Source: an uncultured virus (IMG/VR IMGVR_UViG_3300036770_007242)
Lineage: Duplodnaviria; Heunggongvirae; Uroviricota; Caudoviricetes
IMG/VR virus record: IMGVR_UViG_3300036770_007242
Direction: 5' to 3' (one strand)
Length of the DNA: 64,000 nucleotides
Shown here: positions 1 through 64,000 of the stretch, in pieces
Layout of the letters: every line of letters starts with the position of its first letter
How positions within the stretch are numbered: the stretch's first letter is position 1
Position numbers and translations under genes: made by a program
Notes under the pieces: generated by a model
What the model saw: only the letters and a program-made list of their open reading frames with translations
The model's database searches: none
Told to the model about the DNA's origin: nothing

Positions 1-2079
1 TAGTGTTTGAATTGTGTTATTCAACTTGTCACAACCATCTTTATGGCCTTGCATCTCTGCATTCCGCATTCCAATCTTATCTTCAAGACGTTTGCTTTTA
101 TCAGAAGCTTGTGCAACTTTACGACGCAAATCAGCCTGCTTGTCTGCACCATGTTGCTGCAACCAACCACGAAGCTTCTCACGCTTTGCTTGCTTTGCTT
201 CCAGATCTTCTTTGGATAGAAGAATATCTTGATTACAAGAATCAATCAACGCTTGACATTCAATTTTTGCTTCGTTCCAGTTGACGTTACGAAACTTGCT
301 GCTAAGAGTGTTATGCTTTTGCAACTCTTCGTTTGCCATCTTGTATAGCTTTTCAAAGATATCTAAGTCAAGAAAACGGTTAAGAATAGCTTTACGTTGA
401 GTTGCACCTTCATCGATAAAACGATTCATTCCACCTTGATTGGAAAAGGCAGTGAGCAAAAAGTCTTGTGATGTACCAATAAGCTTTCGAACAACTTTGT
501 CTGTATCAGTTCTGGATTCACTGTTTTCTGACACAAGTTCTACTTCTGTTCCATCACTCTCCAGCCGAGACAAACAAAGCTTTGTTGCAGCCTTTTCATC
601 ATCGTATCTACCACCACGCTTTGATGCCTTAGCAACCGAACGCTCAACAACATAATCAGTTCCAGAAACGTTTAAAGTTACTCTTGCATAACCTTCACGC
701 TTGTTTTTGTTGATGATGTAAGCACTTTTTACAGGGCCACGATCTGTGGTGTTGAATAACCCAAACATAAGAGAGCCAACGATAGAGCTTTTGCCAACTT
801 TGTTTGGTCCAAAGATTCCTGTAATCCCACTAAGGTTAGAAAAGTTGATGTAGTTATCTTCACCGTAACGGTATAGGTTAGAGAACTGCATATCTTTGAT
901 AGACCACACAACATCTCTGGCTGCATCATCTTCTGATTGACGTACTTTCTCCAAAGACTTTTGAATATGCGCCTTTGCTTGATCTTTTTGTTGATCGGTC
1001 AAAGGTACTTTATGATCTTTCTCAATAAAACTGTCATATAGCTCACAGAGAACTTCTGGAGAGTTTCTTAGGCTTGTTGTCTTAGCGTGTGTTTCTTCAT
1101 CAGATCCACTTTCGCTAATGTTGTCGTTCTTGCCCGCCTTGAATACAACCTCAGAAGCTTTGTGTTTATTCTTGAGTTCATCATACAGTTCTTTCATTTG
1201 TAGATGAAAGACCGTTTGATTGGAAACAATACGAACACGTTTATGTTGCAGAGTTTTTCCTGCAACCTTTAGTGCTTCTGAAACAGTAGAAGCTACATCG
1301 CCTTTCCAGTTAACAGTAATAAACTGATAATCGTTAGCTACTGGATGAAAGGTTACATCCCAATCATCAGCAGAACGAATATCCCAAACATGATATCCTT
1401 TAACTGTATCTTCACCATAGTTTTGCTGGATAAGCGAGCCGGGATAACCAATCCAAGGCTTCATGTCTCTTGTAATACCTTCATGTGCACGATATCCAAG
1501 AAACTGTTGCTTGTGAATATCTCCCAGCAAAGCAAAGTCAAAACGCTCAAACATGGAGATTTCAGCTTCTCCATGAGTCATAACCCAATCACTATCCGTT
1601 GCACAGCCTCTTACAGAGCCGTGAAACATCGCAATGTTGATTAAGTCTTCATCAGTTTGAACGTTGTTCCATCCAGCTTCATCAAAACATGATAGAACAC
1701 ATAGGTTTATGTTTGTTTTTGGAATGATTTGGTTGCCGCTTTTTTTGAACAAAGTGATACGAGGATTGTTGATTGCAGAAACAATAGGAGAAATGGTATC
1801 TTGACGATTATCGTTGGTTAGGTTACCGTCATGGTTACCAAGAATAGAATACACAGGAGCAATGGATGCAAGTTCATTAAACATCCATGTGATTTTATCG
1901 ATTACTTCTGGTGTAATCGACATAGTTTTGGTATGAAAGATATCACCCCCACAAAGAATATAATCAGGTTTAACATCAGTTTTTAGTTGATGAAAAAGCT
2001 TGTTAAAAACGTCGGTATATTCATCGTGACGGGTGATACCTCTCCAGTGAATATCAGAAACAAAGGCAAACTTAGGCAT
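1..2079 (-). CDS. SbcD/Mre11-like metallophosphoesterase fused to SbcC/Rad50-like ATPase (gp47-gp46 fusion), runs off the window's left edge
   Basis: ATG at 2079 reads MPKFAFVSDIHW..GGDIFH..GNHD (phosphoesterase motifs). Walker A GPNKVGKS near 810-787 is in the same frame. Absent from the ORF track, consistent with no stop before position 1. Confidence 0.85.
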   Translation of the reverse strand, partial: MPKFAFVSDIHWRGITRHDEYTDVFNKLFHQLKTDVKPDYILCGGDIFHTKTMSITPEVIDKITWMFNELASIAPVYSILGNHDGNLTNDNRQDTISPIVSAINNPRITLFKKSGNQIIPKTNINLCVLSCFDEAGWNNVQTDEDLINIAMFHGSVRGCATDSDWVMTHGEAEISMFERFDFALLGDIHKQQFLGYRAHEGITRDMKPWIGYPGSLIQQNYGEDTVKGYHVWDIRSADDWDVTFHPVANDYQFITVNWKGDVASTVSEALKVAGKTLQHKRVRIVSNQTVFHLQMKELYDELKNKHKASEVVFKAGKNDNISESGSDEETHAKTTSLRNSPEVLCELYDSFIEKDHKVPLTDQQKDQAKAHIQKSLEKVRQSEDDAARDVVWSIKDMQFSNLYRYGEDNYINFSNLSGITGIFGPNKVGKSSIVGSLMFGLFNTTDRGPVKSAYIINKNKREGYARVTLNVSGTDYVVERSVAKASKRGGRYDDEKAATKLCLSRLESDGTEVELVSENSESRTDTDKVVRKLIGTSQDFLLTAFSNQGGMNRFIDEGATQRKAILNRFLDLDIFEKLYKMANEELQKHNTLSSKFRNVNWNEAKIECQALIDSCNQDILLSKEDLEAKQAKREKLRGWLQQHGADKQADLRRKVAQASDKSKRLEDKIGMRNAEMQGHKDGCDKLNNTIQTL

Positions 2080-2105
2080 AAGGTTTCTCCAGAGTCAAGC
2101 ATATA

Positions 2106-3065
2106 CTACTTGATAATGTTTCTCAAGTAATACATTTCATCGAACTCTACACTGTTTGTTTCACGCAACTCTAAAAATCGTTCTTTTGATATATCACCGG
2201 GGTCTTTAATGTCTTCGGGTAGCTCTAATATCTTTACATTAATGTTGTATTCATATAACAACTTAGCTGTGTCCAGCGTTGCTCTTAATGCATCATTATC
2301 CAAACAAAGCAATACAGGTGTGTTATGAGTTACAATAGCTTGAAACAACGCACATTGTTTTGTTAGTTCTTTACCCAGCAAACATGTTGCATTGTCATTG
2401 ACTTTGAACATGTCAAACGGACCTTCAACAATTGTTAGTTCATCATCCCAATCGATATTGATTTCGTTGAATACAACTGTTTCTCTACGAAACCTTGGAT
2501 TGAAATACTTTGGTTTGATATAGCTTTTGTAGGCTCTTGCCGTAAAGAAGTTTAAGTTACCTTCCACATCATGAGAAGGAACAATCACACGATTCTTGTA
2601 TGCTTTGTCTAGCTCGGTTACACCAAACTTGAAATACCAAAAATCACGTTCTGTTAATCCACGACTTTCAAGATATTTTGTTGCTTGCCTAATGTAAGCT
2701 GGAGCATCTTCGTTATCTAACCACTCAGCTAACAACTGGAAACCTGTTGGTAGTTGAAGTACCTCTAGTTCCTTTTTAAAGGCATTTTCTTCGGCGTCAC
2801 TGACAAGAGATGCACCATCGAACTGAGTGATAAACTCTTCGGCTTGTACGGGCTTATAACGCCTTAATAGACCATAAATGCTTCTTGCTTTATAACCACA
2901 TTTCCAGCATTTCGTGAGCCAGTTATCGGTACGAATAGCAAGTTTCTTTTTATCTGTATCTCCGCATACAGGACAACAAACGTTTGCATTCAATCCAGCA
3001 TTGGTAAGTTTTGCTGGACCAAAGCAACGTTCAATAAAATCTATGGCCATCCCTTGTGTATGCAT
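2106..3065 (-). CDS. DnaG-type DNA primase (Zn finger + TOPRIM)
   Basis: CPVC...CWKC zinc ribbon, VEGPFD and LDND TOPRIM motifs, KDPGD. Start uncertain (3050/3065/3101). Confidence 0.8.
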   Translation of the reverse strand: MHTQGMAIDFIERCFGPAKLTNAGLNANVCCPVCGDTDKKKLAIRTDNWLTKCWKCGYKARSIYGLLRRYKPVQAEEFITQFDGASLVSDAEENAFKKELEVLQLPTGFQLLAEWLDNEDAPAYIRQATKYLESRGLTERDFWYFKFGVTELDKAYKNRVIVPSHDVEGNLNFFTARAYKSYIKPKYFNPRFRRETVVFNEINIDWDDELTIVEGPFDMFKVNDNATCLLGKELTKQCALFQAIVTHNTPVLLCLDNDALRATLDTAKLLYEYNINVKILELPEDIKDPGDISKERFLELRETNSVEFDEMYYLRNIIK

Positions 3066-3104
3066 TGTACATATGGTACAAGCAATAATAGAAAAAGTCA
3101 AGAG

Positions 3105-3371
3105 TTATTTAATACGCTTGCAGCCCTTGCCTTGTTGCACATGATATCTCATTGCTTCGTTATGACTTAAAGAAGAAGATGCGGTTAATACCTTTTTGCT
3201 TTCAACTTCTAATATAAGTTGTTTTTTGTTGGACTTAATCACAGGCCATATATCCACATAACCTGTATATCCAGCTTCATAAACTTCAGCTAAAAGCTCT
3301 TCGGTAGCTTTTTGTAGCTGCAATCTAAGAGTGTATACAGCTTTTTCTTGTTCGGTTATTGGAGGTAACAT
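3105..3371 (-). CDS. hypothetical protein
   Basis: 88 aa ORF in the minus-strand gene run. Confidence 0.6.
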   Translation of the reverse strand: MLPPITEQEKAVYTLRLQLQKATEELLAEVYEAGYTGYVDIWPVIKSNKKQLILEVESKKVLTASSSLSHNEAMRYHVQQGKGCKRIK

Positions 3372-3412
3372 ATTTTGTTATTGACCTTGTGGAAGACAAC
3401 CAAGAGAAGGAA

Positions 3413-3694
3413 TCAAGACAACATATAACTCAATACAATATGTCTGAATACTAATCCTGACATAAGACATAGCAGCAATGTGCTTACTTTTATTTGTTTT
3501 GCTTTTAACTCGGTTTGTTTTGTTTCTTCTAATACAGCACTTTTGACATAGAAGCTACCCAATAGTAGTTGCAATAATATCCAAGCTGTTTCATGTACTC
3601 CACCACCAAAAGATATAATCATATCCAAGGCAATGAAAAAAACAACTGAAGCATATTTGCAAGGCAAGCAGTTTTTATTAGGTGAGTTGTCCAT
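3413..3694 (-). CDS. small membrane protein
   Basis: 93 aa with three hydrophobic stretches. Confidence 0.55.
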   Translation of the reverse strand: MDNSPNKNCLPCKYASVVFFIALDMIISFGGGVHETAWILLQLLLGSFYVKSAVLEETKQTELKAKQIKVSTLLLCLMSGLVFRHIVLSYMLS

Positions 3695-4031
3695 GAGTTA
3701 GATGCATATGATTCTGTTGAATAAATGCTTGTTTTTGATAGTGTTCAAAGTATACTGGGAAAAGCATAACGAAGTCTGAGCCGCCAAAACTTTTAGTGCT
3801 TTCATTCATACGTTCAACATATGAACGTTGAACTTTGATAGGTTCACCAACAATCTTGGCAACAGAGTTACCTCTAACTCCACCAATAGGTCTTGGAAAA
3901 GCACATCCATTAATGTCACAACGTATTTCGCCGTAACCATCTTTTTCTAATTCATATACAGGAACGTTATCTGGTGCAATACCATGCACAGTACTGCCAT
4001 GACCAACTCTTACATAATCTCCTACAGCCAT
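3678..4031 (-). CDS. hypothetical protein
   Basis: 117 aa directly downstream of groEL. No clear GroES motifs. Confidence 0.65.
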   Translation of the reverse strand: MAVGDYVRVGHGSTVHGIAPDNVPVYELEKDGYGEIRCDINGCAFPRPIGGVRGNSVAKIVGEPIKVQRSYVERMNESTKSFGGSDFVMLFPVYFEHYQKQAFIQQNHMHLTHGQLT

Positions 4032-4037
4032 TGTCTT

Positions 4038-5801
4038 TTATCCTTCGTTGTTAATAACAACAACACAATTTGTTGTAAGTAGCAACCCAACAACTGAGCA
4101 AGCATGTTCAATTGCATAACGTTCTACTTTATGGGGGTCAATAATACCTTGTTCAATTAAGTCACAATAAACGTGACGACTTGCATCATATCCTTGACGT
4201 AAACGTTGGTTTAGCAAAACTTCTGCTTTCTTTCCAACGATATCTTCTGGACGGTTTGTGTCTCCAGCAATATCATGAAGAAGACTTACAAGTCTTTGAC
4301 TATCATATGAACGAAGTTGGTTCATAACAACATCTGAACTCTTGCCTGTGTTTTCTACAATAACTCTTAAAGGTTGACGGCAAGCTTCGTATATAACTTT
4401 TGCTCCAGCTATTTCATCTTCGGTTGCAAGTGCTTCGGGAACTTCAGAAGTATGCCGACGAATCAATTCATGACTTGCTATCTCTCTTTGCAGCCATTCT
4501 GAGGCGTAGAAAAGAGCTGTACCACCCCCAGGTAGTATTCCTTCTTGAACAGCCGCTATCGTGGCATTTAAAGCGTCCTCAACACGGTCTTTCTTTTCAA
4601 AGATTTCAACTTCTGTAGAACCACCAACTTTAATAACAGCAATACCTCCAGCTAGCTTTGCAAGACGCTTTTTGGTATTCTCACGCTTTAAATCATCTAA
4701 ACCAACGTTGGCAGTAAGAAGAGTTCTTAATTGCTCAACACGTTGAGAAATAAGTTCCTTGCGTGAACCTGTATCATCACCTACAAGAGTTGTTGAACCT
4801 TTACCAATAATTGCACGCTTGCATTGACCTAAATCCGCAAGAGTTGCATTCTTGATAGACTTCTCTGAACTCGCATCAAAAACTTTTCCACCTGTTACAA
4901 GAGCAATGTCAGACAAAACATCAACACGATTCTCTCCATAACTTGGAGCCTTTACCGCACAAGTATAAAGAACACCTTTCATCTTGTTAACAATAAGAGT
5001 ATGAAGAGCTTCACCTTCAATTTCATCACCAATAATAAGAAGAGGTTTGCTTGCGTTTGCTGCAAGTTCTAGAACAGGTAGAATCTCTTGTAGTGAAGAA
5101 ATCTTTTTGTTGGTGATTAAGATGTAAGGGTCATTAAGTTCTGCGGTCATTTTTTCTTGGTTTGTTACAAAATAAGGACTAACAAACCCAGAATCAAACT
5201 GCATACCTTCTACAACATCTAATGTTGTTTTAACACTCTTAGCTGGTTCAATGGTAATAATTCCATCTTGACCAACCTTTGAGATAGCATTACATAGAAG
5301 TTCACCAATAGATCTATCGCCGTTAGCAGAAATTGTTCCAATGTTAATAATGTCTTCGTCGTTACGCACTGGAATAGCATGTTCTGCCAACCATCCAATA
5401 ACTTTTTTGGTTGCCCAATCCATTCCACGTTTGATTTCAATCGCAGAACGTCCGGTGGCAGTCATCTTAATACCCTGCTTAAGCATAGCATAACCAAGAA
5501 CAGTAGCAGTAGTAGTACCATCTCCAGCCTGTTCATTAGTCTTGCTAGCAATTTCTTTTATTAACTCTGCTCCTAAACTTGGAAGCTTTGAACGTAAGTT
5601 AATACTCTTGGCAACAGTTACACCGTCCTTGGTAATAAGAGGAGCTGTTTTACCATTGTCAATAATAACGTTGTGGCCACTTGGACCCATTGTTGATTTA
5701 ACAGCTTTATAAAGGATTTCAGCACCTTCTAAAAGTTTACTGTGTGCTTCTTGACCAAAAGTAACTTCTTGAACTTGTTCTTGCTCGGTAGGTTTTGTCA
5801 T
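4038..5801 (-). CDS. groEL: phage chaperonin GroEL/Cpn60
   Basis: TMGPSG, ITKDGVTVA, AGDGTTTATV, EGMQFDSG, KAPSYG, RVEDAL, GILPGGG, GIIDP motifs. Confidence 0.97.
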   Translation of the reverse strand: MTKPTEQEQVQEVTFGQEAHSKLLEGAEILYKAVKSTMGPSGHNVIIDNGKTAPLITKDGVTVAKSINLRSKLPSLGAELIKEIASKTNEQAGDGTTTATVLGYAMLKQGIKMTATGRSAIEIKRGMDWATKKVIGWLAEHAIPVRNDEDIINIGTISANGDRSIGELLCNAISKVGQDGIITIEPAKSVKTTLDVVEGMQFDSGFVSPYFVTNQEKMTAELNDPYILITNKKISSLQEILPVLELAANASKPLLIIGDEIEGEALHTLIVNKMKGVLYTCAVKAPSYGENRVDVLSDIALVTGGKVFDASSEKSIKNATLADLGQCKRAIIGKGSTTLVGDDTGSRKELISQRVEQLRTLLTANVGLDDLKRENTKKRLAKLAGGIAVIKVGGSTEVEIFEKKDRVEDALNATIAAVQEGILPGGGTALFYASEWLQREIASHELIRRHTSEVPEALATEDEIAGAKVIYEACRQPLRVIVENTGKSSDVVMNQLRSYDSQRLVSLLHDIAGDTNRPEDIVGKKAEVLLNQRLRQGYDASRHVYCDLIEQGIIDPHKVERYAIEHACSVVGLLLTTNCVVVINNEG

Positions 5802-6337
5802 ATGTTCTGTTGTGGAATGTTGATAGAAATCTTACGGATTGTACCATCGGAATCAATAAATTCACGAGTGTTTAGTTCTGGATCAGATAATACGCTTCTT
5901 AAGCCATTAATGCCATTTACACCATTAATTGTTGGTTTTGCATATCCGTTTACTTGCGGAGATGGTGCAGCTGCAACTTCATTCATCAATGCTGCTGGAT
6001 CAAGTTTTCCATTGCTTGTTGCTGTTGTTGTTGCTCTTTGAGTGTTATGGTACCATTGGTTAACACGTTCGTTTGTTGTGTTACAAAGATCATCAACAAA
6101 GGCTGTAAGTCTAGAGACTAAAACGTTTCTTACTTCGTTCAAGTCACCATAAACTTCGCCGTCAACGGTTGCAAGATCTACAACACGTTGTTTGCCTTGT
6201 GGACCAATAGCAACACGGTATGAAACTTTTTCTCCATCAATGGATCGGTGATGAATCTCTTCTTGTACAATACCCGGCAAAACTGTTTGAGTTTTGTCGC
6301 TAAGAACATATATCACTTGTCCAATAGCAAAGCTCAT
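5798..6337 (-). CDS. hypothetical protein
   Basis: 179 aa with ATGA-type overlaps to both neighbours. Confidence 0.75.
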   Translation of the reverse strand: MSFAIGQVIYVLSDKTQTVLPGIVQEEIHHRSIDGEKVSYRVAIGPQGKQRVVDLATVDGEVYGDLNEVRNVLVSRLTAFVDDLCNTTNERVNQWYHNTQRATTTATSNGKLDPAALMNEVAAAPSPQVNGYAKPTINGVNGINGLRSVLSDPELNTREFIDSDGTIRKISINIPQQNI

Positions 6338-6744
6338 GGCGATCCTTGCAACGCTTTAGCGTAATCTTCTGTTAGAACTAGAATCGATTCACCTTTGCCA
6401 TCACCAAGCTTACGTTCATATGGTGTAAACTCTAGTCTGGAAATAGAACTGCGAAACTTCTGTTCGGTATCATATCCAGAATACAAGTCAAAGAAATACA
6501 TAATCTTCTCAAAGGCTTTTGGATGCAAAGCCATTGGTACAATTTGATTGGTTGATAATCCACGCTGAAACGCTTCTTTCATATAACGTTCAGCATCAAC
6601 CAACACCATATCTCTTCTGTCTCCAGAATAAATCGCATAACGTTTTGCTCCAAGAACTTCACGAAGCTTACGTTCACTTGCATGGCCACCAAAGTTGCGG
6701 CAGTTCAAAATAATGTCTTCAATAACACTGGCATGAAATCTCAT
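6334..6744 (-). CDS. hypothetical protein
   Basis: 136 aa, translationally coupled. Confidence 0.7.
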   Translation of the reverse strand: MRFHASVIEDIILNCRNFGGHASERKLREVLGAKRYAIYSGDRRDMVLVDAERYMKEAFQRGLSTNQIVPMALHPKAFEKIMYFFDLYSGYDTEQKFRSSISRLEFTPYERKLGDGKGESILVLTEDYAKALQGSP

Positions 6745-7229
6745 TGTGCTTGATCCTCTTTCATATCTTTCTTAAGATTATCTTCGTATTGTAACTTACG
6801 TTCTTTTTGTTTGTCAAAAGCTGTTGCAGCAATATCGTTTGCTTTAGCAACAACTCTATCAAGAAGATCATTGCCATCTTTGCGAGCTTTGGCAAGAGGC
6901 TTAAGACCTAAACCAACACGAATCTTATCAACAGCATCTCCCATATGAAGATTGGGGAAAGATTCATGAAGAACAGCTTCAACATGTTTAAAGTCAACAA
7001 ACATATGAGGATGTGGACCATCCATGATTTCTTCTGGTTTTCCAGAATCACCAACTTCGTATTCACCTGTTTGTGTATAACGCATAAGAAACAATCCTAC
7101 AGGCATATCCTTGTCTTTTGGAATAACCATATAAGGGATTGGAGAAACTTTTTCACCGGGATAGTTTGGTGACTCATAAAGAATCTCTGGAATGAAATCT
7201 AGCTTACGATTTTGTTTTGTTGCGCTCAT
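6741..7229 (-). CDS. hypothetical protein
   Basis: 162 aa, translationally coupled. Confidence 0.7.
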   Translation of the reverse strand: MSATKQNRKLDFIPEILYESPNYPGEKVSPIPYMVIPKDKDMPVGLFLMRYTQTGEYEVGDSGKPEEIMDGPHPHMFVDFKHVEAVLHESFPNLHMGDAVDKIRVGLGLKPLAKARKDGNDLLDRVVAKANDIAATAFDKQKERKLQYEDNLKKDMKEDQAQ

Positions 7230-7504
7230 GGTTCATCTCTTTCTAAAATCTCAAGGAATAGGTCAAAGTAGTGCTTGTGTTGCACTTTCTTTTTGAGATC
7301 AACCAAACGCAAAGCTAGTTTAAGAGTTTTGGTATCAAGCTTTGTAGCGTATTCGTCAACAAGTTCTTTCTTTGCTTCACGCAAAGTAACTTCTTCGTTT
7401 TCCAATGTACGCATTCTGTCAACAAACTCATTTACAATAGGTTTGAGTTCAGAAAGGTTTTCCGGCATTTCATCCGGTTCAACTGCTTGCTTCTTACGTC
7501 CCAT
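7226..7504 (-). CDS. T4 DsbA / GapR-like dsDNA-binding protein
   Basis: 92 aa from ATG 7504. FVDRMRTLENEEVTLREAKKELVDEY..LDTKTLK resembles the GapR/DsbA coiled-coil pattern. Confidence 0.55.
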   Translation of the reverse strand: MGRKKQAVEPDEMPENLSELKPIVNEFVDRMRTLENEEVTLREAKKELVDEYATKLDTKTLKLALRLVDLKKKVQHKHYFDLFLEILERDEP

Positions 7505-7565
7505 ATGTGTGCCTATCCTTGTGGATAAGCATATCATATTTAAACGTTGAGATTTTTGTATAACT

Positions 7566-8654
7566 TTATCGCTTAGGTTGTGGTGCTTGTGCAACTGGTT
7601 GCGCAGAGACAGGAGCTTGTTGAGGAACTTGTGCAGGAACTTGTTGAGGAACTTGTGCAGGAGCTTGTTGAGGAACTTGTGCAGGAACTTGTTGAGGTTG
7701 TGCTGCTGGCAAAACTGGCATGCTTTTAATTTGTGCTTCAACTGCCTTGCTAGCTGCTGCCAAAGCAGCGGGTGGTGGTTGTATTTTGAATTTTTTGCTT
7801 TTTCCTTTGATTTTATCAAACAGTGTTTTGGTAAAGTTTGGTGCCATGGCTTTGTACTTAGCTAGTTCTGCTGGAGTGATTCTTCCACTTTTAGCGTTAT
7901 CAGCAATTGTTCTATTCATGTTGCCTACAATACTACTCATAACTTTTGGTAAGTTTTCTGTGCTCCATTGTTCAGCAGCCTTTACAATCTCTGGATTCTT
8001 CATAAGTTCATCAAACACTTTTTTCTTTTCATCTTCTGGAAGATCTTTGAACTTTGGTTTTGCTGTTTCACGCTCTACGGCCTCATAATATCTACTACGT
8101 CGTGCACGCTCTCCAGACAAAAGATCGACTAATCTTCCTGCGCTCCCACGGGTTGCAACGTCCAAAACAGAGAAAGCTGCATCTAAAGCTTTACCACCAA
8201 CCGCAAGACCAGCTATAGCATTCATTGGAGAAGCAACAAAACCAATACCCCAAAAATCGGTTTTAAACGTTTCCCAGCCTTGCCCTAGCTCTTTACGTTC
8301 TTTTGCAAATTCGTGATCTAAAACGCTTAAAGCTTCATCTTCCCAATCTCCCATTTTTTGGTTGATTGTGTCGATAGCTTTTGGATCATTAAATGGTAAT
8401 ATTGCTGCAAAAGTACTGCCAATCAATTCAGAGACAGTCCTGGCACCTTTAATAGCAAATTCACCGGCACGAAACTTAATAGCATTCCATATATCTGTTA
8501 TAGGTGACAAAAACATGCCAACAGTATTACTTCTATCAATGATTCTTTTTAAGCCTTTGCTTTCACCTGACGAATCATCGTCATATTGCTCTAGCAGAAA
8601 CTGTTCACAAGCAGAATCAACTTCTTCTTCAATAATTTGAAGGAGAATTTCCAT
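7566..8654 (-). CDS. hypothetical protein with PQQVPAQV repeat tail, possible head core protein
   Basis: Starts MEILLQIIEEE..FLLEQ. C-terminal Pro/Gln repeat. Confidence 0.7.
   Translation of the reverse strand: MEILLQIIEEEVDSACEQFLLEQYDDDSSGESKGLKRIIDRSNTVGMFLSPITDIWNAIKFRAGEFAIKGARTVSELIGSTFAAILPFNDPKAIDTINQKMGDWEDEALSVLDHEFAKERKELGQGWETFKTDFWGIGFVASPMNAIAGLAVGGKALDAAFSVLDVATRGSAGRLVDLLSGERARRSRYYEAVERETAKPKFKDLPEDEKKKVFDELMKNPEIVKAAEQWSTENLPKVMSSIVGNMNRTIADNAKSGRITPAELAKYKAMAPNFTKTLFDKIKGKSKKFKIQPPPAALAAASKAVEAQIKSMPVLPAAQPQQVPAQVPQQAPAQVPQQVPAQVPQQAPVSAQPVAQAPQPKR
7611..7697. repeat. 24-nt coding tandem repeat, about 3.6 copies
   Basis: Unit AGGA(G/A)CTTGTTGAGGAACTTGTGC encodes an 8-aa repeat. 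Confidence 0.9.
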
Positions 8655-9042
8655 TCTTTTTTCGTTCAGTTTCTGTTTGTAATAATCGTTCTTTGCCACC
8701 ATTTAAAGCCCATCCCTTCGGTCTGCTAACCCATTTGGGGTCATGTAATCTACTTGGGTCGATCCATAGCTTTACACCTGTAATTAGTTCCCAGTATGCT
8801 ATCACTTCTTTATCCATGTCATTCAGCACCATTTTCTTTGTGCTGCGATGACGTTTTGATAAACCAACAGTTTTTCTATATTGTCCTGGTATTGCTTGTA
8901 GGATTATTCGTTTCAATAAAAACCAATCGGTAACATTGTTTTGAACATATGAAGCAACGTAATCGATTTTTTCTTTTAAGTAATCTGGCAATGACATGAG
9001 CGACCTGTATATAGCTAGCTGCTTGTATTTGTCATTTTTCAT
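8629..9042 (-). CDS. hypothetical protein
   Basis: 137 aa, divergent from the portal gene. Confidence 0.65.
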   Translation of the reverse strand: MKNDKYKQLAIYRSLMSLPDYLKEKIDYVASYVQNNVTDWFLLKRIILQAIPGQYRKTVGLSKRHRSTKKMVLNDMDKEVIAYWELITGVKLWIDPSRLHDPKWVSRPKGWALNGGKERLLQTETERKKNGNSPSNY

Positions 9043-9085
9043 TTCAAGCTAGAATACTTAAGGTTTGTCAACACAAGGTTAAGCA

Positions 9086-12000
9086 ATGGCTAAAAAAGAA
9101 AAGAGTTTTTATCAGCGACTGACGAGATTATTTCGCAGCGGTCCAGCAATACGTAGAAAGATTCGTGGTCAGGACTATAAAAACTTCTACGACAATCAAG
9201 TAGTTCAAAACAACCTTGGCTATTATGGTGCTGCTGGATTTAAGCGTGAGGCATCTCCATTTTCTGTTATGGGTGCATACGGTATTCTTGATCGTATGTC
9301 TCGTTATGCTGAGTTTGCAGAAATGGAAAACTGCTTGCATGGTGATACAAAGATTGCTGTGCCGGGAGGATATAAAACTCTTAAGCAGCTCACAGAAGAA
9401 TATGGTCTTGAAAAAGAATTTATTGTTTATTCTTATGACCACAATAAAAAAGCGATTGTTCCAGCAGTAGCTCGTCAAGCAAGACATACAACAACAACAC
9501 ATGCTTATCGTGTGGTTTTTGATAACGGTAAAGAAATCGTTGGAACAGAAGACCATCGTTTAATGAAACGTGATGGTACATATTGCGAGATTCGTGATCT
9601 TAAACCCGGTGATGCAATGATGCCTTTTTATCGCCGTTCATTGGTTGGAAAAGAAACAGGTCCAGAACTTCAAGATAACTGTTATCAGTTAATCTATACT
9701 ATGAACAAAGAAGATAGTCCATCTAGATGGATTGCTGAACATAGATTACTGGGCAAGTTTGTAGCTGGTAGATCGCTAGAGTTAAACGAGGTTGTTCATC
9801 ACAAAAACTTTAAAGCCCATGATAATCGTCTAGAAAACTTGGAAATAATGACCGAAACCGATCATCAAGCTTTACACGCAAAAACATTGAACGGCAAAAA
9901 ATGGGACAAAGAAACTAACCATGATTGGATTGCAAAGTTCAAAGAACGTCATTCCGCATGGATGAAAGAAAATAATCCAGCAGAAAGAAAAGATATCAAG
10001 TTTGAAAGAATACTTCAATGGTGTGATGAAAATAGTTTTAACCTTTATGCAGTTGCAAGAGCTTTCGATACAGATATAAACACTATTAAGAGAAAGTTGA
10101 AGACAAAAGGTTTTGAGAACTTTGTGTCTTTTGCAAAAGCTTATTGTTCTGGTTGGAAACCATATAACGGAGAAAATCAAGGGGCAAACAACAATCGTTA
10201 TCTACACGACTTAACTTTTGAAAAAATCTGCAATGCATATTCAAAAGGTTTAAGCCAACGAAATCTTGCCAAACGTTTAAACGTTTCAGTTATTCCAATA
10301 AATGCAAGACTTAAAGAAAATGGGTTTAATAACTGGAAAGAGTTTGCTTCAACCTATGAAAATCTAAAAGTTGTAAGTGTCGAATATTATGGCGTTACAG
10401 ACTTGTATGATATCACTGTTGACGGCTTTAAAAACTTTGCAACCGATTCTTTAATCGCCCATAACACAGCAGACATTGCGACAGCATTAAACGTTTATGC
10501 CGACGAATCTTGTGCCACAGACGAAAATGGTAGAACCTTTCACATTTACAGCGATGTTCCACAAATCCAACGTGCATTAGAAGAACTGTTTTATGACGTA
10601 ATGAATATCGAGTTTAATGCCAGACGTATGGTTCGTAACCTTGTTAAAAACGGTGACTACTTCATGTATGTTGAAGTTGTACCAGACTACGGTGTTATCA
10701 ACGTAGAACCTTTACCAGTAAACGAAGTAGAACGTGAAGAAGGTTTTGATAAGCATGACCCATATGCTGTTAGATTCCGTCTTATCACAAGAGGCGGCAA
10801 GTATCTAGAAAACTGGCAAATGCTACATTTCCGTATTCTTGGCAACGACTTGTTTCTTCCATATGGTACAAGCTTTCTAGAGTCTGCAAGAAGACCTTGG
10901 AGACAGCTAACCATGATGGAAGACAGCATGTTGGTTTACCGTCTTGTACGCTCTCCAGAACGCAGAGTGTTTTATGTAGACGTATCAGCAGTGCATCCAA
11001 ACGATATTCCAAGCTATATGGAAGCTGTTAAAGAGTCTATGCGTGGAGCAAGTGTTATCGAGCAACAAACAGGTCGTCAAGACTTTAGATATAACCCTCT
11101 TGCTATTGATGAAGATTATTTCTTGCCAACCAGACCAAACAATCAAACCAAGATTGAATCCTTGGCTGGAGGACAAAATGCTACAGCTATCGAAGACGTA
11201 GAATATATTCACAAGAAGCTTATTGCTGCTTTGATGGTACCAAAAGCTTATCTTACCTATGATGAAGCTATTTCTTCTAAAGCAACATTAGCTCAAGAAG
11301 ATATTAGGTTTTCTAGAACAGTTGGTCAGTTGCAAAAGATTTTGATTGCAGAACTAAACAAGCTTGCAATGATTCATCTTTATGCGCTTGGATTTTCGGG
11401 TGATGATTTATTGAACTTTGATTTAAAGTTTTCTAATCCATCAACTGTTGCGGTGCAACAAAAACTAGCTCTTATTTCTAGCAAGCTTGAGATTGCAGCC
11501 AAAGCTTTAGAGTTATCAAAAGAAACTGGCTTGCTAAGTTTTAACTACATTCAAACCGAGATTCTTAGCTTGCGCCCAGAACAAATCAATATAATCAAAC
11601 AAGAAGCTCGGCAAGACCAAGTTACAATGGCAGAGCTTAAAAAGATTGCAGAGAATCCTCCGTTTGATAAAAGCATTGACAGTAATATTGACATCTTTGA
11701 CAAAAGCAACTATGAAGTTCCCACTTCACCATACAGCCCAGACAAAAAAGAAGTTCGTAAGCTTGAACAACAAAATCAAGAACAAGAGCAAGAGTATCAA
11801 GCTCGTCGAGCAAAAGAGCGTGAAGAAAAATCTGGGAACAACAGTGGTGCTCCTATACGCTTTAGTCCAACACCCAACCTAGATAAGAGTTTTAGAAAGT
11901 CTAGAAGAAGCAAAGCGTTTACTGGAGACAGGGCACTTGTTATGCCAGACTTCAAAAAAATGTTGGATATCACAAATAATCGTTATGCAAAAGATCCATT

Positions 12001-12241
12001 CGACACAGAATCAATACGCAAGTTTGTGTTAGAAGAATCCGAGATGGAAAAAAGTCTTTTCAACACGAACGACCGTTTGCCATTTGGTTTGACAAAAGAA
12101 ATGCAAACATCGCTTAGAAAGCTTAACGAAGCATTATATCCCAAGCGTGTTGGTTCCGATGTAGAAGTTGTTAACAATACCAAAGAAGACGAAGTTAACG
12201 ACGAATTATTCCTTATAGAAAAAGAGTTGAAATCAGAATAG
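9086..12241 (+). CDS. T4 gp20-like portal protein with intein
   Basis: RYAEFAEME..ALNVYADE, HFR, PYGTSFLE, MEDSMLVYRLVRSPERRVFYVDV, EDYFLP, LAQEDIRF. Confidence 0.95.
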   Translation: MAKKEKSFYQRLTRLFRSGPAIRRKIRGQDYKNFYDNQVVQNNLGYYGAAGFKREASPFSVMGAYGILDRMSRYAEFAEMENCLHGDTKIAVPGGYKTLKQLTEEYGLEKEFIVYSYDHNKKAIVPAVARQARHTTTTHAYRVVFDNGKEIVGTEDHRLMKRDGTYCEIRDLKPGDAMMPFYRRSLVGKETGPELQDNCYQLIYTMNKEDSPSRWIAEHRLLGKFVAGRSLELNEVVHHKNFKAHDNRLENLEIMTETDHQALHAKTLNGKKWDKETNHDWIAKFKERHSAWMKENNPAERKDIKFERILQWCDENSFNLYAVARAFDTDINTIKRKLKTKGFENFVSFAKAYCSGWKPYNGENQGANNNRYLHDLTFEKICNAYSKGLSQRNLAKRLNVSVIPINARLKENGFNNWKEFASTYENLKVVSVEYYGVTDLYDITVDGFKNFATDSLIAHNTADIATALNVYADESCATDENGRTFHIYSDVPQIQRALEELFYDVMNIEFNARRMVRNLVKNGDYFMYVEVVPDYGVINVEPLPVNEVEREEGFDKHDPYAVRFRLITRGGKYLENWQMLHFRILGNDLFLPYGTSFLESARRPWRQLTMMEDSMLVYRLVRSPERRVFYVDVSAVHPNDIPSYMEAVKESMRGASVIEQQTGRQDFRYNPLAIDEDYFLPTRPNNQTKIESLAGGQNATAIEDVEYIHKKLIAALMVPKAYLTYDEAISSKATLAQEDIRFSRTVGQLQKILIAELNKLAMIHLYALGFSGDDLLNFDLKFSNPSTVAVQQKLALISSKLEIAAKALELSKETGLLSFNYIQTEILSLRPEQINIIKQEARQDQVTMAELKKIAENPPFDKSIDSNIDIFDKSNYEVPTSPYSPDKKEVRKLEQQNQEQEQEYQARRAKEREEKSGNNSGAPIRFSPTPNLDKSFRKSRRSKAFTGDRALVMPDFKKMLDITNNRYAKDPFDTESIRKFVLEESEMEKSLFNTNDRLPFGLTKEMQTSLRKLNEALYPKRVGSDVEVVNNTKEDEVNDELFLIEKELKSE
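9332..10465 (+). mobile_element. 378-aa intein with HNH endonuclease domain, inside portal
   Basis: N-terminal CLHGDT, block B GTEDHRL, HNH core EHRL..VVHHKN...DNRLENL, block F/G YDITV...NF...AHN followed by +1 Thr. Confidence 0.93.
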
Positions 12242-12307
12242 ATGTTCTATTTATGAAACAGCTAGCGGCAAGCAGCTATCTAATATATCTGTAAGCAAGG
12301 TAAAAGA

Positions 12308-13180
12308 ATGCAAAAGCTAAAACACAACAAGAAACGAAACACTGGGTTACTATACGAGTTCTTCGCACGATACATCGGCAAAGCTGTTCTAGATGGAAGA
12401 GACTCCGATATCACCAAAGCAAAAACGTTACTTAAAAAACACTTTAACAGAGGAACAGACACTTACAAAGAGCTAAAGCTTTTTAAGGCATTGTCTGAAA
12501 GTAACGTTGCTAGCCGTGAACAAGCTTTATACCTCATTAATAGAGTTCGTGAATCAGTAAAGCTTCAAAGTCAAGCAAGACTGGATTTAGAAAAAACAAG
12601 CTTGATTCATGAAGTGAATGCAAATCTAAACGCAGAACTCTTCTTTGAAGAAACAATTCCAGACTACAAAAAACTTGCAACCATTCAAGTACTATTAAAT
12701 ACTTGGAGAGATGAAACTCTTAAAGAAGCTGTTTCTGAAACGGTACAACTTGAAGAACGACTTGTTGAGTTTATGCTGGAGAAACGTATCTCAGCAGAAC
12801 AAGTTAATGAAGCTGCTAACATGACAAACGAAGACGTTGATCGTCTTGTTGTTAACATCATGGCAGAAAAAGTTAACAAAAAGTATACCAATCTTAACTT
12901 GGAACAAAAAGACATTATTCGTTTGTTTGTGTTTAGCAAAGACGATGCAGCAGCCAAAACTCAACTGGTAGAAAGCTTGGATAAGCTTAAGAAACGTTTT
13001 ATTGGAACTGTAGCTGCACACTCACATGAGTTTTCTGGTGACACTGTTTTGTTAAATAAACTAAACGAAATACGTGTCACCCTTCAAAAAGACTACAATG
13101 ATACTTCAGTTATTACTGAAGAACTTGTAACCTTCTATCTTGGCTTATCAAAACTAGAAGGAGAGGTTAAAGCAAAATGA
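12308..13180 (+). CDS. conserved head-module hypothetical protein
   Basis: 290 aa starting KHNKKRNTGLLYE, between portal and protease. Confidence 0.8.
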   Translation: MQKLKHNKKRNTGLLYEFFARYIGKAVLDGRDSDITKAKTLLKKHFNRGTDTYKELKLFKALSESNVASREQALYLINRVRESVKLQSQARLDLEKTSLIHEVNANLNAELFFEETIPDYKKLATIQVLLNTWRDETLKEAVSETVQLEERLVEFMLEKRISAEQVNEAANMTNEDVDRLVVNIMAEKVNKKYTNLNLEQKDIIRLFVFSKDDAAAKTQLVESLDKLKKRFIGTVAAHSHEFSGDTVLLNKLNEIRVTLQKDYNDTSVITEELVTFYLGLSKLEGEVKAK

Positions 13181-13788
13181 GCGATAAAAAGTTTCTTCTC
13201 AAAGAGTTTACAGCCTTTGAGTATAATGACGACGATGCCAGCAAGTACGAAGAAGGTAAACCATTAATCCTTAATGGTGTTCTTCAAAAAGCAAATACAC
13301 TCAACCAAAATGGTCGTGTATACCCAAGACATATTCTTGAACGTGAAATTCGTAACTACGAAAAACTTATTCGTGAGAACCGTGCATTTGGTGAACTTGA
13401 CCATGCTAACGAACCAATCGTAAACATGAAAAACATCTCTCACGTTATTCGTGAGATTTGGATGGAAGGTGATATAGTGTACGGAAAAGTAGAGATTCTA
13501 CCAACTCCATCTGGAAAGATTATTGAAGCTCTTATTACTCGTAAGTGTAAACCAGGAATCTCTAGCAGAGCACTAGGTTCTCTCCAAAGAGAAAACAACG
13601 TTAACGTTGTTCAAGATGACTTACAAATTATTTGCTGGGACTTTGTGAGTGAGCCAAGTACTCCAGGTGCGTTTATGATGGCAGAAGCTAAACAGTATGA
13701 TGCCAGTATTGTAAAAAACATATTCACCAAAAGCGATCTTGTAGACCGTGCAGCAAATGAAATATTAGCTTTACGCAAAAAACCTTGA
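13177..13788 (+). CDS. T4 gp21-like prohead core protease
   Basis: NQNGRVYP, GELDH, ISH, TPSG, GISSRALGS, DFVSEPS. Confidence 0.95.
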   Translation: MSDKKFLLKEFTAFEYNDDDASKYEEGKPLILNGVLQKANTLNQNGRVYPRHILEREIRNYEKLIRENRAFGELDHANEPIVNMKNISHVIREIWMEGDIVYGKVEILPTPSGKIIEALITRKCKPGISSRALGSLQRENNVNVVQDDLQIICWDFVSEPSTPGAFMMAEAKQYDASIVKNIFTKSDLVDRAANEILALRKKP

Positions 13789-13827
13789 AACAATCTATAG
13801 CTGTTAGCCAATAAGAAATAACATACC

Positions 13828-14364
13828 ATGAAGATTCAAAAAACAGAGTTCAAAGCAATCGTTAAAGAATGCCTAAAAGAGTTGGTTGCTGAAGGTGCAT
13901 TAGATCATATGGTTGGTGGAATGCTTGCTGAACGTGCAAACATTTTACAACAACGAAATGTTATGCAAGATCCAAGAATAAAGATGGCTGCTGGAGGCAA
14001 TCCTATTATGGAACAAATATTTGCTGACACAGCTGTTACTTCACTTCCAATGCAACAACAAGGTATTATGCCAAATGGAATGACTCTTCCTGCTGGAGTT
14101 AATCTTGCATTACTTGGAGAAAATACAGCACCTTCTTCTCCTTCTTTTGGTTATGTTCCACAAGGACGTAATCCTCTTCCTCCAAGAGATCCAAATGCTG
14201 TTGCAGCACTTCAGCAACAATATCAGCAGCAACAGACTCAACAGAATTCTGCTTCAACTTGGGCACGTTTAGCTTTTAACTCACCAATAAGCAATCGTCC
14301 TGGTGGACCTAGAGGCACAGGCGAAGGTCATCTTCCTGGTGCTAAAAAGGGTAGTTTCGAATAA
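13828..14364 (+). CDS. hypothetical protein, probable head core/internal protein
   Basis: MKIQKTEFKAIVKECLKE leader, Q/P-rich body. Confidence 0.7.
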   Translation: MKIQKTEFKAIVKECLKELVAEGALDHMVGGMLAERANILQQRNVMQDPRIKMAAGGNPIMEQIFADTAVTSLPMQQQGIMPNGMTLPAGVNLALLGENTAPSSPSFGYVPQGRNPLPPRDPNAVAALQQQYQQQQTQQNSASTWARLAFNSPISNRPGGPRGTGEGHLPGAKKGSFE

Positions 14365-14437
14365 TCTCGTCTAAAATACAACTTGATCTATAGTTATTCT
14401 TGTAGAACAATACATTCATCTACAAGGAGAATAGATC

Positions 14438-15073
14438 ATGGCAACAAGAACCGATTACGAAACAACAACACCACCAGCGTCGATGAATGTTGGTACTGGT
14501 CTAAACGCAACATATCTTGGAAAAAGAAATGATGCCGGGCTAATCGATGCATTTGATACCCCAAGCGGTGCAGCAGGTGCTCCCAGAAATACGCTAGACG
14601 GGCAGAGGGAGCTTCTAAGAGTCGCAAAAGAAAAAATGGAAGCATATAACGGCGAAAACGCTATGTTTCCACAATATCGTAGAAGTTTTGAACCACAAGC
14701 CGTTGCTGGTGGAAGTCTTGATCCTGAATATGTTGCGGTAAGAGACAAAAGTACTGTTACTGTTGGTGTTGGAACAGGTCTTGGAACACCATATTCTCCA
14801 ACTATTGCATCTCCCGGCGAAGCAGCTGGTATTAATCCAACAAACCTAGCAGTTGTTTCTAGTAGCATCAACGGCGCAGTGCCCGAACCTTTCGACAATC
14901 CAAGCGTCGAAGTGCATCAAAACGTAGACAGTCTGGGAAGAGTAGACGGTGTTGCACCAAATGAAAAGGTTACAGGAAAAGTGCGTAGATTTACTCTTGG
15001 TGTTGGTTCTGGTGGTTCTGGTACACCAACTGAACAAAGAGCCCGTGGCCAGTTTCCCCGTCCATTAACGTGA
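14438..15073 (+). CDS. hypothetical virion protein
   Basis: 211 aa, G/T/P-rich, AGGAG RBS, in the head module. Confidence 0.7.
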   Translation: MATRTDYETTTPPASMNVGTGLNATYLGKRNDAGLIDAFDTPSGAAGAPRNTLDGQRELLRVAKEKMEAYNGENAMFPQYRRSFEPQAVAGGSLDPEYVAVRDKSTVTVGVGTGLGTPYSPTIASPGEAAGINPTNLAVVSSSINGAVPEPFDNPSVEVHQNVDSLGRVDGVAPNEKVTGKVRRFTLGVGSGGSGTPTEQRARGQFPRPLT

Positions 15074-15129
15074 AATATTTCCTTTGCCAAGCATATATAA
15101 GATTAAGTGAGTTTTAGGAGCTTATAGAT

Positions 15130-17466
15130 ATGTCAACACCCTTGTACCAAGAAGCATTGATTGAAGCAAAGAAGCTTCGTGAGGCAGCAGCAGCAGAAGC
15201 AAAAAATGCAGTGTTAGAAGCAGTTCAACCATTAATTAAACAAATGATTGATAAAGAAATCTCAGGGATTATCTTGGAACAAGAGGAACCACCTCCTGCA
15301 CCAGAAGCTTCTGCTGATGCACCTCCACCCCCTCCACCACCACCATCTCCAGACGCAGGTTCAACAGGACCAATTGATGCGGCAGCCCCAGGTGGTGCTG
15401 AAGTCAAACCACCAATGCCAGGAATGACACCAGCAGTTTCTGCTGCTGCACCACCAATCAAAACTCCTGGTTCAGATGTTATTGGTAAAATTGATATTGG
15501 ACCAGCTGGAGAACAACAAATCGTTATTCCTGTAGATGCTCTTTTCCAAAAAGAAACAACACCAGCAGCAACAGGTACAGTAGAAACTCCAGCAGCAGTA
15601 TCTCCACCATCCGAGGAAGTAACTCCAGAAGTCATGGCTTCTCCAGAAGGTGCTCCACCTCCACCATCACCAGAAGCTGCACCAGGAGCAGAACCTCCAC
15701 CACCAGAATCTCTTGCAGAAATTTATCGTGCAGTGCAAAAACTATTGCGTGAACAAGCTGCCCCAGCCGCTCCTCCAGCAGCTGATCCAGCTGATCCAGC
15801 AGCATTGCCTCCAGCTGGTCCAGCATCTGTACAAACTGAACAACCTGGAGTTCCAGTTAATAATATTGTTGGTGGACCTTCAGCAGTACCAGCAGCACCA
15901 GCAGTACCAGGAGCACCTCCAGCAGCACCTCCAGCAGTACCTCCAGCAGCACCAGGAGCACCTCCAGCAGTACCTCCAGCAGCACCAGGAGCACCTCCAG
16001 CAGTACCAGCAGTACCAGCACCTCCAGCAGTACCAGGACCAATGGATTCAGCAATGGCTGGTCAAGATCCAAATCCTGCACAACCACCTGTTACACCAGC
16101 CCCAGCAGCTGCGGGTGTTCCTGCTCCTGCTGCACCGGCTGCTCCTGCTCCTGTAACAGAATACAAGAATTTCAAAACAAGCCTTGATCGTACAGAAGGT
16201 TTGGTTGAATCACTACGCAACAAGTCTAGTGAAAATGTTTCTTTTCTTAAAGAAGCGTATGAAAAACAATTGTTTTCACTATATAACAACTTGCTTGGTT
16301 TAAAGGCAAAAAATGCAATATCCCCTAGACTATTTTCTTTCAATGAAGACAGATTGGGATTGCTATATGAAAATCTGAACGTAATCACTAGTTATAAGCA
16401 AAATCCACTAGTAAAGGGTAATAAAATGGCAAACAAGAATTCATTGAAAGATTTAGTTAGATCACTTTTCGAAGGCGCAGAAGGTTTTGAAGATGCAGTA
16501 GGCAAGGTTGATCCTGCTGGTGATTCAGAGGGCGGTTCAGCAGAACATGCTCATAGAGTTTCTGGTAATCCAAAGGGTGTCAAAGCTGAAGCCGAAAGTG
16601 CTCCATTCCCAACCAAGCAAAAGAAAGAATGGCCAGGCAAACCATCACCAGAATCTCTTCTAGAACAACTAGAAGAAGAAATCAGTGAACTTATGGGAGA
16701 AATGCAAGAAGAACCCGTTGATGAAGAAGATATGTACAGAGAAAACGACGAAGTTGTTCTTGAGCTCAGTAACGAAGAAGTTATAACGGAAGCACGCAAA
16801 GCTCGTGCACGTCTTAAGGCTCTTCGTGAACAAGCGGAAGACAAGCTTTCACTCACCATTGATCTAGATGGTGTTTCTGGTGAAGACGTTCAAAACGTTA
16901 ATGTATCACTTGATGGTGATGAACTTGACGTTGACATGGACGAAGAAGATATGGGCGGAGAAGATGAAGAACTAGATATGGATATGGGCGCCGAAGAAGA
17001 TATGAGCGCCGAAGAAGATATGGGCGATGAAGAAGTTGAAGTAGAAGAAGATGACGAAGAAGTTGAAGCTCCAGAAGAGGAATCTTCAGAAAAAGCTCTT
17101 ATGGAATCACGCAAGATTGTTCGTAAGGCTGTGAATGAAACCAAGACTCTTCGTGGTCAACTTCATGAAACACAACTTCTCACCGCTCGCTCATTGTATG
17201 TAAACAAGCTTTTCGTGAGGGACGAATTGACCGGGGCACAAAAACGCAAAATCGTTGAGTATCTCGACAGTGCCAACACAATTGCAGAAGCAAAAGAAAT
17301 CTACAACCGTCTTGTTCGTGTACTAAACGCTGGAATGAAAAACGGTGCAATGATTAAAGAATCAGCACAACGTCCAGGTCGTATGCTTACAGAATCATAT
17401 GTAGAACCAAGCTTCGACACTTCACGCTGGCAAATCCTTGCTGGTGTAAAGAGAAACGCAAGATAA
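15130..17466 (+). CDS. prohead scaffold/core protein (gp22-like position)
   Basis: Immediately upstream of MCP. Pro/Ala-rich and acidic tracts, many (I/L)xE sites, C-terminal RWQILAG. Confidence 0.8.
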   Translation: MSTPLYQEALIEAKKLREAAAAEAKNAVLEAVQPLIKQMIDKEISGIILEQEEPPPAPEASADAPPPPPPPPSPDAGSTGPIDAAAPGGAEVKPPMPGMTPAVSAAAPPIKTPGSDVIGKIDIGPAGEQQIVIPVDALFQKETTPAATGTVETPAAVSPPSEEVTPEVMASPEGAPPPPSPEAAPGAEPPPPESLAEIYRAVQKLLREQAAPAAPPAADPADPAALPPAGPASVQTEQPGVPVNNIVGGPSAVPAAPAVPGAPPAAPPAVPPAAPGAPPAVPPAAPGAPPAVPAVPAPPAVPGPMDSAMAGQDPNPAQPPVTPAPAAAGVPAPAAPAAPAPVTEYKNFKTSLDRTEGLVESLRNKSSENVSFLKEAYEKQLFSLYNNLLGLKAKNAISPRLFSFNEDRLGLLYENLNVITSYKQNPLVKGNKMANKNSLKDLVRSLFEGAEGFEDAVGKVDPAGDSEGGSAEHAHRVSGNPKGVKAEAESAPFPTKQKKEWPGKPSPESLLEQLEEEISELMGEMQEEPVDEEDMYRENDEVVLELSNEEVITEARKARARLKALREQAEDKLSLTIDLDGVSGEDVQNVNVSLDGDELDVDMDEEDMGGEDEELDMDMGAEEDMSAEEDMGDEEVEVEEDDEEVEAPEEESSEKALMESRKIVRKAVNETKTLRGQLHETQLLTARSLYVNKLFVRDELTGAQKRKIVEYLDSANTIAEAKEIYNRLVRVLNAGMKNGAMIKESAQRPGRMLTESYVEPSFDTSRWQILAGVKRNAR
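15881..16036. repeat. imperfect coding repeat (PPAVPPAAPGA)n
   Basis: Recurring CCTCCAGCAG(T/C)A and CCAGGAGCA units. Confidence 0.85.
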
Positions 17467-17530
17467 GTGCATAGTTAGAGATAAGTTACCATTTAGGTAC
17501 TATTAAACAACGAATAAGGAGAATTAACAA

Positions 17531-19486
17531 ATGTCACGTACACTAACCCTATCACAACTCGCTGAAGGTATTCAACGTACCGCAGCAACTGCTGGCGATG
17601 AACGCATGGTCGGCAAATGGTCACGCACAGGTCTTCTAGAAGGTCTTTCAAATTCTGGCAAGCAAAAGATGGCTCGCCTTCTTGAAAACCAAGCTGTAGA
17701 AGTTCTCAAGGGTGGCTCTTCAATGCTCAACGAAAGCCTTTCACTCTCAACCGGTGGTGCATCACTTGCATCCTCTGGTCAAGTGGCAGGTTTCACCAAC
17801 GTAGCATTCCCAATCGTACGCCGTGTATTCGCTGGCCTCGTAGCCAACGAAATCGTCAGCGTACAACCAATGAGCCTTCCATCAGGTCTACTCTTCTATC
17901 TAGATTACACCTACGGTTCATACGTCGGTGGTGACGCTGCTACAGCCGCTAACCAATTTTCTACATCAGCAGATCCTGGTGCAGCAACATATGCTCGTGG
18001 TCAATCAGTATACACCAACCCATCCGGTTCAGTAATCCGCACAAGCGGTTCACTCGCCGCTGGTGGTCAATACAACCTCATCGGTTCTGGCTACTCAAAG
18101 GTACACGTACAAGGCAAACTCGCAACAGGCGTAGTTGCTCTTGGTGCATGGACCGGTGGAACAACATGGCTCACAGGTTCATCAGTATCAGCTTCAGCAG
18201 GTTTCGTTGGTTACAACGCACGTTTTGTAGATTATGATCCACTTCTTTCAACAGACGTTGAAAACAGTGTGCTCGATTATACCTTCTTAGTTGTGTCAGC
18301 CTCACAACTAACAACAGCAATCAATGGTGCAGACCTTACCTCGGTTGAACAAATTGCAGTAACAGGTCTTGGTTCATCAACTTCAACCTTTACAGCACCT
18401 CCACAAACTTATCAACAAGGCGAAGCAGTTCTCAACTTCCGTCGCTTTACAAAGCGTGGTAACTGGACTGATGCTGGAACTAGCTCAACCTTTACACCAG
18501 ATCCATTCAACGGTTCACACCTTCTCTTTGCAATGGGCCTTGCAAACGCACAAAGCGTTGCAGCCGTATCTCTCGGTAGCGTAACCACACAAGTAACAGC
18601 TTCAGCACCAATCGCTGACGCTCTCTCAGTTAATTCAGATGGTTCAGCCCTTACCATCCCAAGCTTTGAATCAAACTTCGCTGTTGATGCATCACCACGC
18701 ATCCCAGACGTTGACATCAAAATCGATTCAGTAGCTGTTACAGCAACAACCCGTAAGCTACGTGCACGCTGGTCACCAGAAATGGCCCAAGACCTCACAG
18801 CATTCTACTCAATCGACGTTGAAGCAGAACTCACAAATATCCTTTCTGAAATGATCACATTGGATATCGACCGTGAAATTCTCAACGACCTACTTACACA
18901 AGCTCAAGCAGCTAACTACTTCTGGAGCCGTGCCCCAGGTCGCTTCGTCAACAAGTACACTGGTACCGAAGTTGCTCGTACAAACACTGTATACCCAGGT
19001 CCACAATTCACCGGCACAGTCCGTGAATGGTACGAAACACTTATCGAAACCATCACCGACGCAGCCAACGTCATCCACAAGAAGACTCTTCGTGGTTCAG
19101 GTAACTTCATCGTGTGCTCACCAGAAGTGGGTACCATTCTTGAAGCAACTGTTGCTTACCGTGCCAACTACAAGATCGACGGCGATGGCCAAGTTCGTGA
19201 CAACATGAGCATTGGTGCAGAAGCAGTAGGTACAGTAAACGGTCGCTACAGCGTGTTTGTTGACCCATACTTCCCAGTAAACAAGATCCTTGTTGGTCTT
19301 AAGGGTTCAACCTTCCTTGAAAGCGGTTATATCTACGCTCCATACGTACCACTCATCCTCACCCCCGTAATCTACGGTCAAGAGGACTTTACACCACGTA
19401 AGGGCATCATGACACGTTACGGCAAGAAGATGGTACGTGCAGACTTCTACGCCACCGTGACCTGCCTCGATATGTCAATCATTTGA
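17531..19486 (+). CDS. T4 gp23-like major capsid protein
   Basis: KWSRTGLLEGL, LLENQ, FPIVRRVF, VSVQPMSLPSGLLFY, TRKLRARWSPE, YAPYVP, FTPRKGIMTRYG. Confidence 0.97.
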   Translation: MSRTLTLSQLAEGIQRTAATAGDERMVGKWSRTGLLEGLSNSGKQKMARLLENQAVEVLKGGSSMLNESLSLSTGGASLASSGQVAGFTNVAFPIVRRVFAGLVANEIVSVQPMSLPSGLLFYLDYTYGSYVGGDAATAANQFSTSADPGAATYARGQSVYTNPSGSVIRTSGSLAAGGQYNLIGSGYSKVHVQGKLATGVVALGAWTGGTTWLTGSSVSASAGFVGYNARFVDYDPLLSTDVENSVLDYTFLVVSASQLTTAINGADLTSVEQIAVTGLGSSTSTFTAPPQTYQQGEAVLNFRRFTKRGNWTDAGTSSTFTPDPFNGSHLLFAMGLANAQSVAAVSLGSVTTQVTASAPIADALSVNSDGSALTIPSFESNFAVDASPRIPDVDIKIDSVAVTATTRKLRARWSPEMAQDLTAFYSIDVEAELTNILSEMITLDIDREILNDLLTQAQAANYFWSRAPGRFVNKYTGTEVARTNTVYPGPQFTGTVREWYETLIETITDAANVIHKKTLRGSGNFIVCSPEVGTILEATVAYRANYKIDGDGQVRDNMSIGAEAVGTVNGRYSVFVDPYFPVNKILVGLKGSTFLESGYIYAPYVPLILTPVIYGQEDFTPRKGIMTRYGKKMVRADFYATVTCLDMSII

Positions 19487-19514
19487 AAAAGTCCTGAAAA
19501 ACTAGGATAACAAG

Positions 19515-19551
19515 GAAAGAGCGGGTCAAAAGCCCGCTCTTTCTGCATTTT
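19515..19551 (+). terminator. intrinsic terminator after MCP
   Basis: GAAAGAGCGGG-TCAAAAG-CCCGCTCTTTC followed by TGCATTTT. Confidence 0.8.
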
Positions 19552-19624
19552 AGAGATTAGGCAAAACAAACAATCCATATCCAAAACAGTCTTTGTGTGA
19601 TAATATATATCTAAGAGGTGATAT

Positions 19625-20548
19625 ATGGAACTAATCTTTCATGATAAAGGCAATGAAGGTGGTATATACAAGATTCTAAATCTACAAAATGGTAGGATTT
19701 ATATCGGGTCTACATATCGTTTTAAGGATAGAGCAAGGGGACATAAAACTGAACTAGAAGCTGGAAGGCACCTAAATAAGTTTTTGCAAAATGATTATAA
19801 CAAGTGTGGATCTGAGGTTTTCTTATTTGAAGTTATTGAGACTGTGATGGGTGATAGGAAAACCAGAGTCGAGCGAGAGCAGTTTCATATCGATCAATGG
19901 TATGATAATCAAAAGAACTGCTACAACTTAGTTCCATATGCAATGGATAGTCGTGGTGGTTCACGCAATAAGAAACAAATCGATCCATTAACGGATGGAC
20001 GATGTAAACCATTTAATGAGGAGCGTCGTGCAAAACACACAGCCAAGTTAAAAGAAGTGTGGCAAACTCCCGAACTAAAAGAACAATCCAGACAAAATGC
20101 ATATAAGCAATGGCAAGAACAATCTCAGAACAACATAACTGTAACCAACAAAGAGACTGGTGAAAAGGTTGTTATAAGCGGTTCTGTTCGACAGTTTTGT
20201 TTGGATAGAGGATTAAGCTATAAAGCTTTTCATCAGCTAGTAAAAGGCAAACTAAAGAGTTCTGGAGGGTGGTTTGTAGGAGAACAAGAACCAGAATACA
20301 CTAGTAAAAAAGGACAAGTTAGAAAACCTTTAAGTAAAGAGCATAAAGAAAAGATAAGCGGTGGCAAATACGTAGGATTAAAACTTGTTAACCATGAAGG
20401 TTTAGAGATTGTATTAACTTCAAATGTCAAGCAACAATGTAAAGACTTAGGCTTGCCATATTCAACGTTGATCAAGGTTTTAAACGGAAAGTGTAAATCT
20501 GTGTTTGGATATGCTCTAGCAATAGTGACCTCTCTTGATATGGGGTAA
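19625..20548 (+). mobile_element. free-standing GIY-YIG homing endonuclease gene
   Basis: GIYKILN...YIGS, R, E, YN catalytic pattern, NUMOD-like repeats. Last 9 codons resemble the MCP C-terminus. Confidence 0.9.
20519..20548 (+). pseudogene. relic copy of the MCP 3' end
   Basis: AIVTSLDMG versus MCP ATVTCLDMS. GTGACCTCTCTTGATATG versus GTGACCTGCCTCGATATG (15/18). Confidence 0.75.
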
Positions 20549-20576
20549 ATACCCTGTGCAAGTGACTAGATAAAAG

Positions 20577-20610
20577 GAAGGGCAGCTCAAAAGGCTGCCC
20601 TTCTGCTTTT
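20577..20610 (+). terminator. intrinsic terminator homologous to the MCP terminator
   Basis: GAAGGGCAGC-TCAAAAG-GCTGCCCTTC followed by TGCTTTT. Confidence 0.8.
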
Positions 20611-20640
20611 GTACTATTTACATCTTGGAGATATATCAAG

Positions 20641-20988
20641 ATGCTTACACGCCTTTATAAAGCCATTAAGGAAGCCGTTAAAGGTAAACCACTAAAGCTA
20701 CGATCACCTCGTTGGGATGATGTTCGTAAAATCCATTTAAAATCGTTTCCAACGTGTGCAGCTTGTGGTTCAGAAACCAATCTGCAAGTTCACCACATAA
20801 AGCCATTTCATTTATATCCAGAACTTGAACTTGATGAAGAAAATCTTATAACGTTATGTGAAACAAAAACTCACAGGTGTCATTTTAAGATTGGTCATTT
20901 AAACAATTGGAAAAAAGAAAATCCAAATGTTATAGAAGACTCGGTAAAGTATTTAGAACGAGAAAAAGAAAACGCTCTAGCAGTATAA
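20641..20988 (+). CDS. small HNH endonuclease
   Basis: CAACG...VHHIKP...NLITLC....CH. Confidence 0.85.
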   Translation: MLTRLYKAIKEAVKGKPLKLRSPRWDDVRKIHLKSFPTCAACGSETNLQVHHIKPFHLYPELELDEENLITLCETKTHRCHFKIGHLNNWKKENPNVIEDSVKYLEREKENALAV

Positions 20989-21000
20989 CCACTAGAGCGT
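20972..21000. terminator. hairpin between convergent genes
   Basis: ACGCTCTAG...CTAGAGCGT. Confidence 0.5.
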
Positions 21001-21025
21001 GATTGGTTTCTAAAATTGGTTTAAA

Positions 21026-21346
21026 TCAAGCTGATTTTTTCTTTGAAGAAGTAGTTGCTGGAGGTGGTTCTGTTGCAGCTACAGGATCAACCACTGCTGC
21101 TACTTGTTCTGACTTAAGTGATTCAAGAGCAGATGCAAGTTCTTTAACAGAAGCTTGTAGGTTTTGTGCTTGTAGTGCTTGCACTTGTGTTTGCAGAGCA
21201 AGAACAACATCTTCAAGTGCTTTGATTTTTTGCTCTACGGCAGATAGATCAACTGATGACAAGCCTTCTGCTGTTAGTTCTCCAACGATTCTGATTGCCT
21301 GTTTACCACCAGAACCTGCATATGTACCGTCTAATACTGCTTTCAT
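21026..21346 (-). CDS. hypothetical coiled-coil protein
   Basis: 106 aa with AAGGAG RBS. Confidence 0.7.
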   Translation of the reverse strand: MKAVLDGTYAGSGGKQAIRIVGELTAEGLSSVDLSAVEQKIKALEDVVLALQTQVQALQAQNLQASVKELASALESLKSEQVAAVVDPVAATEPPPATTSSKKKSA

Positions 21347-21464
21347 TTTACGTTTCTCCTTTTAGTGCTAACGCTTGATTATATGTATCAAGCAAGAATC
21401 ATTGTTTAAAACATTACCTAGAATGACATTGTTATAACTATTTAGGAAGCAAAGGTATTAAATT

Positions 21465-24218
21465 ATGCTAAATGAGAGTGGCAATATTTTTAAGGACAAG
21501 AAAACAGGGGAAGTTTTCACAAAGAGAATCAACAGGGAAGATGTTGAGCCTACTCTTCGTTGGTTAGAAGGCAAACTTGGTCTTGATCTTGTCAGCAACA
21601 CTCTTGGAACAACGGGAAGAAAAGCAACAAGTGGTGATCTTGATATTGCAGTAGATGAAGAGACAATATCAAAAGAAGAACTAATGTCAAAGTTATTGGG
21701 TATTGAAGGAGCTACAAAAGATGACGTTAAAAAAGGTGGAATCAACGTACACTTCAAAACACCTATAAATGGAGATTCTGCAAATGGTTTTGTTCAAACA
21801 GACTTTATGTTTGGGAAACCAAGCTGGTTAAAGTTTTCAATGCAAGGTGGAGTTGAAAACTCAGAGTATTCTGGGAAGCATAAGCATGTTTTACTTGCAA
21901 GCATTGCAAAAGCAACAAAACCCTCAGAATTCCCAGAAGGGCTTAAGTGGTCATACACAGAAGGACTTGTTGATCGAGCATCAAACGAATCGATATCAAA
22001 AAACCCAAAAGAAATTGCAAAGATTCTTCTTGGTAAAAGTTTTGATGAATCTGATCTTTCAAACGTTGAAACTATTGTAAGTGCTATAAGGGACCGTAGT
22101 GATTTTGATGAACTTGTTCGAGATGCAAATGAAACTTTTGCAACGAATAAATCTTTTGCTGCCCCACCTATAACAAAGCTATTAAAAGAGGCTTTGGAAG
22201 CAAGAATACAGCATCCAGAAGACATGGTTTACTGGGAAGGTTCTGAAGGTGCTCAGAAGGCCGTAAACGGTTTATTAGAGCTTGCAGAAAATGCAACCAG
22301 CACAACTACTATCAAGTGGGATGGATCGCCTGCAATCGTATTTGGAGTGGATAAAGAAGGTAAATTTATTCTAACAGACAAAGGTGGATTTACCGTTAAA
22401 AGTTACAAGGGAAGAACAGAGTCTCCAGAAGAACTTGAAAGTATGATAAAAGCTCGTGGAGAAAAGCAAGGAAAAGATTATTCTCAATTTGCTTCAGACA
22501 TGAGAAACATATTTGTTCCATTTAAGCAAGCACTCAAAGAAATAAACAAGCAACCCGACGAAGGAGTATTCTTCAAAGGTGATTTGCTTTATATGAGCAA
22601 ACCAAAGATTGTTGGAAAAGAGTATGAGTTTAAGCCAAACGTTGTTACATACAAAGTTCCTGTTAAAACAGAACTCGGTGAAAAAATAAACCAAAGCAAC
22701 GTTGGAGTTGTTCTTCATGGAATCATAAGAGAAGATTCAAAAGGAAACGTAGTAGAAGAATCTCTTGAAGAGCTAACAGGTTACTTTAATGGCAATTTAT
22801 CTTCTGGAGGATTGCTTGCTGGAACATTGTTAATCTTTTCTCCAGTGTTTGTTAATGAAACTCCAAAGTTTGAAATGGACATGGTTGAGCAAGCAGAAAA
22901 ACTTCAGTCAAAAGTTGAAGCTAGCGCAGCAAAAATTGATTCAATCTTTCAAGAACAAGAATTAACAGAAAAAAAGATTAAAGATTTACCAGACGTTCTT
23001 TATTCTTATGCAAATGCATCAGCAGGAAAATTTTCTTCAATTTCTGCTGATGACTTTTCTAACTGGATTAAAAGTAATCCAAAACTTTCAAAACAAAAAG
23101 TCAGTAATTTATTGACTTATGTAAGTGAAAAGTCAAGTGAATTTACAAGACTATTTGAGATTGTTAAAAGTATCGAAGAATTGAAAAACAAAATTGTTTC
23201 ACAATTCGACGAGCAGAACACAGCAGTTAAATCTTTTATTGGTGATTCTGCTGGTGGTGAAGGTTATGTCACTAAAAGCTCTCATGGACTTTTTAAACTG
23301 GTCAGAAGAGGCGGAGGATTTTCAGTGGCTCATGCAAAACAATATGTAAAAGAAGCAGTAAAAGTCACAAAAATTGGATATTATCCAGGGTCTTTCAAGC
23401 CTTTTCATCGTGGACACTATGAAAGTATTTTGGCTGCAAAAGACAAAGTTAATGAATTGAATGTTATTGCATCAGCAAGTGATAGAGTTCGTCCAGGCGA
23501 GTTTCCTTTAAGTGGTCAAGCCTCAAAAGAATATCTTGAGAAATATATCAAACCAGCACTTCAAGAAAAAGGTATTAACCTCATTGTTTCTACTGGCTCT
23601 CCAGTATCAGATGTTTATAACTTAGCAAAAGAGCAAGCAAATAAAAATGCTTATGTTTACTTGTTTGCTGGACCAGATGATTTAGAAAGATTTAGTCCAG
23701 AATCCATAAAGAAAAATTTTCCAGAATTATCTGAAAAGAGAAGAATAAAGGTTGAACCAACAACTGTCATTATGGGTGGTGATGGTGAAGAGCGTATTTC
23801 TGGAACAGCTACAAGACAAGCTTTAGAAAACGATGATATTAACGGTTTCAAAGCATTGCTTCCAAACATTCCTGCTGTGCAAAAAGATGCAAAAAAGATT
23901 ATGTTGATGTTTAAAAAAGCTGGTGAAAAAATCGCTGAAGAGAAGGCAGCAAAAGAAGCGGCAAAGAAAACAAAAACAGTCAAGAAAAAAACTGCAAAAG
24001 AATCTGTGCTGTATGAATGCATTATGTTATTGGTAAAAGAGCAAATTATTCTGGAAAAGAAAAAGCGCAAGGGCAAGATTCATTTTCCAAAGAAGATAGA
24101 AAAGATTATCAAAACAGAACTCAAGCCACGTTACGGTGACAATGATGCTGCGATATATGGAACAGCAACAAAAATTATGAAAGCTATGGGTTTAAAGAAA
24201 ACTAGTAAAAAAGACTGA
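21465..24218 (+). CDS. multidomain nucleotidyltransferase: Pol-beta-like NTase + KxDG ligase-like (DUF6267-like) + HxGH cytidylyltransferase-like
   Basis: LGTTG....GDLDI and VQTD. TIKWDGSPA, GDL, GEGYV, FKLV. YPGSFKPFHRGH and ISGT..R. Confidence 0.7.
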   Translation: MLNESGNIFKDKKTGEVFTKRINREDVEPTLRWLEGKLGLDLVSNTLGTTGRKATSGDLDIAVDEETISKEELMSKLLGIEGATKDDVKKGGINVHFKTPINGDSANGFVQTDFMFGKPSWLKFSMQGGVENSEYSGKHKHVLLASIAKATKPSEFPEGLKWSYTEGLVDRASNESISKNPKEIAKILLGKSFDESDLSNVETIVSAIRDRSDFDELVRDANETFATNKSFAAPPITKLLKEALEARIQHPEDMVYWEGSEGAQKAVNGLLELAENATSTTTIKWDGSPAIVFGVDKEGKFILTDKGGFTVKSYKGRTESPEELESMIKARGEKQGKDYSQFASDMRNIFVPFKQALKEINKQPDEGVFFKGDLLYMSKPKIVGKEYEFKPNVVTYKVPVKTELGEKINQSNVGVVLHGIIREDSKGNVVEESLEELTGYFNGNLSSGGLLAGTLLIFSPVFVNETPKFEMDMVEQAEKLQSKVEASAAKIDSIFQEQELTEKKIKDLPDVLYSYANASAGKFSSISADDFSNWIKSNPKLSKQKVSNLLTYVSEKSSEFTRLFEIVKSIEELKNKIVSQFDEQNTAVKSFIGDSAGGEGYVTKSSHGLFKLVRRGGGFSVAHAKQYVKEAVKVTKIGYYPGSFKPFHRGHYESILAAKDKVNELNVIASASDRVRPGEFPLSGQASKEYLEKYIKPALQEKGINLIVSTGSPVSDVYNLAKEQANKNAYVYLFAGPDDLERFSPESIKKNFPELSEKRRIKVEPTTVIMGGDGEERISGTATRQALENDDINGFKALLPNIPAVQKDAKKIMLMFKKAGEKIAEEKAAKEAAKKTKTVKKKTAKESVLYECIMLLVKEQIILEKKKRKGKIHFPKKIEKIIKTELKPRYGDNDAAIYGTATKIMKAMGLKKTSKKD

Positions 24219-24286
24219 ATGCTTGGATTTTTGAAGGTTGGGTGTATTTATAGGCATGGCGTAATATTGCCGAAGGAGATTTAATC

Positions 24287-24496
24287 ATGAGAGTAACTGT
24301 AAAACAACTAAAAGCATTGATTCGTGAAGCTGCTGAAGAAGCAATGCAAGAAATGCAAGACGTTGGTGAAGGTGATCATATGGAAGAAGCTGCTAAAGAA
24401 GAAGAAGCAGCTCTTCATGAAGCCGTTACCAAGGCATTCCGTGCAGGCTATCAACGTGGTGTTAAAGCAGCCACAACTCGCAAAGCAACTCGCTGA
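24287..24496 (+). CDS. small acidic protein, probable internal head protein
   Basis: MRVTVKQLKALIREAAEE, AAGGAG RBS. Confidence 0.7.
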   Translation: MRVTVKQLKALIREAAEEAMQEMQDVGEGDHMEEAAKEEEAALHEAVTKAFRAGYQRGVKAATTRKATR

Positions 24497-24520
24497 ATCA
24501 ATCAATAATCAGAGTAAAAG

Positions 24521-24559
24521 CAAAGGGCTTGCATGATGTAAAAATCTGCAAGCCCTTTG
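24521..24559. terminator. bidirectional terminator hairpin
   Basis: CAAAGGGCTTGCA...TGCAAGCCCTTTG between convergent genes. Confidence 0.75.
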
Positions 24560-24565
24560 TGTTTA

Positions 24566-25228
24566 TCAATGTGCTTTAATCAGTCTAGAACGAATTCTTA
24601 AATCATTACCAAACTTTGACATAAGTTCTTCATCATTGTTTAAGTTGTTAACAGCTTTAACGTTTAAAGGGCTATCATCAAAGAACTCGATATGAGGAAT
24701 GTTACGAGATAGCATGGCATCTTTTATCCAGTTGCTTTTAAGTTCTGGAGCAGAGCCATTTAGTGTTATAACCGGAATGTTGATATCAAATGAACTAAGA
24801 AAATCAGATATGTTTTTATTTGCATCATGACCTCTTGCTGTTAGGATAACAGCTGGATATGAGGATTCTTCTCTTAGTTTTGTTACAACATTTCGAAGTA
24901 TGTCAAATGTAAAGTCAATAATCTTTGGATTAACAACTTCTGCAAACTCACGATAATCGTATTTGAATTCTTTTTCTGGGTGTTTTGCTTCCACATCAAC
25001 TTTAAATGTAGCATATTCAGCTGGAGTGATGGCATATTCGTCATCTAGCTGTTCTCCAGAATCTTTATCAAACTCGGTTACCCAAACTCTTGAGTTTGTT
25101 TTTGCTAGTGTATCGTCAAAGTCAAACACACGCAAAGTTTTAGCTCCCGTTCGTTTTGAAACAACTCCCAAATCTTTAAGCTCTTCAACGATTAATATTT
25201 TGAGAGCGTTATATAGAATACGTTTCAT
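24566..25228 (-). CDS. HAD-family phosphatase
   Basis: VFDFDDTL, ILTARG, K, FFDDS..N motifs. Confidence 0.85.
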   Translation of the reverse strand: MKRILYNALKILIVEELKDLGVVSKRTGAKTLRVFDFDDTLAKTNSRVWVTEFDKDSGEQLDDEYAITPAEYATFKVDVEAKHPEKEFKYDYREFAEVVNPKIIDFTFDILRNVVTKLREESSYPAVILTARGHDANKNISDFLSSFDINIPVITLNGSAPELKSNWIKDAMLSRNIPHIEFFDDSPLNVKAVNNLNNDEELMSKFGNDLRIRSRLIKAH

Positions 25229-25252
25229 TGGAAGCTCCGTATTTATAGATAT

Positions 25253-26509
25253 ATGAGCACATTCAATACAACTTTAAAACCTACTTCGTTTGGTTTCTAT
25301 GACAAATACCAACTGTTCCAGCAAGACGCTGACAACATGATTACTTTTGTTCTTAGATTTCTTGGTGAAGATGTTTTATCCGTTGAACTAACAAAACGTC
25401 AAATTTGGGATAACTTTGAACAAGCCACTCGTGAGTTTAACGGAAAAATGATTGAATATCAAAACGTATCCAATCTTTCTAACCTTCTTGGTTCTCCAAC
25501 AGGCAGTATTGATGCTAACGGTAATCCTTCTATTAACGTCACAGATATGTATGTGCAGCCAAACTTAGAGTATCTATTAACTCTAGCCGCACCATACGCA
25601 GGTGTTGTTGGTTATTCTCAAGACGAACAGACATATCTCGGTTATATCACAATGGTTAATACCAAACAAGAATATGACCTTTATACAGACCTTGTTGACA
25701 AAGATGGCACGCCAATATGGAATCTACAACCAAGTGGTTCTGTTGGTTCTATGCAAGTTGTTGAAGTATTCCATAATGCTCCTGTCCAATACGTGTTCAA
25801 CTCTAACCTTGCTAGCAACTTCGTTGCAACAGGGTTACCTGTAGAGTCTTATATTCCAGACACACGCTTTTATGTTCTTCCATTGTTTGAAGACGTATTA
25901 AGAGCAGGCATGTTGGAAGCAGCACAAAGAGTTCGTAGATCACATTATAGCTACAAGATTTCTGGCCGCAGCATAAGAATATATCCAACACCAAACAGTC
26001 TTGTTCCCGGTTACAACAATCGTGTTTGGATTCGTGTTAGATTCTCAAGACAACCTTTTCCAACACTAGCAAGCACTATTGTTAACAGTGGCTCTGCTTA
26101 TTCTCCTGTTGGTTCTGGTTCTGCTGGAGCATATGAACAAGATAAGATTTATGGTGTTAACGGTCCATTCACTGCACCTTTTGGACCATTGAACTATAAC
26201 AGCTTAAATATGTGGTGTAGAAACTGGATTGCACAGATGACTCTTGCTCTTTGCACTATCCAGCTTGGACGTATCAGAAGCAAGTTTAAGAGTATGCCTA
26301 TTCCTGGTGCTGATCTTTCTCTTAACGGCGACGATCTTGTCTCTCAAGGCAAAGAAGACAAAGAAAAGCTTATGACTTCTCTCAAGGAAACTTTGGACAA
26401 CTTGACTTATGACAAAATTGCAGAACGTGAAGCAGCCAAAGCAGAAAATACTGTAAAACAACTTGCTTATATCCCGATGCCACCTAAGTACGCAATTGGT
26501 ATATTTTAG
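25253..26509 (+). CDS. neck protein (T4 gp13-like)
   Basis: LG....VELT..Q near the N-terminus, LG.IRSKF..MPIPG...LNG near the C-terminus, synteny. Confidence 0.8.
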   Translation: MSTFNTTLKPTSFGFYDKYQLFQQDADNMITFVLRFLGEDVLSVELTKRQIWDNFEQATREFNGKMIEYQNVSNLSNLLGSPTGSIDANGNPSINVTDMYVQPNLEYLLTLAAPYAGVVGYSQDEQTYLGYITMVNTKQEYDLYTDLVDKDGTPIWNLQPSGSVGSMQVVEVFHNAPVQYVFNSNLASNFVATGLPVESYIPDTRFYVLPLFEDVLRAGMLEAAQRVRRSHYSYKISGRSIRIYPTPNSLVPGYNNRVWIRVRFSRQPFPTLASTIVNSGSAYSPVGSGSAGAYEQDKIYGVNGPFTAPFGPLNYNSLNMWCRNWIAQMTLALCTIQLGRIRSKFKSMPIPGADLSLNGDDLVSQGKEDKEKLMTSLKETLDNLTYDKIAEREAAKAENTVKQLAYIPMPPKYAIGIF

Positions 26510-26556
26510 TTTGTAAAACGTCCCCTCTCTACTCTATATAACCTCTATTTAACAGC

Positions 26557-27429
26557 ATGACAACAATAGCAACACAACTAGCCACAAAGCTTGTTAATGA
26601 GACTTTAAAAGAACTTTACATTAACGTAGATCATTCTTTTCAAGATATTATTCGTGTGACATATCGTTACAAAGACGAGCCACAAGAAAAAGATGTTAGT
26701 TTGACTTCAGCTATGGAACACGACAGAACCAAACCAGCTGAAGGTGAAAAAATATACGGCGAAGTGTATGCAAAGCTAGCTTCGTCCAGCCCAGACAAAG
26801 CAAAGGGACCATGTAATGATTCATATGTTGTTGAGCTTGCAGTTGTAAATCAACCCGGTGGTGGTTGGGGCAGACTTCTTTACTACATAGCAATGCATTA
26901 TGCTGGTGAAAATGGTTTGATATCAGACAGAGTTCGAAGTTCATCTAATGCCGTTGCAACATGGAACAAACTATGGAATGATTCAGAGATTAAAAAAAAG
27001 CTTCTTGATGATTTTTACGATCCAAAAACTCCAGATGAAAAAGATGATTGCAATCTAGCATCTTCTGGGAAATATTCTACTGAAGATTCCAACAAAGAGA
27101 AAGCAAAGTTTTCAAAGAGTGCTCATAACTGGAATTATTTTTTAGGAGGCCATAGAAAAGAAACCAAAGGCGAATATGAAGAATTAAGTGATCCAAATCC
27201 AGAACGTGCCAAAGAGTATAAAGAACAAAAAGCTAACAAACTGAATTATACATACATTTCTGAGTCTAGAGAAGCAATTAGTATTTTAGCAGATGCTGGA
27301 AGGTTGGCTTATAATGGCAAGTTTTCACCAAAAAAAACAACCACTATCTCTTCTATCAATCGTCCTGCTACTCCAAGACCTATAGAAGAAAACCATGTGT
27401 TTCTTTATGACATCTTGTTTGGAGATTAA
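26557..27429 (+). CDS. hypothetical protein with GNAT-like motif
   Basis: VVELAVV..GGGWGRLLY..SDR..S..A...W. Confidence 0.5.
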   Translation: MTTIATQLATKLVNETLKELYINVDHSFQDIIRVTYRYKDEPQEKDVSLTSAMEHDRTKPAEGEKIYGEVYAKLASSSPDKAKGPCNDSYVVELAVVNQPGGGWGRLLYYIAMHYAGENGLISDRVRSSSNAVATWNKLWNDSEIKKKLLDDFYDPKTPDEKDDCNLASSGKYSTEDSNKEKAKFSKSAHNWNYFLGGHRKETKGEYEELSDPNPERAKEYKEQKANKLNYTYISESREAISILADAGRLAYNGKFSPKKTTTISSINRPATPRPIEENHVFLYDILFGD

Positions 27430-27431
27430 CC

Positions 27432-27521
27432 ATGGCAAGATTATTCATAGGATTGAGAGAAGTCCAGTTTATTAATGATCTTGCAACTTCCAACCTTTGT
27501 GCGATTTGTTTTTGCCGCTGA
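27432..27521 (+). pseudogene. orphaned 5' stub of the gp14-like gene
   Basis: GGAG RBS, then MARLFIGLREVQFINDLA (identical to the first 18 aa of 28525), then an out-of-context tail and TGA. Confidence 0.92.
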
Positions 27522-28359
27522 TTACATTTCTTAGATGAGTGGGATGTAGGGCATGTAGTTTGCAAAAGGCACTGAGACATACAATTTGCCTATATATTTC
27601 GCCAGTATTAGAAACTAGAGGTCTATCAGATAAGTCGTATATTTTGGCATTGTGGTTATCCATTCCGCTACACTTACCTTTTCTATTTTGTTTCATTTTA
27701 TTAATTGACTCTTGTTTGTGTTTCATACCATAAGTTGGGCTAAGTTCTCCTGCTTTACCAAATAAAGGATGTTTGTCTCCTGCCAATAATCCTTTATGAG
27801 ACTCAGAGAGTTTTTTTCTAGTTTCTTCCGAGATAGTATGTCCAGTTTGAATATTCCGAAGTTTTTCTTTAAGGGCTTCTCCTTTTTCGGTTTGGTAAAA
27901 CCTCTTCTTTGATTCACTGATATTAATCTTGTCTTCTTTAGTGAAACTATAGTTCCTACCACCGGTTATGACGTTGCAAACTTTGCTGCCATATATGAGT
28001 TTAAATTCATTTATATGAAACTGCTCTCGCTCGCACAACAACTTACCAATTTCAGCTTCGTTTGTGGCCACTGACGTATCAACAACTTCTACAATAGAAA
28101 ATCTCAAAAAATCGACGTTACCAGTTTCTAGGTAATGTTTCTGCACCGAACGTTTGAGTTTTATGTTTGTCCCTGATTTTCTTTGTTTTTGTATTGGTTT
28201 CAAAAGATCATACTTGTAGTTTAACCATCTCTCTCTTATTGTTCTTCTTGTCTGTCCAATGTAAATCTTGCCGGAAATCGTATTTTCGATTTTATAGATC
28301 ACATTCTTGGTTCTTGAATGTTGTGCGCCCCCATATCTGTAATCAAACTGCCATTCCAT
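27472..28359 (-). mobile_element. free-standing GIY-YIG homing endonuclease gene
   Basis: VIYKIEN...IYIGQT, REQFHI, NUMOD3 HTISEETRKKLSES, terminal KSHKGW. Confidence 0.9.
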
Positions 28360-28524
28360 ATTTCATACCTTTTTTTGGATACCCCTATCTTGGAGTTAAC
28401 AATAGATAGTGTGATTGTTTTGGTTTCATTTAGATGTTTTTTATTCCTGTTGACTCTAAAGCTTTTGATAAAATCCTTATAAACAAGCATTTGGCAAAAT
28501 CTAAAAACGAACATATATATTTTC

Positions 28525-29244
28525 ATGGCAAGATTATTCATAGGATTGAGAGAAGTACAGTTTATCAATGATTTGGCCAAGGAGTTCATAAAGGATGTTG
28601 CAGGCCAAACAATAAACTACTTTCCTGTATCTTCCATTAAAAGTTCAGTTCATAAGATATACAACGAAGCTGTTCAAAAGATTTTTGAGAATCCTATATC
28701 GGTTCCTGCTCTTGTAGGAATGCCAGAGTATTCAAGCAAAACAACAAACTTCGGTCCAGATATTGAAGCTAAGATTGAAGTGTTGATTCAATACAAAGAT
28801 TTACAAGATAAAGGTATTGTGTTAAGCGAAGGTGATTTCTTTTCTTATGACGACATTCTTTATGAAATTTTAACGGTTGTCAATGCTGGAAAAAACATCT
28901 TTGGTTTAGCTGAATACAACACAGCATGGAAAATCACAGCTCGCAGTGCAAGACTTAATCAGCTTGACTTGCCAAACCTTCCAAATCCAAGACTTGCTCC
29001 AGATGACATTCAAACTGTTTTTGAGCAACAGCGTGGTTTACCTTTAACAGATGATGGTAAGCAAACCGGAGATGTTCGTGAAATGAGAGAACGTCTTGGT
29101 CAAGACATGGCTCCTATTGCTCTTGGTACTGGTCAGCGCAAAGTTGAACCAAACGTAGGAGAAGAAGGTGATTTTATTGAGGGCAAAACACCAAGCTTTA
29201 ACAACGATCCATTGCCTGCCAAAAAAGGAATATATGATGAATGA
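28525..29244 (+). CDS. neck/head-closure protein (T4 gp14-like)
   Basis: YF......H.IYNE, FG......, EGDFF...YEI. Lies between gp13-like and tail terminator genes. Confidence 0.75.
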   Translation: MARLFIGLREVQFINDLAKEFIKDVAGQTINYFPVSSIKSSVHKIYNEAVQKIFENPISVPALVGMPEYSSKTTNFGPDIEAKIEVLIQYKDLQDKGIVLSEGDFFSYDDILYEILTVVNAGKNIFGLAEYNTAWKITARSARLNQLDLPNLPNPRLAPDDIQTVFEQQRGLPLTDDGKQTGDVREMRERLGQDMAPIALGTGQRKVEPNVGEEGDFIEGKTPSFNNDPLPAKKGIYDE

Positions 29245-29263
29245 TGTTGTCTAGTTATACAAC

Positions 29264-30472
29264 ATGACAACACGTTTTAATGTTCCTTATTTAGAAGGCA
29301 AAGAACAGTTAGATACTGGTTATGATCTTCAAAACAATGATCCTTCTACATTTTTCATACCTTCTTGCGGTATAGAAGATGTAGACGGAGCAATGCACGC
29401 TTTGTTCGATAAAGATATTCCATTTCAAACATATCAAATCAACACAAGCTATGAAAAAGAAATAAACCTTAAGAAACCTTTTGTGATATTAGCAACAGGT
29501 GAAAGGTTTGCCCTTGCAAAGCGTTTAAAGCCTTTTAGAGACAGGAACGGAGTTCTATTACTCCCAGCTATATCAATTCGTAGAACAACGATTGAACAAG
29601 CTTCTGGTGACACTTTTGTTGGTGAACTAACAATCAAACGTAGACTAGATGAATCTGATAAAGATTATCAGTCATTGATTAATCGCTTGCTTTTAAAGAA
29701 TGTGCCAAATCCTCCAGATACCTTAAGAGGAAACAAAGGTGAAAACGAAAACGATCCATCTATACGTGAAGGAATGCTTTTAGATGACAGAACAAAACGT
29801 CTAAGAGCCGATCACATATATGAGATTATTGCAATACCTTTTCCTCAGTTTTTTACAGTAACATATGAGATTGTGTTTTGGACCAACTACACACAACACA
29901 TGAACTATATTTTAGAAACATTATTGGCTAGTCAAATTGTTCCCGGCAAAGGCTTTTATCTCAAAAGTGATAAAGGCTATTGGTTTTCTGCAACCATGGA
30001 CAACAGCTTAACAGCACAAGATAACTTTGATGATATTACCGATGCTGAAAGATTAATCAAATACACCTGCAACATAAGCGTAAGAGGTTATTTGTTGGCA
30101 CCAAATGCTCCAGGTCAAAGAGTTCCATTCAAGCGTTATCTTTCAAATGTTAATATATCATTTGAAACATATACTGCTGAAGGGAATGTATTGCTGCAAC
30201 CTGAGATTGACAGATATAACGAAACCAAGAACGACTTTACAAAGGAAAATCCTTTTATTTTAACTGATATTGAGCAAGACCCGGCAACCAAACAAAAGCC
30301 AACCGAGCAAGAAAAGCTTATTTTTGAACGAACTTATCGTGATCCAAACAATCAAAACATCAAGCAAACAAAGTATGTGAAACAAATGGCTAACAATCAA
30401 AAGCAAGGTGAGACGGTGTATACCGCTTCTGACCAGCAAGCTTTGTTTGATTTCTTTGCTGATAACAAGTGA
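29264..30472 (+). CDS. tail terminator / sheath stabiliser (gp15-like)
   Basis: LPAISIRR, P.F.TVTYE..FWT....MN.ILE, synteny before sheath. Confidence 0.7.
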   Translation: MTTRFNVPYLEGKEQLDTGYDLQNNDPSTFFIPSCGIEDVDGAMHALFDKDIPFQTYQINTSYEKEINLKKPFVILATGERFALAKRLKPFRDRNGVLLLPAISIRRTTIEQASGDTFVGELTIKRRLDESDKDYQSLINRLLLKNVPNPPDTLRGNKGENENDPSIREGMLLDDRTKRLRADHIYEIIAIPFPQFFTVTYEIVFWTNYTQHMNYILETLLASQIVPGKGFYLKSDKGYWFSATMDNSLTAQDNFDDITDAERLIKYTCNISVRGYLLAPNAPGQRVPFKRYLSNVNISFETYTAEGNVLLQPEIDRYNETKNDFTKENPFILTDIEQDPATKQKPTEQEKLIFERTYRDPNNQNIKQTKYVKQMANNQKQGETVYTASDQQALFDFFADNK

Positions 30473-30543
30473 ACAAAGGGAAACAGGTTTTCTGTATCTA
30501 TTTATGCCGTAGAACTTTCACAACCGTAAAGTGAGGAAACAAT

Positions 30544-33500
30544 ATGCCAGAAACAGTATTAAAAGCACCTAATTATTTTGACCGTGAGTTCGATTTAACC
30601 GAACGCACTATTCCTGTAGGTGGTACTCCTGCAACAGTTATTGGTGGTGCAGAAAAAGGCCCAGCATTCGTACCTGTAACTCTTGGAAGTTACACCGACT
30701 TTGCTAACAAGTTTGGCAACGTAAATCCAAAGTTCGCTGGAACATATGGAGCAAAAGCATTCTTGGATGCAAAAGGAAGTGAACTTGCATCAGTTAACTA
30801 TATTCGTGTTCTTGGATGTGGTGCTAACAGCAGCGAAGCAGATATTTCATCAACAGAAACAGAAGGTACTGTTGTAAATGCTGGCATGAAAGTTGTTGGC
30901 AGTGGTCTTACATTCGTTTCTGGGGCTCTTCAAGGCCGTGTCCAGTTTCTTGTTGGAAAACATTTTGTGCAACCAAACGAAGTGTTTGGCATGCCTGACT
31001 TCACCAACAACTCCAGCTATACTGTAAGCGGTTTTACTCCAGACAACGACACAGTAAATCTTGTTCGTGCAGTATTGTTTACTACTCCAGATTCACGCTT
31101 TCTTGTTCTTAGCGGTGCCGTGGATTCTGGTGGCGTTTACGACAACACATTAGCAGCTTCTGGTGGTGGTACAAACGAGGCCGCTCAAGTAGGCACAGAA
31201 GGACCAATGACCGGTCTATTCAAGCTTATACTGTCATGTTCAGCAGGTTCTACCTTTTCGTCAGATGACGGTTTCGCAGGTCTTAAAATCTTCTCTGCCT
31301 CTTTGGACCCAAGCTCAACACAATATGTTGGTAAAATCCTAAACACAAACCCAGAAGACTTTGCTTCAAAGAAGCATCTTCTTTATCTTGACTATGCTGT
31401 TGACGCAGAAGTTGCAACATTGTCAGCAAGCAACTCTGTTCCAACTGTTGCAGTGCTGTCTGGTTCAAGCAACACAAACACCTCTGGCCACACATTTAGT
31501 GAAGCATTTGGTTATTACAACACACGTTATACAACACCAAAAACACCATACTTTATTTCACAACCTTTTGGTGGAATCGAATACGATCTATTCTATGTAG
31601 AAAGCCGTGATGACGGTGAATATGCCAACAGTAGATACAAGGTAAGCATTTCAAATCTACAAGCTTCAACTAACCCATCTACAAAGTATGGCTCATTCAC
31701 ATTGTCTGTTAGAGTGTTCAATGATACTGATGCAGAGCCACAAATCCTAGAACAATTTAATAACCTTTCTCTTGATCCAAACAGTGCAAACTATGTGGTT
31801 AGAGCAATCGGTGATAAGCGTACTCAGTTTAACTTTGATGCAGTAGATTCAGATGATCGTGGCCTTATTGTTCTTGGCAAGTATGGCAATCGCAGCAGAT
31901 TTATTCGTGTTGTTCCAAGCTCACAACTAGAAAGTGACGAAGTGCCAGAACTAGCTCTTCCATTCGGTTTCCGTGGCCACCAAATGCTTCTTACAAACGT
32001 TGGATTAAACGATCAAGTTGGTACTCTGGCACCCACACTATCACGTATTACAGGTGTTTCTTCCAGTACTGTTGGTGGTGGGGCTCTTCTATCAGGATCA
32101 ATCGTTCCTCCAGTTCCATATCGTTTTACAATCACACGTAACCCACTAACAGCATCAGGAACAACCTTTGGTGCTCCAGGTGCACAAACAGTGCTTGATG
32201 GCCGTCTATATTGGGGAGTTAAATTTGAACGCAACAACAATAACGTTTTAAACGCAAACGTTAATGCTGAGATCAATCCAATCATTGAAAACTTTACAAG
32301 GTTTTCTGGCATTCAAAAACAAGAAGTACTAACCACTGGTTCTGCTTCTGACGTTTTGAATGACAACAAATTCTCTCTTGCAAGAGTTGCTTTGGATGCA
32401 ACTTCAATGGCAACAGTTGCATCAACAGACGTACCAACCCTAATGAAGTCTGCTGCATATCTTCGTAATGCAACAATTGATCCATCAACATATGCTGCAA
32501 CAAACTTTAGCAACCGTTTGACCTTTGCATCTCTACTAAACAGTGGCAGTGCAGTGCAGTTTAACAACTTCTCAAATTATGCTAAGTTTACCACATTCAT
32601 GCAAGGTGGCTGGGATGGTGTAAACATCTTTGACAAGCAAGCAGCTAGATTCACTGACCAATCAACTTCTACAGAAGCTGGTACAGGTGGTGTATATGGC
32701 CTTGCAAATGCAAGCTATGTTTCTCCTGGCGCACCTGCTCTAACAAACTACACAGGTGTTGGATCTGCAAACCAAAACGTTGTTGCATATCGTACAGCAC
32801 TTGATGTTGCAACCAATCCAAGCATTGCAAACAACAATATTCTTCTGGCTCCCGGTCAACGTGATCCACTAGTTACAAACTATGCTCTAGAGAAAAATCT
32901 CTCATACGGTTTGAGCTTCTATCTCCTAGACATTCAACCATATGACAAAGATAGTGTTCGTATCTTTGATGGTGAATCAAACAAATACATTTCTGTTGGC
33001 AAAACCACAAATGCATTTTTGAATCGTTCGCTGGACAACAATGCTGCGGCGGCTTACTTCCCAAACATCGTTATTGATGACACAGTAAACACTCGCCGTG
33101 TACAACTCCCAGCTTCTGTTGCAGCAGTTTCTGCACTAAGCTACAACGACCGTGTTAAGTTCCCATGGTTTGCTCCCGCAGGTTTTGATCGTGGTTCTCT
33201 AAACTTTGTTCTTCTAACATCGATTAGACTCAACCAAACAGATCGTAACACACTTTACGATGCCAACATTAACCCAATCGTGAAGTTCCCCGGTGCCAAC
33301 TATGTGTTCTTCTCACAAAACACATTGCAACAAGCAGAAAGTGCTTTGGAAAGCATCAACGTCAAACGCATGGTTCTAGAAATTAAGCGTCAAATTGTTG
33401 CAATTGGTAACCGCTTGATATTTGAACAAAACACTCCAGCACTTCGTACACGTTTTGTTAGCGAAGCTTCTTTGGTACTTTCAACTGTTCAACTTCAACA

Positions 33501-33660
33501 AGGTATCGAACAGTTTGCAGTAATCTGCGATAATCGCAACAACACAACAGAAGATGTAAACAGCAACCGTATGAATGCACAAATCAGAGTGCTTCCAACA
33601 AGAGCAATCGAATACATTGTCCTGGACTTCGTTGTTCTTCCATCAGGAGTTAGTATCTAG
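30544..33660 (+). CDS. tail sheath protein 1
   Basis: REFD, KGPAFVP, PWFAPAGFDRG, LYDANINPI, INVKR, PTRAIEYI. Confidence 0.93.
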   Translation: MPETVLKAPNYFDREFDLTERTIPVGGTPATVIGGAEKGPAFVPVTLGSYTDFANKFGNVNPKFAGTYGAKAFLDAKGSELASVNYIRVLGCGANSSEADISSTETEGTVVNAGMKVVGSGLTFVSGALQGRVQFLVGKHFVQPNEVFGMPDFTNNSSYTVSGFTPDNDTVNLVRAVLFTTPDSRFLVLSGAVDSGGVYDNTLAASGGGTNEAAQVGTEGPMTGLFKLILSCSAGSTFSSDDGFAGLKIFSASLDPSSTQYVGKILNTNPEDFASKKHLLYLDYAVDAEVATLSASNSVPTVAVLSGSSNTNTSGHTFSEAFGYYNTRYTTPKTPYFISQPFGGIEYDLFYVESRDDGEYANSRYKVSISNLQASTNPSTKYGSFTLSVRVFNDTDAEPQILEQFNNLSLDPNSANYVVRAIGDKRTQFNFDAVDSDDRGLIVLGKYGNRSRFIRVVPSSQLESDEVPELALPFGFRGHQMLLTNVGLNDQVGTLAPTLSRITGVSSSTVGGGALLSGSIVPPVPYRFTITRNPLTASGTTFGAPGAQTVLDGRLYWGVKFERNNNNVLNANVNAEINPIIENFTRFSGIQKQEVLTTGSASDVLNDNKFSLARVALDATSMATVASTDVPTLMKSAAYLRNATIDPSTYAATNFSNRLTFASLLNSGSAVQFNNFSNYAKFTTFMQGGWDGVNIFDKQAARFTDQSTSTEAGTGGVYGLANASYVSPGAPALTNYTGVGSANQNVVAYRTALDVATNPSIANNNILLAPGQRDPLVTNYALEKNLSYGLSFYLLDIQPYDKDSVRIFDGESNKYISVGKTTNAFLNRSLDNNAAAAYFPNIVIDDTVNTRRVQLPASVAAVSALSYNDRVKFPWFAPAGFDRGSLNFVLLTSIRLNQTDRNTLYDANINPIVKFPGANYVFFSQNTLQQAESALESINVKRMVLEIKRQIVAIGNRLIFEQNTPALRTRFVSEASLVLSTVQLQQGIEQFAVICDNRNNTTEDVNSNRMNAQIRVLPTRAIEYIVLDFVVLPSGVSI

Positions 33661-33700
33661 TTTGTAAAACGTTACCTAAATACAGTTAATCAACTGAAAT

Positions 33701-33734
33701 AAAAACTGCTGCTGAAAGGCAGCAGTTTTTTTTT
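33701..33734 (+). terminator. intrinsic terminator
   Basis: AAAAACTGCTGC-TGAAAG-GCAGCAGTTTTTTTTT. Confidence 0.85.
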
Positions 33735-33777
33735 GTTCTTCTATTTATCGTTAACGTTTGATATACGGAGACAAAAC

Positions 33778-36700
33778 ATGGCACTACTAAGCCCCGGCGT
33801 ACTAGCTAGAGAATTTGATATAAGTCAACCAAGAACAGTGTCACCTTCTGGTGTACCTGCCATGGTCATTTCAACAACTGTTAAAGGACCAGCATTTGTA
33901 CCTACCATGGTTACAACACTATCACAATATGTGTCAGTATTTGGTGGAGTAAATGCCAATACACCACTAGGATATCTTTCTGCAAGAGAATGGTTTAGCA
34001 ACACAGGCGTACCACTCATGCAAGTAAGAGTTCTTGGTGCCGGACAAGGCTTAGCACGAAATGCCAACGGCACTGTAACAGATGCAGGTTTTGTTGTTGG
34101 AGCCCAACAGCCCAGTGGAAGTGCTGGTGCTCTTGGTGATAACGTTTTTGCAAATGCAACAGGTGTAACCGGTTCCGTGTATATGCTTGGTTGCTTTATG
34201 AGCGAATCAGTAGATTCAACATATCTTTCTGATGCTGGATTGCAGTCGGACACAACAGCTGTACCAATTGTTCGTGGTGTATTGTTTGCTCCATCAGGAG
34301 TTGTTCTTCGTTTGTCTTCAGCAGCACAAACATCAGATGCTCCAGCTTCAAGTTTTGTTGCAACAGAATCTAGTTTTAATGGTGCATTTACTGGTTCAGT
34401 TGATTTAAGTGCTGGTGGCCAAAGCTTTGTGATGTTGCTTAACGGTCATAAAGGTACAGATACACGCTATCCAAACGTACTCACAGCGAGCTTTGACCCA
34501 CAAGCTGCAAACTACTTCCCCAGCGTATTCAATACCGATCCACTTAAAACACAACAAGCCGGTCACTTGCTATATGCAAACTTTGACATTTATTCTTCCA
34601 TTGCTGTACCAACTGGCTCTGGTGTAATCGTAGCTGACTCTGGTTCTGCATATGGCACAAAACAAAACATTGCATTCCTTGTTCCTTCTTCTGGTTCAGA
34701 TGCAACTCACACATCAAACGTTGGTTCAGCCATTACACCAAACTTTGAAGACTTCCAAGATCGTTATGGACACGCTTTCTCACCTTGGGTTATCTCTCAA
34801 GGATTTGGTGGAGTACCACAAAACCTTTTCCGTTTTCATCACCTTTCAGATGGTGAAGCAAGCAATGGTGATGTAAAAATTTCTATCATCAACATTCAAC
34901 CCGGCACAGGAACACAGCCATATGGTGTGTTCACAGTTCTTGTTAGAGCAATGAATTCATTGGATAGCGATGGTGCTTTGGAAACCTTTACAAACTGCTC
35001 ACTCGATCCAACTTCACCAAACTATATTGCAAGAAAAATCGGTAACTCAAACACATTCTTTAACTTTGATACAGACACAGCTTCTCAAAAAGTAACAACT
35101 GATGGATCATATCCAAACAACTCACGTTATGTTCGTGTTGAAATTGCAGATGCAGTAGACTCTGGTGATATTGATCCATCAGCTGTACCATTCGGATTCC
35201 GTGGACCACAACACCTTGTAACTCAAGGTTCAAGTTCACTCTACAATATCAAGCAAGGTGATTTACTAAACCCAGCTTTCCCATACTACTCAACTGCTGC
35301 TGGTGGTTCTGGTGGTGGTGTACCTCTTTACAAGGCATCACAACCACCTGTACCAATGCGTTTAAACCTTAAGAAGTTAGCTGCATCTTCTGGTGTTGAT
35401 ACAGGTCTTTACTGGGGTGTGCAGTTTCAAAACGTAACAAGCGTTAGCGATCCAAATGGTAGTTCAATCTTCAATCCAAGCTTACTTGGATACAGCAGAT
35501 ACTTCCCAAACCTTGAAGGTTCAACAGACGTACAACCAGCAGTGTTTGATAACAACGGTGCCGCTACCACAACAGCAAACGGTATCATTGACTCTGACTT
35601 GTTTAACAACAATCTTTTCTCTCTAGAGAAAGTCAAGATTGTTACAGGTTCTGGTGATCGTCCAAACACAAGCACAACAGCTCTTCTAAGCTGGAGTTAT
35701 GTACGTGCTGGTGGCATCGCTGCTGACGAAGCAACAAAAACAAGAGCATTGGCTGTTGATGACCTTGTAGAAAATGCAGCTGTACAATCACTTGCCAAGT
35801 TCAGCTTTTATCTAGAACGTGGCTTTGATGGTGTAAGAATCTTTGACCAAGATACACGTTATCTTAAGAATGCAGCCGTTGCTCAAGAAATCACACAAAC
35901 AACCCGTGGACTTACAAACGGGCCAACCGTACAAAGCTACATGAAGAGCATTGGGATTATCTCAGATGTTAACGATGTAAGCATTCAACTTCTAACAATC
36001 CCTGGAATTCGTGTTCGTTATGTAACCGACACAGCAATCAATGCTGTAGAAAATGATCGCTTTGATTGCTTCTACATCATGGACCCAGAACAATATGATG
36101 TTAATGGAACATCTATTACAGGTTCATACGAAACTGTAAACGTTTCACAAACAGCACAAGCATTCGTTGACCGTGGAGTTAACAGCAGCTTTGCAGCAGC
36201 TTACTTCCCAGACGTAAACATTCTTGGACCAACTGGTGTTGTATATGAAAAAATGCCACCATCTGTTGCAGTTCTTGGTGCATATGCTAAGAACGATACA
36301 GTTGGTCAGCCATTCAACGCTCCAGCAGGCTTTACAAGAGGCACACTAACCAACGTAACAGATTTTGCTGTTGCTCTTAACCAAGCCAACTCTGACACCC
36401 TTTACGTGGCAAGACTGAACCTTCTACTTTCCAAGCAAGGTGTTGGTCCAGTTGTGTGGGGTCAAAAGACTCTACTCAACAAAGACAGCTTGCTTAACAG
36501 AGTTAACGTAAGAAGACTTTTGATTGCAATTCGTCGTGATGTACGTCAAGTTGCAACACGCTTCTTGTTCGAGCCAGCACAACAAGCTACACTTTCTGCC
36601 TTTAATGCTGCTGTTCAACCAATCATGGCACGTTATCAAGCAGCTGGTGGTGTAGAAAGATACAGAGTTGTTATTGACTCAACAACCACAACACAAGCAG

Positions 36701-36810
36701 ACCTTGATAACAAAACTCTACGTGGCAAGATTTATCTAATCCCAACCACATCCCTAGAGTTCTTCACAATCGACTTCTTCGTAACCAACCGTGATAGTTT
36801 TGTCGGGTAG
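33778..36810 (+). CDS. tail sheath protein 2 (paralogue)
   Basis: GGAG RBS, then MALLSPGV.AREFD, KGPAFVP, APAGFTRG, VWGQKTL, RVNVRRL. Confidence 0.93.
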   Translation: MALLSPGVLAREFDISQPRTVSPSGVPAMVISTTVKGPAFVPTMVTTLSQYVSVFGGVNANTPLGYLSAREWFSNTGVPLMQVRVLGAGQGLARNANGTVTDAGFVVGAQQPSGSAGALGDNVFANATGVTGSVYMLGCFMSESVDSTYLSDAGLQSDTTAVPIVRGVLFAPSGVVLRLSSAAQTSDAPASSFVATESSFNGAFTGSVDLSAGGQSFVMLLNGHKGTDTRYPNVLTASFDPQAANYFPSVFNTDPLKTQQAGHLLYANFDIYSSIAVPTGSGVIVADSGSAYGTKQNIAFLVPSSGSDATHTSNVGSAITPNFEDFQDRYGHAFSPWVISQGFGGVPQNLFRFHHLSDGEASNGDVKISIINIQPGTGTQPYGVFTVLVRAMNSLDSDGALETFTNCSLDPTSPNYIARKIGNSNTFFNFDTDTASQKVTTDGSYPNNSRYVRVEIADAVDSGDIDPSAVPFGFRGPQHLVTQGSSSLYNIKQGDLLNPAFPYYSTAAGGSGGGVPLYKASQPPVPMRLNLKKLAASSGVDTGLYWGVQFQNVTSVSDPNGSSIFNPSLLGYSRYFPNLEGSTDVQPAVFDNNGAATTTANGIIDSDLFNNNLFSLEKVKIVTGSGDRPNTSTTALLSWSYVRAGGIAADEATKTRALAVDDLVENAAVQSLAKFSFYLERGFDGVRIFDQDTRYLKNAAVAQEITQTTRGLTNGPTVQSYMKSIGIISDVNDVSIQLLTIPGIRVRYVTDTAINAVENDRFDCFYIMDPEQYDVNGTSITGSYETVNVSQTAQAFVDRGVNSSFAAAYFPDVNILGPTGVVYEKMPPSVAVLGAYAKNDTVGQPFNAPAGFTRGTLTNVTDFAVALNQANSDTLYVARLNLLLSKQGVGPVVWGQKTLLNKDSLLNRVNVRRLLIAIRRDVRQVATRFLFEPAQQATLSAFNAAVQPIMARYQAAGGVERYRVVIDSTTTTQADLDNKTLRGKIYLIPTTSLEFFTIDFFVTNRDSFVG

Positions 36811-36875
36811 TTTATAAAGAGCAAAAACAATAAAGATTCATATTTACCAGATAAGCAAACTAGGAGTTAACTAAA

Positions 36876-37367
36876 ATGGCACAAACACTATCAGTCACAG
36901 AAATGCTTCCGGCCAAGTTTACACCAATGATGAAACGTCAGTTTATCTTCGCTATCGAAGGTATTGACGCATTCTTGGTAAAAACAGCAGCCCGTCCAGA
37001 AATCACCACCGAAGAAGTTACAATCAACTGGATTAACAGCACACGTTATGTTGCTGGTAAAACAACCTTCGGCACTCTCGCTGTAACCCTACACGATCCA
37101 ATCGCTCCATCCGGCGCACAACAAGTAATGGAATGGGTTCGTCTTTGCTTTGAATCTGTCTCAGGACGTGCTGGTTATCCAGACTTCTATAAGCGTGACA
37201 TTCAACTCAAGATGCTTGATCCAGTTGGTACAGTTATTCAACTCTGGGATATCAAAGGAGCTTTCTGCACAACAGCAGGTTTCGGTGATCTCTCATACGA
37301 TAGCACAGCAGACATGGCCGAAATCTCTCTCACAATTCGCTTTGATAACTGCGTCATGCAATATTAG
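36876..37367 (+). CDS. tail tube protein (gp19-like)
   Basis: RYVAGK..F..L..DPI, YKRDI.L..LDP.G.....W...G, EISLTIRFD. Confidence 0.9.
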   Translation: MAQTLSVTEMLPAKFTPMMKRQFIFAIEGIDAFLVKTAARPEITTEEVTINWINSTRYVAGKTTFGTLAVTLHDPIAPSGAQQVMEWVRLCFESVSGRAGYPDFYKRDIQLKMLDPVGTVIQLWDIKGAFCTTAGFGDLSYDSTADMAEISLTIRFDNCVMQY

Positions 37368-37383
37368 TACGCATTTATCGAAT

Positions 37384-37418
37384 CATGTGGTATACTTATT
37401 AAAGAGGTATACCACATG
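37384..37418 (+). promoter_or_regulatory. hairpin occluding the HNH start codon, with late-promoter motif inside
   Basis: CATGTGGTATAC / GTATACCACATG perfect 12-bp inverted repeat. TACTTA at 37393-37398. Confidence 0.75.
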
Positions 37419-38273
37419 TTTTCTTGCCCAATTTGCCCGCAACATTACTCTGAACTAATCTCTCTTTCGGTACACTACCGAAAACAACACAAAAAAACTT
37501 CTCAAGATTTATACGTTTCTTTATTCTGCAATAACGTCATTCCACTTTGTAAGTGTGGATGTGGAACGCAGGTAAAATTTCTGGATATTACGCAGGGTTT
37601 TCGTGAATACAAACTCGGACATGCTTCTCGTGTAGCGAATAATTTTCAAACCGAAAAATCTAGATCGAACTCTAAAAGTGCTCGACGGAAAATGCTAGAA
37701 GATGGTAGTTGGAAACCATTTGTGACAAAAGAAACAGGAGAGCACTGGAGTAAAGGTTTAACTAAAGAAACGGATGAGCGTATTCGAAAGATGGCTGACA
37801 CTGTTTCTCTACCTGAAGAGAGTGCTCGTCGGTCAGAGAGAATGAGAAGGAACAGACTCAATGGAGTTGTACGAACATTGCACAAAGAGGAACATTCACA
37901 GTGGAAAGGTGGAGTAACAAGTCTTCTAAGTTATTGTCATTCGAACAAAAAACTTTTTACTGAATGGAAATATCCCAAACTATTAAAATCAAACTTTTCA
38001 TGCGAAAAATGTGGAGCTTCTAGAGATGCCAACCCCAGACCATTATTAGAAGTACATCACGATAAACAGCGAATGTCTGAGATCGTAAGGTATATTGCAC
38101 AAACATTCGGCTGGAAGGATCATTATGCAACAACTCCAACCGATTCAGAAAGTATAGAGATGAAAGAAAAAATCTCTGATGCTGTTGCTGTATATCATAT
38201 CGAAAACAATATTAGCGGAATCGTTCTTTGTCAGGAGTGTCATAAAGCCATACACAACAAACATAATCTTTAA
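37416..38273 (+). mobile_element. free-standing HNH homing endonuclease gene with Zn-finger N-terminus
   Basis: CPIC..H...H, CKCGCG, WKGG, CEKCG..LEVHH..CQECH...H. Confidence 0.85.
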
Positions 38274-38285
38274 GTGAAAGTATAC

Positions 38286-38308
38286 TTCGACAACTGCGTA
38301 CACAATAC
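38286..38308 (+). pseudogene. relic copy of the tail tube 3' end
   Basis: TTC GAC AAC TGC GTA ca CAA TAC versus TTT GAT AAC TGC GTC ATG CAA TAT. Confidence 0.75.
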
Positions 38309-38340
38309 ACAGTTATCAGTTTACAAAGTTAGAAACACTG

Positions 38341-38373
38341 GAAATAAAGCCAATTTTAAATTGGCTTTATTTC
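38341..38373. terminator. 16-bp perfect inverted repeat, likely the original tail tube terminator
   Basis: GAAATAAAGCCAATTT-T-AAATTGGCTTTATTTC. Confidence 0.65.
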
Positions 38374-38402
38374 TTTATATTGTCATGGTTTTTTGCTATT
38401 CT
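38374..38402 (+). promoter_or_regulatory. putative early (sigma70-like) promoter
   Basis: TTTATA, 17 nt ending TGC, TATTCT. Confidence 0.55.
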
Positions 38403-38427
38403 TAATAATGAGGAAAGAGACAAAACA

Positions 38428-39285
38428 ATGGCGAATCTCAAGGTTTTTTATTCACCCAATCAAACTGTTCGTGACAACAAGAGTTATTCTCCGAGTGCTG
38501 GTAAGCCTGAGCATGTTGTAAATCAGTTTATGCGTACAGGTCGTGTTGATGTGCGTAGTGGTTGGATGCCTCTTACTCAAGATGATATTTGTCTTGCACA
38601 TGAATCTAGTTTTGTTGATGACATTCTAAATCTTCGTCAACCAAACGGATTTGGTAACAAGTTGGCTTCTGTAGCTTCTAGCTTGCCTTATACAGCCGGT
38701 AGTTTCTTTCGTGCGGCTGAGTATGCCTTGGAAAATAAGACGGCTGCAATGAGCCCTACAAGCGGTTTCCATCATAGTGGATATAACAGTTGTCATGGTT
38801 TTTGTACGTTTAATGGACTTATGATTGCTGCAATGCTGCTGTGGCAAAATCATGGCGTTAACAAGATTGGGATTATCGATTTCGACGCTCATTATGGTGA
38901 TGGTACCGAAGATATTATCAAGAGTATTGATGGTGCACGGGATGTTATTGAGCATCTAACGTTTGGTGCTTTTGCTAGGATTGGAATGAATTTTGATCGT
39001 TGGCTTGACCGTCTTGAAGCTGATTTGATTGAAAAGTTTCATGGTTGTGATATTTTGTTTTACCAAGCTGGAGCTGATCCTCATATTGATGATCCTCTTG
39101 GTGGATACCTTACCACCGAGCAGATGAAGCGTCGTGATGATATTGTTTTTAAGGTTGCGAAGAGGCTTAACAAGCCTATTGTGTGGAATCTTGCTGGTGG
39201 TTATCAACATCCGTTGCAAAATGTGTTGGATATTCACAACAACACCTTGCAAGCTTGTTTGGAGCATTATATCGATGCAACGTAA
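38428..39285 (+). CDS. Zn-dependent histone deacetylase-family amidohydrolase
   Basis: GFHH, GFCTFN, DFDAHYGDG, YQAGADPH.DDPLG, GGY. Confidence 0.92.
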   Translation: MANLKVFYSPNQTVRDNKSYSPSAGKPEHVVNQFMRTGRVDVRSGWMPLTQDDICLAHESSFVDDILNLRQPNGFGNKLASVASSLPYTAGSFFRAAEYALENKTAAMSPTSGFHHSGYNSCHGFCTFNGLMIAAMLLWQNHGVNKIGIIDFDAHYGDGTEDIIKSIDGARDVIEHLTFGAFARIGMNFDRWLDRLEADLIEKFHGCDILFYQAGADPHIDDPLGGYLTTEQMKRRDDIVFKVAKRLNKPIVWNLAGGYQHPLQNVLDIHNNTLQACLEHYIDAT

Positions 39286-39595
39286 AAAGCGTACAGGAGA
39301 AACCTTGAAAAAGGTTTCTTGCGAAGTTTGCAGCTATAACATTCCTGCCGCTCTTCATATTCATCATATCATCCCAAGGGCTGACAAACGATGTACGAAT
39401 AACTTAAACAACCTAAGTGTTTTATGTGCCATCTGCCATAACCTTGTCCATACTGGGGATATCATCATTATTGGTGTATATCCCAGCACAAAGGGCCGAC
39501 AACTTATGTTCTTCCGTAAAGGTCAAGAGCCACCTTTAGAGCGTAAGTTCTGGAAGATATTACCAGAAGATAATCCACACGTTTTGCGGAAGTAG
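39275..39595 (+). CDS. small HNH endonuclease
   Basis: CEVC..LHIHHIIP...N...NL..LCAICH. Confidence 0.8.
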   Translation: MQRKKRTGETLKKVSCEVCSYNIPAALHIHHIIPRADKRCTNNLNNLSVLCAICHNLVHTGDIIIIGVYPSTKGRQLMFFRKGQEPPLERKFWKILPEDNPHVLRK

Positions 39596-39623
39596 CTTCA
39601 GAAGTAGCTTCTATTTATCAGTT

Positions 39624-39971
39624 ATGATAAAACTAGCTGATATCCTCCTCAATGAAAAAACTGAAACAGTGCAACAAAAGGCAGATAACTTTGTTGCTGT
39701 TGTTGATGATGACATATACTCTTCATTGAAGAGTCAAGCAAAGTTTGTAATCAACCTAATCAAGCAAAACAAAAAACCAAGCGACGAAGATGTTGTTGCG
39801 TATATGAATCGATATATGCAAAAATATACTGATATCAATCCTATTGTATCGATTGACACGTATGGGGTTAATATGGTTATTAACCATTTGGTTAAAGATC
39901 GTAAAAAAGCGACAAAGGTAAAGCGTTTCTACAAAAGCCTACTAGATGCGTGGATGAAAACCAAGATATAA
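39624..39971 (+). CDS. hypothetical protein with MIKLADILLNE leader
   Basis: Leaderless after TATTTA. Confidence 0.7.
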   Translation: MIKLADILLNEKTETVQQKADNFVAVVDDDIYSSLKSQAKFVINLIKQNKKPSDEDVVAYMNRYMQKYTDINPIVSIDTYGVNMVINHLVKDRKKATKVKRFYKSLLDAWMKTKI

Positions 39972-40032
39972 CACATCCAAAAGCTAGCTGATTTATTGTT
40001 TTGACACTACTTATGAGCAAAGGTGTAAAAGC

Positions 40033-40341
40033 ATGGACAACAAAACACGCAATCAACTTAAGGCGGCGATTAAAGAAGCCCTTGATGTAGACTCTATCCT
40101 TCTCTCTGGTGGAGAAGGTGGTTTGTCTGAATACAACAAAAAGGTAGAAAAGTTTTTGAATGAAACTTTCGCAAGTGCTGACGAGCTTGCCGAAGAAGGT
40201 GAAACACTTCTTCGTGAAAACTATTTTCACAACACGGCAGCAACAGAACGTCGCAGAGTTATTTTAAGTTTGGTTGGTTATCTTAGAGAAACACGTAACG
40301 GCATAGGAAACATTCTACGCCTACGTTATCTTATCGGTTAG
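40033..40341 (+). CDS. hypothetical protein
   Basis: 102 aa, LKAAIKEAL. Confidence 0.7.
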   Translation: MDNKTRNQLKAAIKEALDVDSILLSGGEGGLSEYNKKVEKFLNETFASADELAEEGETLLRENYFHNTAATERRRVILSLVGYLRETRNGIGNILRLRYLIG

Positions 40342-40694
40342 TTCATATCTGAAGAGTCATAAACTTCTTCATTCTTTTTAACTGGAACAGGGAAAAGCTT
40401 TTTCAAAGCATCTCCTAGTTCATCAACAAGATTACCAACCGTTCGTTCCACTTCTGCCATATATCCAGCAGAAACAACTCTAGCGAAAATATAAAGCATT
40501 GTTAGCCATGCAAGAGCATGCATGAAACCTATTTCTGGTATTTTGCTTGGCACCAACGAAGCCAATCCTAAGTTCCATGCCATTTTAAGAACAAGACTAG
40601 CACTGCCTGTTACAAGTAAATCAAATAAAAATCTAGCAACTTTTTTTGTGCTTTGTTCTTGGTCTGGATCAAGTGATTGTTTTTTCTCTGTCAT
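40338..40694 (-). CDS. membrane protein
   Basis: Two hydrophobic helices, AGGAG RBS. Confidence 0.7.
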   Translation of the reverse strand: MTEKKQSLDPDQEQSTKKVARFLFDLLVTGSASLVLKMAWNLGLASLVPSKIPEIGFMHALAWLTMLYIFARVVSAGYMAEVERTVGNLVDELGDALKKLFPVPVKKNEEVYDSSDMN

Positions 40695-40857
40695 AGATAC
40701 TCCTAGTTAAGTCATAGCAGGATATATTCGCTATGTCAAAAGAGATATGCATGTGTATGATTCCATTTTATTTAAACCTAATTGTTTTGGTTATGTCTGG
40801 TTTATTGCTTGTGTTAACATTGTTTCTAAAACAAGATAGGTAAGATAGTTATTGGTT

Positions 40858-41109
40858 ATGGACAACGACGATTTTGATTTCCTTTTTGAAGGCGAGAACA
40901 CACCAACAAATCCTGAACTTTGGTCAAGAGCAAAATCTGCTGCAAGAAGTAAGTTCGACAAATATCCCAGTGCTTATGCTAATTTGTATGCATCAAAATG
41001 GTATAAGAAACGTGGTGGTGGTTGGAGAAAAAAGAAAAAGAAAGCAAATGAGTCTTTAGAGCAACTCAAAGAAGTTATCAAAGAAGAAATACTAAAATGC
41101 AGACGTTAG
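40858..41109 (+). CDS. small basic phage protein (PSAYA..YK..GG type)
   Basis: PTNPELWSRAK..KYPSAYAN...YKKRGGGW. Confidence 0.7.
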   Translation: MDNDDFDFLFEGENTPTNPELWSRAKSAARSKFDKYPSAYANLYASKWYKKRGGGWRKKKKKANESLEQLKEVIKEEILKCRR

Positions 41110-41423
41110 AAGATGCCTTAAAAGAAGTAATCATGGAGGACTTGCGTGATTGGCTTAAACAAAAATGGAAACGCATAAGTTCTTCTGGAGAAGTGAAGGG
41201 TGAATGTGGAACAAGCAAAGACAAATCAAACCCAGATCGTTGTCTTCCTGCTAGTAAAGCTTATAGACTTTCAAAGAAAGAACGTGCTGCCACAGCCAAG
41301 AAAAAGAAAAGAAAATCTAAAGGTGGTAGAAAGCAATTTGTACCAAACACAAAAAAAGCTAAAGTTAAGACAAAACAAGAAGGCTATTTAGAAGAAGATA
41401 CCGATGACACTCTTTATGAATGA
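41097..41423 (+). CDS. small basic phage protein (DUF5872-like)
   Basis: LRDW.KQKW...CG...RCLP..KA..LS..ER. Confidence 0.65.
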   Translation: MQTLEDALKEVIMEDLRDWLKQKWKRISSSGEVKGECGTSKDKSNPDRCLPASKAYRLSKKERAATAKKKKRKSKGGRKQFVPNTKKAKVKTKQEGYLEEDTDDTLYE

Positions 41424-41484
41424 GGGGAATCATCAATTGACTAGTTTAGTCAATAAGATTATCTGAACCGGAGAAAAAGTTACA

Positions 41485-41781
41485 ATGAGATATGCATACC
41501 CACTTCAAAGCGAGTTTCATGAAACAACATCACAACCTTCTAACAGCCCAGAAGGTAAAAGAAACATGTTTATGAAACGTTACCCAACGTTTTTTAAACG
41601 TGAAGATGTAAGACGTGATTTCGTTGCCGTACAACAAGAACTACGTATTGCTATTCCTCACGCAAGAATCGTAAAGGAAGATATTGACACTTCATTCGCT
41701 CATGTGCAGTTTGATGTAGCAACAGCTGATGAAGTATTACTAGAACGTCTTCTAGGAAAACGTGGATTTGTAAAAGCTTAA
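41485..41781 (+). CDS. hypothetical protein
   Basis: 98 aa with GGAG RBS. Confidence 0.65.
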   Translation: MRYAYPLQSEFHETTSQPSNSPEGKRNMFMKRYPTFFKREDVRRDFVAVQQELRIAIPHARIVKEDIDTSFAHVQFDVATADEVLLERLLGKRGFVKA

Positions 41782-41828
41782 CCTTTTTCAATCCTCCACT
41801 CATAATAGTACCACGGAGGAATCTAAAA

Positions 41829-42620
41829 ATGTCTAACAAGTTTGATGACGGTAGCCAAGCATGGTTTGATGCACAGCTACGTATGCGTGCTCAACAACGT
41901 CATAACAATAAATCCCATAATCCACTTGATCGTCGTGTCAATGTGTCACATGATCCAGTAGCAAAACAAGCAGAAATTCAAGACCCATATATTCGTGAAC
42001 TTGTTGCTAAACGTGCTCAACAACCTCACTATGGTCCTATTCCACTAGAAAAAGAAGTAAAAACTAACGTTGATATGGAAGCAATCTCCCGCCAACAACA
42101 TATGCTCCAACAAAGCAGTGGAATAAATCCTCTCGGTGATGCAGACTTGGATATGATATTCAATAAGGGTAGACAAGCAGCTCCACAACATCAACATCCC
42201 CTCCCCGGCCAACAACATCAATATCCACAACAAAACTCACAACAAGTTGTTTTGCGTGAAGGATATCCTGTATACCGTGCAATCCAACAATCTTTTGGTA
42301 ACACATTTATTCTTGCAAGAGAAGTTGGTGTGGTAAATCAACAACTTGCCAATCAACCATTTCTAATGAAAGGAATGATTCAAGCTTATGTTGTTCCTCA
42401 ACACCAGCAGCAAGTTAACATTCAAGAGATTCAACGTAATCCACATATGCTTTCACCACTGATAGAAGTTCATGCTCCACCCATGGCCTCGCTTGGTCCA
42501 CTGCTTGTGCCAAGAGAAGCTGTTGTTGCTCCTGGTCAATATGGTGGTGGCAGACAAATGATAACAGACTCCCGCCAACATTATCCAAATCATAACGGTC
42601 GTGGAATCTTGAAGGGTTGA
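41829..42620 (+). CDS. Gln/His/Pro-rich hypothetical protein
   Basis: 263 aa with GGAGG RBS. Confidence 0.75.
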   Translation: MSNKFDDGSQAWFDAQLRMRAQQRHNNKSHNPLDRRVNVSHDPVAKQAEIQDPYIRELVAKRAQQPHYGPIPLEKEVKTNVDMEAISRQQHMLQQSSGINPLGDADLDMIFNKGRQAAPQHQHPLPGQQHQYPQQNSQQVVLREGYPVYRAIQQSFGNTFILAREVGVVNQQLANQPFLMKGMIQAYVVPQHQQQVNIQEIQRNPHMLSPLIEVHAPPMASLGPLLVPREAVVAPGQYGGGRQMITDSRQHYPNHNGRGILKG

Positions 42621-42621
42621 A

Positions 42622-43281
42622 ATGGAACAAGAAGTTCTAACAATCAAGCCAAACGAAATCACAACATTATCTTTGTCTGAAGCTTATCAAAACAGTTTAA
42701 CTAATTTGATGGATGTGGAAGACAAAGAAAGTCTTGTATATCTTTGTCGTGTTCTTATTCAAGATGAAAATGAATTTGGTATTGTGCTTCCAGCTGGTTT
42801 AACAGAAACAAAAGAAATTGAGTTCTCTCTACCAGAACAACTCTGCATCTTTAATCCAAACAAAACCTATATTATTAAAGCTGAAATGGTTTTTGAAGAC
42901 CAACTGCTTACACCATTTCTAAATCAATGCACAATCGAGCTACAAGGCTTAACAGAGCCCGAAGACGATTTAGATGAAGAAGAGGACGCAGAGGATTTAC
43001 AAGCCTCAGAAAAGGCTTTTAATGAACCAGAGGATGATATAGATGATTTGCTTGCGGTTATTGCTCCAGTACCAATCACAGAGCATAAGAAAACTAAACT
43101 GGAGGAAATAGCCAAAGCTTTAGATGGTGAGTTTGTTAAACAAGCATTGTTTAAGCAACCACAAAAGCAAGAAGCTCCAGCACCCGTTAAGGCACCAGAG
43201 CTTCCTAAAATCGAGCTTTCACCCGAGAAACTAGCCCTTAAGCAACGAGTTAAATCAATGCTTAAGGGTATGTTGGACTAA
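42622..43281 (+). CDS. acidic hypothetical protein
   Basis: 219 aa, coupled to the previous gene. Confidence 0.75.
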   Translation: MEQEVLTIKPNEITTLSLSEAYQNSLTNLMDVEDKESLVYLCRVLIQDENEFGIVLPAGLTETKEIEFSLPEQLCIFNPNKTYIIKAEMVFEDQLLTPFLNQCTIELQGLTEPEDDLDEEEDAEDLQASEKAFNEPEDDIDDLLAVIAPVPITEHKKTKLEEIAKALDGEFVKQALFKQPQKQEAPAPVKAPELPKIELSPEKLALKQRVKSMLKGMLD

Positions 43282-43959
43282 TCAACCAGCAGAAACCTCA
43301 ATCATTTGAACGTCACGAACATCAACACCGTGAACAATCGAATCGAACTCAAACGTTCGCTCTGGATTGTCCAGATCAACAAGATGCATCATAAGGTTTG
43401 AATCGGCGTATGTAAATGATGCAACCTTCCATTCACCATTCATCGAAGAAGTACGCTCCTTGGCAACAAGCTTGAAATTGGTTGTAGGATTCTCAGTGAG
43501 AATATCACCAAGAGCCTTGGCAACACGTTGTCCTTGAGCGATATCACTGTTTACCCTAGCACGCTTGCCTGCTTCACGCTGACGAGCAGTTACAGGGGCA
43601 GCAGTCTGCCCATCGGTGCCAGCATTGCGAGGACGACGTACACCAGTCTTGCGGGAAGTCTCAATCGGATCTTCCATGCCATAAGTCTTACCATCAAAGA
43701 TAATCGTGCTAATATATTCCGACGTACCGGTACCAAGAGCCTTGGTCTTACCTTCAATCTCAAGAGCACCGAATGAATCATCTGGACTGCCAACAGGAGC
43801 AATCTCAATAACTCGTGACCCACCACGACCACGACCAACCTTAGATGCAACAATCAGGTAATCACCAGTAAGATCGGTGAAAGGCTCGTTGAAGTTAATG
43901 GTAACGTTGTTGCCAGCAGTGAGAGTCTCAAGAACCGAGTGAAGAATGTGCTTATCCAT
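43282..43959 (-). CDS. hypothetical protein, probably early
   Basis: 225 aa, GRGRGG motif, visibly GC-richer than its neighbours. Confidence 0.75.
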   Translation of the reverse strand: MDKHILHSVLETLTAGNNVTINFNEPFTDLTGDYLIVASKVGRGRGGSRVIEIAPVGSPDDSFGALEIEGKTKALGTGTSEYISTIIFDGKTYGMEDPIETSRKTGVRRPRNAGTDGQTAAPVTARQREAGKRARVNSDIAQGQRVAKALGDILTENPTTNFKLVAKERTSSMNGEWKVASFTYADSNLMMHLVDLDNPERTFEFDSIVHGVDVRDVQMIEVSAG

Positions 43960-44015
43960 GTTGTACCTACCTTTGTGTTATTGAAAAACGTTGTTGTTTT
44001 GTTAGAGGTTAACTG

Positions 44016-44279
44016 TTAGAGAATTGAATGATAAATTCGCTTCTGACCCATCTTGACGTTGATATTAGTTACTTCTTTTGCCGTTACCCACACCTTTGAT
44101 CCGAAAACCTTGTAATATGCCTCACCAAACGGAGTTAGCATTGCTTTGCCTACCTTTACCGTTTGACCCTCAAAGAAACGATTACCAAACACAGTGCATT
44201 CGTAATCACTCTTAAAGGTTACAGAACCTATATCCTTGTCAGGTACCGCCGCAATCCTGTATCGTGTTACTCTTGCCAT
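44016..44279 (-). CDS. hypothetical protein
   Basis: 87 aa, ATG a few nt after the -10 element. Confidence 0.65.
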   Translation of the reverse strand: MARVTRYRIAAVPDKDIGSVTFKSDYECTVFGNRFFEGQTVKVGKAMLTPFGEAYYKVFGSKVWVTAKEVTNINVKMGQKRIYHSIL

Positions 44280-44285
44280 GTTTTT

Positions 44286-44314
44286 ACTCTACCATTTGTT
44301 TTTGATTTTCTAAA
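44286..44314 (-). promoter_or_regulatory. putative early promoter
   Basis: Minus strand TTTAGA, 17 nt ending TGG, TAGAGT. Confidence 0.6.
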
Positions 44315-44328
44315 GATTATTTTACCTT

Positions 44329-44448
44329 TTAACTTGAAAGCCAAGCTGCAAACAAAAACAACCCACCAACTCCCACAAGAATAACAATGACTTGAAACCA
44401 AAGCCAAGCGAGATAAACCGAAAGAAACTTCTCAATTAGATCAAACAT
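44329..44448 (-). CDS. 39-aa membrane peptide (below ORF-track cutoff)
   Basis: MFDLIEKFLSVYLAWLWFQVIVILVGVGGLFLFAAWLSS with upstream AAAGGGTG. Confidence 0.55.
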   Translation of the reverse strand: MFDLIEKFLSVYLAWLWFQVIVILVGVGGLFLFAAWLSS

Positions 44449-44463
44449 ATTTTTTTCACCCTT

Positions 44464-44676
44464 TCAAATGCGCTTAACGCTGGTCTTGCTAGTTGTTTGC
44501 CATTCACGCCCTGCATCGGGGCCGGTCAATACACGATACTTGCGAGGAGAAATCTTGAGAAACTTCTCATTGTCTACACTATCACTATCACTAGGAGTAA
44601 AAGGATTACAGAACACAAAGCTTTCACCAACCTTCAAATCACCAAAGCTGAACCAGAAACAGTTGCGGTATTTCAT
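44464..44676 (-). CDS. hypothetical protein
   Basis: 70 aa with GGAG RBS. Confidence 0.65.
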   Translation of the reverse strand: MKYRNCFWFSFGDLKVGESFVFCNPFTPSDSDSVDNEKFLKISPRKYRVLTGPDAGREWQTTSKTSVKRI

Positions 44677-44709
44677 TTGCTTTGCCCTCTCTCCTGTCTT
44701 CCTATTGTT

Positions 44710-44738
44710 AGAATACCAAACGTGGCAGATATTCTAAA
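44710..44738 (-). promoter_or_regulatory. putative early promoter
   Basis: Minus strand TTTAGA, 17 nt ending TGG, TATTCT. Confidence 0.6.
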
Positions 44739-44798
44739 GGTTATTCTTCTTTTTATTGAAAAGGCTAGATTTCTAGGGGTTTTTGTAGAAAACTGAAC

Positions 44799-45062
44799 TT
44801 AGATTATTTCTAAGTTTTCTGGTTGTGCTGCTTCGATGATAAAGCGTTGGTGTAGTGGTTCAAAAGTTAGCACTAGAGGAACATGCCAGGCTGGATGTGT
44901 TTCTCTACGCTTGGATTCGTTAATTGCATTTTGAAATGCAATTTGCATAAAGTGTTGAATGCGTGGAGTTAGTGGTTCTCCCAAAAACGTTTCATTTAAT
45001 ACGTTGTTATAGTAATCAATGATTTTATACCAATAGTTTCTTTGAACCTGAATTTTGCTCAT
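44799..45062 (-). CDS. hypothetical protein
   Basis: 87 aa coupled to purA. Confidence 0.65.
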   Translation of the reverse strand: MSKIQVQRNYWYKIIDYYNNVLNETFLGEPLTPRIQHFMQIAFQNAINESKRRETHPAWHVPLVLTFEPLHQRFIIEAAQPENLEII

Positions 45063-46183
45063 AACACAATCATATCCTCTCTTTCTGGAGATGTTGAGAT
45101 ATAAGTAACTGGAGCCATGGCAACTGCTGCAATATGTTGTATATAATTCAATGCATCCTGTGGCAACAATGTTTTATCACGCAAACCTTTTGTTGGACGA
45201 TTCCAGCCATTCCAATCACAATAAACAATCTCTTCACGGCTATTTTGAAAACCTCTATAACCTACAGGAATCATCTTAAATTCATCTAGTACATCTAGCT
45301 TGGTAATCACAACTTCATCAACTCCATTAAGTTCGCATGCTCGACGTAGATCATTATAATCTAGCCAACCACAACGACGGTTTCTTCCTGTTGTTGTGCC
45401 ATATTCTCCACCTACTTCACGAAGCTTATCACCAATCTCATTCTTCTGTTCTGTTGGAAATGGTCCCTCTCCAACCCGTGTTGTATATGCCTTAACAACA
45501 CCAATAACCTTACGTAGAGATTTATGGTTTAATCCTGTTCCTGTAAGTGCTCCACCAATAGTACAGTTGGAACTTGTGACATATGGATACGTGCCATGAT
45601 CAATATCAAGAAGAGTGCCTTGTGCACCCTCTAGAAGAATATTAGCGCCGCTTTTAACAGCCATTTGCAGTAAGCTAGTAGTGTCAGATACAAAAGGCTT
45701 AATAACGTCTAGAGTGCCTTCTGGATATAGAGAATCCAACTCACCTTTTGCAAGGTTTTCCATACGCAACCCTGTGCGATGCATTTTAGCTGCATATGTG
45801 GGACCAATACCTCGTCCAGTTGTTCCTACCTTTTTACCTGTTGCTTGATCTTCTGTGCGAGCCGTAGGAAGAATAACGTGAGCAGCATGAGAAATAAACA
45901 AACGACCAACAAGACTCGACGCACCTACTTGATTGATTTCTTTAGCAAGTTGTTCTGGATCAATCACACAACCATTCCCAATAACGTTGTTGACATGTGG
46001 ATGGAGAACTCCAGAAGGAAGAGCATGAACAGCAATACGGTGTCCATTTACCACAAGCGTATGTCCTGCGTTGTTACCTCCATGAAACCTTACAACATAT
46101 TCGTAGTTTTTGGCAAGATAGTCAACAACCTTGCCTTTCCCTTCGTCCCCGTAGGATAGCCCTAACACTACATCAGCTGGCAT
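45059..46183 (-). CDS. purA: adenylosuccinate synthetase
   Basis: GDEGKGK, GGNNAGHT, GTTGRGIGP, EGAQG..LD..HGTYPYVTSS, TRVG.GPFPTE, GTTTGR.RRCGW, TKLDVL. AGGAGA RBS before ATG 46183. Confidence 0.95.
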   Translation of the reverse strand: MPADVVLGLSYGDEGKGKVVDYLAKNYEYVVRFHGGNNAGHTLVVNGHRIAVHALPSGVLHPHVNNVIGNGCVIDPEQLAKEINQVGASSLVGRLFISHAAHVILPTARTEDQATGKKVGTTGRGIGPTYAAKMHRTGLRMENLAKGELDSLYPEGTLDVIKPFVSDTTSLLQMAVKSGANILLEGAQGTLLDIDHGTYPYVTSSNCTIGGALTGTGLNHKSLRKVIGVVKAYTTRVGEGPFPTEQKNEIGDKLREVGGEYGTTTGRNRRCGWLDYNDLRRACELNGVDEVVITKLDVLDEFKMIPVGYRGFQNSREEIVYCDWNGWNRPTKGLRDKTLLPQDALNYIQHIAAVAMAPVTYISTSPEREDMIVL

Positions 46184-46288
46184 AATATATTCTCCTTGTA
46201 TAAACACGTTAACACAAGATTAGGTAAAGATAAAAGGATTATATGTGGTGTGGAAGATAACCAAGAGAAGGAAGCGATACTTAATGTT

Positions 46289-47110
46289 ATGAAGTTAGTT
46301 GATATTCTTTTCGAAAACAGCTGGGATGATTGGGACTTTGATCCAAGAACAGGTAAGCTTGCTCCAAAAAAGCAACAACCAAAAGAAGAACCAGACGAAC
46401 CAGATGGAGGAAGTCTTGGCCAATATGTTTTTGGTGATATTCGTAAATCTATTGGCCAAAACATTAATGAGCCAGATACAGACCTTGAAAAAAAGATATA
46501 CAACGCATTGGTTTTTTATACCTCGTTTAACAATAAAGAACTGCTTAATAACGTTGCTAAAGAGATGAAAAGAATAAGTGATTCTGGAAAATACAAGAGT
46601 TATTTTTCGGTACCTTCAGCAACTGCTTGGAGAGTTTTGATTGGACTCTCCAAGTCTAGTCTAGAGAATATTCTTGACAGGGAAGTTATCGAGCAGATTG
46701 GAACCGAGAACAACGTTGTAATATCTCCCAGAAGTGATTCTAGTTTTACTGGTTGGACTCTTGATGCAAAAGCAACGATAAAAATTTATAGTCAAGCAAA
46801 TTTTGAATCAGCAAAGTCAACAACTGTGGAAGACAGAGAAGAAGAACATCCTTATCTTCCACCAGAATATTTAAAAGAAGAGGATAGTAAAGAGGAGAAG
46901 TATGTTCTTCTTGCCAAGTGTGATACCGATTCAAATCCTTTCTTTTTCAACGTTGATGCAGCAATGAAATATCTTTCTGTTGGTGGTTCACCTTATGACT
47001 TTCAAAAAGAAGTATTGGCATACGGAGATGTTACTGCATCCAAGGTTGCTTACAAGAAAATAAGTGGTTCAACAAACCCTGTCCCAGAACTAATAAATTT
47101 ACTCAAATGA
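46289..47110 (+). CDS. possible ADP-ribosyltransferase-fold protein with MKLVDILFE leader
   Basis: WR, FTGWT and QKEV in R-S-E order. Leaderless after TACTTA. Confidence 0.45.
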   Translation: MKLVDILFENSWDDWDFDPRTGKLAPKKQQPKEEPDEPDGGSLGQYVFGDIRKSIGQNINEPDTDLEKKIYNALVFYTSFNNKELLNNVAKEMKRISDSGKYKSYFSVPSATAWRVLIGLSKSSLENILDREVIEQIGTENNVVISPRSDSSFTGWTLDAKATIKIYSQANFESAKSTTVEDREEEHPYLPPEYLKEEDSKEEKYVLLAKCDTDSNPFFFNVDAAMKYLSVGGSPYDFQKEVLAYGDVTASKVAYKKISGSTNPVPELINLLK

Positions 47111-47334
47111 CTAAGTTATACGAAATACTATTTGAAACAGGTCCAAGTGCTCAAAGTGCTATTCCCACTCTAGGAGATGATCCAAGAAGAGTTTCCAGAA
47201 CAGGTGTTGCTGCACAAGACAATGGTTTTCTGGATATTGTTGACACGATGGATTTAGATGTTGATAGTCCAGAAGATGATTGGGATTCAACGTTTCCACA
47301 AGAAGATAGAATGGAAAGCAAGATAACGACGTAA
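47107..47334 (+). CDS. small acidic protein with MTKLYEILFE leader
   Basis: 75 aa, coupled. Confidence 0.65.
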   Translation: MTKLYEILFETGPSAQSAIPTLGDDPRRVSRTGVAAQDNGFLDIVDTMDLDVDSPEDDWDSTFPQEDRMESKITT

Positions 47335-47366
47335 GTTCTCTACTTATGAGCAAAGGTATATGACAT

Positions 47367-48212
47367 ATGACCACAAAAATATTAGACAAAGAACGTTTGC
47401 AAAAAGTTATTCAAGAAGCTGTTGGTAATGTTTTGGGCAACAGTGGAGTATTGGAGAAGCCTGCGGTGAAACAATTTGTTGCTGCTGGTAAAAAGTTATT
47501 AAAAGAAGCTGTTATCATTATGCCAAGATCTTTTGTTATGAAAGGTGATGTTCAGTCACCTACCACAAAAGAAAATCATGAAAAGCTTTACAAGAGTTAC
47601 GTTGATAGCTTCAACAAAATCTCTAGCAAGCTTGATACAGTTCCAAAAACAGATGCAGATAATAACAATGATAGTGAATATCGCAGACTAAAGCAAGACG
47701 AAGTTCATAACATGAACGGCGTTAAGCTGCATGAGTTATACTTCACCAACTCTGGGGATGTGAACTCTGAGATTCGTGCAGACAGCACACCATTCATGAG
47801 ATTAAGCCGTGATTGGGGAACCTTTGATCAATGGCAGCTAGACTTTCGTGCATGTGGCATGTCAGCTAGAGAAGGTTGGGCAATCTGTTATTTTGATCCA
47901 TTTAAGCAACAATATTTCAATTGCTTTATAGAAGGTCACACAATCAATCTTCCTCTTATGGCTATTCCTGTGTTGGTAGTTGACACATGGCATCACGCAT
48001 GGTTTTATGATTATCCTGGCGAGAAGATGGAATATCTTAACAAGTCAATGCGTGAGATTAACTGGAATGTGGTTGAAATGAGAATGCTTGCAGCAGAAAT
48101 GGCTAAGTTGCATCAACTTTATGCGATTCAGCCAGTTATTTCAAACGAGAAAGAAAAAACTGTTGCTCTTCCAGAAATAATGCCACCTGTAGAAGTTCTA
48201 GGAGCCCGCTGA
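47367..48212 (+). CDS. Fe/Mn superoxide dismutase-like protein with N-terminal extension
   Basis: H..LY..YV, LHELYF, GWA, P.LVVDTWHHAW..DY, INW. Confidence 0.8.
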   Translation: MTTKILDKERLQKVIQEAVGNVLGNSGVLEKPAVKQFVAAGKKLLKEAVIIMPRSFVMKGDVQSPTTKENHEKLYKSYVDSFNKISSKLDTVPKTDADNNNDSEYRRLKQDEVHNMNGVKLHELYFTNSGDVNSEIRADSTPFMRLSRDWGTFDQWQLDFRACGMSAREGWAICYFDPFKQQYFNCFIEGHTINLPLMAIPVLVVDTWHHAWFYDYPGEKMEYLNKSMREINWNVVEMRMLAAEMAKLHQLYAIQPVISNEKEKTVALPEIMPPVEVLGAR

Positions 48213-48940
48213 TGCTGTATCAAAAACGTCAAAGATTAAATGAGTTCAAACTTCTTCGTGAACAAGATGAGGAAAGTAAGGGTCCACCATACATTCCTCC
48301 ACAAGAAAGAATATTAGCAACTCCAGAAGCTTCTGACTCAATGACAGAAAAAGATGCATCTGTTGATCAAAAAATTGATGCATATCTGATGCAATATGAG
48401 AAGGAAGCTGTTCCTTTGGATGGTGCTGATGAAGACAAGTTGGGTCCAGAAGCAAGACAAAAGGCAGCAGAACAACCTGTGCCATTAACAGAGCGTCGTA
48501 AAGAAAAAGCTCTTTATCGTTGGTTGTTTGAGCAAGATGCACCTGCTGATGCTGGCGGGGCTCCTCCTGACGATGCTGGTGGTGCCGGGGGTGGTGATGC
48601 TGGTGGAGGAGAAACTCCTGAGCCCGGCGCTGAAGCTCCTGTTGCTCCTGTACCAAAGATTAACATTCGTAAATTTGCTGAAGGTATTGCACGTTTGGTA
48701 AACAATTATCAAACTCTTGTTGATCCAAAGACAATCATACTGAATCGTGCCATGTATTACATTGCTAAGAACTATTCTCCACGTTTGGCAAAAGAGCTTA
48801 TGAGTATTCTTGAACGTGACTTTGATCTTACACCAAAAACCAAAGCACAAGTTCAAGCAGAATATCCTCCAGCTCCAAGACAAGCAAATGCTGGTCCAGA
48901 TAGCGGCGGTGGTGTACCTAGCGGTGGAGGAGGTAGTTGA
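48212..48940 (+). CDS. hypothetical protein, probable head core protein
   Basis: LLREQ, LTE and LFEQ sites with P/A/G-rich linkers like the scaffold. Confidence 0.7.
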   Translation: MLYQKRQRLNEFKLLREQDEESKGPPYIPPQERILATPEASDSMTEKDASVDQKIDAYLMQYEKEAVPLDGADEDKLGPEARQKAAEQPVPLTERRKEKALYRWLFEQDAPADAGGAPPDDAGGAGGGDAGGGETPEPGAEAPVAPVPKINIRKFAEGIARLVNNYQTLVDPKTIILNRAMYYIAKNYSPRLAKELMSILERDFDLTPKTKAQVQAEYPPAPRQANAGPDSGGGVPSGGGGS

Positions 48941-48943
48941 AGA

Positions 48944-49234
48944 TTGATTAAAGAGTTTGAAGAACGAACAAGAATAGGTCTTTGGTTAGCTTTACCGAAG
49001 GCATCTTTGGTTGCGTGTCGTAGAATGTTATTTGAGAACGGTGTTTCTTTGCAAGAGCTATTTTCACAAATTATTGTGATGATGGAAAACAAAGACCCAA
49101 GAATCAAAAGTATATTAGAATCGGCAAAAACTGAAAAGTTCGCAAACAAAAAAAGACAGTTGGTGTTTACAAATCCTAAAGCAATTTATGCAGCATTAGG
49201 AGAAAATGACCCGCTAAAAGATAAAAAGGAATAA
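48944..49234 (+). CDS. hypothetical protein
   Basis: TTG start after GGAGG. Confidence 0.6.
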   Translation: MIKEFEERTRIGLWLALPKASLVACRRMLFENGVSLQELFSQIIVMMENKDPRIKSILESAKTEKFANKKRQLVFTNPKAIYAALGENDPLKDKKE

Positions 49235-49238
49235 CGTT

Positions 49239-49586
49239 ATGGCAAACAGTAGAAAGAAAAAGAGTGAGCCACCTACCGAGGAAGCCTCACCAAAAATTAT
49301 CTCAGGTGAAAACATTGATATCAACGAACTGTTTGCTAGATTGAAAGAGTTTGAAAACAAAGCGTTGCTCGACCGTTTAAAGTCAATTGAGCGTAGCATC
49401 TCATCAATCCAAAAAGGTATGCTTTTAGATCGTGCAATGCTAAAAGATGTTAAACAAATTGTTTCTTATCTAAGTCTTGCACATGAAGAACTGTTAAATC
49501 AAATTGGATTTGGTGAAGCTACTGAAGAAGAAATAGAACAACATGTTGTTCCAGAAAAAGAAAAAGGAAGCAAGAAATGGAACTAA
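49239..49586 (+). CDS. hypothetical coiled-coil protein
   Basis: 115 aa. Confidence 0.65.
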   Translation: MANSRKKKSEPPTEEASPKIISGENIDINELFARLKEFENKALLDRLKSIERSISSIQKGMLLDRAMLKDVKQIVSYLSLAHEELLNQIGFGEATEEEIEQHVVPEKEKGSKKWN

Positions 49587-50032
49587 CATTTCTTAAAGTC
49601 AAAACGTTTCTAGAAAAGGCTTTGTTGTTTGTTAAGCTTTACTGGAAACTGATTTTGGTTTCCATTGGGTTGATTTATTTGATTTTGTTTGTTAAGCGAA
49701 AAAACGATTTGGTTGTTGAGTTGCTGGCTCAACGTGAGCGTATGCGCAAAGAACATCAAGACAATATCGATAGATTAAACCAACAAATACAAACTGAAGT
49801 TGCGGTGCGTCGCAAGATTGAATCAGACTTTCAAAATTTAATTGAACGTATTAATCGTGAACACAACGAAGAAATTAAAAGAATTGCTTCGGTTCGAGAA
49901 CAAGAAATTAAAGCTTTGATTGCAAAGCATCATAACGATCCTGTTATAATGGCACAAACAATTAATGATTTGTTTGGTATACCTGTGATGCCCGTACCAA
50001 CAGAAAGACAGCCGTGGGAACCTCAACAATAA
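49577..50032 (+). CDS. membrane-anchored coiled-coil protein (i-spanin-like)
   Basis: N-terminal TM LILVSIGLIYLILFV followed by helical coiled coil. Confidence 0.5.
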   Translation: MELTFLKVKTFLEKALLFVKLYWKLILVSIGLIYLILFVKRKNDLVVELLAQRERMRKEHQDNIDRLNQQIQTEVAVRRKIESDFQNLIERINREHNEEIKRIASVREQEIKALIAKHHNDPVIMAQTINDLFGIPVMPVPTERQPWEPQQ

Positions 50033-50625
50033 AAACAAAACTAATTGCTAGCATTTTAATAACTTCTATTGCATGTAAGAGCACACAAACTGTAAGAGTT
50101 AATTCTCAGCCAACTACAGCGGAATTAACAGCGGTTAACATGTCTCCATATAATGTTCAACGTTCTCCAGAACCAACACCTATTTCTATACGAAATATTA
50201 TTGGAACTGACACAGCTAGAAACTTGGGTGCACAATCCTTGTTCATGTACACACTCAACACACCTAATTTAGTTAGACCTTATGTGTTGGGACCATGGAA
50301 CGGTTTGTGTCTTAACGAACCTTCTTTAAATCACATTGTTGCATCAGTTAATCAAGCTGTACGTAACACACAAAACGATGAGTTTTTAAGATTACAAACT
50401 CTTAGTGCTCATGCTCAAAGAGACATTGCAATGTTGCAAGCTGATTTTCGTGCAATTAGCAATGGTTATGTAGCACAAATAAACGAGCGTGACATAACCA
50501 TAAGAGATGCACAAATAACCATTAATGGATTACAACGCAACAATCTTTGGTCTAATATTGGGTTTGGTGTTGGAGGTGTGCTTTTAGGTCTTGGTGTTTC
50601 TGGGATTATCCTACTTAATAGATAG
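50014..50625 (+). CDS. putative lipoprotein with C-terminal TM (spanin-like)
   Basis: K-rich N-terminus, ASILITSIA-C lipobox-like site, C-terminal IGFGVGGVLLGLGVSGIILL. Confidence 0.5.
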   Translation: MGTSTIKTKLIASILITSIACKSTQTVRVNSQPTTAELTAVNMSPYNVQRSPEPTPISIRNIIGTDTARNLGAQSLFMYTLNTPNLVRPYVLGPWNGLCLNEPSLNHIVASVNQAVRNTQNDEFLRLQTLSAHAQRDIAMLQADFRAISNGYVAQINERDITIRDAQITINGLQRNNLWSNIGFGVGGVLLGLGVSGIILLNR

Positions 50626-50639
50626 GAGGATTTAATCTT

Positions 50640-50894
50640 ATGGCACTACTTCTCAAAAACAGCGAAGGAAAAACTAGTGTAAGTTATACAATGGTATACA
50701 CAGCCTTTGCTGTATCTCTTCTTTGGTATCTTGTTTCTATCATCAACGTTCCTCACATCAGAGCTTTTGATGTTACAACAGCTTCTGGTTTCTTATCTCC
50801 ACTTCTCGCTCTTTATTTCGGTCGTAAATGGAGTGATTCAAGAAGCAGCAGCAATCTAACTACTTCAGCCACTCCAACAACACCCGCAGAATAA
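50640..50894 (+). CDS. small two-TM protein (holin-like)
   Basis: 84 aa, two hydrophobic helices, AGGAGG RBS. Confidence 0.5.
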   Translation: MALLLKNSEGKTSVSYTMVYTAFAVSLLWYLVSIINVPHIRAFDVTTASGFLSPLLALYFGRKWSDSRSSSNLTTSATPTTPAE

Positions 50895-50979
50895 AAACAC
50901 TATAAAACAAGGCATTTTGTAAAAACAAGCCTAATTATAGTAGGATGCAATATCTAACCTGCATCTGGGAGGATTCGTC

Positions 50980-51273
50980 ATGCTAACAGGTAAAGAATAT
51001 CTTGATGGCATTCAAAGTGCTATTCAAGTTGAAATCGATACCGAGTTACAACGGCTGCAATATTTTCTAAAAGCAAATGCTAGAATGCACAACACACGAT
51101 TTCCGTTTGTGTTTCCAGTAAGAAGTTGCAGCTTTGAAGTTATAGAAGCACTAGCTAATCATTTGATAGAAGCTGGGTGGAGTGTGGAGAAGGGCAAAGA
51201 ATATTTGCAAATAATGCCTGCTCCTGTGTCAATGTTTAAGTCTTCTTCCAGTTCATCACTTCCTCGTAAGTAA
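50980..51273 (+). CDS. hypothetical protein
   Basis: 97 aa with GGAGG RBS. Confidence 0.65.
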   Translation: MLTGKEYLDGIQSAIQVEIDTELQRLQYFLKANARMHNTRFPFVFPVRSCSFEVIEALANHLIEAGWSVEKGKEYLQIMPAPVSMFKSSSSSSLPRK

Positions 51274-51309
51274 TTCATATTAGCCTTTTACTTATAGTTG
51301 GAGGTTTTT

Positions 51310-51378
51310 ATGAACAAGTTTACGAATGATACCAAAGGACTTTCAACAGTTTATTCCTCTAGCGTCCAACCTTTGTAA
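51310..51378 (+). pseudogene. orphaned 5' stub of Flp pilin gene
   Basis: TACTTA + GGAGG + MNKFTNDTKGLSTV, then an out-of-context tail and TAA. Confidence 0.85.
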
Positions 51379-52247
51379 GTTTTTATTATTCCAGACAAAA
51401 GTCTATAGAAACTACTTCTTTCTAAATTGTTTTCTATCATAAATCTTACAAGATTTATTCCTTCTACTTCTATTCGTTTGTGGTCGGAAACGAAAACAAA
51501 TACTTTGTCACCATAACGCTTTCTTGCTTTTGTTTCGCTTATTTTTTGTTTCTGGCCATCAGACATAGTTTTACCAAAGTTTGGATTTTTTTCACCTAAC
51601 CTGGAGAAACTCATCTTTTCTTTCGTAGTAGCGTTTGCTTTTTTCCCAATCCTAGATTGACGTAATTTTTCCTTAGTTTCTTCCGATATATTTTTTTTGG
51701 CTTCAACAAGTTTTTGTATATGTTCTGGTGTTTTAGGTTTCCTTAGTTTTTCTTTTGCTTCTTCTGACATTGGCACACCAATATGGGCGGCACGTATCTT
51801 TTCTTTTGTTTCTTCTGTTCTGGGCACACCTACTCTTGCAGCAATTGAGGCTTTTGTTGCCTTGGACATATCTTTGCCTTTACGCTGTTTGCTCCATAAA
51901 GCTTTTGTTTCATCAGATGGTTTAAAACCAAGGGTATTACCAGCCTTCTCGCAAATATTATAGCATTGTTTTTTGCCATCAAAAAACTTCTCTAGATAAT
52001 ATTGCTCTCTAACCAATAACTGTTTTTTATCAACCATCTCAATAATTTCATAAGTTAACGGTTCCTGCCCATATTCTTTTTTGCAAGAGTTATAATCATT
52101 TTGCAAATATTGATTTGGATGACGATTATGGAACAAATCAGATTGATGAGCTGCCCATCGCTTCATAAAGTCAATGGTACTTCCTATGTATATACGACCA
52201 TTGAACTTATTTGTTATCTTATAGATGCCAGATTTTTTCATGTTCAT
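51351..52247 (-). mobile_element. free-standing GIY-YIG homing endonuclease gene
   Basis: SGIYKITN...IYIGS, REQYY, YN, several NUMOD3 EETKEK repeats, terminal YKGW. Confidence 0.92.
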
Positions 52248-52312
52248 GTGTTATATATAGTTGTTCTTTGCAGTTGTTGCATAGAAATACACTAAAAAAA
52301 AGGAGTTCTAAG

Positions 52313-52477
52313 ATGAAAAAACTTGCAAAAGACACTAAAGGACTTTCAACAATTGAATATGTGATTATTCTCATTTTGATTGCTGTTGTTGGCATTACGG
52401 CATGGAGAACGTTTGGAAACACTGTTGTAACCAAAATTAACTCTGGTAACAGCCAAGTAAGTGGTTTGGGTCCATGA
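52313..52477 (+). CDS. flp: Flp/Tad (type IVb/c) prepilin
   Basis: AGGAG RBS, 54 aa: MKKLAKDTKG^LSTIEYVIILILIAVVGITAWRTFG. G-1, E+5, Y+6 and hydrophobic helix. Confidence 0.88.
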   Translation: MKKLAKDTKGLSTIEYVIILILIAVVGITAWRTFGNTVVTKINSGNSQVSGLGP

Positions 52478-52538
52478 TTTTTTTGTTTGCGTATAATACT
52501 TATTTTCAAACCTAAAAAGGGTATAGGAGGATTATAAC

Positions 52539-52976
52539 ATGTCAGTTTCAACAACAATCGATTCAGTATCAGGTGTAGTTTCAACAGTAGACGGTGCTGG
52601 CGCATCAAACCCCGGCACAGTAACTATTGCTGGTCTTCAAGCTCCTGTTGTTGCTCTCACAACAGCAGCAACACTTTCAGCAGCTCAAGCAGGTGCATTT
52701 ACATTTGGCACAGGTGTTTCTGCCGTAACATACGTAATGCCACTTGCCTCAAGCTGTCCCGGTTCAGTGTTTACATTTCGTTCACTAACAGCACAAGCTA
52801 ATGCTCTTACTTGCTCACAAGAAGCAAACGGAACAAAGGCGTTCACCGATGGAACATCAAATGGTTCAAAGGTTGCTGTAGCAAACGTAATTGGCAGCTC
52901 AGTGTCCCTTCTATCAGACGGTAAGAGCTTCCTTGTAATCGGAAAAAGCGGTTCACTTACCTTCTCAGGTACCTGA
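52539..52976 (+). CDS. S/T/G/A-rich putative virion protein
   Basis: 145 aa, AGGAGG RBS, highly expressed-type codon usage. Confidence 0.7.
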   Translation: MSVSTTIDSVSGVVSTVDGAGASNPGTVTIAGLQAPVVALTTAATLSAAQAGAFTFGTGVSAVTYVMPLASSCPGSVFTFRSLTAQANALTCSQEANGTKAFTDGTSNGSKVAVANVIGSSVSLLSDGKSFLVIGKSGSLTFSGT

Positions 52977-52999
52977 TTCTTACAAGATAAACTAAATGC

Positions 53000-53031
53000 A
53001 AACCTCCTGCTAGTTATCTGGCAGGAGGTTT
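53000..53031 (+). promoter_or_regulatory. hairpin sequestering the endolysin RBS, with late-promoter motif at the loop
   Basis: AAACCTCCTGCTAG-TTAT-CTGGCAGGAGGTTT. TAGTTA at 53011-53016, ATG at 53036. Confidence 0.8.
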
Positions 53032-53035
53032 TCTT

Positions 53036-53851
53036 ATGTCTATAATCCTAAATGAAGCCAAAGTAGAAATTCCAAACGTTAAAACAACTAGCTGGCTAGA
53101 TCAAGAAGCATCAGCAAAAAAGATTAAACAGGTAACAGATAAAAATCCAAGAACAACATGGATTCGTTCTGTTGTTTGTCATACCATTCATGGCAAGCTT
53201 GGTAAATTATTGCCGGGTCTAGGGCCAGAAGGTGATTTAGCAGAACGCTATGCCAAGTATCAAACCAACACAGATCGTAGTGTTAGCTGGGATTTTACTT
53301 GTGACTTGGATGGAAGTTGGATAGTCCAGAATGATCCATTGAAGTTTTACACATGGCAGGCTACAAGTGTTAATCCGCATACATGCGGTTTTGAACTTGT
53401 TCAGCTAGACAATGGTGATCTTTATGAAGGTCAGATTGCCAAGGCTGTAGAGTTTATTGATTTTCTAACAGCTAAGTTAGGTATTCAACGTCAAATTCCT
53501 TGGGATATGAAAAACAACTGTCCTCCAAGGGGTATTGTTAATCGTATTGCTGGGAGTAACAATGGTAAAGATGTTGTTGGCGTGTATAACCACAGTCACC
53601 AAACTAGAAATAGAGGATATGGCGATTGTGGTCCTTGGTTGCCTATCGCTCTTAAAGAAGCTGGATATGAGCTTTATGATTTTGACAACAACGACGACAA
53701 AGAGGTTTGGAAGGCCCGTCAGAAGGCTTTAGGGTTTGCTGACAAGGATTGTGACGGGATTCCTGGTCCTGCCACTGTAAGGGCTTTAAAAGCCTCTAGC
53801 AAGGCACATGGTATGTGGGTATCAAGACCCATAGATTCGTTGATTAAGTGA
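53036..53851 (+). CDS. N-acetylmuramoyl-L-alanine amidase endolysin with C-terminal peptidoglycan-binding motif
   Basis: VVCHT, SWDF, TWQA..N....GFE, H......DCG, DGIPGPAT. Confidence 0.85.
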   Translation: MSIILNEAKVEIPNVKTTSWLDQEASAKKIKQVTDKNPRTTWIRSVVCHTIHGKLGKLLPGLGPEGDLAERYAKYQTNTDRSVSWDFTCDLDGSWIVQNDPLKFYTWQATSVNPHTCGFELVQLDNGDLYEGQIAKAVEFIDFLTAKLGIQRQIPWDMKNNCPPRGIVNRIAGSNNGKDVVGVYNHSHQTRNRGYGDCGPWLPIALKEAGYELYDFDNNDDKEVWKARQKALGFADKDCDGIPGPATVRALKASSKAHGMWVSRPIDSLIK

Positions 53852-54908
53852 TTGGAGTATATCCACCTTGAGCTAACCAATCAAGGTCAATATTGTCTGA
53901 AGTAAAAGCTTCTGTGCCATCTTCTAATGGTTCCTCAGAAGGTGTCATGCTAACAATCTCTACATCAGAAGTTTCATCAGATTCTACACTTTCTTTTTGA
54001 AGATACACTCTTTTGGGGGGAGATTGTTCCATATAAGTTTGAGCAAAGTGTTTTGCATCTTTTGGTGTGTCCAAAGTAAATGGTGAATAATCTTCTGGCA
54101 CTGGAGTTGTTACAATCAATCTTCCTTGACAGCGTATACGAAGATACACGTAGGTTCCACTGCCTCCTGGTGTTGAACGCATTTCCACATAGAACTTGTT
54201 TTTTGCTGCCAAATTTGACATTCTTGGAACTCCTATAGCTGCAAGGTTTGCAGGGTCATGTCCAAGAATATACAAACCACGATGGCTGTTATCATTGCCA
54301 CCAATTTGTGCATAATAAGTGTTTTTTCTGCTGTATAACGTTGTCATAAACTTTAAATTTGCAAGAACGTTATAGTTGAACAAAAGGTTGTTTGCTTGTG
54401 CAGCAGTCCAAGCTAGACGAGTGCATTGCAAACCATCTCCAGCAAGATTATATGCTTCACCTTTTTTGGTTTCTTTAAACTGTTTGCCGTTGATTTCATA
54501 CACTCCAGCTTTAAAGTTCTTTAAAAACCTACGTAAACGTTTTAAAGCACCACCTGTTCCAAGAGCTTGTTCTAACACTTCTTTCATTTCATCGTGTGCC
54601 TTAATCATTGCCCTGCTTGTTCCTAAGTCAGTAAGAAATTTAATGTTCTTAGGATCAGATATATCCCAACTGCTTCCTCCAAGTTGAGCATTAAAGTCTT
54701 TTTTGATTTCAAGTTTATATGGGCCTACAACATTTCCTTCTTTGTCTTTGAGTGAAAACGACATATCTTCTCTGTGACGATCTGAACCTGCACCTACTGA
54801 ATCAAAAGAAGTCATATCAGCAGCAATCAATGACTTTAAAATCTTAGACTCATAACTTGAACCTTTATCTTCTTTACCTTCAAACAAAATATGTTGCAAA
54901 AGAATCAT
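53844..54908 (-). CDS. putative PD-(D/E)xK nuclease with MILLQHILFE leader
   Basis: G..YE, D, LEIK motif order. Confidence 0.5.
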   Translation of the reverse strand: MILLQHILFEGKEDKGSSYESKILKSLIAADMTSFDSVGAGSDRHREDMSFSLKDKEGNVVGPYKLEIKKDFNAQLGGSSWDISDPKNIKFLTDLGTSRAMIKAHDEMKEVLEQALGTGGALKRLRRFLKNFKAGVYEINGKQFKETKKGEAYNLAGDGLQCTRLAWTAAQANNLLFNYNVLANLKFMTTLYSRKNTYYAQIGGNDNSHRGLYILGHDPANLAAIGVPRMSNLAAKNKFYVEMRSTPGGSGTYVYLRIRCQGRLIVTTPVPEDYSPFTLDTPKDAKHFAQTYMEQSPPKRVYLQKESVESDETSDVEIVSMTPSEEPLEDGTEAFTSDNIDLDWLAQGGYTPIT

Positions 54909-54979
54909 GTGTTGGTTGCTCCATTGACAAAAAGCTATACACTATACATATTATCTTATGAGTCACAGGAGCAATAAAC

Positions 54980-55222
54980 ATGAAGATATGGCCTAGCATT
55001 GAAAAAAGCTATCACAAGCGCAAAGACGGTTATTATCAAGAAGTAATAAGTCATTTTGTTCACTTTGAGGATGTTTCTGGAAACAAGCAAACAAAGTTAG
55101 ATCGACAAGTTATGGGAGGAGTATACACAGAGAATTACACTCACAATTCTTTTGATGGAGTTGTAACTATAAAAGAAGACGGTGCAGAAAAACGGCTTGT
55201 TGCTGTAGAGAAAAGAATGTGA
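54980..55222 (+). CDS. hypothetical protein
   Basis: AGGAG RBS, TTGACA upstream at 54924. Confidence 0.65.
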   Translation: MKIWPSIEKSYHKRKDGYYQEVISHFVHFEDVSGNKQTKLDRQVMGGVYTENYTHNSFDGVVTIKEDGAEKRLVAVEKRM

Positions 55223-55266
55223 TTACTGTTCTTATATGGGATTGGTAAACGAAAGGTTTTTGTTCT

Positions 55267-55584
55267 TTAACCTAGAATAAGTTTTTTAGCAGGTTCTTTG
55301 TCTGCAACAATAAGTTTGCTATCTTCTATTGTGTCTTTACACTCACCAACAACTCTGGCAATTTTTAACATTGATTCACGATTTTCAAGTTCAAGAGCTA
55401 GAAGATAAATGAGATAAAGTTTCATGCGTTGCGATACACCGTATTCGTTGATTGTTTTTACGATTCCACGGCATTGCAAACGCTTTTCTTTTGAAAGCTT
55501 TGTTTCTACATAATTTGGAACAACATAAGTTTCATCTTGTTTTGCTTCTGCTTCATCTGTTAGCATATCATCAAACTTATTCAT
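55267..55584 (-). CDS. hypothetical protein
   Basis: 105 aa, coupled, GGAGG RBS. Confidence 0.7.
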   Translation of the reverse strand: MNKFDDMLTDEAEAKQDETYVVPNYVETKLSKEKRLQCRGIVKTINEYGVSQRMKLYLIYLLALELENRESMLKIARVVGECKDTIEDSKLIVADKEPAKKLILG

Positions 55585-56054
55585 ACATCCTCCGTTGAAA
55601 AGCTTTCAATTTTCCAAAGTGTTTTGCCAGCCATAAGCAAATACTTTCCCTGGGACTCTTCACCTTGATTTTCTTTATGTAGAACAACAGGTCGATCCCA
55701 TTTTTCATTTTCGTGGTTGAACTTGATTTGTTGCCATGTTGGAGTATCTAAATCGTACTTAGCCAATAAACCAACGAGTTTTTCTGGTAAGCTAGATTTT
55801 ATTTCTTCTACATCTGGAACCAAGTGACTGTCTTCTTTTTTGATTCGCTGTGAGGAACCAACTTCTATTACTTTGTGTATTGCACCACAGTTATTGCATT
55901 TTGCATATGATGGTTTAATGCTGCCATCTGAGTTGATAATAGAAAACACAACAAATTTGTGAAAAACAGGCGGATCAACTTCTTCATACTGACGAAGAAT
56001 ACAGTTGCAAGTTATGAGGTGTTTAATAGATTCAAGCATAGCGGCAGCAAACAA
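55581..56054 (-). CDS. hypothetical protein with Cys motifs (CNC, CNNCG)
   Basis: Probable start at MLESIKH. Confidence 0.7.
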   Translation of the reverse strand: MFAAAMLESIKHLITCNCILRQYEEVDPPVFHKFVVFSIINSDGSIKPSYAKCNNCGAIHKVIEVGSSQRIKKEDSHLVPDVEEIKSSLPEKLVGLLAKYDLDTPTWQQIKFNHENEKWDRPVVLHKENQGEESQGKYLLMAGKTLWKIESFSTEDV

Positions 56055-56081
56055 TCAAGATGAAAAGGAATGCAAATAATA

Positions 56082-56405
56082 TCAGGCTGATGCTACCGCT
56101 TTTCTTTTTTTTGTTTCGGTTGCTGAAACCTCCATCAATGCAGCAGGCGTTTCGTCATCACCAACATAATCATCCAACTGACGCTTAATGCCGTTGTGAA
56201 ATGAATCCATGTTCTTAAGTTCATATTCACTAATAACAATTTGCACAGTTTTAAGAATGTGTGTTAGAACTTCGGGTTCAACAGGTAGATTGTTTTTACG
56301 TGCATACAACTGAACACTATCATATACACCTTCAGAAATAGATTTAACCAAGCGATGAACTTCACGTTCAATTGCAGTATCAAGCTTTGCCCTTTGTTGA
56401 CTCAT
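56082..56405 (-). CDS. hypothetical protein
   Basis: 107 aa with GGAG RBS. Confidence 0.7.
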   Translation of the reverse strand: MSQQRAKLDTAIEREVHRLVKSISEGVYDSVQLYARKNNLPVEPEVLTHILKTVQIVISEYELKNMDSFHNGIKRQLDDYVGDDETPAALMEVSATETKKRKAVASA

Positions 56406-56455
56406 AATATGTCTCCGTTGCTATATTGTTTTTTCATATACCTAACAATGTATCG

Positions 56456-56941
56456 CTACTTTGTATGTTTATTTGCAATCCCAGAAGCAACAAAGCTCCA
56501 AGGCTTTAAAGCTGATTCAAAACCAGAAGCAGAAACATAACCCTTTAAATGGTCAGAAAACATAGAAGTTAGCTCTCCAGCATTAGGTGGTGATGCATCC
56601 AAATGAATAACTGGACTCAATCCAGTTTTTTCTTGAATCTCTGTTGCTAGCTCAATTGCCAAACTAGTTTCATGAAACATTCTAGCTTTTACTCTTACTG
56701 GATAAGTTCCTCTAAACTGTTTTCGATGTTGTTCTGAGATGTTGTAGTAATAGAATCCTCCTCTGCCTTTGCGATAAAGACAAACCACAGTAATAAAACG
56801 GTATGAAACTCCATGCAAATGAGAGTCAACTCCAACAATAAGCTCAGAGTCTCCTTCAAGTTTGTTTTTTGAAGAGTTTACCCATCTGTAAAATGCTTCA
56901 TCTTTTATTTCATTCCCATCTGCATCTTTCCACGTTCTCAT
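56456..56941 (-). CDS. RNase H-like YkuK-family protein
   Basis: IVGVDS, GRGG, R.F.E, IHLD, KP...AS..A.KH. Confidence 0.8.
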   Translation of the reverse strand: MRTWKDADGNEIKDEAFYRWVNSSKNKLEGDSELIVGVDSHLHGVSYRFITVVCLYRKGRGGFYYYNISEQHRKQFRGTYPVRVKARMFHETSLAIELATEIQEKTGLSPVIHLDASPPNAGELTSMFSDHLKGYVSASGFESALKPWSFVASGIANKHTK

Positions 56942-56965
56942 ATTATTGCTCTTTCGTAAATGTGA

Positions 56966-57691
56966 TTATCTTAGTTTTCGCCAGCGATTTGGGTGTTCTT
57001 TGGTTTTAACAAGAAAGTTTGAGACGATATACTGGCAGTAGTAAGTCCTACACATATTAGGTCGAACTTCGTAAATCTGACACTTGTACGTTGTTGGATT
57101 CATAAACTTGCAAATATATCTTGGACCAATAACTTGAAATCTTAAAAACGGATATGCTTTTCTGTCTTTAAATACTTGATTGTTTGGTGCATCTTTAAAC
57201 AAGGTGTCACCGATAACAACTCCTTCATCGTAATCAACAACAATATCTTGCCTTGAATAGTTCAAGCCCTTTTTTCTAAACCACTTAACGATATCTTTGA
57301 TCCATTCTTCATCAACAGGACCAAGAACGTGTTCCAAGTCTAACGGGTCTAAATGGCAACATCCACCTTTTAGTCCAGGTACACCACAACAATTTCCAAG
57401 ACAAGTTGCTACTGCAACTTCATCTGTGAAGTGTTTTCGTTGATCTAATGGTTTACTTTGCCATTCTTGTGCTTGGTTAATGTTTAGCACAGGCAAGTAA
57501 TACTTGTCACGATAGTCTTTTTCGTTGTTTGGGTCTTGCTCTTTTTCTTTGAGTGTTTTATCTCTTGCAGGAGTTTTTGCAGCAACAATCTTTTCTTCAG
57601 CCTGACGTTGCTTGTCCAGCTCGATAAGCTCTTCAAAAGAGATTGGTTTTTTCTGCTTTATTTGCATATCTTGTACCAGTATATCACACAC
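56966..57691 (-). CDS. YkgJ-like cysteine-cluster protein
   Basis: CLGNCC..GCC, CKFM....CQIYEVRPNMCRTYYC. Confidence 0.75.
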   Translation of the reverse strand: MCDILVQDMQIKQKKPISFEELIELDKQRQAEEKIVAAKTPARDKTLKEKEQDPNNEKDYRDKYYLPVLNINQAQEWQSKPLDQRKHFTDEVAVATCLGNCCGVPGLKGGCCHLDPLDLEHVLGPVDEEWIKDIVKWFRKKGLNYSRQDIVVDYDEGVVIGDTLFKDAPNNQVFKDRKAYPFLRFQVIGPRYICKFMNPTTYKCQIYEVRPNMCRTYYCQYIVSNFLVKTKEHPNRWRKLR

Positions 57692-57752
57692 TTAAGAATT
57701 TGAAATGGTTTTGTTCAAAAGTTGCTACTTATAACCAAACTCTGGAGTTAAT

Positions 57753-58349
57753 ATGGCCACATTTAAACAAGCTTTTACTAAACATGAATCTAATCGCCTT
57801 ATGGAAGCACGACTAAGCCTTCTAGAAAAAGGCGTATATCCTTTTGACGTATTTCTTAAGGAAAGCTCTGAAGCTATTAATGCAGCAGAGAAAATAGAAC
57901 AACTAGAAGAAGTTGCCAATCGTTTCAAAAACCATGTACCAACTTTGTATATGTTTGTTCAACAAAACTCAACTGTTCTTCTGGAAGGTAAAGCTCAACC
58001 AACAGCAATCAAAGCTGCAATGATAAACTATACTTTTGTTTGTGAGTCATTAAACAAGTGTGTTAATGAAGCAGTTAAACTAATGTCACAAAAGGTAGAT
58101 GCAAACAAAACTTTGCATTCTGTATACAAGCACGATTCAATTCAACTTCTAGAGTTTTGTATTAAGAAATCACAAGCATACAAACTCATGGAAGGCAACG
58201 TTAATCCAATTGTTAAAACACTTGCAACAGAGCTTGCAAAGCTTCCAATGCGTGACCTTAAAGCTCTTTGTGAGAGCGTTCCAGCAATGCGTTTATATGT
58301 TTCAAACGAAACATACAATCAACTAACACAAACAGTTTTAGGCGGCTGA
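57753..58349 (+). CDS. hypothetical protein with several (L)xE sites
   Basis: 198 aa, TACTTA + GGAG. Confidence 0.7.
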   Translation: MATFKQAFTKHESNRLMEARLSLLEKGVYPFDVFLKESSEAINAAEKIEQLEEVANRFKNHVPTLYMFVQQNSTVLLEGKAQPTAIKAAMINYTFVCESLNKCVNEAVKLMSQKVDANKTLHSVYKHDSIQLLEFCIKKSQAYKLMEGNVNPIVKTLATELAKLPMRDLKALCESVPAMRLYVSNETYNQLTQTVLGG

Positions 58350-59708
58350 AATAATTGTCCCACAAGCTGTGAAATAACTTCCAGCTAAACTAGCACCGTA
58401 AACCCCCGCCAAATATAAACCAATACTTGAAGCTGGGTTGTTATTCCTAATCATATACTTGTGAGCTTCTTGCCAGTCCTTTGCTAATCCCTCTAAATCG
58501 ATTTCTAATGGCTTGCAAAAGCCATAGGTATAGGCAGTCCTACAAGCTCTAATTGCGTTATCTACACAGGCTTTAAAACGGTTTGCAGAGCCTCTGGGAA
58601 TGCTAATCTTAACAATGTGAGCAAGTAAGTTTTGAATTCGTTTGGTTGTTAAGTCTGCAAGGTCAGAAACTTCCGTGCTTTCTGCTTGTTCCTTGCGACG
58701 ATTGTTTAGATAGTTTAAATGCACAAGAACATTTCCTCTTGTTTTGTTGTTGTGAATTGTAAGAACTTTTTCGGTAAGACTTACCTTTTCTACAACCGGA
58801 AGCTCGTCGTAGTTAACATAAGTTAGAATCTCTCCCTTAAGAGTAGAAACAACATCACACCCAGATACAACAGCAATATCATTAAGCATGTTCAGTGCTT
58901 CCAATGATTGCTCTAAACGTATTGGCATGATATCAAAACCTCCCCTAGAGTTGTTTGCATGAATCGTCGCAATAACTTCTTCAGAAAATCCTTGAGCAAT
59001 AAACACCAAAGGAATCTTGGTTTCAAAACTTTTTGATAACACTTTATCTAACTCTGAAACCTTTTCTACCATGCCGTCAACTAACAATACTTTTGCGTTG
59101 CTTCTTAACCATGTACCAAAAGCTGGTATAAATCCTTTGAATGGATACACCTTGAAGTTATATCCAAACTGTAACTCAACTATAGTATTGGGTTGATCGT
59201 GTTCATCGAACACAATATTTCCTTCTATCCCAGCTAGTCTTGTTGCTTCCTTAACCGCTGAAGCCATATACAAGTCATCAGTAACTTGGTCAATAAGTTC
59301 ATTTATTTGTGATGCGTTAGCTGGATAACAAGAACGTAATATTGTTTGAAGGTACTTGGTTCCTTCTTCTTGGTTATGTTCCACTACTTCTTTATGTGTT
59401 AGGTTTTCATTTTTAATATTCTGATATGCATGAGAGATAAATGAACGTAGGAATAAGTTGCTTGTGTTATGGCATTTAAGTTCTAGTTGATAACAGGTTT
59501 GGATTAGTTCTTGGTAAAGCATACGTTCCCAAGAATTTGTTGGAGTTAAAAGTTTAGCAACAAGTTGGTAAGAATCTTTTTGCAGGTATGTTTGATTTTC
59601 TGTTGTTATAGCCAGCGTGATTTTGCTTAGGTTTTTTTCTAGCTTTTCAAGGCACGCAACCAAGTTTTTTTGTGTGTTATTTTTCTCGATAAAAGTGTTG
59701 TGTTGCAT
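58338..59708 (-). CDS. degenerate GroEL-like paralogue
   Basis: AG.EG.I, ELQFGYNF, VLLVDG.VEKVSEL, PLVFIA, LNDIAVVSG. GDGTTT absent. Confidence 0.75.
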   Translation of the reverse strand: MQHNTFIEKNNTQKNLVACLEKLEKNLSKITLAITTENQTYLQKDSYQLVAKLLTPTNSWERMLYQELIQTCYQLELKCHNTSNLFLRSFISHAYQNIKNENLTHKEVVEHNQEEGTKYLQTILRSCYPANASQINELIDQVTDDLYMASAVKEATRLAGIEGNIVFDEHDQPNTIVELQFGYNFKVYPFKGFIPAFGTWLRSNAKVLLVDGMVEKVSELDKVLSKSFETKIPLVFIAQGFSEEVIATIHANNSRGGFDIMPIRLEQSLEALNMLNDIAVVSGCDVVSTLKGEILTYVNYDELPVVEKVSLTEKVLTIHNNKTRGNVLVHLNYLNNRRKEQAESTEVSDLADLTTKRIQNLLAHIVKISIPRGSANRFKACVDNAIRACRTAYTYGFCKPLEIDLEGLAKDWQEAHKYMIRNNNPASSIGLYLAGVYGASLAGSYFTACGTIISAA

Positions 59709-59755
59709 TAATTTTCCTCTTGTTATAAGACTATTTATATCAAAGAGGTGAAGTA

Positions 59756-60211
59756 ATGGCTACAAACTCTGAGAGAGAACTGCTGGAACTACTTGTCAAA
59801 AAAGTTAGTGATAGCTCTGCGTTAAATGGTGGTTTTGAAAAGCTTTGTGTAATGATAGAGCACGTACAAGAAGAGCAAACCAAGAGCGGAGTTAAGCTTG
59901 ACAAGGTTTCGGAAGCATTATATGATCCGAACGTGGGTTTATTTTCTCGGGTTAAAGCTATTGAAAGCAAGCTTGATACCAACATCAAGGATTTGGACAA
60001 GAAGTGTGATGAGCTACCTTCTGTTAAGGAAGAGGTTGAAGACCTAAAAAAATTCCAAACGGCAATTGAGAGCATTGCCGGTAAGCAACTAGAGGAACTA
60101 ACTGCTCTTGTGAATTTACGCAAGCGTCTTGCCAACATTTATTGGGCACTTGCGTTATCTGTATTGGCCTTTGCTGGAAACTTACTTTTCCAGCTAGCCA
60201 AACGTAACTGA
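59756..60211 (+). CDS. coiled-coil protein with C-terminal TM
   Basis: 151 aa, YDP..GLFSRVK. Confidence 0.7.
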   Translation: MATNSERELLELLVKKVSDSSALNGGFEKLCVMIEHVQEEQTKSGVKLDKVSEALYDPNVGLFSRVKAIESKLDTNIKDLDKKCDELPSVKEEVEDLKKFQTAIESIAGKQLEELTALVNLRKRLANIYWALALSVLAFAGNLLFQLAKRN

Positions 60212-60287
60212 TAGCATTCTCACCTATACAAACGCCATTTCTAATATATTCTAGTAACTAAACCCTAACTTATAGGAGAAAAACAAT

Positions 60288-60509
60288 ATGAGTGAATCAC
60301 GTTTGGTACTAGATGTATGGTCAGAGTTTAAGCTTTTGGTTGAGCAACTTGAAGAGGATGTTCACAAGAATGCAACCAAGGGTAATCTTTCAGCTGGAGT
60401 TCGTGTTCGTAAGAGTGTTCGTACACTTCGCACTCTTGGTGCAGAGCTTATCAAGGCAACACAAGCTGCTGATAATGCTCGCAAGGAAGAACGTAAATCT
60501 GCCGAATGA
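60288..60509 (+). CDS. small basic protein, histone H1-like Hc1-type
   Basis: KGNLSAGVRVRK motif, AGGAG RBS. Confidence 0.6.
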   Translation: MSESRLVLDVWSEFKLLVEQLEEDVHKNATKGNLSAGVRVRKSVRTLRTLGAELIKATQAADNARKEERKSAE

Positions 60510-60536
60510 CAGCTAGAATTAAAACTAGTGCTTGAC

Positions 60537-60565
60537 AAAGGGGCAGTAACAAACTGCCCTTTTTT
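60537..60565 (+). terminator. intrinsic terminator
   Basis: GGGCAGT-AACAA-ACTGCCC-TTTTTT. Confidence 0.75.
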
Positions 60566-60597
60566 GTTTGGTTCGCTACTTAAGAACGGACGGTTAA

Positions 60598-62001
60598 ATG
60601 AAAAAAACTTACATTCTCGATACAAACGTTTTGCTTTCTGATAGTAACAGCTTGTTTGGATTTGAAGAACATGACTTGGTTCTTCCTCTTATAGTTCTAG
60701 AGGAGCTTGACCGTCATAAAGATCGTCAAGATGAAGTTGGTAGAAATGCTCGTGAAGTAGTACGTAAGCTTGCAGACCTCACCAAAATCAACAAAGACTT
60801 TAAAGCAGGTGTACCTCTTGGTAAAAACCTGGGAACACTAAGAATCCTATCTATTGAAGATATCTTCTCAGAGAACGGTAGTGTAACACTTCATAAACTT
60901 CCAATGGAAATGGAAGCAAGAAAAAGCGGTGACAACACTATTGCTCAATTCTGTGTAAATTACATTGAAAAACACACCGACGTACAAATTGTTCTTGTAA
61001 CAAGAGACACAATCCTTCGTCTAAAAGCTCAAGCTCTTGGTATCGTTTGTGAAGATTATCGTAAGTTCAATGTAGCGACATCAGTTAACAGTCTTTACTC
61101 TGGTGTTAAAACTATTGAGCGTGAGGATATTGTTGTTGCTGATTTCTACAAAAACAACGAACAGTTCTTCTTGCCAAAAGATATTGAAGAAGAACTATAT
61201 CCAAACCAATTTCTTGTATTGAAGAATGGCCAACAATCTGGTATGGCAAGATTTATTACCAAAGGTGAACCAGTACTTCCAGTTGGAGAAATCAAAAGCA
61301 AGATTCAACCAAGAAACAAGGAGCAAGAATTTGCTCGTGAACTTCTTTTTGATGAAAGTGTTAAGCTTGTAACTCTTGCTGGTAAATCTGGTTGCGGTAA
61401 AACTCTTCTTGCTATTGATGCTGGACTAGAACAAGTATTGAACCAACGCAAATATCGTTCACTTGTTATTTGTCGTCCAGTTATGCCTGTAGGAAAAGAT
61501 ATTGGATTCCTTCCCGGCGATTTAAACGAGAAGCTAGAGCCTTGGCTGGCACCTATCAAGGATAACCTACGCTTTCTTTTAGGAGCCTCAGAACCCACCA
61601 AAGAATCGTCTACAGGCACACGTAGAAAAAAGCTTGCAGAACCAACAGTAAAATTTGATGAACAAGTTCTTCAAAGCTACTTTGACGAAGGTATTATTGA
61701 AGTTCAAGCCATGACATTTATTCGTGGTCGTTCAATCGCTAATGCTTATATCATTGTAGATGAAGCACAGAACACCAACCTACACGAGATTAAAACCATT
61801 CTTACCCGTGTGGGAGAGAACACAAAGATTGTTCTAACAGGTGACCTTGAACAGATTGACAGCACATATGTTGACTCTGTAAGCAACGGTCTTTCTATTG
61901 CGATTGAAAGATTTAAGTCTCAAAAGATTTCCGGTCACGTTACCTTCCTCAAAGGCGAGAGAAGTTTGCTTGCAACAATTGCATCGGAAATTCTTCTATA
62001 G
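60598..62001 (+). CDS. phoH: PIN-domain PhoH-like ATPase
   Basis: ILDTNVL..EELD..D PIN domain, GKSGCGKT, GFLPG, RGRS, DEAQN, GD..QID. Confidence 0.93.
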   Translation: MKKTYILDTNVLLSDSNSLFGFEEHDLVLPLIVLEELDRHKDRQDEVGRNAREVVRKLADLTKINKDFKAGVPLGKNLGTLRILSIEDIFSENGSVTLHKLPMEMEARKSGDNTIAQFCVNYIEKHTDVQIVLVTRDTILRLKAQALGIVCEDYRKFNVATSVNSLYSGVKTIEREDIVVADFYKNNEQFFLPKDIEEELYPNQFLVLKNGQQSGMARFITKGEPVLPVGEIKSKIQPRNKEQEFARELLFDESVKLVTLAGKSGCGKTLLAIDAGLEQVLNQRKYRSLVICRPVMPVGKDIGFLPGDLNEKLEPWLAPIKDNLRFLLGASEPTKESSTGTRRKKLAEPTVKFDEQVLQSYFDEGIIEVQAMTFIRGRSIANAYIIVDEAQNTNLHEIKTILTRVGENTKIVLTGDLEQIDSTYVDSVSNGLSIAIERFKSQKISGHVTFLKGERSLLATIASEILL

Positions 62002-62075
62002 AACCCGTGCTACCTACTATACACAAATCTAAGCACAGTAAACCAAGCTTGATCTATACTTAACTTGTATAGAAT

Positions 62076-62786
62076 ATGGCTGGTTTTAATCCCAACAGAA
62101 AAAAGAAAACTTACTCACTTAATCGTTCACAACCTTCAAAAGTTATTGCGACGATTGTTGATGGAAAAGTTGAATACTTTGACGAAACGCTGGTTACAGT
62201 TGATAACCCATTCTATCAACTACAAACAGCAACAAGTCAAGGTATTCCTCCACCTCCCCCTCCTCCACCCCCAGCAGAATACGATGAAGATGTAATTGAG
62301 TTTGATTGGACAGATACAGAAACAGCCACGTTCAATATAACGTTTTCTCAAACTCCATATCTTACACTCGAAGTTCTTCCTGCTGATGGGTATGAAAACA
62401 TAGCATTTTTTGCAAACAATTTATCAACAACTGGATTTGTTGCTAACGTTTCTGCTCCTTTTAGCGGACAGTTGGTTTATAGAGCAATTTATTCTACTGT
62501 GTTTCCTGTTGTTATTGAACGTGTTGTTGTTAGCAACTCTTTTTATTACACAGCTTCTGCTGGCATAATACCAGAAAGCTCAAACTCAGAATTTACAGCA
62601 ACATATAATCAATTGTTTCCAGCAACATATCCAACACACATATTTTTCACACCAATAGATGATAACAATAATGGAGATGCAGGGGTAGCAATAGTACAAA
62701 CTGGATCGATTGGGTTAACAAGTACAGAAGTAACATATTCTGCACCAGTATATAACTCTATACACTATCTTGCAGTGAAACCATAA
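62076..62786 (+). CDS. putative tail/baseplate-associated protein with poly-Pro linker
   Basis: 236 aa, beta-rich composition, precedes the fibre gene. Confidence 0.6.
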   Translation: MAGFNPNRKKKTYSLNRSQPSKVIATIVDGKVEYFDETLVTVDNPFYQLQTATSQGIPPPPPPPPPAEYDEDVIEFDWTDTETATFNITFSQTPYLTLEVLPADGYENIAFFANNLSTTGFVANVSAPFSGQLVYRAIYSTVFPVVIERVVVSNSFYYTASAGIIPESSNSEFTATYNQLFPATYPTHIFFTPIDDNNNGDAGVAIVQTGSIGLTSTEVTYSAPVYNSIHYLAVKP

Positions 62787-62805
62787 AGCTTGGAGAGTTG
62801 ACATA

Positions 62806-64000
62806 ATGGCATACGATTTTAGAGCAAATCAAGTTAGATTAAACCGAATCATCTCTTCTGGTTCTATTCCAATCATTATCTATCCTTCTAGCAGTGCAGC
62901 AGACTTTGCTGGTAACCTTGTTCCAAGCTTTTCTACAACTTCTATTGGTTCAGATGTATTTCTTTATGTCTCTGGTAGTTCTAACGCAAAAACTGTTTTT
63001 GGTGGAGACGTTGTATCTTCTGGCTCATTCCGTTCATTAAAAGGATTAACAGGGTCATTACAATATACAGATGACAGCAGCACACCATTTATTGTTGGTG
63101 GTCCAGATATAACAACAAACTATAACTCTTTAGGACAATGGGAAATATCTGGTTCAGAAGCTTCTTTCTTTACTTCCCCCAGTAATAACGTTGTTCAAAC
63201 AACTGGTTCTTTTGAAGCTACATATCTTTCTGCTTCTTCTGGGGCAGAGATAACTGGCAGCTTGCTAGTCAATGGTGGAATAACAGGTTCAATTAGTGGT
63301 ACTATTGCTGGCAATCCTTTTCTGAAAGCTGGGTTGAACATAACCACAAACTATAACTCTCTTGGTCAGTGGGAGATTACTGGTTCAGCAACCGGCACAA
63401 ACTTTTGGACAGAACTAGATTCTACAAACATTTACACAACCAGCTCTATAGAGGTTGCACGATTGAGTGCATCTCTTGGAGCAATTATTACTGGTAGTGT
63501 TGTTCAAGGTGTTGGTTGTACAGCAATAAACAATTCTCACGCTGAAGGTTATGAATCAGATGTTTCAGCAGGAAGTTATGGGCATGCTGAAGGTTATCAG
63601 ACGGATGTAACCGGTCAAGCAGCGCACGCTGAAGGCAACAGCACAACTGCTGCTGGTGATTATTCCCATGCAGAAGGTATTAGTACCAATGCTAACGGAA
63701 ACTATTCACACAGCGAAGGCAACAGTACAACGGCAACAGGAGAAGGTGCTCATTCTGAAGGTAAAGACACTCAAGCTGTTGGAGATTATTCTCATGCAGA
63801 AGGTTCTGGTTCTATAGCAGCTGGGGATTATTCTCATGCTAGTGGTTTAAACACAGAAGCTTTTGCGAACTATCAAACAGCTGTAGGAAAATTTAACCTT
63901 ACTAGCAATTCAGATTCGTTGTTTGTTGTTGGTGACGGTTTAAACTTATCTAATCGCCATGATGCACTAAGAGTTAATAGTGGTTCGGTTCAAGTAACAG
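62806..64000 (+). CDS. tail fibre-like protein, partial (runs off the right edge)
   Basis: GGAG RBS, MAYDFRANQ..., duplicated ITTNYNSLGQWEI(S/T)GS, several (S/G/A)HAEG beta-roll repeats of YadA-head type. Confidence 0.75.
   Translation, partial: MAYDFRANQVRLNRIISSGSIPIIIYPSSSAADFAGNLVPSFSTTSIGSDVFLYVSGSSNAKTVFGGDVVSSGSFRSLKGLTGSLQYTDDSSTPFIVGGPDITTNYNSLGQWEISGSEASFFTSPSNNVVQTTGSFEATYLSASSGAEITGSLLVNGGITGSISGTIAGNPFLKAGLNITTNYNSLGQWEITGSATGTNFWTELDSTNIYTTSSIEVARLSASLGAIITGSVVQGVGCTAINNSHAEGYESDVSAGSYGHAEGYQTDVTGQAAHAEGNSTTAAGDYSHAEGISTNANGNYSHSEGNSTTATGEGAHSEGKDTQAVGDYSHAEGSGSIAAGDYSHASGLNTEAFANYQTAVGKFNLTSNSDSLFVVGDGLNLSNRHDALRVNSGSVQVT

Follow-up and report, generated by a model that had tools for sequence, protein, structure and literature searches.

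Duplicated gene termini beside four endonuclease genes of a large T4-like phage as probable scars of repeated break repair

The analyzed stretch of DNA, called the window below, comprises 64,000 nt of a large T4-like phage. It contains four large free-standing endonuclease genes, each of which has the working terminus of a gene on one side and a dead, partial copy of it on the other. The initial annotation had reported these pairs at the 3'-ends of the major capsid protein (MCP) and tail tube genes and at the 5'-ends of a gp14-like and a Flp-like gene, and every one of them was recovered. Working termini and flanks were compared by local nucleotide alignment, and the scores were judged against 300 dinucleotide shuffles. 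Both 5'-pairs are far beyond chance within the window; both 3'-pairs are weak within it and, judged by sequence comparison, are confirmed through related phages. At all four sites the working copy is found on the 5'-side of the endonuclease gene. The relic overlaps the 3'-end of the endonuclease gene at the MCP and gp14-like sites, abuts it at the Flp site, and follows it after 10 nt at the tube site; endonuclease ORFs read into relics. No Rfam intron family was found anywhere in the window. Two further elements fall outside the four-gene finding, namely a portal-gene intein that contains an HNH domain and a fifth, small HNH gene (20641–20988, + strand; Pfam HNH, E = 1.9e-7; PHROG 144). Among related loci, the latter is present in L192, L198/L199 and L270, inverted in L201 and L272, and absent from L195–197 and L282.

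At the Flp site, the relic of the 5'-end (51310–51351, + strand) is preceded by a native ribosome-binding region and is collinear with empty alleles. It is abutted by the stop of the inverted GIY-YIG/NUMOD3 endonuclease gene GIY4 (51351–52247, − strand), which is followed by a divergent spacer (52248–52312) and the gene for a Flp/Fap-like small protein (52313–52477, + strand; working 5'-terminus 52313–52354). The latter matches Pfam PF04964 below the cut-off (E = 3.9e-5) and is conserved in L180, L181 and L184–186. The pair 52313–52354 and 51310–51351 scored 24, a value attained by none of the 300 shuffles. GIY4 matches GIY-YIG (E = 1.5e-8) and NUMOD3 (E = 1.1e-12) of Pfam as well as PHROG 314 (E = 3e-39). 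A homologue with 75% identity occupies the same site in L181, with relic, endonuclease gene and working copy ordered as in the window, and GIY4 is absent from the site in L180 and L184–186. The empty alleles of L180 and L184 have a single Flp 5'-end each. On the relic side, window positions 50535–51351 align to positions 3488–4278 of L180, and the 42-nt 5'-end of L180 is matched twice, at 51310–51351 and 52313–52354, flanking an insert of 961 nt. The 60 nt upstream of the gene in L180 and L184 agree with the relic side at 41 and 40 positions, respectively, versus 18 positions each with the working side. The spacer, which contains the ribosome-binding site for the working copy and the sequence TATATATA (52252–52259), is homologous only to that of the occupied L181 (27/60, ungapped, by eye), the empties being unrelated at 18/60. 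At the junction, one G/A change distinguishes the working copies from the relics and from the close empties L180 and L184. In their coding parts, the two copies have much the same distance to the empties (31/39 identities with L180 for the working copy, 32/39 for the relic); it is the upstream region and one codon that carry the Flp case.

The second gene start belongs to a gene (28525–29244, + strand; working 5'-terminus 28525–28577) conserved in 19 loci; it found no match in Pfam, PHROG or NCBIfam, and its unverified name, gp14-like, is without profile support. Its relic (27432–27484, + strand) begins 2 nt past the stop of the ORF at 26557–27429, and the inverted gene GIY2 (27472–28359, − strand) reaches with its last codons into the complementary strand of the relic. 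The two copies, 28525–28577 and 27432–27484, are identical at 49 of 53 positions (score 45; 0/300 shuffles as high). GIY2 is a GIY-YIG/NUMOD3 gene with matches to PHROG 314 (E = 2.4e-24) and Pfam NUMOD3, and a GIY-YIG match below Pfam's cut-off (E = 4.9e-4). It is absent between homologous flanks in L083–L099, and relatives free of GIY2 have a single gp14-like 5'-end. The cassette was seen in one close clade only (L081, L082 and runs X4–X7), and L081 is 99% identical to the window across the region. The L081 relic is identical to the L093-type allele at 39 of 43 positions, versus 34 of 43 for its own working copy. Because the window relic differs from the L081 relic at five clustered sites (27443–27458), this tract indicates gene conversion by the working copy. 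The spacer between the starts of GIY2 and the working gene (28360–28524) travels with the cassette and contains an AT-alternating box (28514–28521); 38 nt of it (28371–28408) recur at 92–97% in the endonuclease-free L092–094.

The MCP gene (17531–19486, + strand) encodes a protein of the T4 gp23 family (Pfam PF07068, E = 1.5e-78). Its working 3'-module (19451–19565, + strand) consists of the last 11 codons, the stop, a small hairpin (19515–19543) and terminator 1. The GIY-YIG homing endonuclease gene GIY1 (19625–20548, + strand; Pfam GIY-YIG and a NUMOD-like domain; PHROG 314, E = 2.5e-26) follows, and its last 10 codons and stop run through the MCP relic unit (20519–20625, + strand), which comprises the dead last nine codons and stop, a hairpin remnant and terminator 2. 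The pair 19446–19474 and 20515–20542 scored 13, which was reached by 6 of 300 shuffles; the duplication spans the hairpin and the terminator, with 75 identities in 102 aligned columns between 19451–19565 and 20519–20625. The tail of GIY1, AIVTSLDMG up to the stop, is missing from all six homologues with a readable C-terminus (eight were examined), which end 3–16 residues past a common (K/T)S-x-x-G-(W/H) motif, and the junction of GIY1 and relic has a 4-nt TCTA microhomology. An inverted MCP-end-like stretch (19570–19602, peptide score 27) is located upstream of GIY1 and recurs in L192.

Relative to L198/L199, GIY1 is an exact indel (19487–20518) between stop codon and relic. These two loci lack GIY1 and carry working MCP end, stop and relic in tandem, the relic unit being 98% identical over 122 nt. 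A third context is L272, in which the relic, about 90% identical over 49 nt (20518–20566), is located upstream of a GIY gene; the MCP 3'-region of window and L272 is about 91% identical over 460 nt. A scar without function would not be expected to be so conserved, short of a recent exchange. Nor do random deletion or random joining account for the left boundary of the relic, which window and L198/L199 have in common. Naive MCP alleles of both terminator types exist, the A-type in L195–197 and the B-type in L282. The L195–197 class resembles the working module (92/114 columns identical for L195), and the terminator of L282 resembles that of the relic; over the whole relic unit L282 agrees at 75 of 104 columns, mainly in the terminator, and L195 at about as many (74/104). 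Among the relatives, no single-terminus allele was found to have the MCP coding end of the relic itself. In three of four runs, GIY1-bearing contigs have a 37-nt deletion within the relic, most of which is gone.

The tail tube gene (36876–37367, + strand; T4 gp19-like; working 3'-terminus 37340–37367) is conserved in 80 loci and matches Pfam PF06841 below the family cut-off (E = 8e-6). The endonuclease cassette (37365–38274, + strand) supplies the tube gene with a TAG stop of its own and further contains a hairpin (37384–37418) that covers the ribosome-binding site and start, and the ORF 37416–38273. The relic (38283–38310, + strand) is out of frame with the tube ORF and is followed by a native-type terminator (38340–38374). 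The pair 37340–37363 and 38285–38307 scored 12, reached by 35 of 300 shuffles, and is alone not significant. The initial annotation had assigned the endonuclease genes to the GIY-YIG and HNH families; profiles back GIY-YIG for three of the four, whereas the HNH assignment of 37416–38273 is a motif-level match and not significant, with invariant CxxC..HH..N..CxxCH columns. Related loci contain the tube relic again (score at least 27 in 6 of 74 rows, at most 23 in the remaining rows), and by eye it matches the tube 3'-end of L104 in one stretch of 16 nt and another of 6 nt. Relative to L100, the cassette is an exact indel between stop codon and relic; the endonuclease-free L100 has the same relic directly after the tube stop, and L108 and L160, also endonuclease-free, have comparable relics there. 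The cassette is likewise skipped in contigs of four of four runs from four other studies, which join 37364 to 38275 and keep the relic, and the endonuclease gene has near-zero depth in these runs. Thus, GIY1 and the endonuclease gene of the tube site form exact stop-to-relic indels; neither has demonstrably contributed a working terminus.

Further relatives showed that the polarity of the four sites, valid throughout the window, is not a rule. In L185, at the 53036 homologue, it is reversed: set against the empty L186, the working copy ends in ~35 foreign residues, and the native 3'-part follows the endonuclease gene (96% identical to L186, 197-nt overlap). In L004, L274, L272 and the L121 type, the relic is located between the gene end and the endonuclease gene. 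In L028, a 203-aa ORF that belongs to no known family is flanked in the manner of the window sites, and in L084/L085 the flanking repeat is perfect (22/22) and not recoded. Flank-to-flank repeats scoring at least 20 were found for 9 of 41 endonuclease-like ORFs versus 7 of 531 other ORFs, and MCP relics scoring at least 26 at 5 of 21 loci with a downstream endonuclease gene versus 1 of 79 without; both counts include near-identical loci, and the samples are not independent.

We favor, with somewhat better than even confidence, the explanation that the relics are scars of repeated endonuclease-driven break repair, in the window by terminus swap at the two gene starts and by nested or flank-carrying insertion at the two gene ends. 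In this reading, homing endonuclease genes sit at the very ends of conserved genes, and double-strand-break repair between co-infecting relatives would leave partial duplicates. One side of the break would be resolved by homology inside the conserved gene, and the other, facing the variable inter-gene region, would be joined without homology or by microhomology. In a terminus swap, proposed for the Flp and gp14-like starts and for the gene end in L185, the mobile unit would comprise the endonuclease gene, a spacer with expression signals and the replacement terminus, and the recipient's own terminus would be displaced and left as an untranslated relic. At the two 3'-sites (MCP and tube), the relic would be an older remnant of another allele's 3'-module, and the present endonuclease gene would have inserted exactly before it. 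Endonuclease-free alleles keep the MCP and tube relics, so that these are separable from the present genes, as older scars; the tandem alleles could, however, also derive from precise loss instead of preceding the insertion. Duplications, presence/absence alleles, indel boundaries, affinities of relics and working copies, conversion between copies and relic decay were observed directly. From these end products, we infer cleavage at the junctions and the repair pathway, and the working copy would be predicted to be immune to cleavage.

The initial annotation had proposed one evolved strategy for all four sites, i.e. a cassette of recoded terminus, regulatory part and endonuclease gene, with the relic as the original end; the cassette would invade coding sequence, restore the gene and escape cleavage through its recoding. 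At Flp and the gp14-like gene the cassette part stands, as the working 5'-end and its upstream signals appear to travel with the inverted endonuclease gene, and the prediction that empty alleles have one relic-like terminus agrees with the upstream regions of L180 and L184 and, via L081, with the gp14-like site. The uniform scheme also fits L185, the layout of L028, the real polarity in the window, and the A-type and B-type modules around GIY1, for both of which naive terminator types exist. In this form it is not supported at the gene ends, where L198/L199, L100, L108, L160 and all four runs have both termini although they are endonuclease-free, the tube cassette runs from stop codon to stop codon and does not include the terminus, and the working MCP module equals the naive class L195–197. 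The reversed polarity in L185, the relics on the 5'-side of endonuclease genes (L004, L274, L272 and the L121 type) and the unrecoded repeat of L084/L085 also argue against it, and we regard it as rather unlikely. The relics might instead be retained for the benefit of the endonuclease, as a homology arm for recombination into any genome that has the conserved terminus, or as a target-like operator or decoy that it binds. The operator or decoy role would be similar to the autorepression of I-TevI. The MCP relic unit adjoins an endonuclease gene in all three contexts and is about as conserved between window and L272 as the MCP 3'-region; relics are located 50–100 nt upstream of the endonuclease start in L272, L004, L274 and the L121 type; the inverted stretch upstream of GIY1 recurs; and the L100 tube relic forms the 5'-arm of a 9-bp hairpin. 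However, the MCP relic is dispensable, since it is mostly deleted in three of four runs and missing in L192/L270, and relics persist without a nearby endonuclease gene in L100, L108 and L160; we consider this possibility quite unlikely.

That the tandem of 3'-end and relic is a resistance allele, in which a short duplication of the last 9–11 codons interrupts a long recognition site and keeps the protein, the endonuclease gene being acquired later through ordinary recombination, appears very unlikely. Endonuclease-free tandems do occur in several lineages (L100, L108, L160, L198/L199), with the relic about 0–8 nt past the stop, and the tandem is the main tube-site allele in all four other studies. 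However, hairpin and terminator of the MCP relic are of another type than those of the working end beside it, so that this relic is not a local duplication; by eye, the tube relic resembles the L104-type end more than its working neighbor; the repeats at the tube site have a period of 35 nt; and the 5'-sites are left unexplained. Chance similarity or an assembly artefact would agree with the shuffle results for the tube pair and the marginal MCP pair, but is extremely improbable: no shuffle reached either 5'-pair, relics are orthologous across loci, and the same architectures are present in independent assemblies (L001, L081, L082, L102, L103, L181 and the X4–X7 contigs).

The fungal mitochondrial precedent invoked in the initial annotation exists; it is documented for 3'-ends (PMC3630166). 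The phage terminus swap would work in the manner of those mobile ORFs of fungal mitochondria that carry a C-terminal duplication; in the phage, it also affects gene starts, where the endonuclease gene has the inverse orientation. By analogy, the best reading is a phage counterpart of the fungal mobile ORFs, extended to gene starts. As the related phages show, the relic layout arises by more than one route.

Each of the four endonuclease genes was found, as the initial annotation had proposed, between a working gene terminus and a partial copy of it, and all four were located where that annotation had placed them. The genes are GIY1 (19625-20548, plus strand) at the 3' end of the major capsid protein gene (MCP), GIY2 (27472-28359, minus strand) at the 5' end of the gp14-like gene, an endonuclease gene at the 3' end of the tail tube gene (37416-38273, plus strand), and GIY4 (51351-52247, minus strand) at the 5' end of the Flp gene. 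The duplicated segments are short, about 30-55 nt, and the dead copies, termed relics, either follow a stop codon or are separated from the gene body by an inverted endonuclease gene. The significance of each pair was assessed by comparing the flank with 300 dinucleotide shuffles. None of the shuffles reached the score of the gp14-like pair, with 49/53 identical positions, or that of the Flp pair, with 34/42; the MCP score was reached by 6 shuffles and the tube score by 35. The two weaker pairs were accepted because the MCP duplication continues across a hairpin remnant and a terminator (75/102 aligned columns), because the last ten codons of GIY1 are absent from the 6 homologues with a readable C-terminus, and because the tube relic recurs among relatives (score of at least 27 in 6/74 rows, at most 23 in the remaining rows).

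The initial annotation had also stated that both GIY-YIG and HNH families are involved. Three genes were indeed GIY-YIG genes by profile: GIY1, GIY2, and GIY4 matched GIY-YIG and NUMOD in Pfam as well as PHROG 314 (E = 2.5e-26 to 3e-39), with the Pfam GIY-YIG score of GIY2 below the cut-off. They are distant paralogues with 26-45% identity, mainly across the catalytic part. For the tube-site gene the HNH label holds at the level of a motif only, because profile and fold matches were all non-significant. An alignment of eight homologues contained invariant CxxC..HH..N..CxxCH columns, and Pfam HNH was matched in 5/8 of them with a best E of 0.17, while hhalign gave a probability of 7%. The predicted fold was poor (pLDDT 61) and had no Foldseek match in the PDB at E <= 0.001, and a PDB profile search yielded weak zinc-finger matches at the N-terminus and nothing else. 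A 14-bp hairpin at 37384-37418 covers the ribosome-binding site of this gene and ends on its start codon, resembling the translational control described for T4-type endonuclease genes.

All four genes are free-standing, outside an intron or intein: a search of the whole window yielded 0 Rfam intron families at gathering score, and intein domains were not found in the four endonuclease ORFs. Each gene is present or absent at its own locus among relatives, with exact boundaries. In comparisons with related loci from other contigs (L numbers), GIY1 was absent in L198/L199, GIY2 in L083-L099, the tube-site gene in L100, L101, L108, and 4/4 runs of further metagenome assemblies, and GIY4 in L180 and L184-L186.

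According to profile matches, the window contains a T4-type virion module, comprising a portal gene of the T4 gp20 family with an intein and an HNH_3 domain (9086-12241), a prohead protease gene, the gp23-family MCP gene, two long ORFs with sheath-domain matches, and the gp19-like tube gene. Because of the portal intein with its HNH_3 domain, splicing and non-splicing endonuclease elements coexist in the virion genes of one phage. No close relative was found in the annotated phage collection, in which a DNA search yielded short matches only and the top MCP protein match was 45% identical. Many relatives, including one contig of 260 kb, were found among uncultivated viral contigs, and near-identical DNA (71-83% of sampled words) was present in runs of seven further studies labeled freshwater, lagoon, aquaculture, marine, or not at all. 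Auxiliary genes were also assigned by profile, namely a histone deacetylase-family gene (38380-39285), adenylosuccinate synthetase (45059-46207), Fe/Mn superoxide dismutase (47367-48212), and a Cpn60 chaperonin (4038-5801). For 8 ORFs, no match was found in NCBIfam.

At the Flp gene, the predicted mobile unit of endonuclease gene, spacer, and new 5' end was confirmed, since these parts are jointly present or absent. In the empty alleles, i.e. endonuclease-free loci with a single terminus (L180 and L184, and also L185 and L186), an upstream ORF is directly followed by Flp. The first 42 nt of Flp in L180 match the window twice, at 51310-51351 and 52313-52354, and the 961 nt between the two matches are absent from L180. 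The ribosome-binding region upstream of the relic is that of the empty alleles (41/60 and 40/60 identical), whereas the 60 nt upstream of the working copy are unrelated to them (18/60). By visual inspection, these 60 nt are homologous only to L181 (27/60 ungapped), which contains, likewise inverted at this position, an endonuclease gene of 75% identity, as well as a relic of its own. Codon 14 encodes Ile in the working copies and Val in relics and empty alleles. The coding part did not differentiate between the two copies, as 32/39 positions of the relic and 31/39 of the working copy were identical to L180.

Among the relatives, the interval from the 25253 ORF to the gp14-like gene was found in every state: empty, with an optional 290-aa ORF, or with a different GIY gene that is co-oriented. 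Across the gp14-like region, L081 and the window share 99% identity. The relic in L081 (2908-2960) differs from that of the window at five clustered positions, 27443-27458, at which the relic of the window equals its working copy. This pattern indicates that, over a short tract of ectopic gene conversion, sequence of the working copy, located 1.1 kb away, has replaced part of the window relic. The unconverted relic of L081 shares 39/43 positions with the L093 allele and 34/43 with the working copy, and therefore the gp14-like relic and working end represent different allele lineages. L092-L094 lack the endonuclease gene, yet they retain 38 nt of the GIY2 5' leader, which looks like a footprint of endonuclease-gene loss. 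In L083-L085 and L092-L094 the gp14-like gene has ATT TCT as first codons where others have ATG GCA, and by visual inspection about 60 nt upstream contain no canonical in-frame start; these alleles could use a non-canonical start, or their 5' end could be heavily recoded. Separately, contigs of 4/4 runs contain about 410 extra letters at 26532-26543, in the interval that separates the 25253 ORF from the optional 26557 ORF, and this insertion is a further indel in the same hot spot.

Closer relatives of the MCP locus were found by a search with the downstream gene and in metagenome contigs. In the naive alleles L195-L197, which have neither the endonuclease gene nor the relic, the MCP end, hairpin, and terminator are like the working module of the window (92/114 for L195). 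A further naive allele, L282, has a terminator that resembles the one after the window relic; in comparisons with the relatives' single terminus, the MCP relic was discriminated by the terminator only. In L198/L199 the MCP stop codon is directly followed by the relic unit, terminator 2, and a small HNH gene, with 98% identity to the window over 122 nt. Therefore, GIY1 is an exact indel of 19487-20518. A single-terminus allele bearing the MCP relic unit was not found in the compared loci, in which the unit was confined to occupied alleles and to tandem alleles (working end and relic without an endonuclease gene). The hairpin after the relic had 0 matches in an exact-pattern scan of metagenome contigs.

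The order of relic and endonuclease gene at the MCP end is variable. In L272 the relic unit (about 90% over 49 nt) directly follows the MCP stop codon and lies upstream of a GIY homologue, an order also present in contigs of two runs. L192/L270 contain the GIY gene and the small HNH gene and lack the relic. In the near-identical populations of 3/4 runs, GIY1-bearing contigs have a 37-nt deletion between two GTGAC repeats (20527-20563), which takes out most of the MCP relic and alters the GIY1 stop codon. L004/L003 and L274 have a different MCP-end relic between the MCP stop codon and the GIY gene, and L028 has a complete second MCP end beyond a 203-aa ORF of no known family. Among 100 non-redundant loci, MCP relic scores of at least 26 were reached in 5/21 loci with an endonuclease gene within 1.8 kb, some of these five being near-duplicates, versus 1/79 loci without one.

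Upstream of GIY1, on the minus strand (19570-19602), an inverted stretch has a translation like the MCP C-terminus, with a peptide score of 27; chance best matches to this C-terminus scored 13-22 in most other loci. A similar stretch precedes the GIY gene of L192, and the element is a candidate target-like operator. L007 (6012-6590) and L010 (6255-6749 and 6920-7507) contain, beyond the full MCP gene, ORF-sized fragments that are 28-39% identical to the C-terminal third of MCP and may be large old relics or paralogues encoding vertex proteins.

At the tube gene, L100 encodes a tube protein 100% identical to that of the window and has no endonuclease gene. The alignment of the two extends up to 37365 and resumes at 38275, and the insert starts with its own TAG stop codon and ends one base short of the old TGA. 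The relic follows in both L100 and the window; in L108 and L160 a relic is found directly after the tube stop codon, again without an endonuclease gene. Thus, the tube relic is older than, or at least independent of, the endonuclease gene. By visual inspection, it matches an L104-type end. No tube relic is present in L101, and loci of the L121 type have a relic-like stretch between the tube stop codon and a 58% identical endonuclease gene. The junction from 37364 to 38275 was bridged by contigs in 4/4 runs, each of a separate study, and the depth across the endonuclease gene in these runs was 0 to 1.35. This comparison was based on contigs rather than raw reads; only contigs bridging the joint were counted, and allele depths or uncovered parts were never taken as absence. 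In L135, L137, and L138 (4753-5337) and in L136 (3265-3848), an ORF of about 180 aa downstream of the tube gene has a start that recurs where the next ORF begins (score 28-36). The two ORFs are probably tandem paralogues with no link to endonucleases.

It had been proposed that the endonuclease ORF brings a replacement terminus that preserves the gene. This holds for Flp, the gp14-like gene, and L185, but not for MCP and tube, where the indel excludes the terminus. The 53036 homologue of L185 ends, in its working copy, with about 35 foreign residues. An inverted GIY gene comes next, and after it the native 3' part, which is 96% identical to the empty allele L186, with a 197-nt overlap. The polarity seen in 4/4 window cases, with the working terminus at the 5' side of the endonuclease gene, is correct for the window; it is not a general rule, because the working end of L185 lies on the 3' side of the endonuclease gene.

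To quantify generality, all ORFs of 150-400 aa in all related loci were scored for flank-to-flank repeats. Scores of at least 20 were obtained for 9/41 endonuclease-like ORFs versus 7/531 others, and scores of at least 16 for 15/41 versus 26/531, the loci being non-independent. L084/L085 contain a perfect 22-nt repeat around a GIY gene, across the stop codon of the 25253 homologue. A repeat in the 3' flank of the L121-type endonuclease gene (score 18) was attributed to chance on inspection.

All allele states would be most simply explained by break repair that endonucleases have driven repeatedly between co-infecting relatives. The first junction would form by homology within the conserved gene, and the second would be non-homologous, because the variable region beside the gene offers no homology. 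Depending on the side that lacks homology, the product would be a donor terminus with a recipient relic, or a recipient terminus with a dead donor flank, and later insertions and losses would nest within earlier products. A TCTA microhomology is present at the junction of GIY1 and relic; together with the endonuclease ORFs that end inside relics, it fits a non-homologous second junction. The relics may be mere scars of this process, or they may serve the element as homology arm or operator; the MCP relic is well conserved between the window and L272, but is deleted in other alleles.

A more far-reaching reading is that portable terminus cassettes have evolved among the endonuclease genes of T4-like phages. 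In such a cassette, a replacement gene end with its start or stop codon and expression signals is linked to the endonuclease gene, while the displaced native end is kept as a homology arm. The cassettes would allow an intron-like distinction of self and target, by presence or absence of the insertion and without splicing, at either gene end, and would offer a general route for colonizing conserved genes of large phages. We regard this reading as possible, albeit rather doubtful, and prefer repeated break repair. Shuffled sequences contained more sigma-70-like promoter matches than the actual sequence (48 versus 38, and 5.9 versus 3), so these matches are uninformative on cassette promoters. 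The T4 late-promoter octamer was not enriched (3 matches versus 2.6 expected). Of the four copies of the AT-alternating octamer WATATATA in the window, three (19602, 28514, and 52252) are in 5' regions of endonuclease cassettes; the overall count was not enriched, being reached by 12/100 shuffles.

The closest known layout is that of fungal mitochondrial mobile ORFs with C-terminal duplication, reported for Allomyces atp6, Rhizopus atp9, Mortierella cox2, and Glomus atp6, atp9, cox2, and nad3 (PMC3630166, and older cases cited therein). As described there, a GIY-YIG or LAGLIDADG endonuclease ORF has invaded the 3' region of a conserved gene and brought a foreign terminus that leaves the gene intact, and the native terminus remains downstream and is nearer to the relatives' sequence than the inserted one. 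L185 and the Flp and gp14-like sites are alike in this respect. However, the host is a phage and not an organelle, the window duplications are short, and endonuclease gene and duplication are separable at both 3' sites. In addition, the replacement terminus in the window has its own stop codon instead of an in-frame fusion to the endonuclease ORF. Two cases are at gene starts, and there the endonuclease gene is inverted and the start codon and ribosome-binding site are newly supplied.

In T4-type phages, the free-standing seg (GIY-YIG) and mob (HNH) genes lie between conserved genes, are present or absent among relatives, and spread by break repair in which the flanks are co-converted (PMC2988022 and PMC13565253). 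The window genes likewise are free-standing and present or absent among relatives. GIY1 occupies the niche that segD has in T4, immediately downstream of capsid gene 23. In the cases described in these sources, self and non-self are distinguished by substitutions in a nearby conserved gene, with no displaced gene end. Endonuclease genes that split phage genes, i.e. mobE in Aeh1 nrdA, mobA in T4 gene 60, and seg in phage 25 gene 43, are also free-standing genes inside a coding region that is single in relatives, without splicing (PMC2988022); there, two polypeptides are expressed, whereas in the window the gene is whole through a second terminus copy and the displaced piece is dead. Endonucleases hosted by inteins or introns also occupy conserved coding targets, but the window host genes are preserved by duplication rather than by splicing. 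In the available text of the T4 mobile-DNA review, split genes are covered and the word stem "duplicat" is absent (PMC2988022). In an article dealing with endonuclease genes located at recombination boundaries, duplication is mentioned solely inside such genes (PMC10448857). A description of this layout in phages was not found in the full-text literature searched, a scope that excludes subscription journals. To our knowledge, a version at gene starts, in which the endonuclease gene is inverted and the cassette supplies the start codon and ribosome-binding site, has not been described.

For annotation, there is a risk of mis-calling short dead gene ends that lie beside endonuclease genes, as well as endonuclease ORFs whose final codons come from such ends. 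Intronless homing in phages is thought to rely on substitutions near the endonuclease gene to distinguish self from target (PMC13565253). A linked replacement terminus would be a second solution to this problem and would permit an endonuclease gene to reside within conserved coding sequence with no need for an intron or intein. Taken together, the related loci represent a natural series of naive, occupied, tandem-scar, decayed-relic, and reversed-polarity alleles, which opens to direct testing the life cycle of the element and what non-homologous joining contributes to phage mosaicism.

Follow-up and report, generated by a model that had tools for sequence, protein, structure and literature searches.

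Operators that mimic the target of a nuclease are already documented for the intron nucleases of phage T4. According to the sections of PMC2988022 at hand, the operator of I-TevI, the GIY-YIG endonuclease of the td intron, equals the homing site at 15 of 20 positions and serves in autorepression, and I-TevII and I-TevIII have putative operators. The same sections describe T4 segD as free-standing, antisense between genes 23 and 24 and without known target, and place the cut sites of free-standing endonucleases hundreds to thousands of bases away. In fungi, nuclease insertions that duplicate the 3' end of a gene are reported for Allomyces atp6, Ophiostoma rps3 and Phlebia atp6 and cox2 (PMC4019555, in the part available). 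We found no target-mimicking operator of a free-standing nuclease described in the literature searched, subscription papers lying outside it.

Here, we analysed a window, i.e. a whole stretch of 64,000 nucleotides from an uncultured virus of the Caudoviricetes, in which a nuclease gene follows the major capsid gene:

17531..19486, + strand: T4 gp23-like major capsid protein gene (Pfam Gp23, E 1.5e-78; PHROG major head protein)
19625..20548, + strand: free-standing GIY-YIG endonuclease of 307 aa, with an I-TevI-like catalytic domain and two predicted helix-turn-helix-type repeats

Neither protein has a close relative among GenBank phages: the closest capsid reaches 49% at best, and no GenBank phage protein matches 80% of the nuclease. 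The N-terminal catalytic domain of the latter scores above the Pfam cut-off for GIY-YIG and matches the I-TevI structures 1MK0 and 1LN0 (E 5e-15; Foldseek TM 0.88 to 1LN0). R36 and E85 fall on the residues that are mutated in the 1LN0 and 1MK0 structures, N101 is paired with an Asn, and all three are invariant in 6 of 6 sequences; in I-TevI numbering, the catalytic Arg and Asn are R27 and N90. The C-terminal part holds two predicted beta-beta-alpha-alpha-beta repeats, with weak matches to PF22083 (22.4 bits, below the cut-off of 27) and to the binding domains of I-HmuI (Foldseek E 0.08) and I-TevI (E 4.7). The gene is intergenic, outside introns and inteins, and an Rfam scan of four loci gave three weak matches far below gathering scores and no RNA family or intron. 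The protein is best read as a free-standing I-TevI-like homing nuclease.

The capsid protein ends in ATVTCLDMSII*. An earlier note on this DNA had pointed out that the nuclease frame runs into a similar end, AIVTSLDMG*, that both ends are followed by related hairpins, and had proposed that the cassette imported a capsid end and a terminator from a diverged relative. We see the same in-frame end, and the likeness is real: 15 of 18 bases are equal between 20525-20542 and 19457-19474, and the long pattern of these segments occurs at those two sites only in the 78-kb contig. The two 120-base regions reach a local alignment score of 73.5, whereas 2595 background windows average 26.2 (sd 5.2) and the top unrelated window reaches 54.5. 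The elements concerned are:

19457..19474, + strand: capsid codons V-T-C-L-D-M, the putative binding site of the nuclease and model for the mimics
19478..19486, + strand: last two capsid codons and stop, the candidate cut and conversion zone of the nuclease family
19515..19543, + strand: terminator-like hairpin T1, brought by the cassette; a near copy is the only capsid hairpin in L095, L097 and L104, all nuclease-free
20576..20604, + strand: terminator-like hairpin T2, the resident putative capsid terminator, identical in the nuclease-free L190 and in L088/L090

Both hairpins are perfect and have the loop TCAAAAG in common; within the inner 7 bp, three pairs are not the same, each change being compensated, as had been noticed before. 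Since perfect hairpins can differ only through compensated pairs, the compensation alone adds no evidence. Hairpins of 8 bp or more that include 5 or more GC pairs number only five in the contig, T1 and T2 among them. Their family is tied to the capsid locus and has two copies in 78 kb, and a genome-wide repeat was rejected. Among 10 hairpins compared, stems vary and pairing is kept, with two-sided changes in three of nine predicted pairs of an imperfect alignment. A terminator scanner called T2 on both strands and T1 on the minus strand only, because of its weak U-tract. The position of T1 between capsid and nuclease makes it plausible that it shields the nuclease from the capsid transcript, as the note had suggested. 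The RNA runs X18-X20 share 5-7% of words with the sequence (contigs only).

The history of the two hairpins can be read from L190, a near-identical allele without nuclease (6 differences over 225 in the capsid, right flank near-identical). The insert and its flanks are:

19494..20513, + strand: inserted type-A cassette of 1020 bases (T1, leader and nuclease gene body), a gap in the L190 alignment
19487..19495, + strand: left half of a resident small hairpin split by the cassette, equal to the post-stop bases of L190
20514..20525, + strand: right half of that hairpin, which precedes T2 in L190, L192 and L201
20641..20988, + strand: small HNH gene (Pfam HNH), a common right flank near-identical in L190

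Of the two hairpins, L190 has only the downstream one, T2, T1 being absent. Hence, 19494-20513, whose edge can slide by 2 bases, is the insert, and T2 is resident. That L190 arose from the window allele by deletion is disfavoured, as its hairpin half precedes T2 in L192 and L201 too. The imported terminator-like hairpin is thus upheld, but the imported capsid end with a displaced old end is not. The last 45 capsid bases of the window differ at 8 positions from L095/L097 and at 10 from L083, which are T1-type lineages, and at only 2-3 from L094, L088 and L190. They are closest to T2-type alleles, which speaks against a capsid end taken from the cassette donor.

The second "capsid end" probably has another origin:

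20519..20566, + strand: element X, leader motif of type-B cassettes, with a forward capsid mimic at 20525-20542 and a hairpin at 20534-20562

The insert proper is 37 bases long (20527-20563) and encodes the final residues of the nuclease, SLDMG; the right half of the split hairpin ends in 8 bases common to the start of X. Over 20518-20566 the window shows one difference from L088/L090, where the order is capsid-X-T2, with an intact capsid stop and no nuclease between. In nine sister-cassette alleles the capsid stop is intact and X stands between it and the nuclease, and the order capsid-X-hairpin-nuclease is found in L085, L189 and L192. L196 keeps an intact capsid stop and X, with the nuclease reduced to its last codons. 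Among 28 complete nuclease genes, only the window's own has X at its 3' end. The X-less joint of the same nuclease allele was seen in five of six non-source runs (X4, X5, X6, X12, X16), and in the sixth, X13, a loose end agrees with the X-less allele. Runs X4 and X16 hold capsid-to-X alleles beside the X-less nuclease allele. The empty allele L190 has no X either. One unlisted difference near the 37-base joint was recorded in runs X5, X6 and X12 and may be base 20526.

The order of sequences in the window looks exactly as if the cassette had brought a new capsid end and terminator and pushed the old ones downstream, as in fungal atp6 and rps3. That T1 is imported and T2 resident, and that conversion may reach the last 1-3 codons in other alleles, would fit this model. 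Yet X stands after intact capsid ends with no nuclease between (L088/L090, L196) and upstream of the nuclease in nine alleles, the same cassette lacks X in other studies, 27 of 28 nuclease ends lack it, and the capsid end of the window is unlike the T1 lineage. The earlier note had named two findings that would speak against import, a terminator family at many unrelated loci and homologous nucleases ending in VTSLDM. The hairpin family stays at the capsid locus and the homologues do not end so, yet import fails on the positions of X, the X-less alleles and the capsid-end comparison, and we regard it as very unlikely. An assembly chimera of two co-occurring alleles might also produce the X-bearing form, since both parent alleles co-occur in samples and this form was seen nowhere but in the probable source study and two IMG/VR contigs, which are perhaps not independent of that study. 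But one X1 contig spans the whole stretch without differences, the separate assemblies L081 and L082 encode the same 307-aa protein ending in X-derived residues, and the left overlap of only 8 bases is far below assembly word lengths. This makes a chimera highly improbable.

We thus consider it probable, though by no means certain, that 19494-20513 is an insert with its own hairpin and that 20527-20563 is a separate piece of a sister cassette's leader, where its likely role is that of an operator. In the window, the copy at 20525-20542 sits at the 3' end of the nuclease gene, not upstream as an operator would, and is at best an orphan operator copy. Where X now stands, it is most likely a leftover, neutral and rare. 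Stop-codon read-through to an extended capsid was rejected as a general function, since X follows the stop in frame in L085 and L088 but not in L086 and L115. The idea of a selenocysteine-insertion hairpin was given up after inspection by eye alone.

Patchy presence of a nuclease together with a converted flank is the mark of homing, and both are found in this family, the last 4-10 capsid bases being those that differ. On the capsid tree, a quick tree, nuclease presence changes 19 times, and 9 of these changes are forced by strong branches. In near-identical pairs with and without nuclease, the edge of the cassette falls inside the final 1-3 codons of the capsid gene. Over the last 45 bases, base -4 is all that separates L120 and L123 from the empty L046, and L115/L117 differ from L224 at -10, -7 and -4. 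C is present at both -7 and -4 in 1 of 31 nuclease alleles and in 32 of 72 alleles without nuclease. There are exceptions to the proposed cut zone: L236 has the nuclease and both Cs, L241/L246 show no difference there, and L190, the nearest empty allele of the window, is already without both Cs.

A capsid-like L-D-M codon motif occurs in 27 of 31 nuclease leaders against 11 of 74 nuclease-free spacers, and shuffling yields 2.1 leaders on average and 9 at most, for a pattern drawn after inspection of the same leaders. Relatedness among the alleles makes the Fisher and binomial p-values look stronger than they are. In an unsupervised 6-mer count, GATATG comes second of 1148. The core is missing in 4 of 31 family leaders, and the motif precedes none of three other GIY-YIG genes. 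In 11 of the 27 leaders the motif is kept though the phage's own capsid end lacks it. The base next to the search core is the capsid's G in 24 of 35 mimics, against a background of 0.23, and the two Cs that mark nuclease-free capsid ends are both present in 1 of 35. When scored by their best 14-base match to the capsid end of the same phage, nuclease leaders (10.3) and other spacers (10.05) are not told apart, hence the mimic is short in most alleles. Flanks of type-A mimics match the capsid weakly (p 0.04), and type-B copies match it outside the core at 7.25 of 12 positions against 3.55 in the background. In type A the mimic lies between terminator and start codon; in type B it lies directly after the capsid stop, with only about 14 bases between hairpin and start codon. 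The window has its own upstream mimic:

19573..19591, - strand: mimic of the capsid end in reverse orientation (T-V-L-D-M codons), some 45 bases ahead of the nuclease start, a putative operator

The same reversed site is found in L083 and L201, a weaker second motif core lies at 19607-19614, and no sigma-70 promoter was called at 19560-19620. The site at 19573-19591 is likely the cassette's own operator.

One might argue that the leader motif is a promoter element or a TTGACA-like site of a host or phage transcription factor, similar to the capsid end by chance, and X an orphan promoter piece. Nucleases behind a terminator do need their own promoter, TTGA(C/T)A lies within the core of 17 of 35 mimics, and a -10-like word (CTATAC/ACTATA) is co-enriched in the leaders. 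Yet TTGA is broken in the other 18 cores, genes of this one family are preceded by the motif in either orientation, and the likeness of type-B copies to the capsid extends beyond the core. Upstream of the genome's own genes it is found in 10 of 70 cases, and on this count a general promoter element was rejected. We find the promoter explanation unlikely. An equally doubtful alternative sees in X and its kin old capsid-end duplications, i.e. RNA hairpins that stabilise or process the 3' end of the capsid mRNA and bind no protein. X does fold and its variants keep pairing, a small hairpin separates stop and terminator in most alleles, the leaders of L003/L113 contain a longer capsid-end look-alike, and L031, L041 and L042 have short end duplicates. 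But L085 and L086 differ in the pairing partner of the motif while the motif itself is unchanged, type-A mimics lie after the terminator, often reversed and outside the capsid mRNA, and the motif tracks nuclease presence.

Operator mimicry remains our preferred explanation: the capsid end is the likely binding site of the nuclease, which would cut near the stop and repress itself via target mimics. The family, directly behind a gp23-like gene, comes and goes, with its edge in or just after the last 1-3 codons. The C-terminal repeats would bind the conserved V-T-x-L-D-M codons and the catalytic domain would cut about 10 bases downstream of them, near the stop; carriers would escape cutting mostly by silent changes in the last codons. 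By analogy with I-TevI, the leader copy of the binding core may be bound without being cut, damping transcription of the nuclease. Alleles in which type-B cassettes have lost the nuclease, leaving X before T2, are present in the data, and such losses would have come before a type-A allele gained X by recombination, in which the 8 shared bases would have served on the left side and T2 on the right. This uptake would have extended the nuclease frame to AIVTSLDMG*.

More speculatively, the two layouts might be interchangeable designs of self-control on one capsid site, a reading we think rather improbable but worth stating. Type-B nucleases may be expressed by read-through from the capsid gene and, there being no promoter that could be occluded, may throttle themselves as a roadblock bound behind the capsid stop, and operators left after nuclease loss, such as X, may be non-cleavable decoys that shape re-invasion. 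Were this so, the capsid stop would preserve, layer upon layer, the traces of an arms race over the nuclease in which single silent bases settle the outcome.

Alleles that are nearly identical but full, empty or scarred predict, from sequence alone, a binding site (V-T-x-L-D-M), a cut zone (the last codons) and a protective silent base. With such natural alleles, one can directly test how a capsid-linked nuclease finds its target, spares its own genome and represses itself. They also caution that what looks like a second gene end next to a nuclease may be an operator rather than a displaced end.

The family shares with I-TevI a homologous catalytic domain and a partial copy of a host-gene site upstream of the nuclease (15 of 20 positions in I-TevI, as given in the sections of PMC2988022 at hand, and 15 of 18 in X). 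Unlike I-TevI, the nuclease of the window is free-standing and outside any intron (no group I match), its probable target is the 3' end of the capsid gene, and its mimics come in two layouts and both orientations, with one copy stranded at the nuclease 3' end. Like T4 segD, as those sections of PMC2988022 present it, it is a free-standing GIY-YIG gene adjoining the major capsid gene with terminators or terminator-like hairpins on either side, but the family is co-oriented with the capsid gene and its cassette edge lies in the last capsid codons. Whereas the free-standing T4 nucleases described there cut far away, the allele pairs here suggest a cut zone in the last codons, adjoining the inserted cassette. 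The surface order of gene end, nuclease and look-alike end is that of the atp6 and rps3 insertions. In those, the downstream piece is the displaced native end (PMC4019555, in the part available), whereas X pre-exists beside an intact end and belongs to the leader of another cassette.

The window comes from a large, uncultured phage of T4-like type, whose capsid protein reaches at most 49% identity to the best GenBank phage capsid. Its capsid region is laid out as follows.

Features of the capsid region
17531-19486, + strand: gp23-like capsid gene
19515-19543: T1, terminator-like hairpin
19625-20548, + strand: GIY-YIG gene, its start separated from the capsid gene by a 138-base spacer
20519-20566, forward: element X, a capsid-end mimic with hairpin
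20576-20604: T2, terminator-like hairpin
3' of the GIY-YIG gene: small HNH gene

The GIY-YIG frame terminates in AIVTSLDMG*. The repeat of capsid end and hairpin pair claimed by an earlier note is real: bases 20525-20542 match capsid bases 19457-19474 at 15 of 18 positions, the two regions align with a score of 73.5 against 54.5 for the top unrelated window (2595 windows), and both hairpins match the note's description, with a common TCAAAAG loop and three compensated stem differences.

Scans with capsid, nuclease and DNA patterns gathered 247 loci (L numbers), and those with a capsid end gave 119 distinct alleles, 11 of which were dropped as too short. A GIY-YIG gene lies directly behind the capsid in 34 alleles (31 of the window-type family, hereafter carriers, and 3 unrelated) and is lacking from 74; because 86 loci stem from nuclease searches, the set over-represents carriers and these counts are not population frequencies. 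All of the top 25 nuclease matches (L107-L131) sit directly behind a capsid gene. On a quick capsid tree (101 rows), nuclease presence changes 19 times against a shuffled mean of 25.4, and strong branches force 9 of these changes.

The nuclease-free allele L190 has a right flank near-identical to the window's for 800 bases and 6 differences in 225 capsid bases. Aligning it to the window opens two gaps, one at 19494-20513 and one of 37 bases inside 20524-20563; T2 is therefore resident, and T1, leader and nuclease body arrived as a single piece that split a small resident hairpin. L095, L097 and L104, which lack a nuclease, have a near copy of T1 as their sole capsid hairpin, and T1 and T2 thus belong to a single capsid-terminator family in which stem sequences vary but pairing is retained. 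The duplicated terminator is the ordinary outcome of a cassette bringing a relative's capsid terminator. The cassette had been proposed to import a capsid end as well. T1, absent from empty L190, did come with it; the capsid end did not, since the window's last 45 capsid bases show 8-10 differences from T1-type alleles and 2-3 from L094, L088 and L190. Hairpin loops occur both ways round, A-rich or T-rich, among close alleles (L095 vs L097/L104, L083 vs L084, L115 vs L117), as if the loop inverted between the stem arms.

What, then, is the second "capsid end"? In L088 and L090, element X stands directly 3' of an intact capsid stop with no nuclease (1 difference over 20518-20566). In nine alleles, called type B (L085, L086, L115, L117, L119, L123, L189, L192, L241), it lies 14-17 bases past the stop and 5' of the nuclease, which in L192 is shortened to 50 residues; L196 keeps element X and only the last codons of the nuclease. 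Among 28 complete family genes, the window's alone carries the motif at its 3' end. We compared six sequencing runs from six studies, none the probable source, in contigs that lose rare variants. Five contain the window's nuclease allele without the 37 bases (joint across 20526-20564) and the sixth, among the matches listed, a matching loose end; without this insert the frame would end three residues earlier. Capsid-to-X alleles are also present in at least two of these runs. The X-bearing form was found in run X1 and also in L081/L082, whose source may be that of the window. A displaced native capsid end is therefore a very unlikely reading of the AIVTSLDMG stretch. In the simplest history, a common type A allele (mimic between terminator and nuclease start) would have recombined with an X-T2 allele, using an 8-base overlap at the left and T2, identical in both, at the right; the alleles of this series exist, and we infer the sequence of events. 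On this analysis the "capsid end" is a leader motif that was left stranded and that likely served as an autorepression operator. An operator should lie upstream of its own nuclease gene, and the copy at 20525-20542 does not.

The motif was defined, after inspection of the leaders, as an 8-base core matching the capsid L-D-M codons. Of 31 family alleles, 27 have it in the interval from capsid stop to nuclease start (300 shuffles: mean 2.1, maximum 9) and four lack it; it is also found in 11 of 74 nuclease-free spacers (three resembling ex-carriers), in none of the leaders of the three unrelated GIY-YIG genes, and upstream of 10 of 70 genes in the phage's own genome. Because the pattern was drawn with the leaders already known, independent tests were run, in which all p-values are inflated by the relatedness of the alleles. 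The base following the core is the capsid's G in 24 of 35 mimics (background 0.23), type B flanks match the capsid at 7.25 of 12 positions (background 3.55), type A flanks do so weakly (4.15, p 0.04), and GATATG ranks second of 1148 six-mers in an unsupervised count. Against the mimic reading, carriers did not score higher than other spacers in their closest 14-base match to their own capsid end (10.3 vs 10.05), and promoter calling gave none at the leader mimic site. Mimics occur in both orientations, the window copy at 19573-19591 being reversed, as in L083 and L201. Eleven of 27 leaders retain the motif although their own capsid end has drifted away from it, which would fit selection for binding more than fresh duplication.

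Capsid ends also differ with nuclease content. Across 300 capsid bases, L120 (type A) and L123 (type B) share 99% identity with the empty allele L046; within the final 45 they deviate only at -4 (counted back from the capsid end), where the last codon is changed silently, and they part from L046 immediately past the stop. L115/L117 show 100% identity to the empty allele L224 across 300 bases and depart from it at -10, -7 and -4. C at both -7 and -4 occurs in 1 of 31 carriers against 32 of 72 non-carriers (close clade, 1/23 vs 11/21), and in 1 of 35 mimics. The rare codon ATA is final in 15 of 31 carriers and represents only 3 of 172 upstream Ile codons. L236, the pair L241/L246 and L190 are exceptions to this last-codon pattern. 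The nuclease has an I-TevI-like catalytic domain with invariant catalytic positions, and its predicted structure adds a flexible linker and two small repeats (mean pLDDT 71, pTM 0.37, 6 sequences). These patterns suggest that it probably cuts near the capsid stop; binding to the V-T-x-L-D-M codons with cleavage some 10 bases downstream would fit this domain build. The nuclease of L085 (2754-3665) is a mosaic: its N-terminal domain resembles that of L086, and its C-terminal two thirds are nearly identical to those of the window's nuclease.

Other alleles carry, at the same spot, a zinc finger with a TnsA-like nuclease (L035, L040, L042, L053, L062) or NUMOD3 with a Mom-like domain (L049, L052, L054, L058). 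Several of the former likewise end the capsid in ATA or ATT, so that more than one nuclease family shares the capsid stop as a hot spot. In L031, L041 and L042 the last 4-5 capsid codons are briefly duplicated in the first 20 bases past the stop (11/14 matches), which appears closer to a displaced-end model than the layout of element X. Behind the L005 capsid lie two small tandem genes (5732-6382) paralogous to the C-terminal portion of that capsid (48% over 130 aa); by eye, L004, L238 and L246 have similar gene starts. Elsewhere the window carries the following.

Other features of the window
9086-12241: portal protein, intein with HNH domain
27472-28359, - strand: further GIY-YIG/NUMOD3 gene
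37416-38273, + strand: zinc-finger, HNH-looking ORF directly behind the tail-tube gene
51310-51350, + strand: truncated gene start MNKFTNDTKGLSTV that has a ribosome site of its own
51351-52247, - strand: second GIY-YIG/NUMOD3 gene, reversed between truncated start and full gene
52313-52477, + strand: full Flp-pilin-like gene, 54 aa, MKKLAKDTKGLSTIEY (Pfam Flp_Fap, E 4e-5, under the cut-off)

The truncated start and the Flp-pilin-like gene have 17 of 18 bases in common; at 51310-52477 a nuclease insertion may genuinely have displaced a gene end, or the repeat may be a further target mimic. The leaders of the genes at 27472-28359 and 37416-38273 held no convincing mimic of neighbouring genes.

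Fungal insertions duplicating a gene's 3' end, summarised in PMC4019555, are the model underlying the imported-capsid-end reading. The accessible text of PMC10448857 treats nuclease domain shuffling, the kind of mosaic seen in L085, and CapR, and does not contain the word "operator". In the literature searched, from which most subscription papers are missing, no listed paper dealt with operators for nucleases of the free-standing kind. According to PMC2988022, free-standing enzymes have distant cut sites, T4 segD, whose target is unknown, sits in antisense orientation between genes 23 and 24, and I-TevII and I-TevIII have putative operators. The I-TevI operator described there shares 15 of 20 bases with the homing site, overlaps the enzyme's late promoter, and is bound but cleaved about 100-fold less. 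By inference, the leader motif of the window's family would work like this operator.

Follow-up and report, generated by a model that had tools for sequence, protein, structure and literature searches.

According to the compared parts of PMC2988022, the free-standing endonucleases of phage T4 cut far from their own genes and may carry promoters for downstream genes, or they split genes. In fungal mitochondria, the portions of the literature compared here describe a free GIY-YIG gene that was duplicated together with the N-terminus of atp9. The comparison covers parts of PMC2988022, PMC10448857, PMC13096335, PMC7487136, PMC3630166, PMC13565253, and PMC12724721. Here we describe a locus in a 64,000-nt stretch of DNA from an uncultured caudovirus (the window), at which the start of a phage neck gene stands on both sides of an inverted GIY-YIG gene. 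The nuclease resembles the Seg proteins of T4 in belonging to the same nuclease family, in being intronless, and in the co-conversion of flanking genes, and its antisense position among late genes resembles that of segD (PMC2988022, in part). However, the cut sites of the Seg proteins, in the same partial account, are hundreds to thousands of bases away, whereas this nuclease gene lies inside its inferred target. All parts of the cassette are already known. Our reading, which we consider probable, is that the 1,093-bp cassette homes into codon 16/17 of the neck gene and that the start of the recipient gene serves as the left homology arm.

The locus begins with a 290-aa ORF (26557-27429). Its last codons contain the GGAG Shine-Dalgarno (SD) sequence of the original neck start (27421-27424, plus strand). 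The stub, comprising neck codons 1-16 (27432-27479, plus strand), follows and continues into a 29-aa ORF that ends at 27521. The gene for the free-standing GIY-YIG/NUMOD3 endonuclease (27472-28359, minus strand, 295 aa, ending KGWKLQDH*) has its stop codon (27472-27474) within the stub. A 165-nt spacer (28360-28524) separates the divergent starts of the nuclease and the working neck gene (28525-29244, plus strand, 239 aa), whose first 16 codons constitute the replacement start. The hexamer TATATA (28514-28519, plus strand), a predicted late promoter, is followed by 5 nt and then by the working ATG, with no SD sequence.

The peptide MARLFIGLREVQFINDLA is encoded twice, by 54 nt at 27432-27485 and at 28525-28578. 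Direct comparison confirmed the preliminary description of this repeat: the leading 32 nt are identical, and the five differences (27464, 27473, 27480, 27482, and 27485) are all synonymous in the neck frame. The longest exact repeat in the region 25000-31000 is 33 nt, whereas none of 200 triplet shuffles produced one longer than 17 nt. The real duplication is about 48-49 nt, that is, 16 codons, with two differences. Reading the minus strand, the stop codon of the nuclease is preceded by His (27475-27477), Asp (27478-27480), Gln (27481-27483), and Leu (27484-27486). Since the Gln and Leu codons read backwards occupy 27481-27486, the match at neck codons 17-18 is largely nuclease sequence. Nucleases of this family normally terminate in KGW-x-L, including paralogs far from any neck sequence; moreover, the related contig L023 has the same Leu-Gln codons, yet its junction lies about six codons earlier. 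Thus, positions 27482 and 27485 belong to the nuclease gene, the assignment of 27480 is ambiguous, and the left junction of the cassette lies at 27480-27486. The clustering of differences toward the junction, suggested earlier, arises from extending the alignment beyond the end of the duplication. Likewise, the nuclease end LQDH* had been described as the antisense of the stub; this holds for Asp, His, and the stop (stub codons 14-17), whereas Gln and Leu are the nuclease's own codons. The description of the recoding as purely synonymous is correct for the two neck copies in the window, but in L021 (L8Q, V11I) and in a second cassette of the window the two starts differ at the protein level.

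The source contig, 78 kb long, derives from a large myophage and includes portal, capsid, two sheath, and tube genes; its relatives sit on contigs of 241-305 kb. The 239-aa protein has no Pfam or PHROG match, none of its 61 homologs matches PF11649 or a PHROG, and PDB sequence searches with neck profiles yielded nothing meaningful. A structural model from the 61-sequence alignment reached pLDDT 69, compared with 32 from 13 sequences. The best PDB match of the model is the T4 portal-neck-tail complex (E=1.3e-7), its BFVD matches are neck or head-closure proteins, and PF11649 occurs in 11% of the members of its ESM Atlas neighbour cluster. The gene is placed between the head-tail adaptor and tail sheath genes. 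Because the model matches neck and head-closure proteins, the label "neck gene" holds, and the predicted fold is that of a T4 gp14-like head-closure protein. The next gene (29264-30472) may be called gp15-like, a label taken from position only.

Several other features of this region and of the window were observed. The neck start is apparently ATT or ATA behind a good SD sequence in 10 of 113 distinct alleles, a recurrent non-canonical start noted in L003-L005, L012-L014, L048, L064, L070, L073, L077, and L086; read by eye, the stretch between the preceding stop and the L013 neck start contains no ATG, GTG, or TTG in frame. The adaptor-neck junction is an insertion hot spot, at which forward GIY-YIG genes of distant relationship (24-28% identity), as well as other inserts, are present without a stub (L004-L007, L048, L049, L055, L057, L058, L078, L083, and L120). 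In L081 (1832-1854) and L082, a different 23-nt neck-start stub lies between two paralogous non-nuclease ORFs, and the working neck gene has a TATTTA leaderless-type start, resembling a scar without an adjacent nuclease. In L127 (80-576), an inverted non-nuclease ORF lies upstream of a neck gene with a TACTTA leaderless-type start and no stub. The window also contains a portal gene with an intein carrying an HNH domain (9086-12241) and a third GIY-YIG gene, forward, immediately after the major capsid gene (19625-20548). Other genes of the window are two GroEL-like genes, a PurZ-like gene (phrog_1211), PhoH, and two tandem tail-sheath genes (4038-5801, 58338-59708, 45059-46207, 60598-62001, and 30544-36810 for this set). 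The PurZ-like gene suggests 2-aminoadenine DNA, and such a modified genome could affect cleavage assays.

The nuclease matches NUMOD3 above the Pfam cut-off (residues 173-202, E=3.3e-5) and GIY-YIG (PF01541) below it (E=4.9e-4, 20.8 bits against 22.6). It is similar to phrog_314 (E=2.4e-24) and to the catalytic domain of I-TevI (PDB 1mk0 and 1ln0, E=0.0025), and its residues VIY (20-22), YIG (33-35), and R44 align with those of I-TevI, so that both the GIY...YIG motif and the catalytic arginine are present. NUMOD3 and the KGW-x-L end common to paralogs form a separate C-terminal DNA-binding region. The protein thus appears to be a member of the GIY-YIG homing endonuclease family, for which site-specific cleavage is predicted. 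A metagenome scan with the nuclease alignment gave no match. The 35 nt just 5' of the nuclease start (28371-28405) are letter-identical in the adaptor-neck intergenic region of the nuclease-free L013 and L014, which may be a relic of a stub-less ancestor or the result of a later exchange.

The stub had been described as the SD-led original start and the working copy as leaderless, and the motif statistics bear this out at the level of sequence. The most enriched promoter-like hexamers upstream of 77 contig ORFs are TACTTA (19 times) and TATTTA (13 times). A motif TA[N][T/A]TA located 4-8 nt before the ATG is found in 8 of 77 contig ORFs and in none of the 45 SD-led ones (Fisher p=5e-4, for promoter and SD patterns picked after the sequences had been viewed). 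Neighbouring ORFs at 25253, 26557, and 29264 are among those led by the motif, and equivalents are observed in L021, L023, and L109. Among 26 distinct neck starts of at least 65% identity, the motif without an SD sequence is present in three of three with the inverted nuclease, and the motif in 1 of 23 without it; these counts omit the nuclease-oriented loci L020-L024 and L104-L109, with L021-L023 entering as L041, L042, and L047 and L109 uncounted. An SD sequence is carried by 18 of the 23 close nuclease-free starts, under a pattern broader than that used in the contig-ORF survey, and the stubs of L021 and L023 retain SD sequences like those of nuclease-free alleles. Since 9 of 87 more distant neck starts have the motif, this type of start is native to the phage family. 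The motif is a putative late promoter. A scan for sigma-70 promoters yielded 7 candidate sites, compared with 9.4 expected, and none of these belongs to the nuclease or the working start. The arrangement is similar to that of T4 segG and gene 32, where the adjoining essential gene obtains a promoter from the inserted segment (PMC2988022, in the part compared).

The layout recurs in at least three diverged phage lineages. The IMG/VR contigs L001, L021/L022, and L023 contain the same stub, inverted nuclease, and full neck gene, with neck identities of 99, 78, and 76% and nuclease identities of 100, 76, and 72%, respectively, next to three different upstream neighbours. In L002 and L109 the inverted nuclease also precedes the neck gene, and these contigs stop short of any stub. 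The nuclease domains of L021 and L023 differ from that of the window. The L023 nuclease contains an in-frame stop at about codon 243, in the C-terminal domain, and its stub is shorter (about 10 codons); this may be a degenerating copy or a sequence error.

Mobility of the cassette is supported by a recombinant. L002 has the nuclease N-terminus (89 aa, 100% identical), spacer, and neck gene of the window lineage: its neck gene is 97.4% identical to that of the window phage and 82.1% to that of L011, whereas its next gene is 80.3% identical to the former and 92.4% to the latter. This discordance, observed in one assembly only, indicates co-conversion of neighbouring genes. If so, the cassette carries entire structural genes across phage lineages that have diverged by about 20%. 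A second trace is provided by the nuclease-free L013. It differs from its sister L014 at 14 positions of the neck gene, six of which fall within nt 48-63, where L013 is identical to the working copy; across nt 43-77 it has no mismatch to the working copy, compared with 3-8 mismatches in the other 10 alleles (clustering P ~1e-4). This patch, beginning at the junction, fits repair from a donor working copy or excision after homing, and both readings would put the break near codons 15-26. As L002 and L013 each come from a single metagenomic assembly, either could be a chimera.

The strain data bear on the origin of the stub. The stretch is present in twenty runs from 8 studies, three of these runs being flagged as a possible source; 8 of 24 listed runs, all of them unflagged, were examined as contigs. 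With a near-identical nuclease (few bases differ), three stub haplotypes are observed across strains. The first is that of the window and run X16; the second, with five changes, is found in L001; the third, in runs X4, X5, X6, X7, X13, and X19 (five studies), has changes at 27452, 27455, 27458, 27464, and 27473. Run X7 seems to contain more than one haplotype, and run X15 is uninformative; in the latter the nuclease is uncovered, but with only about 71% of the run read it was not counted as an empty allele. Codon 14 of the third haplotype is that of the working copy, and the working base at 27473 occurs in the stub of six of the eight runs. All seven variable stub sites are third-position and synonymous, although only 27 of the 144 possible single changes are synonymous; thus, the stubs are sampled from working alleles rather than decaying. 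In agreement, the L001 stub is identical to the nuclease-free L012 across nt 13-48 (36/36), the L023 stub is identical to the nuclease-free L044 at 30/30 nt with the same SD sequence, and the L021 stub is preceded by an intergenic region like that of the nuclease-free L011. At the same time, the working start shows zero differences in L001, L002, and the nuclease-linked contigs listed. The window stub can be derived from that of L001 by replacing its first 32 nt with those of the working copy, a sign that stub and working copy may have recombined. The stub is therefore likely to be the recipient's own start and the left homology arm.

These observations can be combined into the following scenario. 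The cassette is made up of the inverted GIY-YIG gene, the predicted late promoter, and neck codons 1-16 in a second copy; it lies after neck codon 16 and probably spreads by homing, with no splicing. In a mixed infection, the enzyme would cut nuclease-free neck alleles at or just 3' of codon 16, in a zone of about neck nt 43-77. Of the two ends so produced, the left one, carrying the recipient's first codons, would pair with the donor stub, and the right one with the donor working gene. The SD-led start of the recipient would turn into the new stub, and the neck gene would then be transcribed from the cassette promoter into a leaderless mRNA. With the gene start itself acting as the left arm, the cassette would need no homology in the highly variable upstream region. 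As to origin, a nuclease gene that lay directly 5' of the neck gene may have been copied into a break under repair and fused illegitimately with the broken start of the neck gene, so that the antisense strand of the host gene came to provide the last codons and the stop of the nuclease. Against homing, ordinary recombination of co-infecting phages could refresh the stub without nuclease action, and the working start of L023, the imported-looking stub of L021, the internal stop in the L023 nuclease, and the sub-threshold GIY-YIG Pfam score count against it.

Some of the same data could be explained by an ordinary free-standing nuclease upstream of the neck gene that carries with it a dead relic of sloppy repair, the working start being the phage's own. 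Indeed, the L023 working start matches the nuclease-free L121 at 71 of 72 nt. In L021, stub codons 8-16 are closer to the window lineage than to L021's own working copy, and the 3' half of the nuclease is likewise close to the window lineage (88-95% DNA identity per 90-nt block, compared with 51-69% in the 5' half), whereas the L021 working start is not. On a longer time scale, the stub is thus partly mobile, and a resident working start can be retained. However, a dead relic should change at all codon positions, in contrast to the synonymous variation at all seven sites; the stubs match living alleles, SD sequence included; the working start is invariant while the stub varies; and the working start of L002 arrived with the nuclease. 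We consider this explanation unlikely. Within the homing scenario, a crossover point that varies within the stub would reconcile both patterns, the 5' part of the stub being the recipient's and the 3' part the donor's.

The preliminary description had proposed instead that the working copy was synonymously changed at five sites and that these define the recognition sequence. In its favour, none of the five differences alters the neck protein, rare working-copy bases do exist, and intronless homing depends on the donor's version of the target gene carrying substitutions (PMC13565253, in the part compared). However, 27482 and 27485 are nuclease codons, 27480 is at the junction, and 27464 and 27473 both vary among strains with the same nuclease, their working bases being found in nuclease-free alleles as well. 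The view that the five differences mark a recognition site is thus not supported and appears highly improbable. Two other positions hold bases peculiar to the working copy: among 11 close nuclease-free alleles, the base at 28548 is absent and that at 28576 is found once, in L013. The working copy likely escapes cutting via natural polymorphisms, these two being the candidates. The change at 28576 converts Thr18 to Ala. Alanine is found here in 2 of 23 nuclease-free alleles; since the L021 and L023 working copies keep Thr18, it is not a general protector. As the stub varies up to nt 42, the cut is probably at or downstream of the junction, and the indirect signs (stub variation and the L013 patch) would place it within about 30 nt of the junction. 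The candidate target zone, neck nt 43-77 (28567-28601, plus strand), where a nuclease-free relative is identical to the working copy, includes Ala18, with Thr in most alleles. CNNNG is an I-TevI-like motif; inspection by eye around codon 18 revealed no discriminating site of this type.

Another explanation is that the stub is kept for use, either as a 29-aa peptide or because read-through RNA silences the nuclease late in infection. The SD sequence and frame are kept in all lineages with synonymous variation only, and no terminator-like site was found on the plus strand of 26500-29500. On the other hand, sampling from working alleles accounts for the synonymous pattern, the stub length differs (about 10 codons in L023), and the tail of the peptide is set by the antisense strand of the nuclease. 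We therefore give a useful stub a very small probability, while antisense read-through, as well as excision of the cassette, is possible. No stub-to-working-copy joint indicative of excision was found in the contigs of 8 of the 24 runs; as contigs drop rare variants, this is no evidence either way.

Finally, a self-splicing intron or an assembly artefact is extremely improbable: de Bruijn contigs of runs X7 and X16 are indeed interrupted by the 33-nt exact repeat, but a single contig of run X6, from another study, contains 27330-28760, four other contigs have the same layout, two overlapping contigs of run X4 bridge both junctions, no Rfam match at E<=1 was found in 26400-29400, and the antisense nuclease ORF, with no ribozyme core, intron, or intein around it, leaves only 165 nt of non-coding insert. 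The artefact that could have explained the repeat is thus refuted.

A second cassette of the same design is observed in the window at 51310-52477 and also in L190. It contains a 13-codon, SD-led stub and an inverted GIY-YIG gene (51351-52247, 298 aa) with its stop at the junction and a leaderless-type start. A complete 54-aa gene with its own SD sequence follows, which is Flp-pilin-like (PF04964, E=3.9e-5, below the cut-off). Although two of 200 shuffles also reached the 15 nt of its exact core, the core keeps the same register in both copies, counted from the ATG. L190 has the same layout, with a nuclease 75% identical.

With two independent examples here, one may tentatively ask whether start-replacing cassettes form a third general route, beside introns and inteins, for homing endonucleases to persist within essential phage genes, with the stub as a renewable homology arm that makes upstream synteny dispensable, rewiring from SD-led to leaderless late expression, and antisense silencing of the nuclease; we regard this generalization as rather doubtful. 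The locus itself shows how an intron-less nuclease can occupy its own probable target gene at little cost. For annotators, short duplicated gene starts near nuclease genes would represent samples of alleles and are no evidence of recoding. Through the strain data, a curious arrangement becomes a mechanism that can be tested, with a candidate target of 35 nt.

In the literature compared, a scope of main texts with few subscription journals, no phage gene with a replaced start was described. The closest phage examples, in the compared part of PMC2988022, are mobE in nrdA of Aeh1 and mobA in gene 60 of T4, which are also intron-less endonuclease genes inside an essential phage gene; there the protein is split into two reassembling chains, whereas the neck gene is restarted whole. 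Like I-TevI, the nuclease combines a GIY-YIG catalytic domain with a long C-terminal DNA-binding region. However, I-TevI is intron-encoded and cuts 23-25 nt upstream of the insertion (PMC2988022, in the same part), whereas here the inferred cut is at or downstream of the junction. As in the fungal mitochondrial endonuclease elements of the partly compared literature, insertion brings a foreign gene end, the gene survives, and the native end becomes a relic. The fungal elements mostly affect the 3' end and are co-transcribed, in contrast to this phage locus, where the cassette replaces the 5' end, carries its nuclease gene in inverted orientation, and has to supply a promoter and a start. Thus, the cassette appears to work like the fungal end-replacing endonuclease ORFs but is not classed with them, because it is the N-terminus that is replaced and the nuclease lies on the opposite strand.

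Follow-up and report, generated by a model that had tools for sequence, protein, structure and literature searches.

A probable homing cassette with a GIY-YIG nuclease supplies a replacement start to a Flp pilin gene in an uncultured phage

The 64-kb window analysed here (the whole stretch of 64,000 nucleotides) is the first part of a 78-kb virus contig, whose T4-like genes include those for the portal, the major head protein, the head-tail adaptor and the tail tube. Near-identical DNA (at least half of the contig's words) is carried by 19 sequencing runs, which where labelled derive from freshwater, lagoon, aquaculture and subsurface environments; the contig may derive from two of them. Relatives of the phage reach 260 kb at an estimated completeness of about 70%, which makes it a jumbo-size myophage.

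The pilin locus consists of a short stub of a pilin start, an antisense GIY-YIG nuclease gene and a working prepilin gene with its own start (Table 1). The product of the working gene resembles the Flp/Fap pilins of Tad pili in its short basic leader ending in Gly, Glu+5 and Tyr+6, a hydrophobic helix and a length below 90 aa; its match to PF04964 (E 3.9e-5, 23.8 bits) lies below the curated cut-off of 32.2, and it matches Caulobacter PilA (PDB 8u1k) at E 0.018. The stub, starting at the ATG at 51310, encodes a 10-residue leader plus mature residues +1 to +4, ending in Val, and its frame continues for eight codons past this Val into the cassette, to a TAA at 51376-51378.

Table 1. Coordinates of the pilin-gene cassette and of the second cassette in the window.
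Feature	Position	Strand	Remark
TACTTATA, putative original pilin promoter	51289..51296	+	TAHTTATW member; probably late-type
GGAGG ribosome site of original pilin start	51300..51304	+	identical in empty allele L015
Stub, displaced original first 14 pilin codons	51310..51351	+	41/42 nt equal to L015 gene start
15-bp direct repeat, left copy	51334..51348	+	
15-bp direct repeat, right copy	52337..52351	+	inside replacement start
Cassette, 1003 bp	51352..52354		with the cassette left out, flanks align gap-free to L015 over 1712 nt (7 mismatches)
GIY-YIG/NUMOD3 endonuclease gene, 298 aa	51351..52247	-	intact
TATATATA	52252..52259	-	one mismatch to TAHTTATW; 4 nt before nuclease ATG
AAGGAG ribosome site of replacement start	52300..52305	+	
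Replacement first 14 codons, cassette-borne	52313..52354	+	last codon ATT (Ile +4)
Working Flp (Tad) prepilin gene, 54 aa	52313..52477	+	body from 52355 identical to empty allele
Second cassette of same design	27432..28578		
Second-cassette stub, 18 codons	27432..27485		
Second-cassette GIY-YIG gene	27472..28359		antisense; ends inside stub
Second-cassette replacement start of conserved 239-aa gene	28525		between head-tail adaptor and tail sheath genes

The layout confirms the observations behind the original prediction, which had been made from the sequence of this stretch. The 15-mer AAAGGACTTTCAACA is shared exactly by the stub and the working start at a spacing of 1003, the stub retains TACTTATA, GGAGG and ATG, the break falls at codon +4, directly before Glu+5 and Tyr+6, one base is common to the Val codon of the stub (51349-51351) and the stop codon of the nuclease (51351-51353, minus strand), and the palindrome TATATATA is present where it had been noted. 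The 15-mer sits within an in-frame 42-nt repeat (33/42 identical), and the base that follows it differs between the copies, giving GTT (Val) in the stub and ATT (Ile) downstream. Outside the nuclease and the leaders, the cassette holds only 65 nt. Of 1000 dinucleotide-shuffled versions of the 2.4-kb region, 10 contained an exact repeat of at least 15 nt, so that the repeat by itself is only modestly unusual and the comparative data carry the case.

Scans with the pilin and its two flanking proteins yielded 27 loci; for the count of lineages, those that repeated the same contig or shared an identical flank gene were merged. The predicted insertion of a nuclease cassette was borne out by locus L015, in which the pilin gene is uninterrupted and begins with the stub leader, and whose flanks are 99.6% identical to those of the window. 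The existence of this empty allele removes chance as the source of the repeat, and the match of its flanks and of the stub defines the cassette (to within one base) and identifies the stub as the displaced original start. The left edge carries the same tolerance of one base, the four other filled alleles diverging after ACA GT. The uninterrupted protein of L015 type (P0075), with which the stub agrees, is on record on 15 contigs.

The site is fixed and its occupancy optional: five filled lineages (the window, the L001 group, L021, L022 and L023) are all broken at the same codon, at which four empty lineages (L015; L003/L018/L019/L020; L004; L005/L006/L026) carry an intact pilin. The pilin is missing from the site in three loci (L008, L009 and L025), and likewise from G003 over 241 kb, while two loci (L014 and L024) were uninformative. 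The contigs of L022 and L023 end within the nuclease gene, leaving three complete filled alleles (window, L001 and L021), two of which have 90% identical nuclease genes. In L001, L021, L022 and L023, the nuclease frame enters the stub, its stop being the reverse of the stub's Ser codon. The replacement leaders (n=3) are alike at 31-34 of 42 nt mutually and at 28-35 of 42 nt to native leaders; they do not cluster, so the leader is not visibly co-travelling with the nuclease as one clade. No additional lineage, filled or empty, came out of pattern scans of viral contigs, L150 was rejected as a further lineage because it proved to be a chance match, and a nuclease-based scan gave only distant relatives among the matches listed.

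The nuclease contains a GIY-YIG domain (PF01541; E 1.5e-8, 35.3 bits against a cut-off of 22.6) and C-terminal NUMOD3 DNA-binding modules (PF07460; E 1.1e-12, 48.1 bits against 20.4), and it matches a PHROG homing endonuclease (E 3e-39) as well as the I-TevI catalytic domain (E 9e-10; PDB 1mk0 and 1ln0, the I-TevI / I-BmoI domain). When aligned to I-TevI, the GIY and YIG motifs, Arg30, Glu81 and Asn97 are in place. It shares with I-TevI and I-BmoI the N-terminal position of the catalytic domain, and differs from them in the absence of a group I intron, in a C-terminal part made of NUMOD3 repeats and in its predicted pilin-gene target. A group I intron was rejected on the negative Rfam result (no intron match near the gathering score and one chance hit, E 0.35) and on the spacer of 65 nt. 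The dN/dS of the nuclease is 0.10-0.14 in all three pairs, and the gene is intact and under purifying selection.

Comparison of nuclease and flank genes indicates movement between lineages. The nuclease genes of L021 and L023 are identical over 599/599 nt while their flank genes agree at 191/240 (79.6%), which points to recent homing; the L022 nuclease is identical to both at 184/190, with flanks at 80%. Conversely, the flank genes of the window and L015 are identical at 240/240 and the cassette is present in the window only. The flank-gene tree left five of its eight inner branches open, and the case for lateral spread therefore rests on the pairwise identities. The cassette is a recently mobile, intron-free and probably homing element that replaces the start of a gene, for which a target base, the sharing of a promoter and a route of excision are proposed below.

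The whole is best explained by a start-replacing cassette that is likely to home and whose nuclease is predicted to cut empty alleles near codon +4 (probability about 0.85), and we regard both the layout of the cassette and its spread as well supported. The antisense GIY-YIG gene in codon +4 is accompanied by a new ribosome site and recoded first 14 codons, which keeps the pilin frame whole. During co-infection, the nuclease would cut the Val allele and repair would copy the cassette in; the filled allele would be spared, its stub lacking the downstream half of the site and its rebuilt start having A for G at +4. The cost may be small because the swapped part is mostly leader, which the prepilin peptidase would remove. 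The pilin would still be transcribed from the stub promoter across the antisense nuclease gene, and recombination in the 15-bp repeat could drop the cassette to produce an element-free Ile allele.

Codon +4 is ATT in all three complete filled alleles and a Val codon in 9/9 empty loci and 5/5 stubs, and Val is also found at +4 in all of the 15 bacterial pilins compared (the best 15 of at least 22 loci). Filled alleles are not alone in having Ile at +4: it is present in 10 of 79 homologous proteins (seen for the most part as protein sequence), nine of which have short leaders of 9-10 residues, and the other Ile +4 pilin proteins are P0001, P0013, P0026, P0048, P0076 and P0078-P0080. One run contains a leader resembling that of P0076 behind a native-type ribosome site. 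Cutting by I-BmoI depends on one critical G-C pair at the cut site, as stated in the accessible part of PMC3161791, and by analogy the G-to-A change from Val to Ile is plausible as a predicted immunity change. That the base at codon +4 determines cleavage has about even odds. In the empty site of L015, codons +2 to +5 lie in an interrupted palindrome, TTCAAC-A-GTTGAA, the arms of which are shortened by the Ile codon.

In a 70-nt contig (runs X5 and X9, from one sample; window 51294-51348), the stub leads directly into ATT GAA TAT, a form that was not seen in the other six of the eight runs compared. In the X5/X9 sample, depth was about 3 for the joined form, 5.5-6.9 for the filled form and 9.5-13.5 for the shared flanks. 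The contig, which comes from one sample as contigs only and has 15 letters beyond the repeat, may be a library chimera. It carries G at 51324, as does the window, where the filled form of the same sample has A, and this private SNP argues for a separate haplotype. The data suggest an element-free Ile haplotype in one sample, as expected from recombination in the 15-bp repeat. A natural gene drive with a built-in exit, in which one uncuttable base would change Val to Ile at +4 of a host-mimicking phage pilin and the repeats would then permit clean self-removal, is a tentative extension of the main reading that we suspect goes too far. If true, earlier rounds of homing could be read from Ile at +4 in phage pilins as from a scar, and antisense cassettes that replace a start would represent a general intron-free nuclease lifestyle in phage genes.

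Three other explanations were weighed. In the first, the cassette would have been inserted once, long ago, with duplication of its target, and then passed on vertically without active homing and occasionally lost by recombination between the repeats, which would make the empty alleles excision products; this is consistent with the direct repeat that flanks the cassette and with the joined form in one sample. Recombination within the repeat, however, yields exactly the element-free ATT product, so L015 (GTT) cannot arise in this way, and all nine empty loci have a Val codon. Nuclease genes that are identical at all 599 nt beside flank genes at 79.6% likewise misfit vertical descent. This scenario is very improbable, being largely refuted by the Val codon that L015 carries and by the identity between L021 and L023. 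A genuine homing element with its target elsewhere in the flank, comparable with T4 seg, would make Ile +4 a neutral feature of the donor allele that supplied the replacement start. In favour of this, free-standing GIY-YIG enzymes of T4 cut in neighbouring genes (PMC2988022, Table 1, in the portion available), and Ile pilins with short leaders are widespread. All five filled lineages are nonetheless broken within one codon, and stubs and pilin bodies track the recipient lineage up to the junction, which fits a cut close by; a remote target is unlikely.

The original prediction spoke of two alternative leader peptides. If both were used, the stub would be joined to the pilin body by self-splicing, ribosome bypass or programmed DNA excision, and two prepilin forms would result. 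In favour of this, all five stubs retain their ATG, frame and purine-rich ribosome site, the Thr codon ACA ends both repeats, and predicted folds of L001 and L021 allow the spacer block GCAGTTGT, kept in 3/3 filled alleles, to pair with ACAAUUG at the right junction. Against a working choice of leaders, the stub reaches the pilin body only after cassette loss, and the joined form that was observed is DNA, with its own SNP. No Rfam family came near its gathering score, no RNA structure stood out at the stub, spacer or replacement start (fold z-scores -1.3 to +0.2), and a ribozyme core would not fit into the 65 nt outside the nuclease and leaders. No recombinase is encoded in the cassette, the downstream start is served by a separate ribosome site, and the conservation of the stubs is explained by recent arrival of the cassette in each recipient (41/42 nt to L015). 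We consider the use of both leaders extremely improbable, and the start-replacing homing cassette remains the preferred reading.

The motif TAHTTATW, which was picked after some of its sites had been seen, has 11 of its 17 genome hits within 130 nt upstream of a same-strand start, compared with a background of 7.1%, and is likely a late-type promoter. In L001 and L021, the minus strand carries TACTTATA 4 nt ahead of the nuclease ATG, and the plus strand has no match. The TATATATA of the window, which occurs only once in the 78-kb contig, corresponds to this site apart from one change, and from its sequence and position is likely a nuclease promoter giving a nearly leaderless mRNA. The earlier suggestion that this palindrome serves as a shared two-way promoter does not stand, since TATATATA is not conserved in L001 or L021. 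TAHTTATW is absent from the plus strand of the spacer in all complete filled alleles, and because the cassette lacks a plus-strand promoter motif the pilin may borrow the stub promoter; to transcription from there through the antisense nuclease gene, predicted from motif positions, we give about even odds. A sigma-70 scan found four sites against 6.3 expected, none of them on the plus strand at either pilin start. In the single RNA run (X20), coverage was confined to 52552-52650.

An autorepression operator resembling the target was rejected, the best 15-nt matches (10-11/15) being reached by 89-182 of 200 shuffles. A CAGTTG core is common to the spacer and the empty site. Downstream of the pilin, a strong hairpin of 14 pairs with a T tail (window 53000-53031) follows a 145-aa gene and likely ends its transcript.

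The same design recurs in the window at a conserved 239-aa gene (Table 1), where the stub is identical in protein to the start of the gene. Among 19 related loci, L131 has the same cassette and 17 have no stub; in L132 the nuclease and replacement start are present and the contig ends before the stub position. The stub and the replacement copy in the window are equal in their first 32 nt and at 49/54 nt overall, and the stub of L131 differs at 10/54, which suggests gene conversion between the two copies. A 3' version is present at the neighbouring amidase gene of two relatives (L005:3298-5220 and L026:1437-3357), where a whole gene with a divergent tail is followed by an antisense GIY-YIG gene (29% identical to the nuclease of the pilin cassette and preceded by TACTTATA) and by a copy of codons 185-270, the end of which matches the empty L006 (485/508 nt with flank).

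Wider scans indicate that the end-replacing design is not the rule for GIY-YIG genes. A flanking-duplication score of at least 50 was reached by 0/65 distinct GIY-YIG ORFs from at least 80 distant loci, and a score of at least 45 by two; the pilin cassette itself scores only 49, so that short duplications are missed and the sensitivity of the scan is low. Among the four related contigs G000-G003, two of five testable GIY-YIG genes (seven found) scored for a flanking duplication, both of them in the window, compared with 9/248 control ORFs at 45. A third GIY-YIG gene of the window (19625-20548), on the sense strand and directly behind the major capsid gene, has no such duplication.

The nearest described design in the literature searched is that of fungal mitochondrial gene ends. 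According to the accessible part of PMC3630166, mobile endonuclease ORFs (mORFs) of fungal mitochondria bring substitute C-termini with them and give rise to gene hybrids that are expressed, including Allomyces macrogynus atp6 and Glomus sp. atp6, atp9 (with a GIY-YIG nuclease), cox2 and nad3. As far as that account goes, the two systems share an intronless nuclease in a coding gene, a partly recoded copy of the gene end, a whole hybrid gene and a native end stranded about 1 kb away. The published mORFs substitute the C-terminus and share transcription with the host gene, whereas in the phage cassette the nuclease is antisense and the 5' end is replaced together with its ribosome site. Also unlike the mORFs as described there, the part swapped in the pilin consists for the most part of a leader predicted to be cleaved off, and alleles of three kinds (empty, filled and putatively element-free with Ile) stand side by side. 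Because the 5' end of a phage gene is replaced and not a mitochondrial C-terminus, the cassette works like an mORF without being a member in the narrow sense.

T4-type free-standing nucleases, as presented in the available portion of PMC2988022, lie between genes (seg) or split the host protein, as with Aeh1 mobE in nrdA and T4 mobA in gene 60/39, each of which leaves a protein of two chains. The pilin cassette resembles the seg genes in being a phage GIY-YIG gene free of intron and intein, oriented antisense as segD is, and the same source holds that carrying expression signals needed by a neighbouring gene favours retention. It differs from seg and from mobE and mobA in lying inside a gene that is rebuilt as one chain. 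End replacement is not described in the part of PMC10448857 consulted, and no phage nuclease that brings a replacement gene start was found in a literature search covering few subscription papers. Next to introns and inteins, supplying a new gene start would give homing nucleases a third means of residing inside an unbroken phage gene. The naive empty, filled and element-free alleles form a natural test set differing at one base of the likely target, with which target and immunity of a new GIY-YIG enzyme are directly testable. With genes of this kind, annotation pipelines would overlook both the stub and the fact that the gene is a hybrid.

The pilin itself suggests a host. Over window 52343-52474, compared with L109-L123, the mature pilin agrees at 42/43 residues with the pilins of the Myxococcota MAGs L109 and L110, and that of the empty allele at 43/43. 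The phage and host pilin DNA share 95/132 nt, the phage codons being AT-rich and the MAGs 70% GC. In L110, the pilin gene is followed by an A24 prepilin peptidase gene and a TadE-like gene. Other phage lineages best match other host pilin variants, as if each lineage tracked the pilin of its own host. The expectation of a stable, selected pilin gene in the clade held in part: dN/dS is 0.04-0.24 in 23 of 28 computable phage pairs, indicating purifying selection, and the gene is missing from L008, L009, L025 and G003, so that the pilin is under selection in the phages that have it but is an accessory gene of the clade.

The pilin differs from bacterial Flp/Fap pilins in being phage-encoded with AT-rich codons, and in the partial relatives searched (35-70% complete) neither a prepilin peptidase (two records) nor a pilus ATPase (three records) was found. 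No cultured phage in a collection of 50,697 records encodes a similar pilin, and no phage-encoded Flp pilin was found in the literature search, which had the coverage given above. The identity with pilins of uncultured Myxococcota is a pointer to the host and suggests that the phage makes use of Tad pili, the putative pilin likely being an authentic subunit fed to the host Tad machine. A Tad-like complex is used by Myxococcus for prey killing, as reported in the accessible part of PMC12288465.

Several ORFs of the window (4038-5801, 45059-46207, 47367-48212, 58338-59708 and 60598-62001) encode what we take from their translations to be host-like genes, namely two chaperonin-like, one adenylosuccinate synthase-like, one superoxide dismutase-like and one PhoH-like. 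The portal protein (1051 aa, window 9086-12241) has internal HNH-nuclease hits at residues ~97-290, a region that is likely an intein with an endonuclease.
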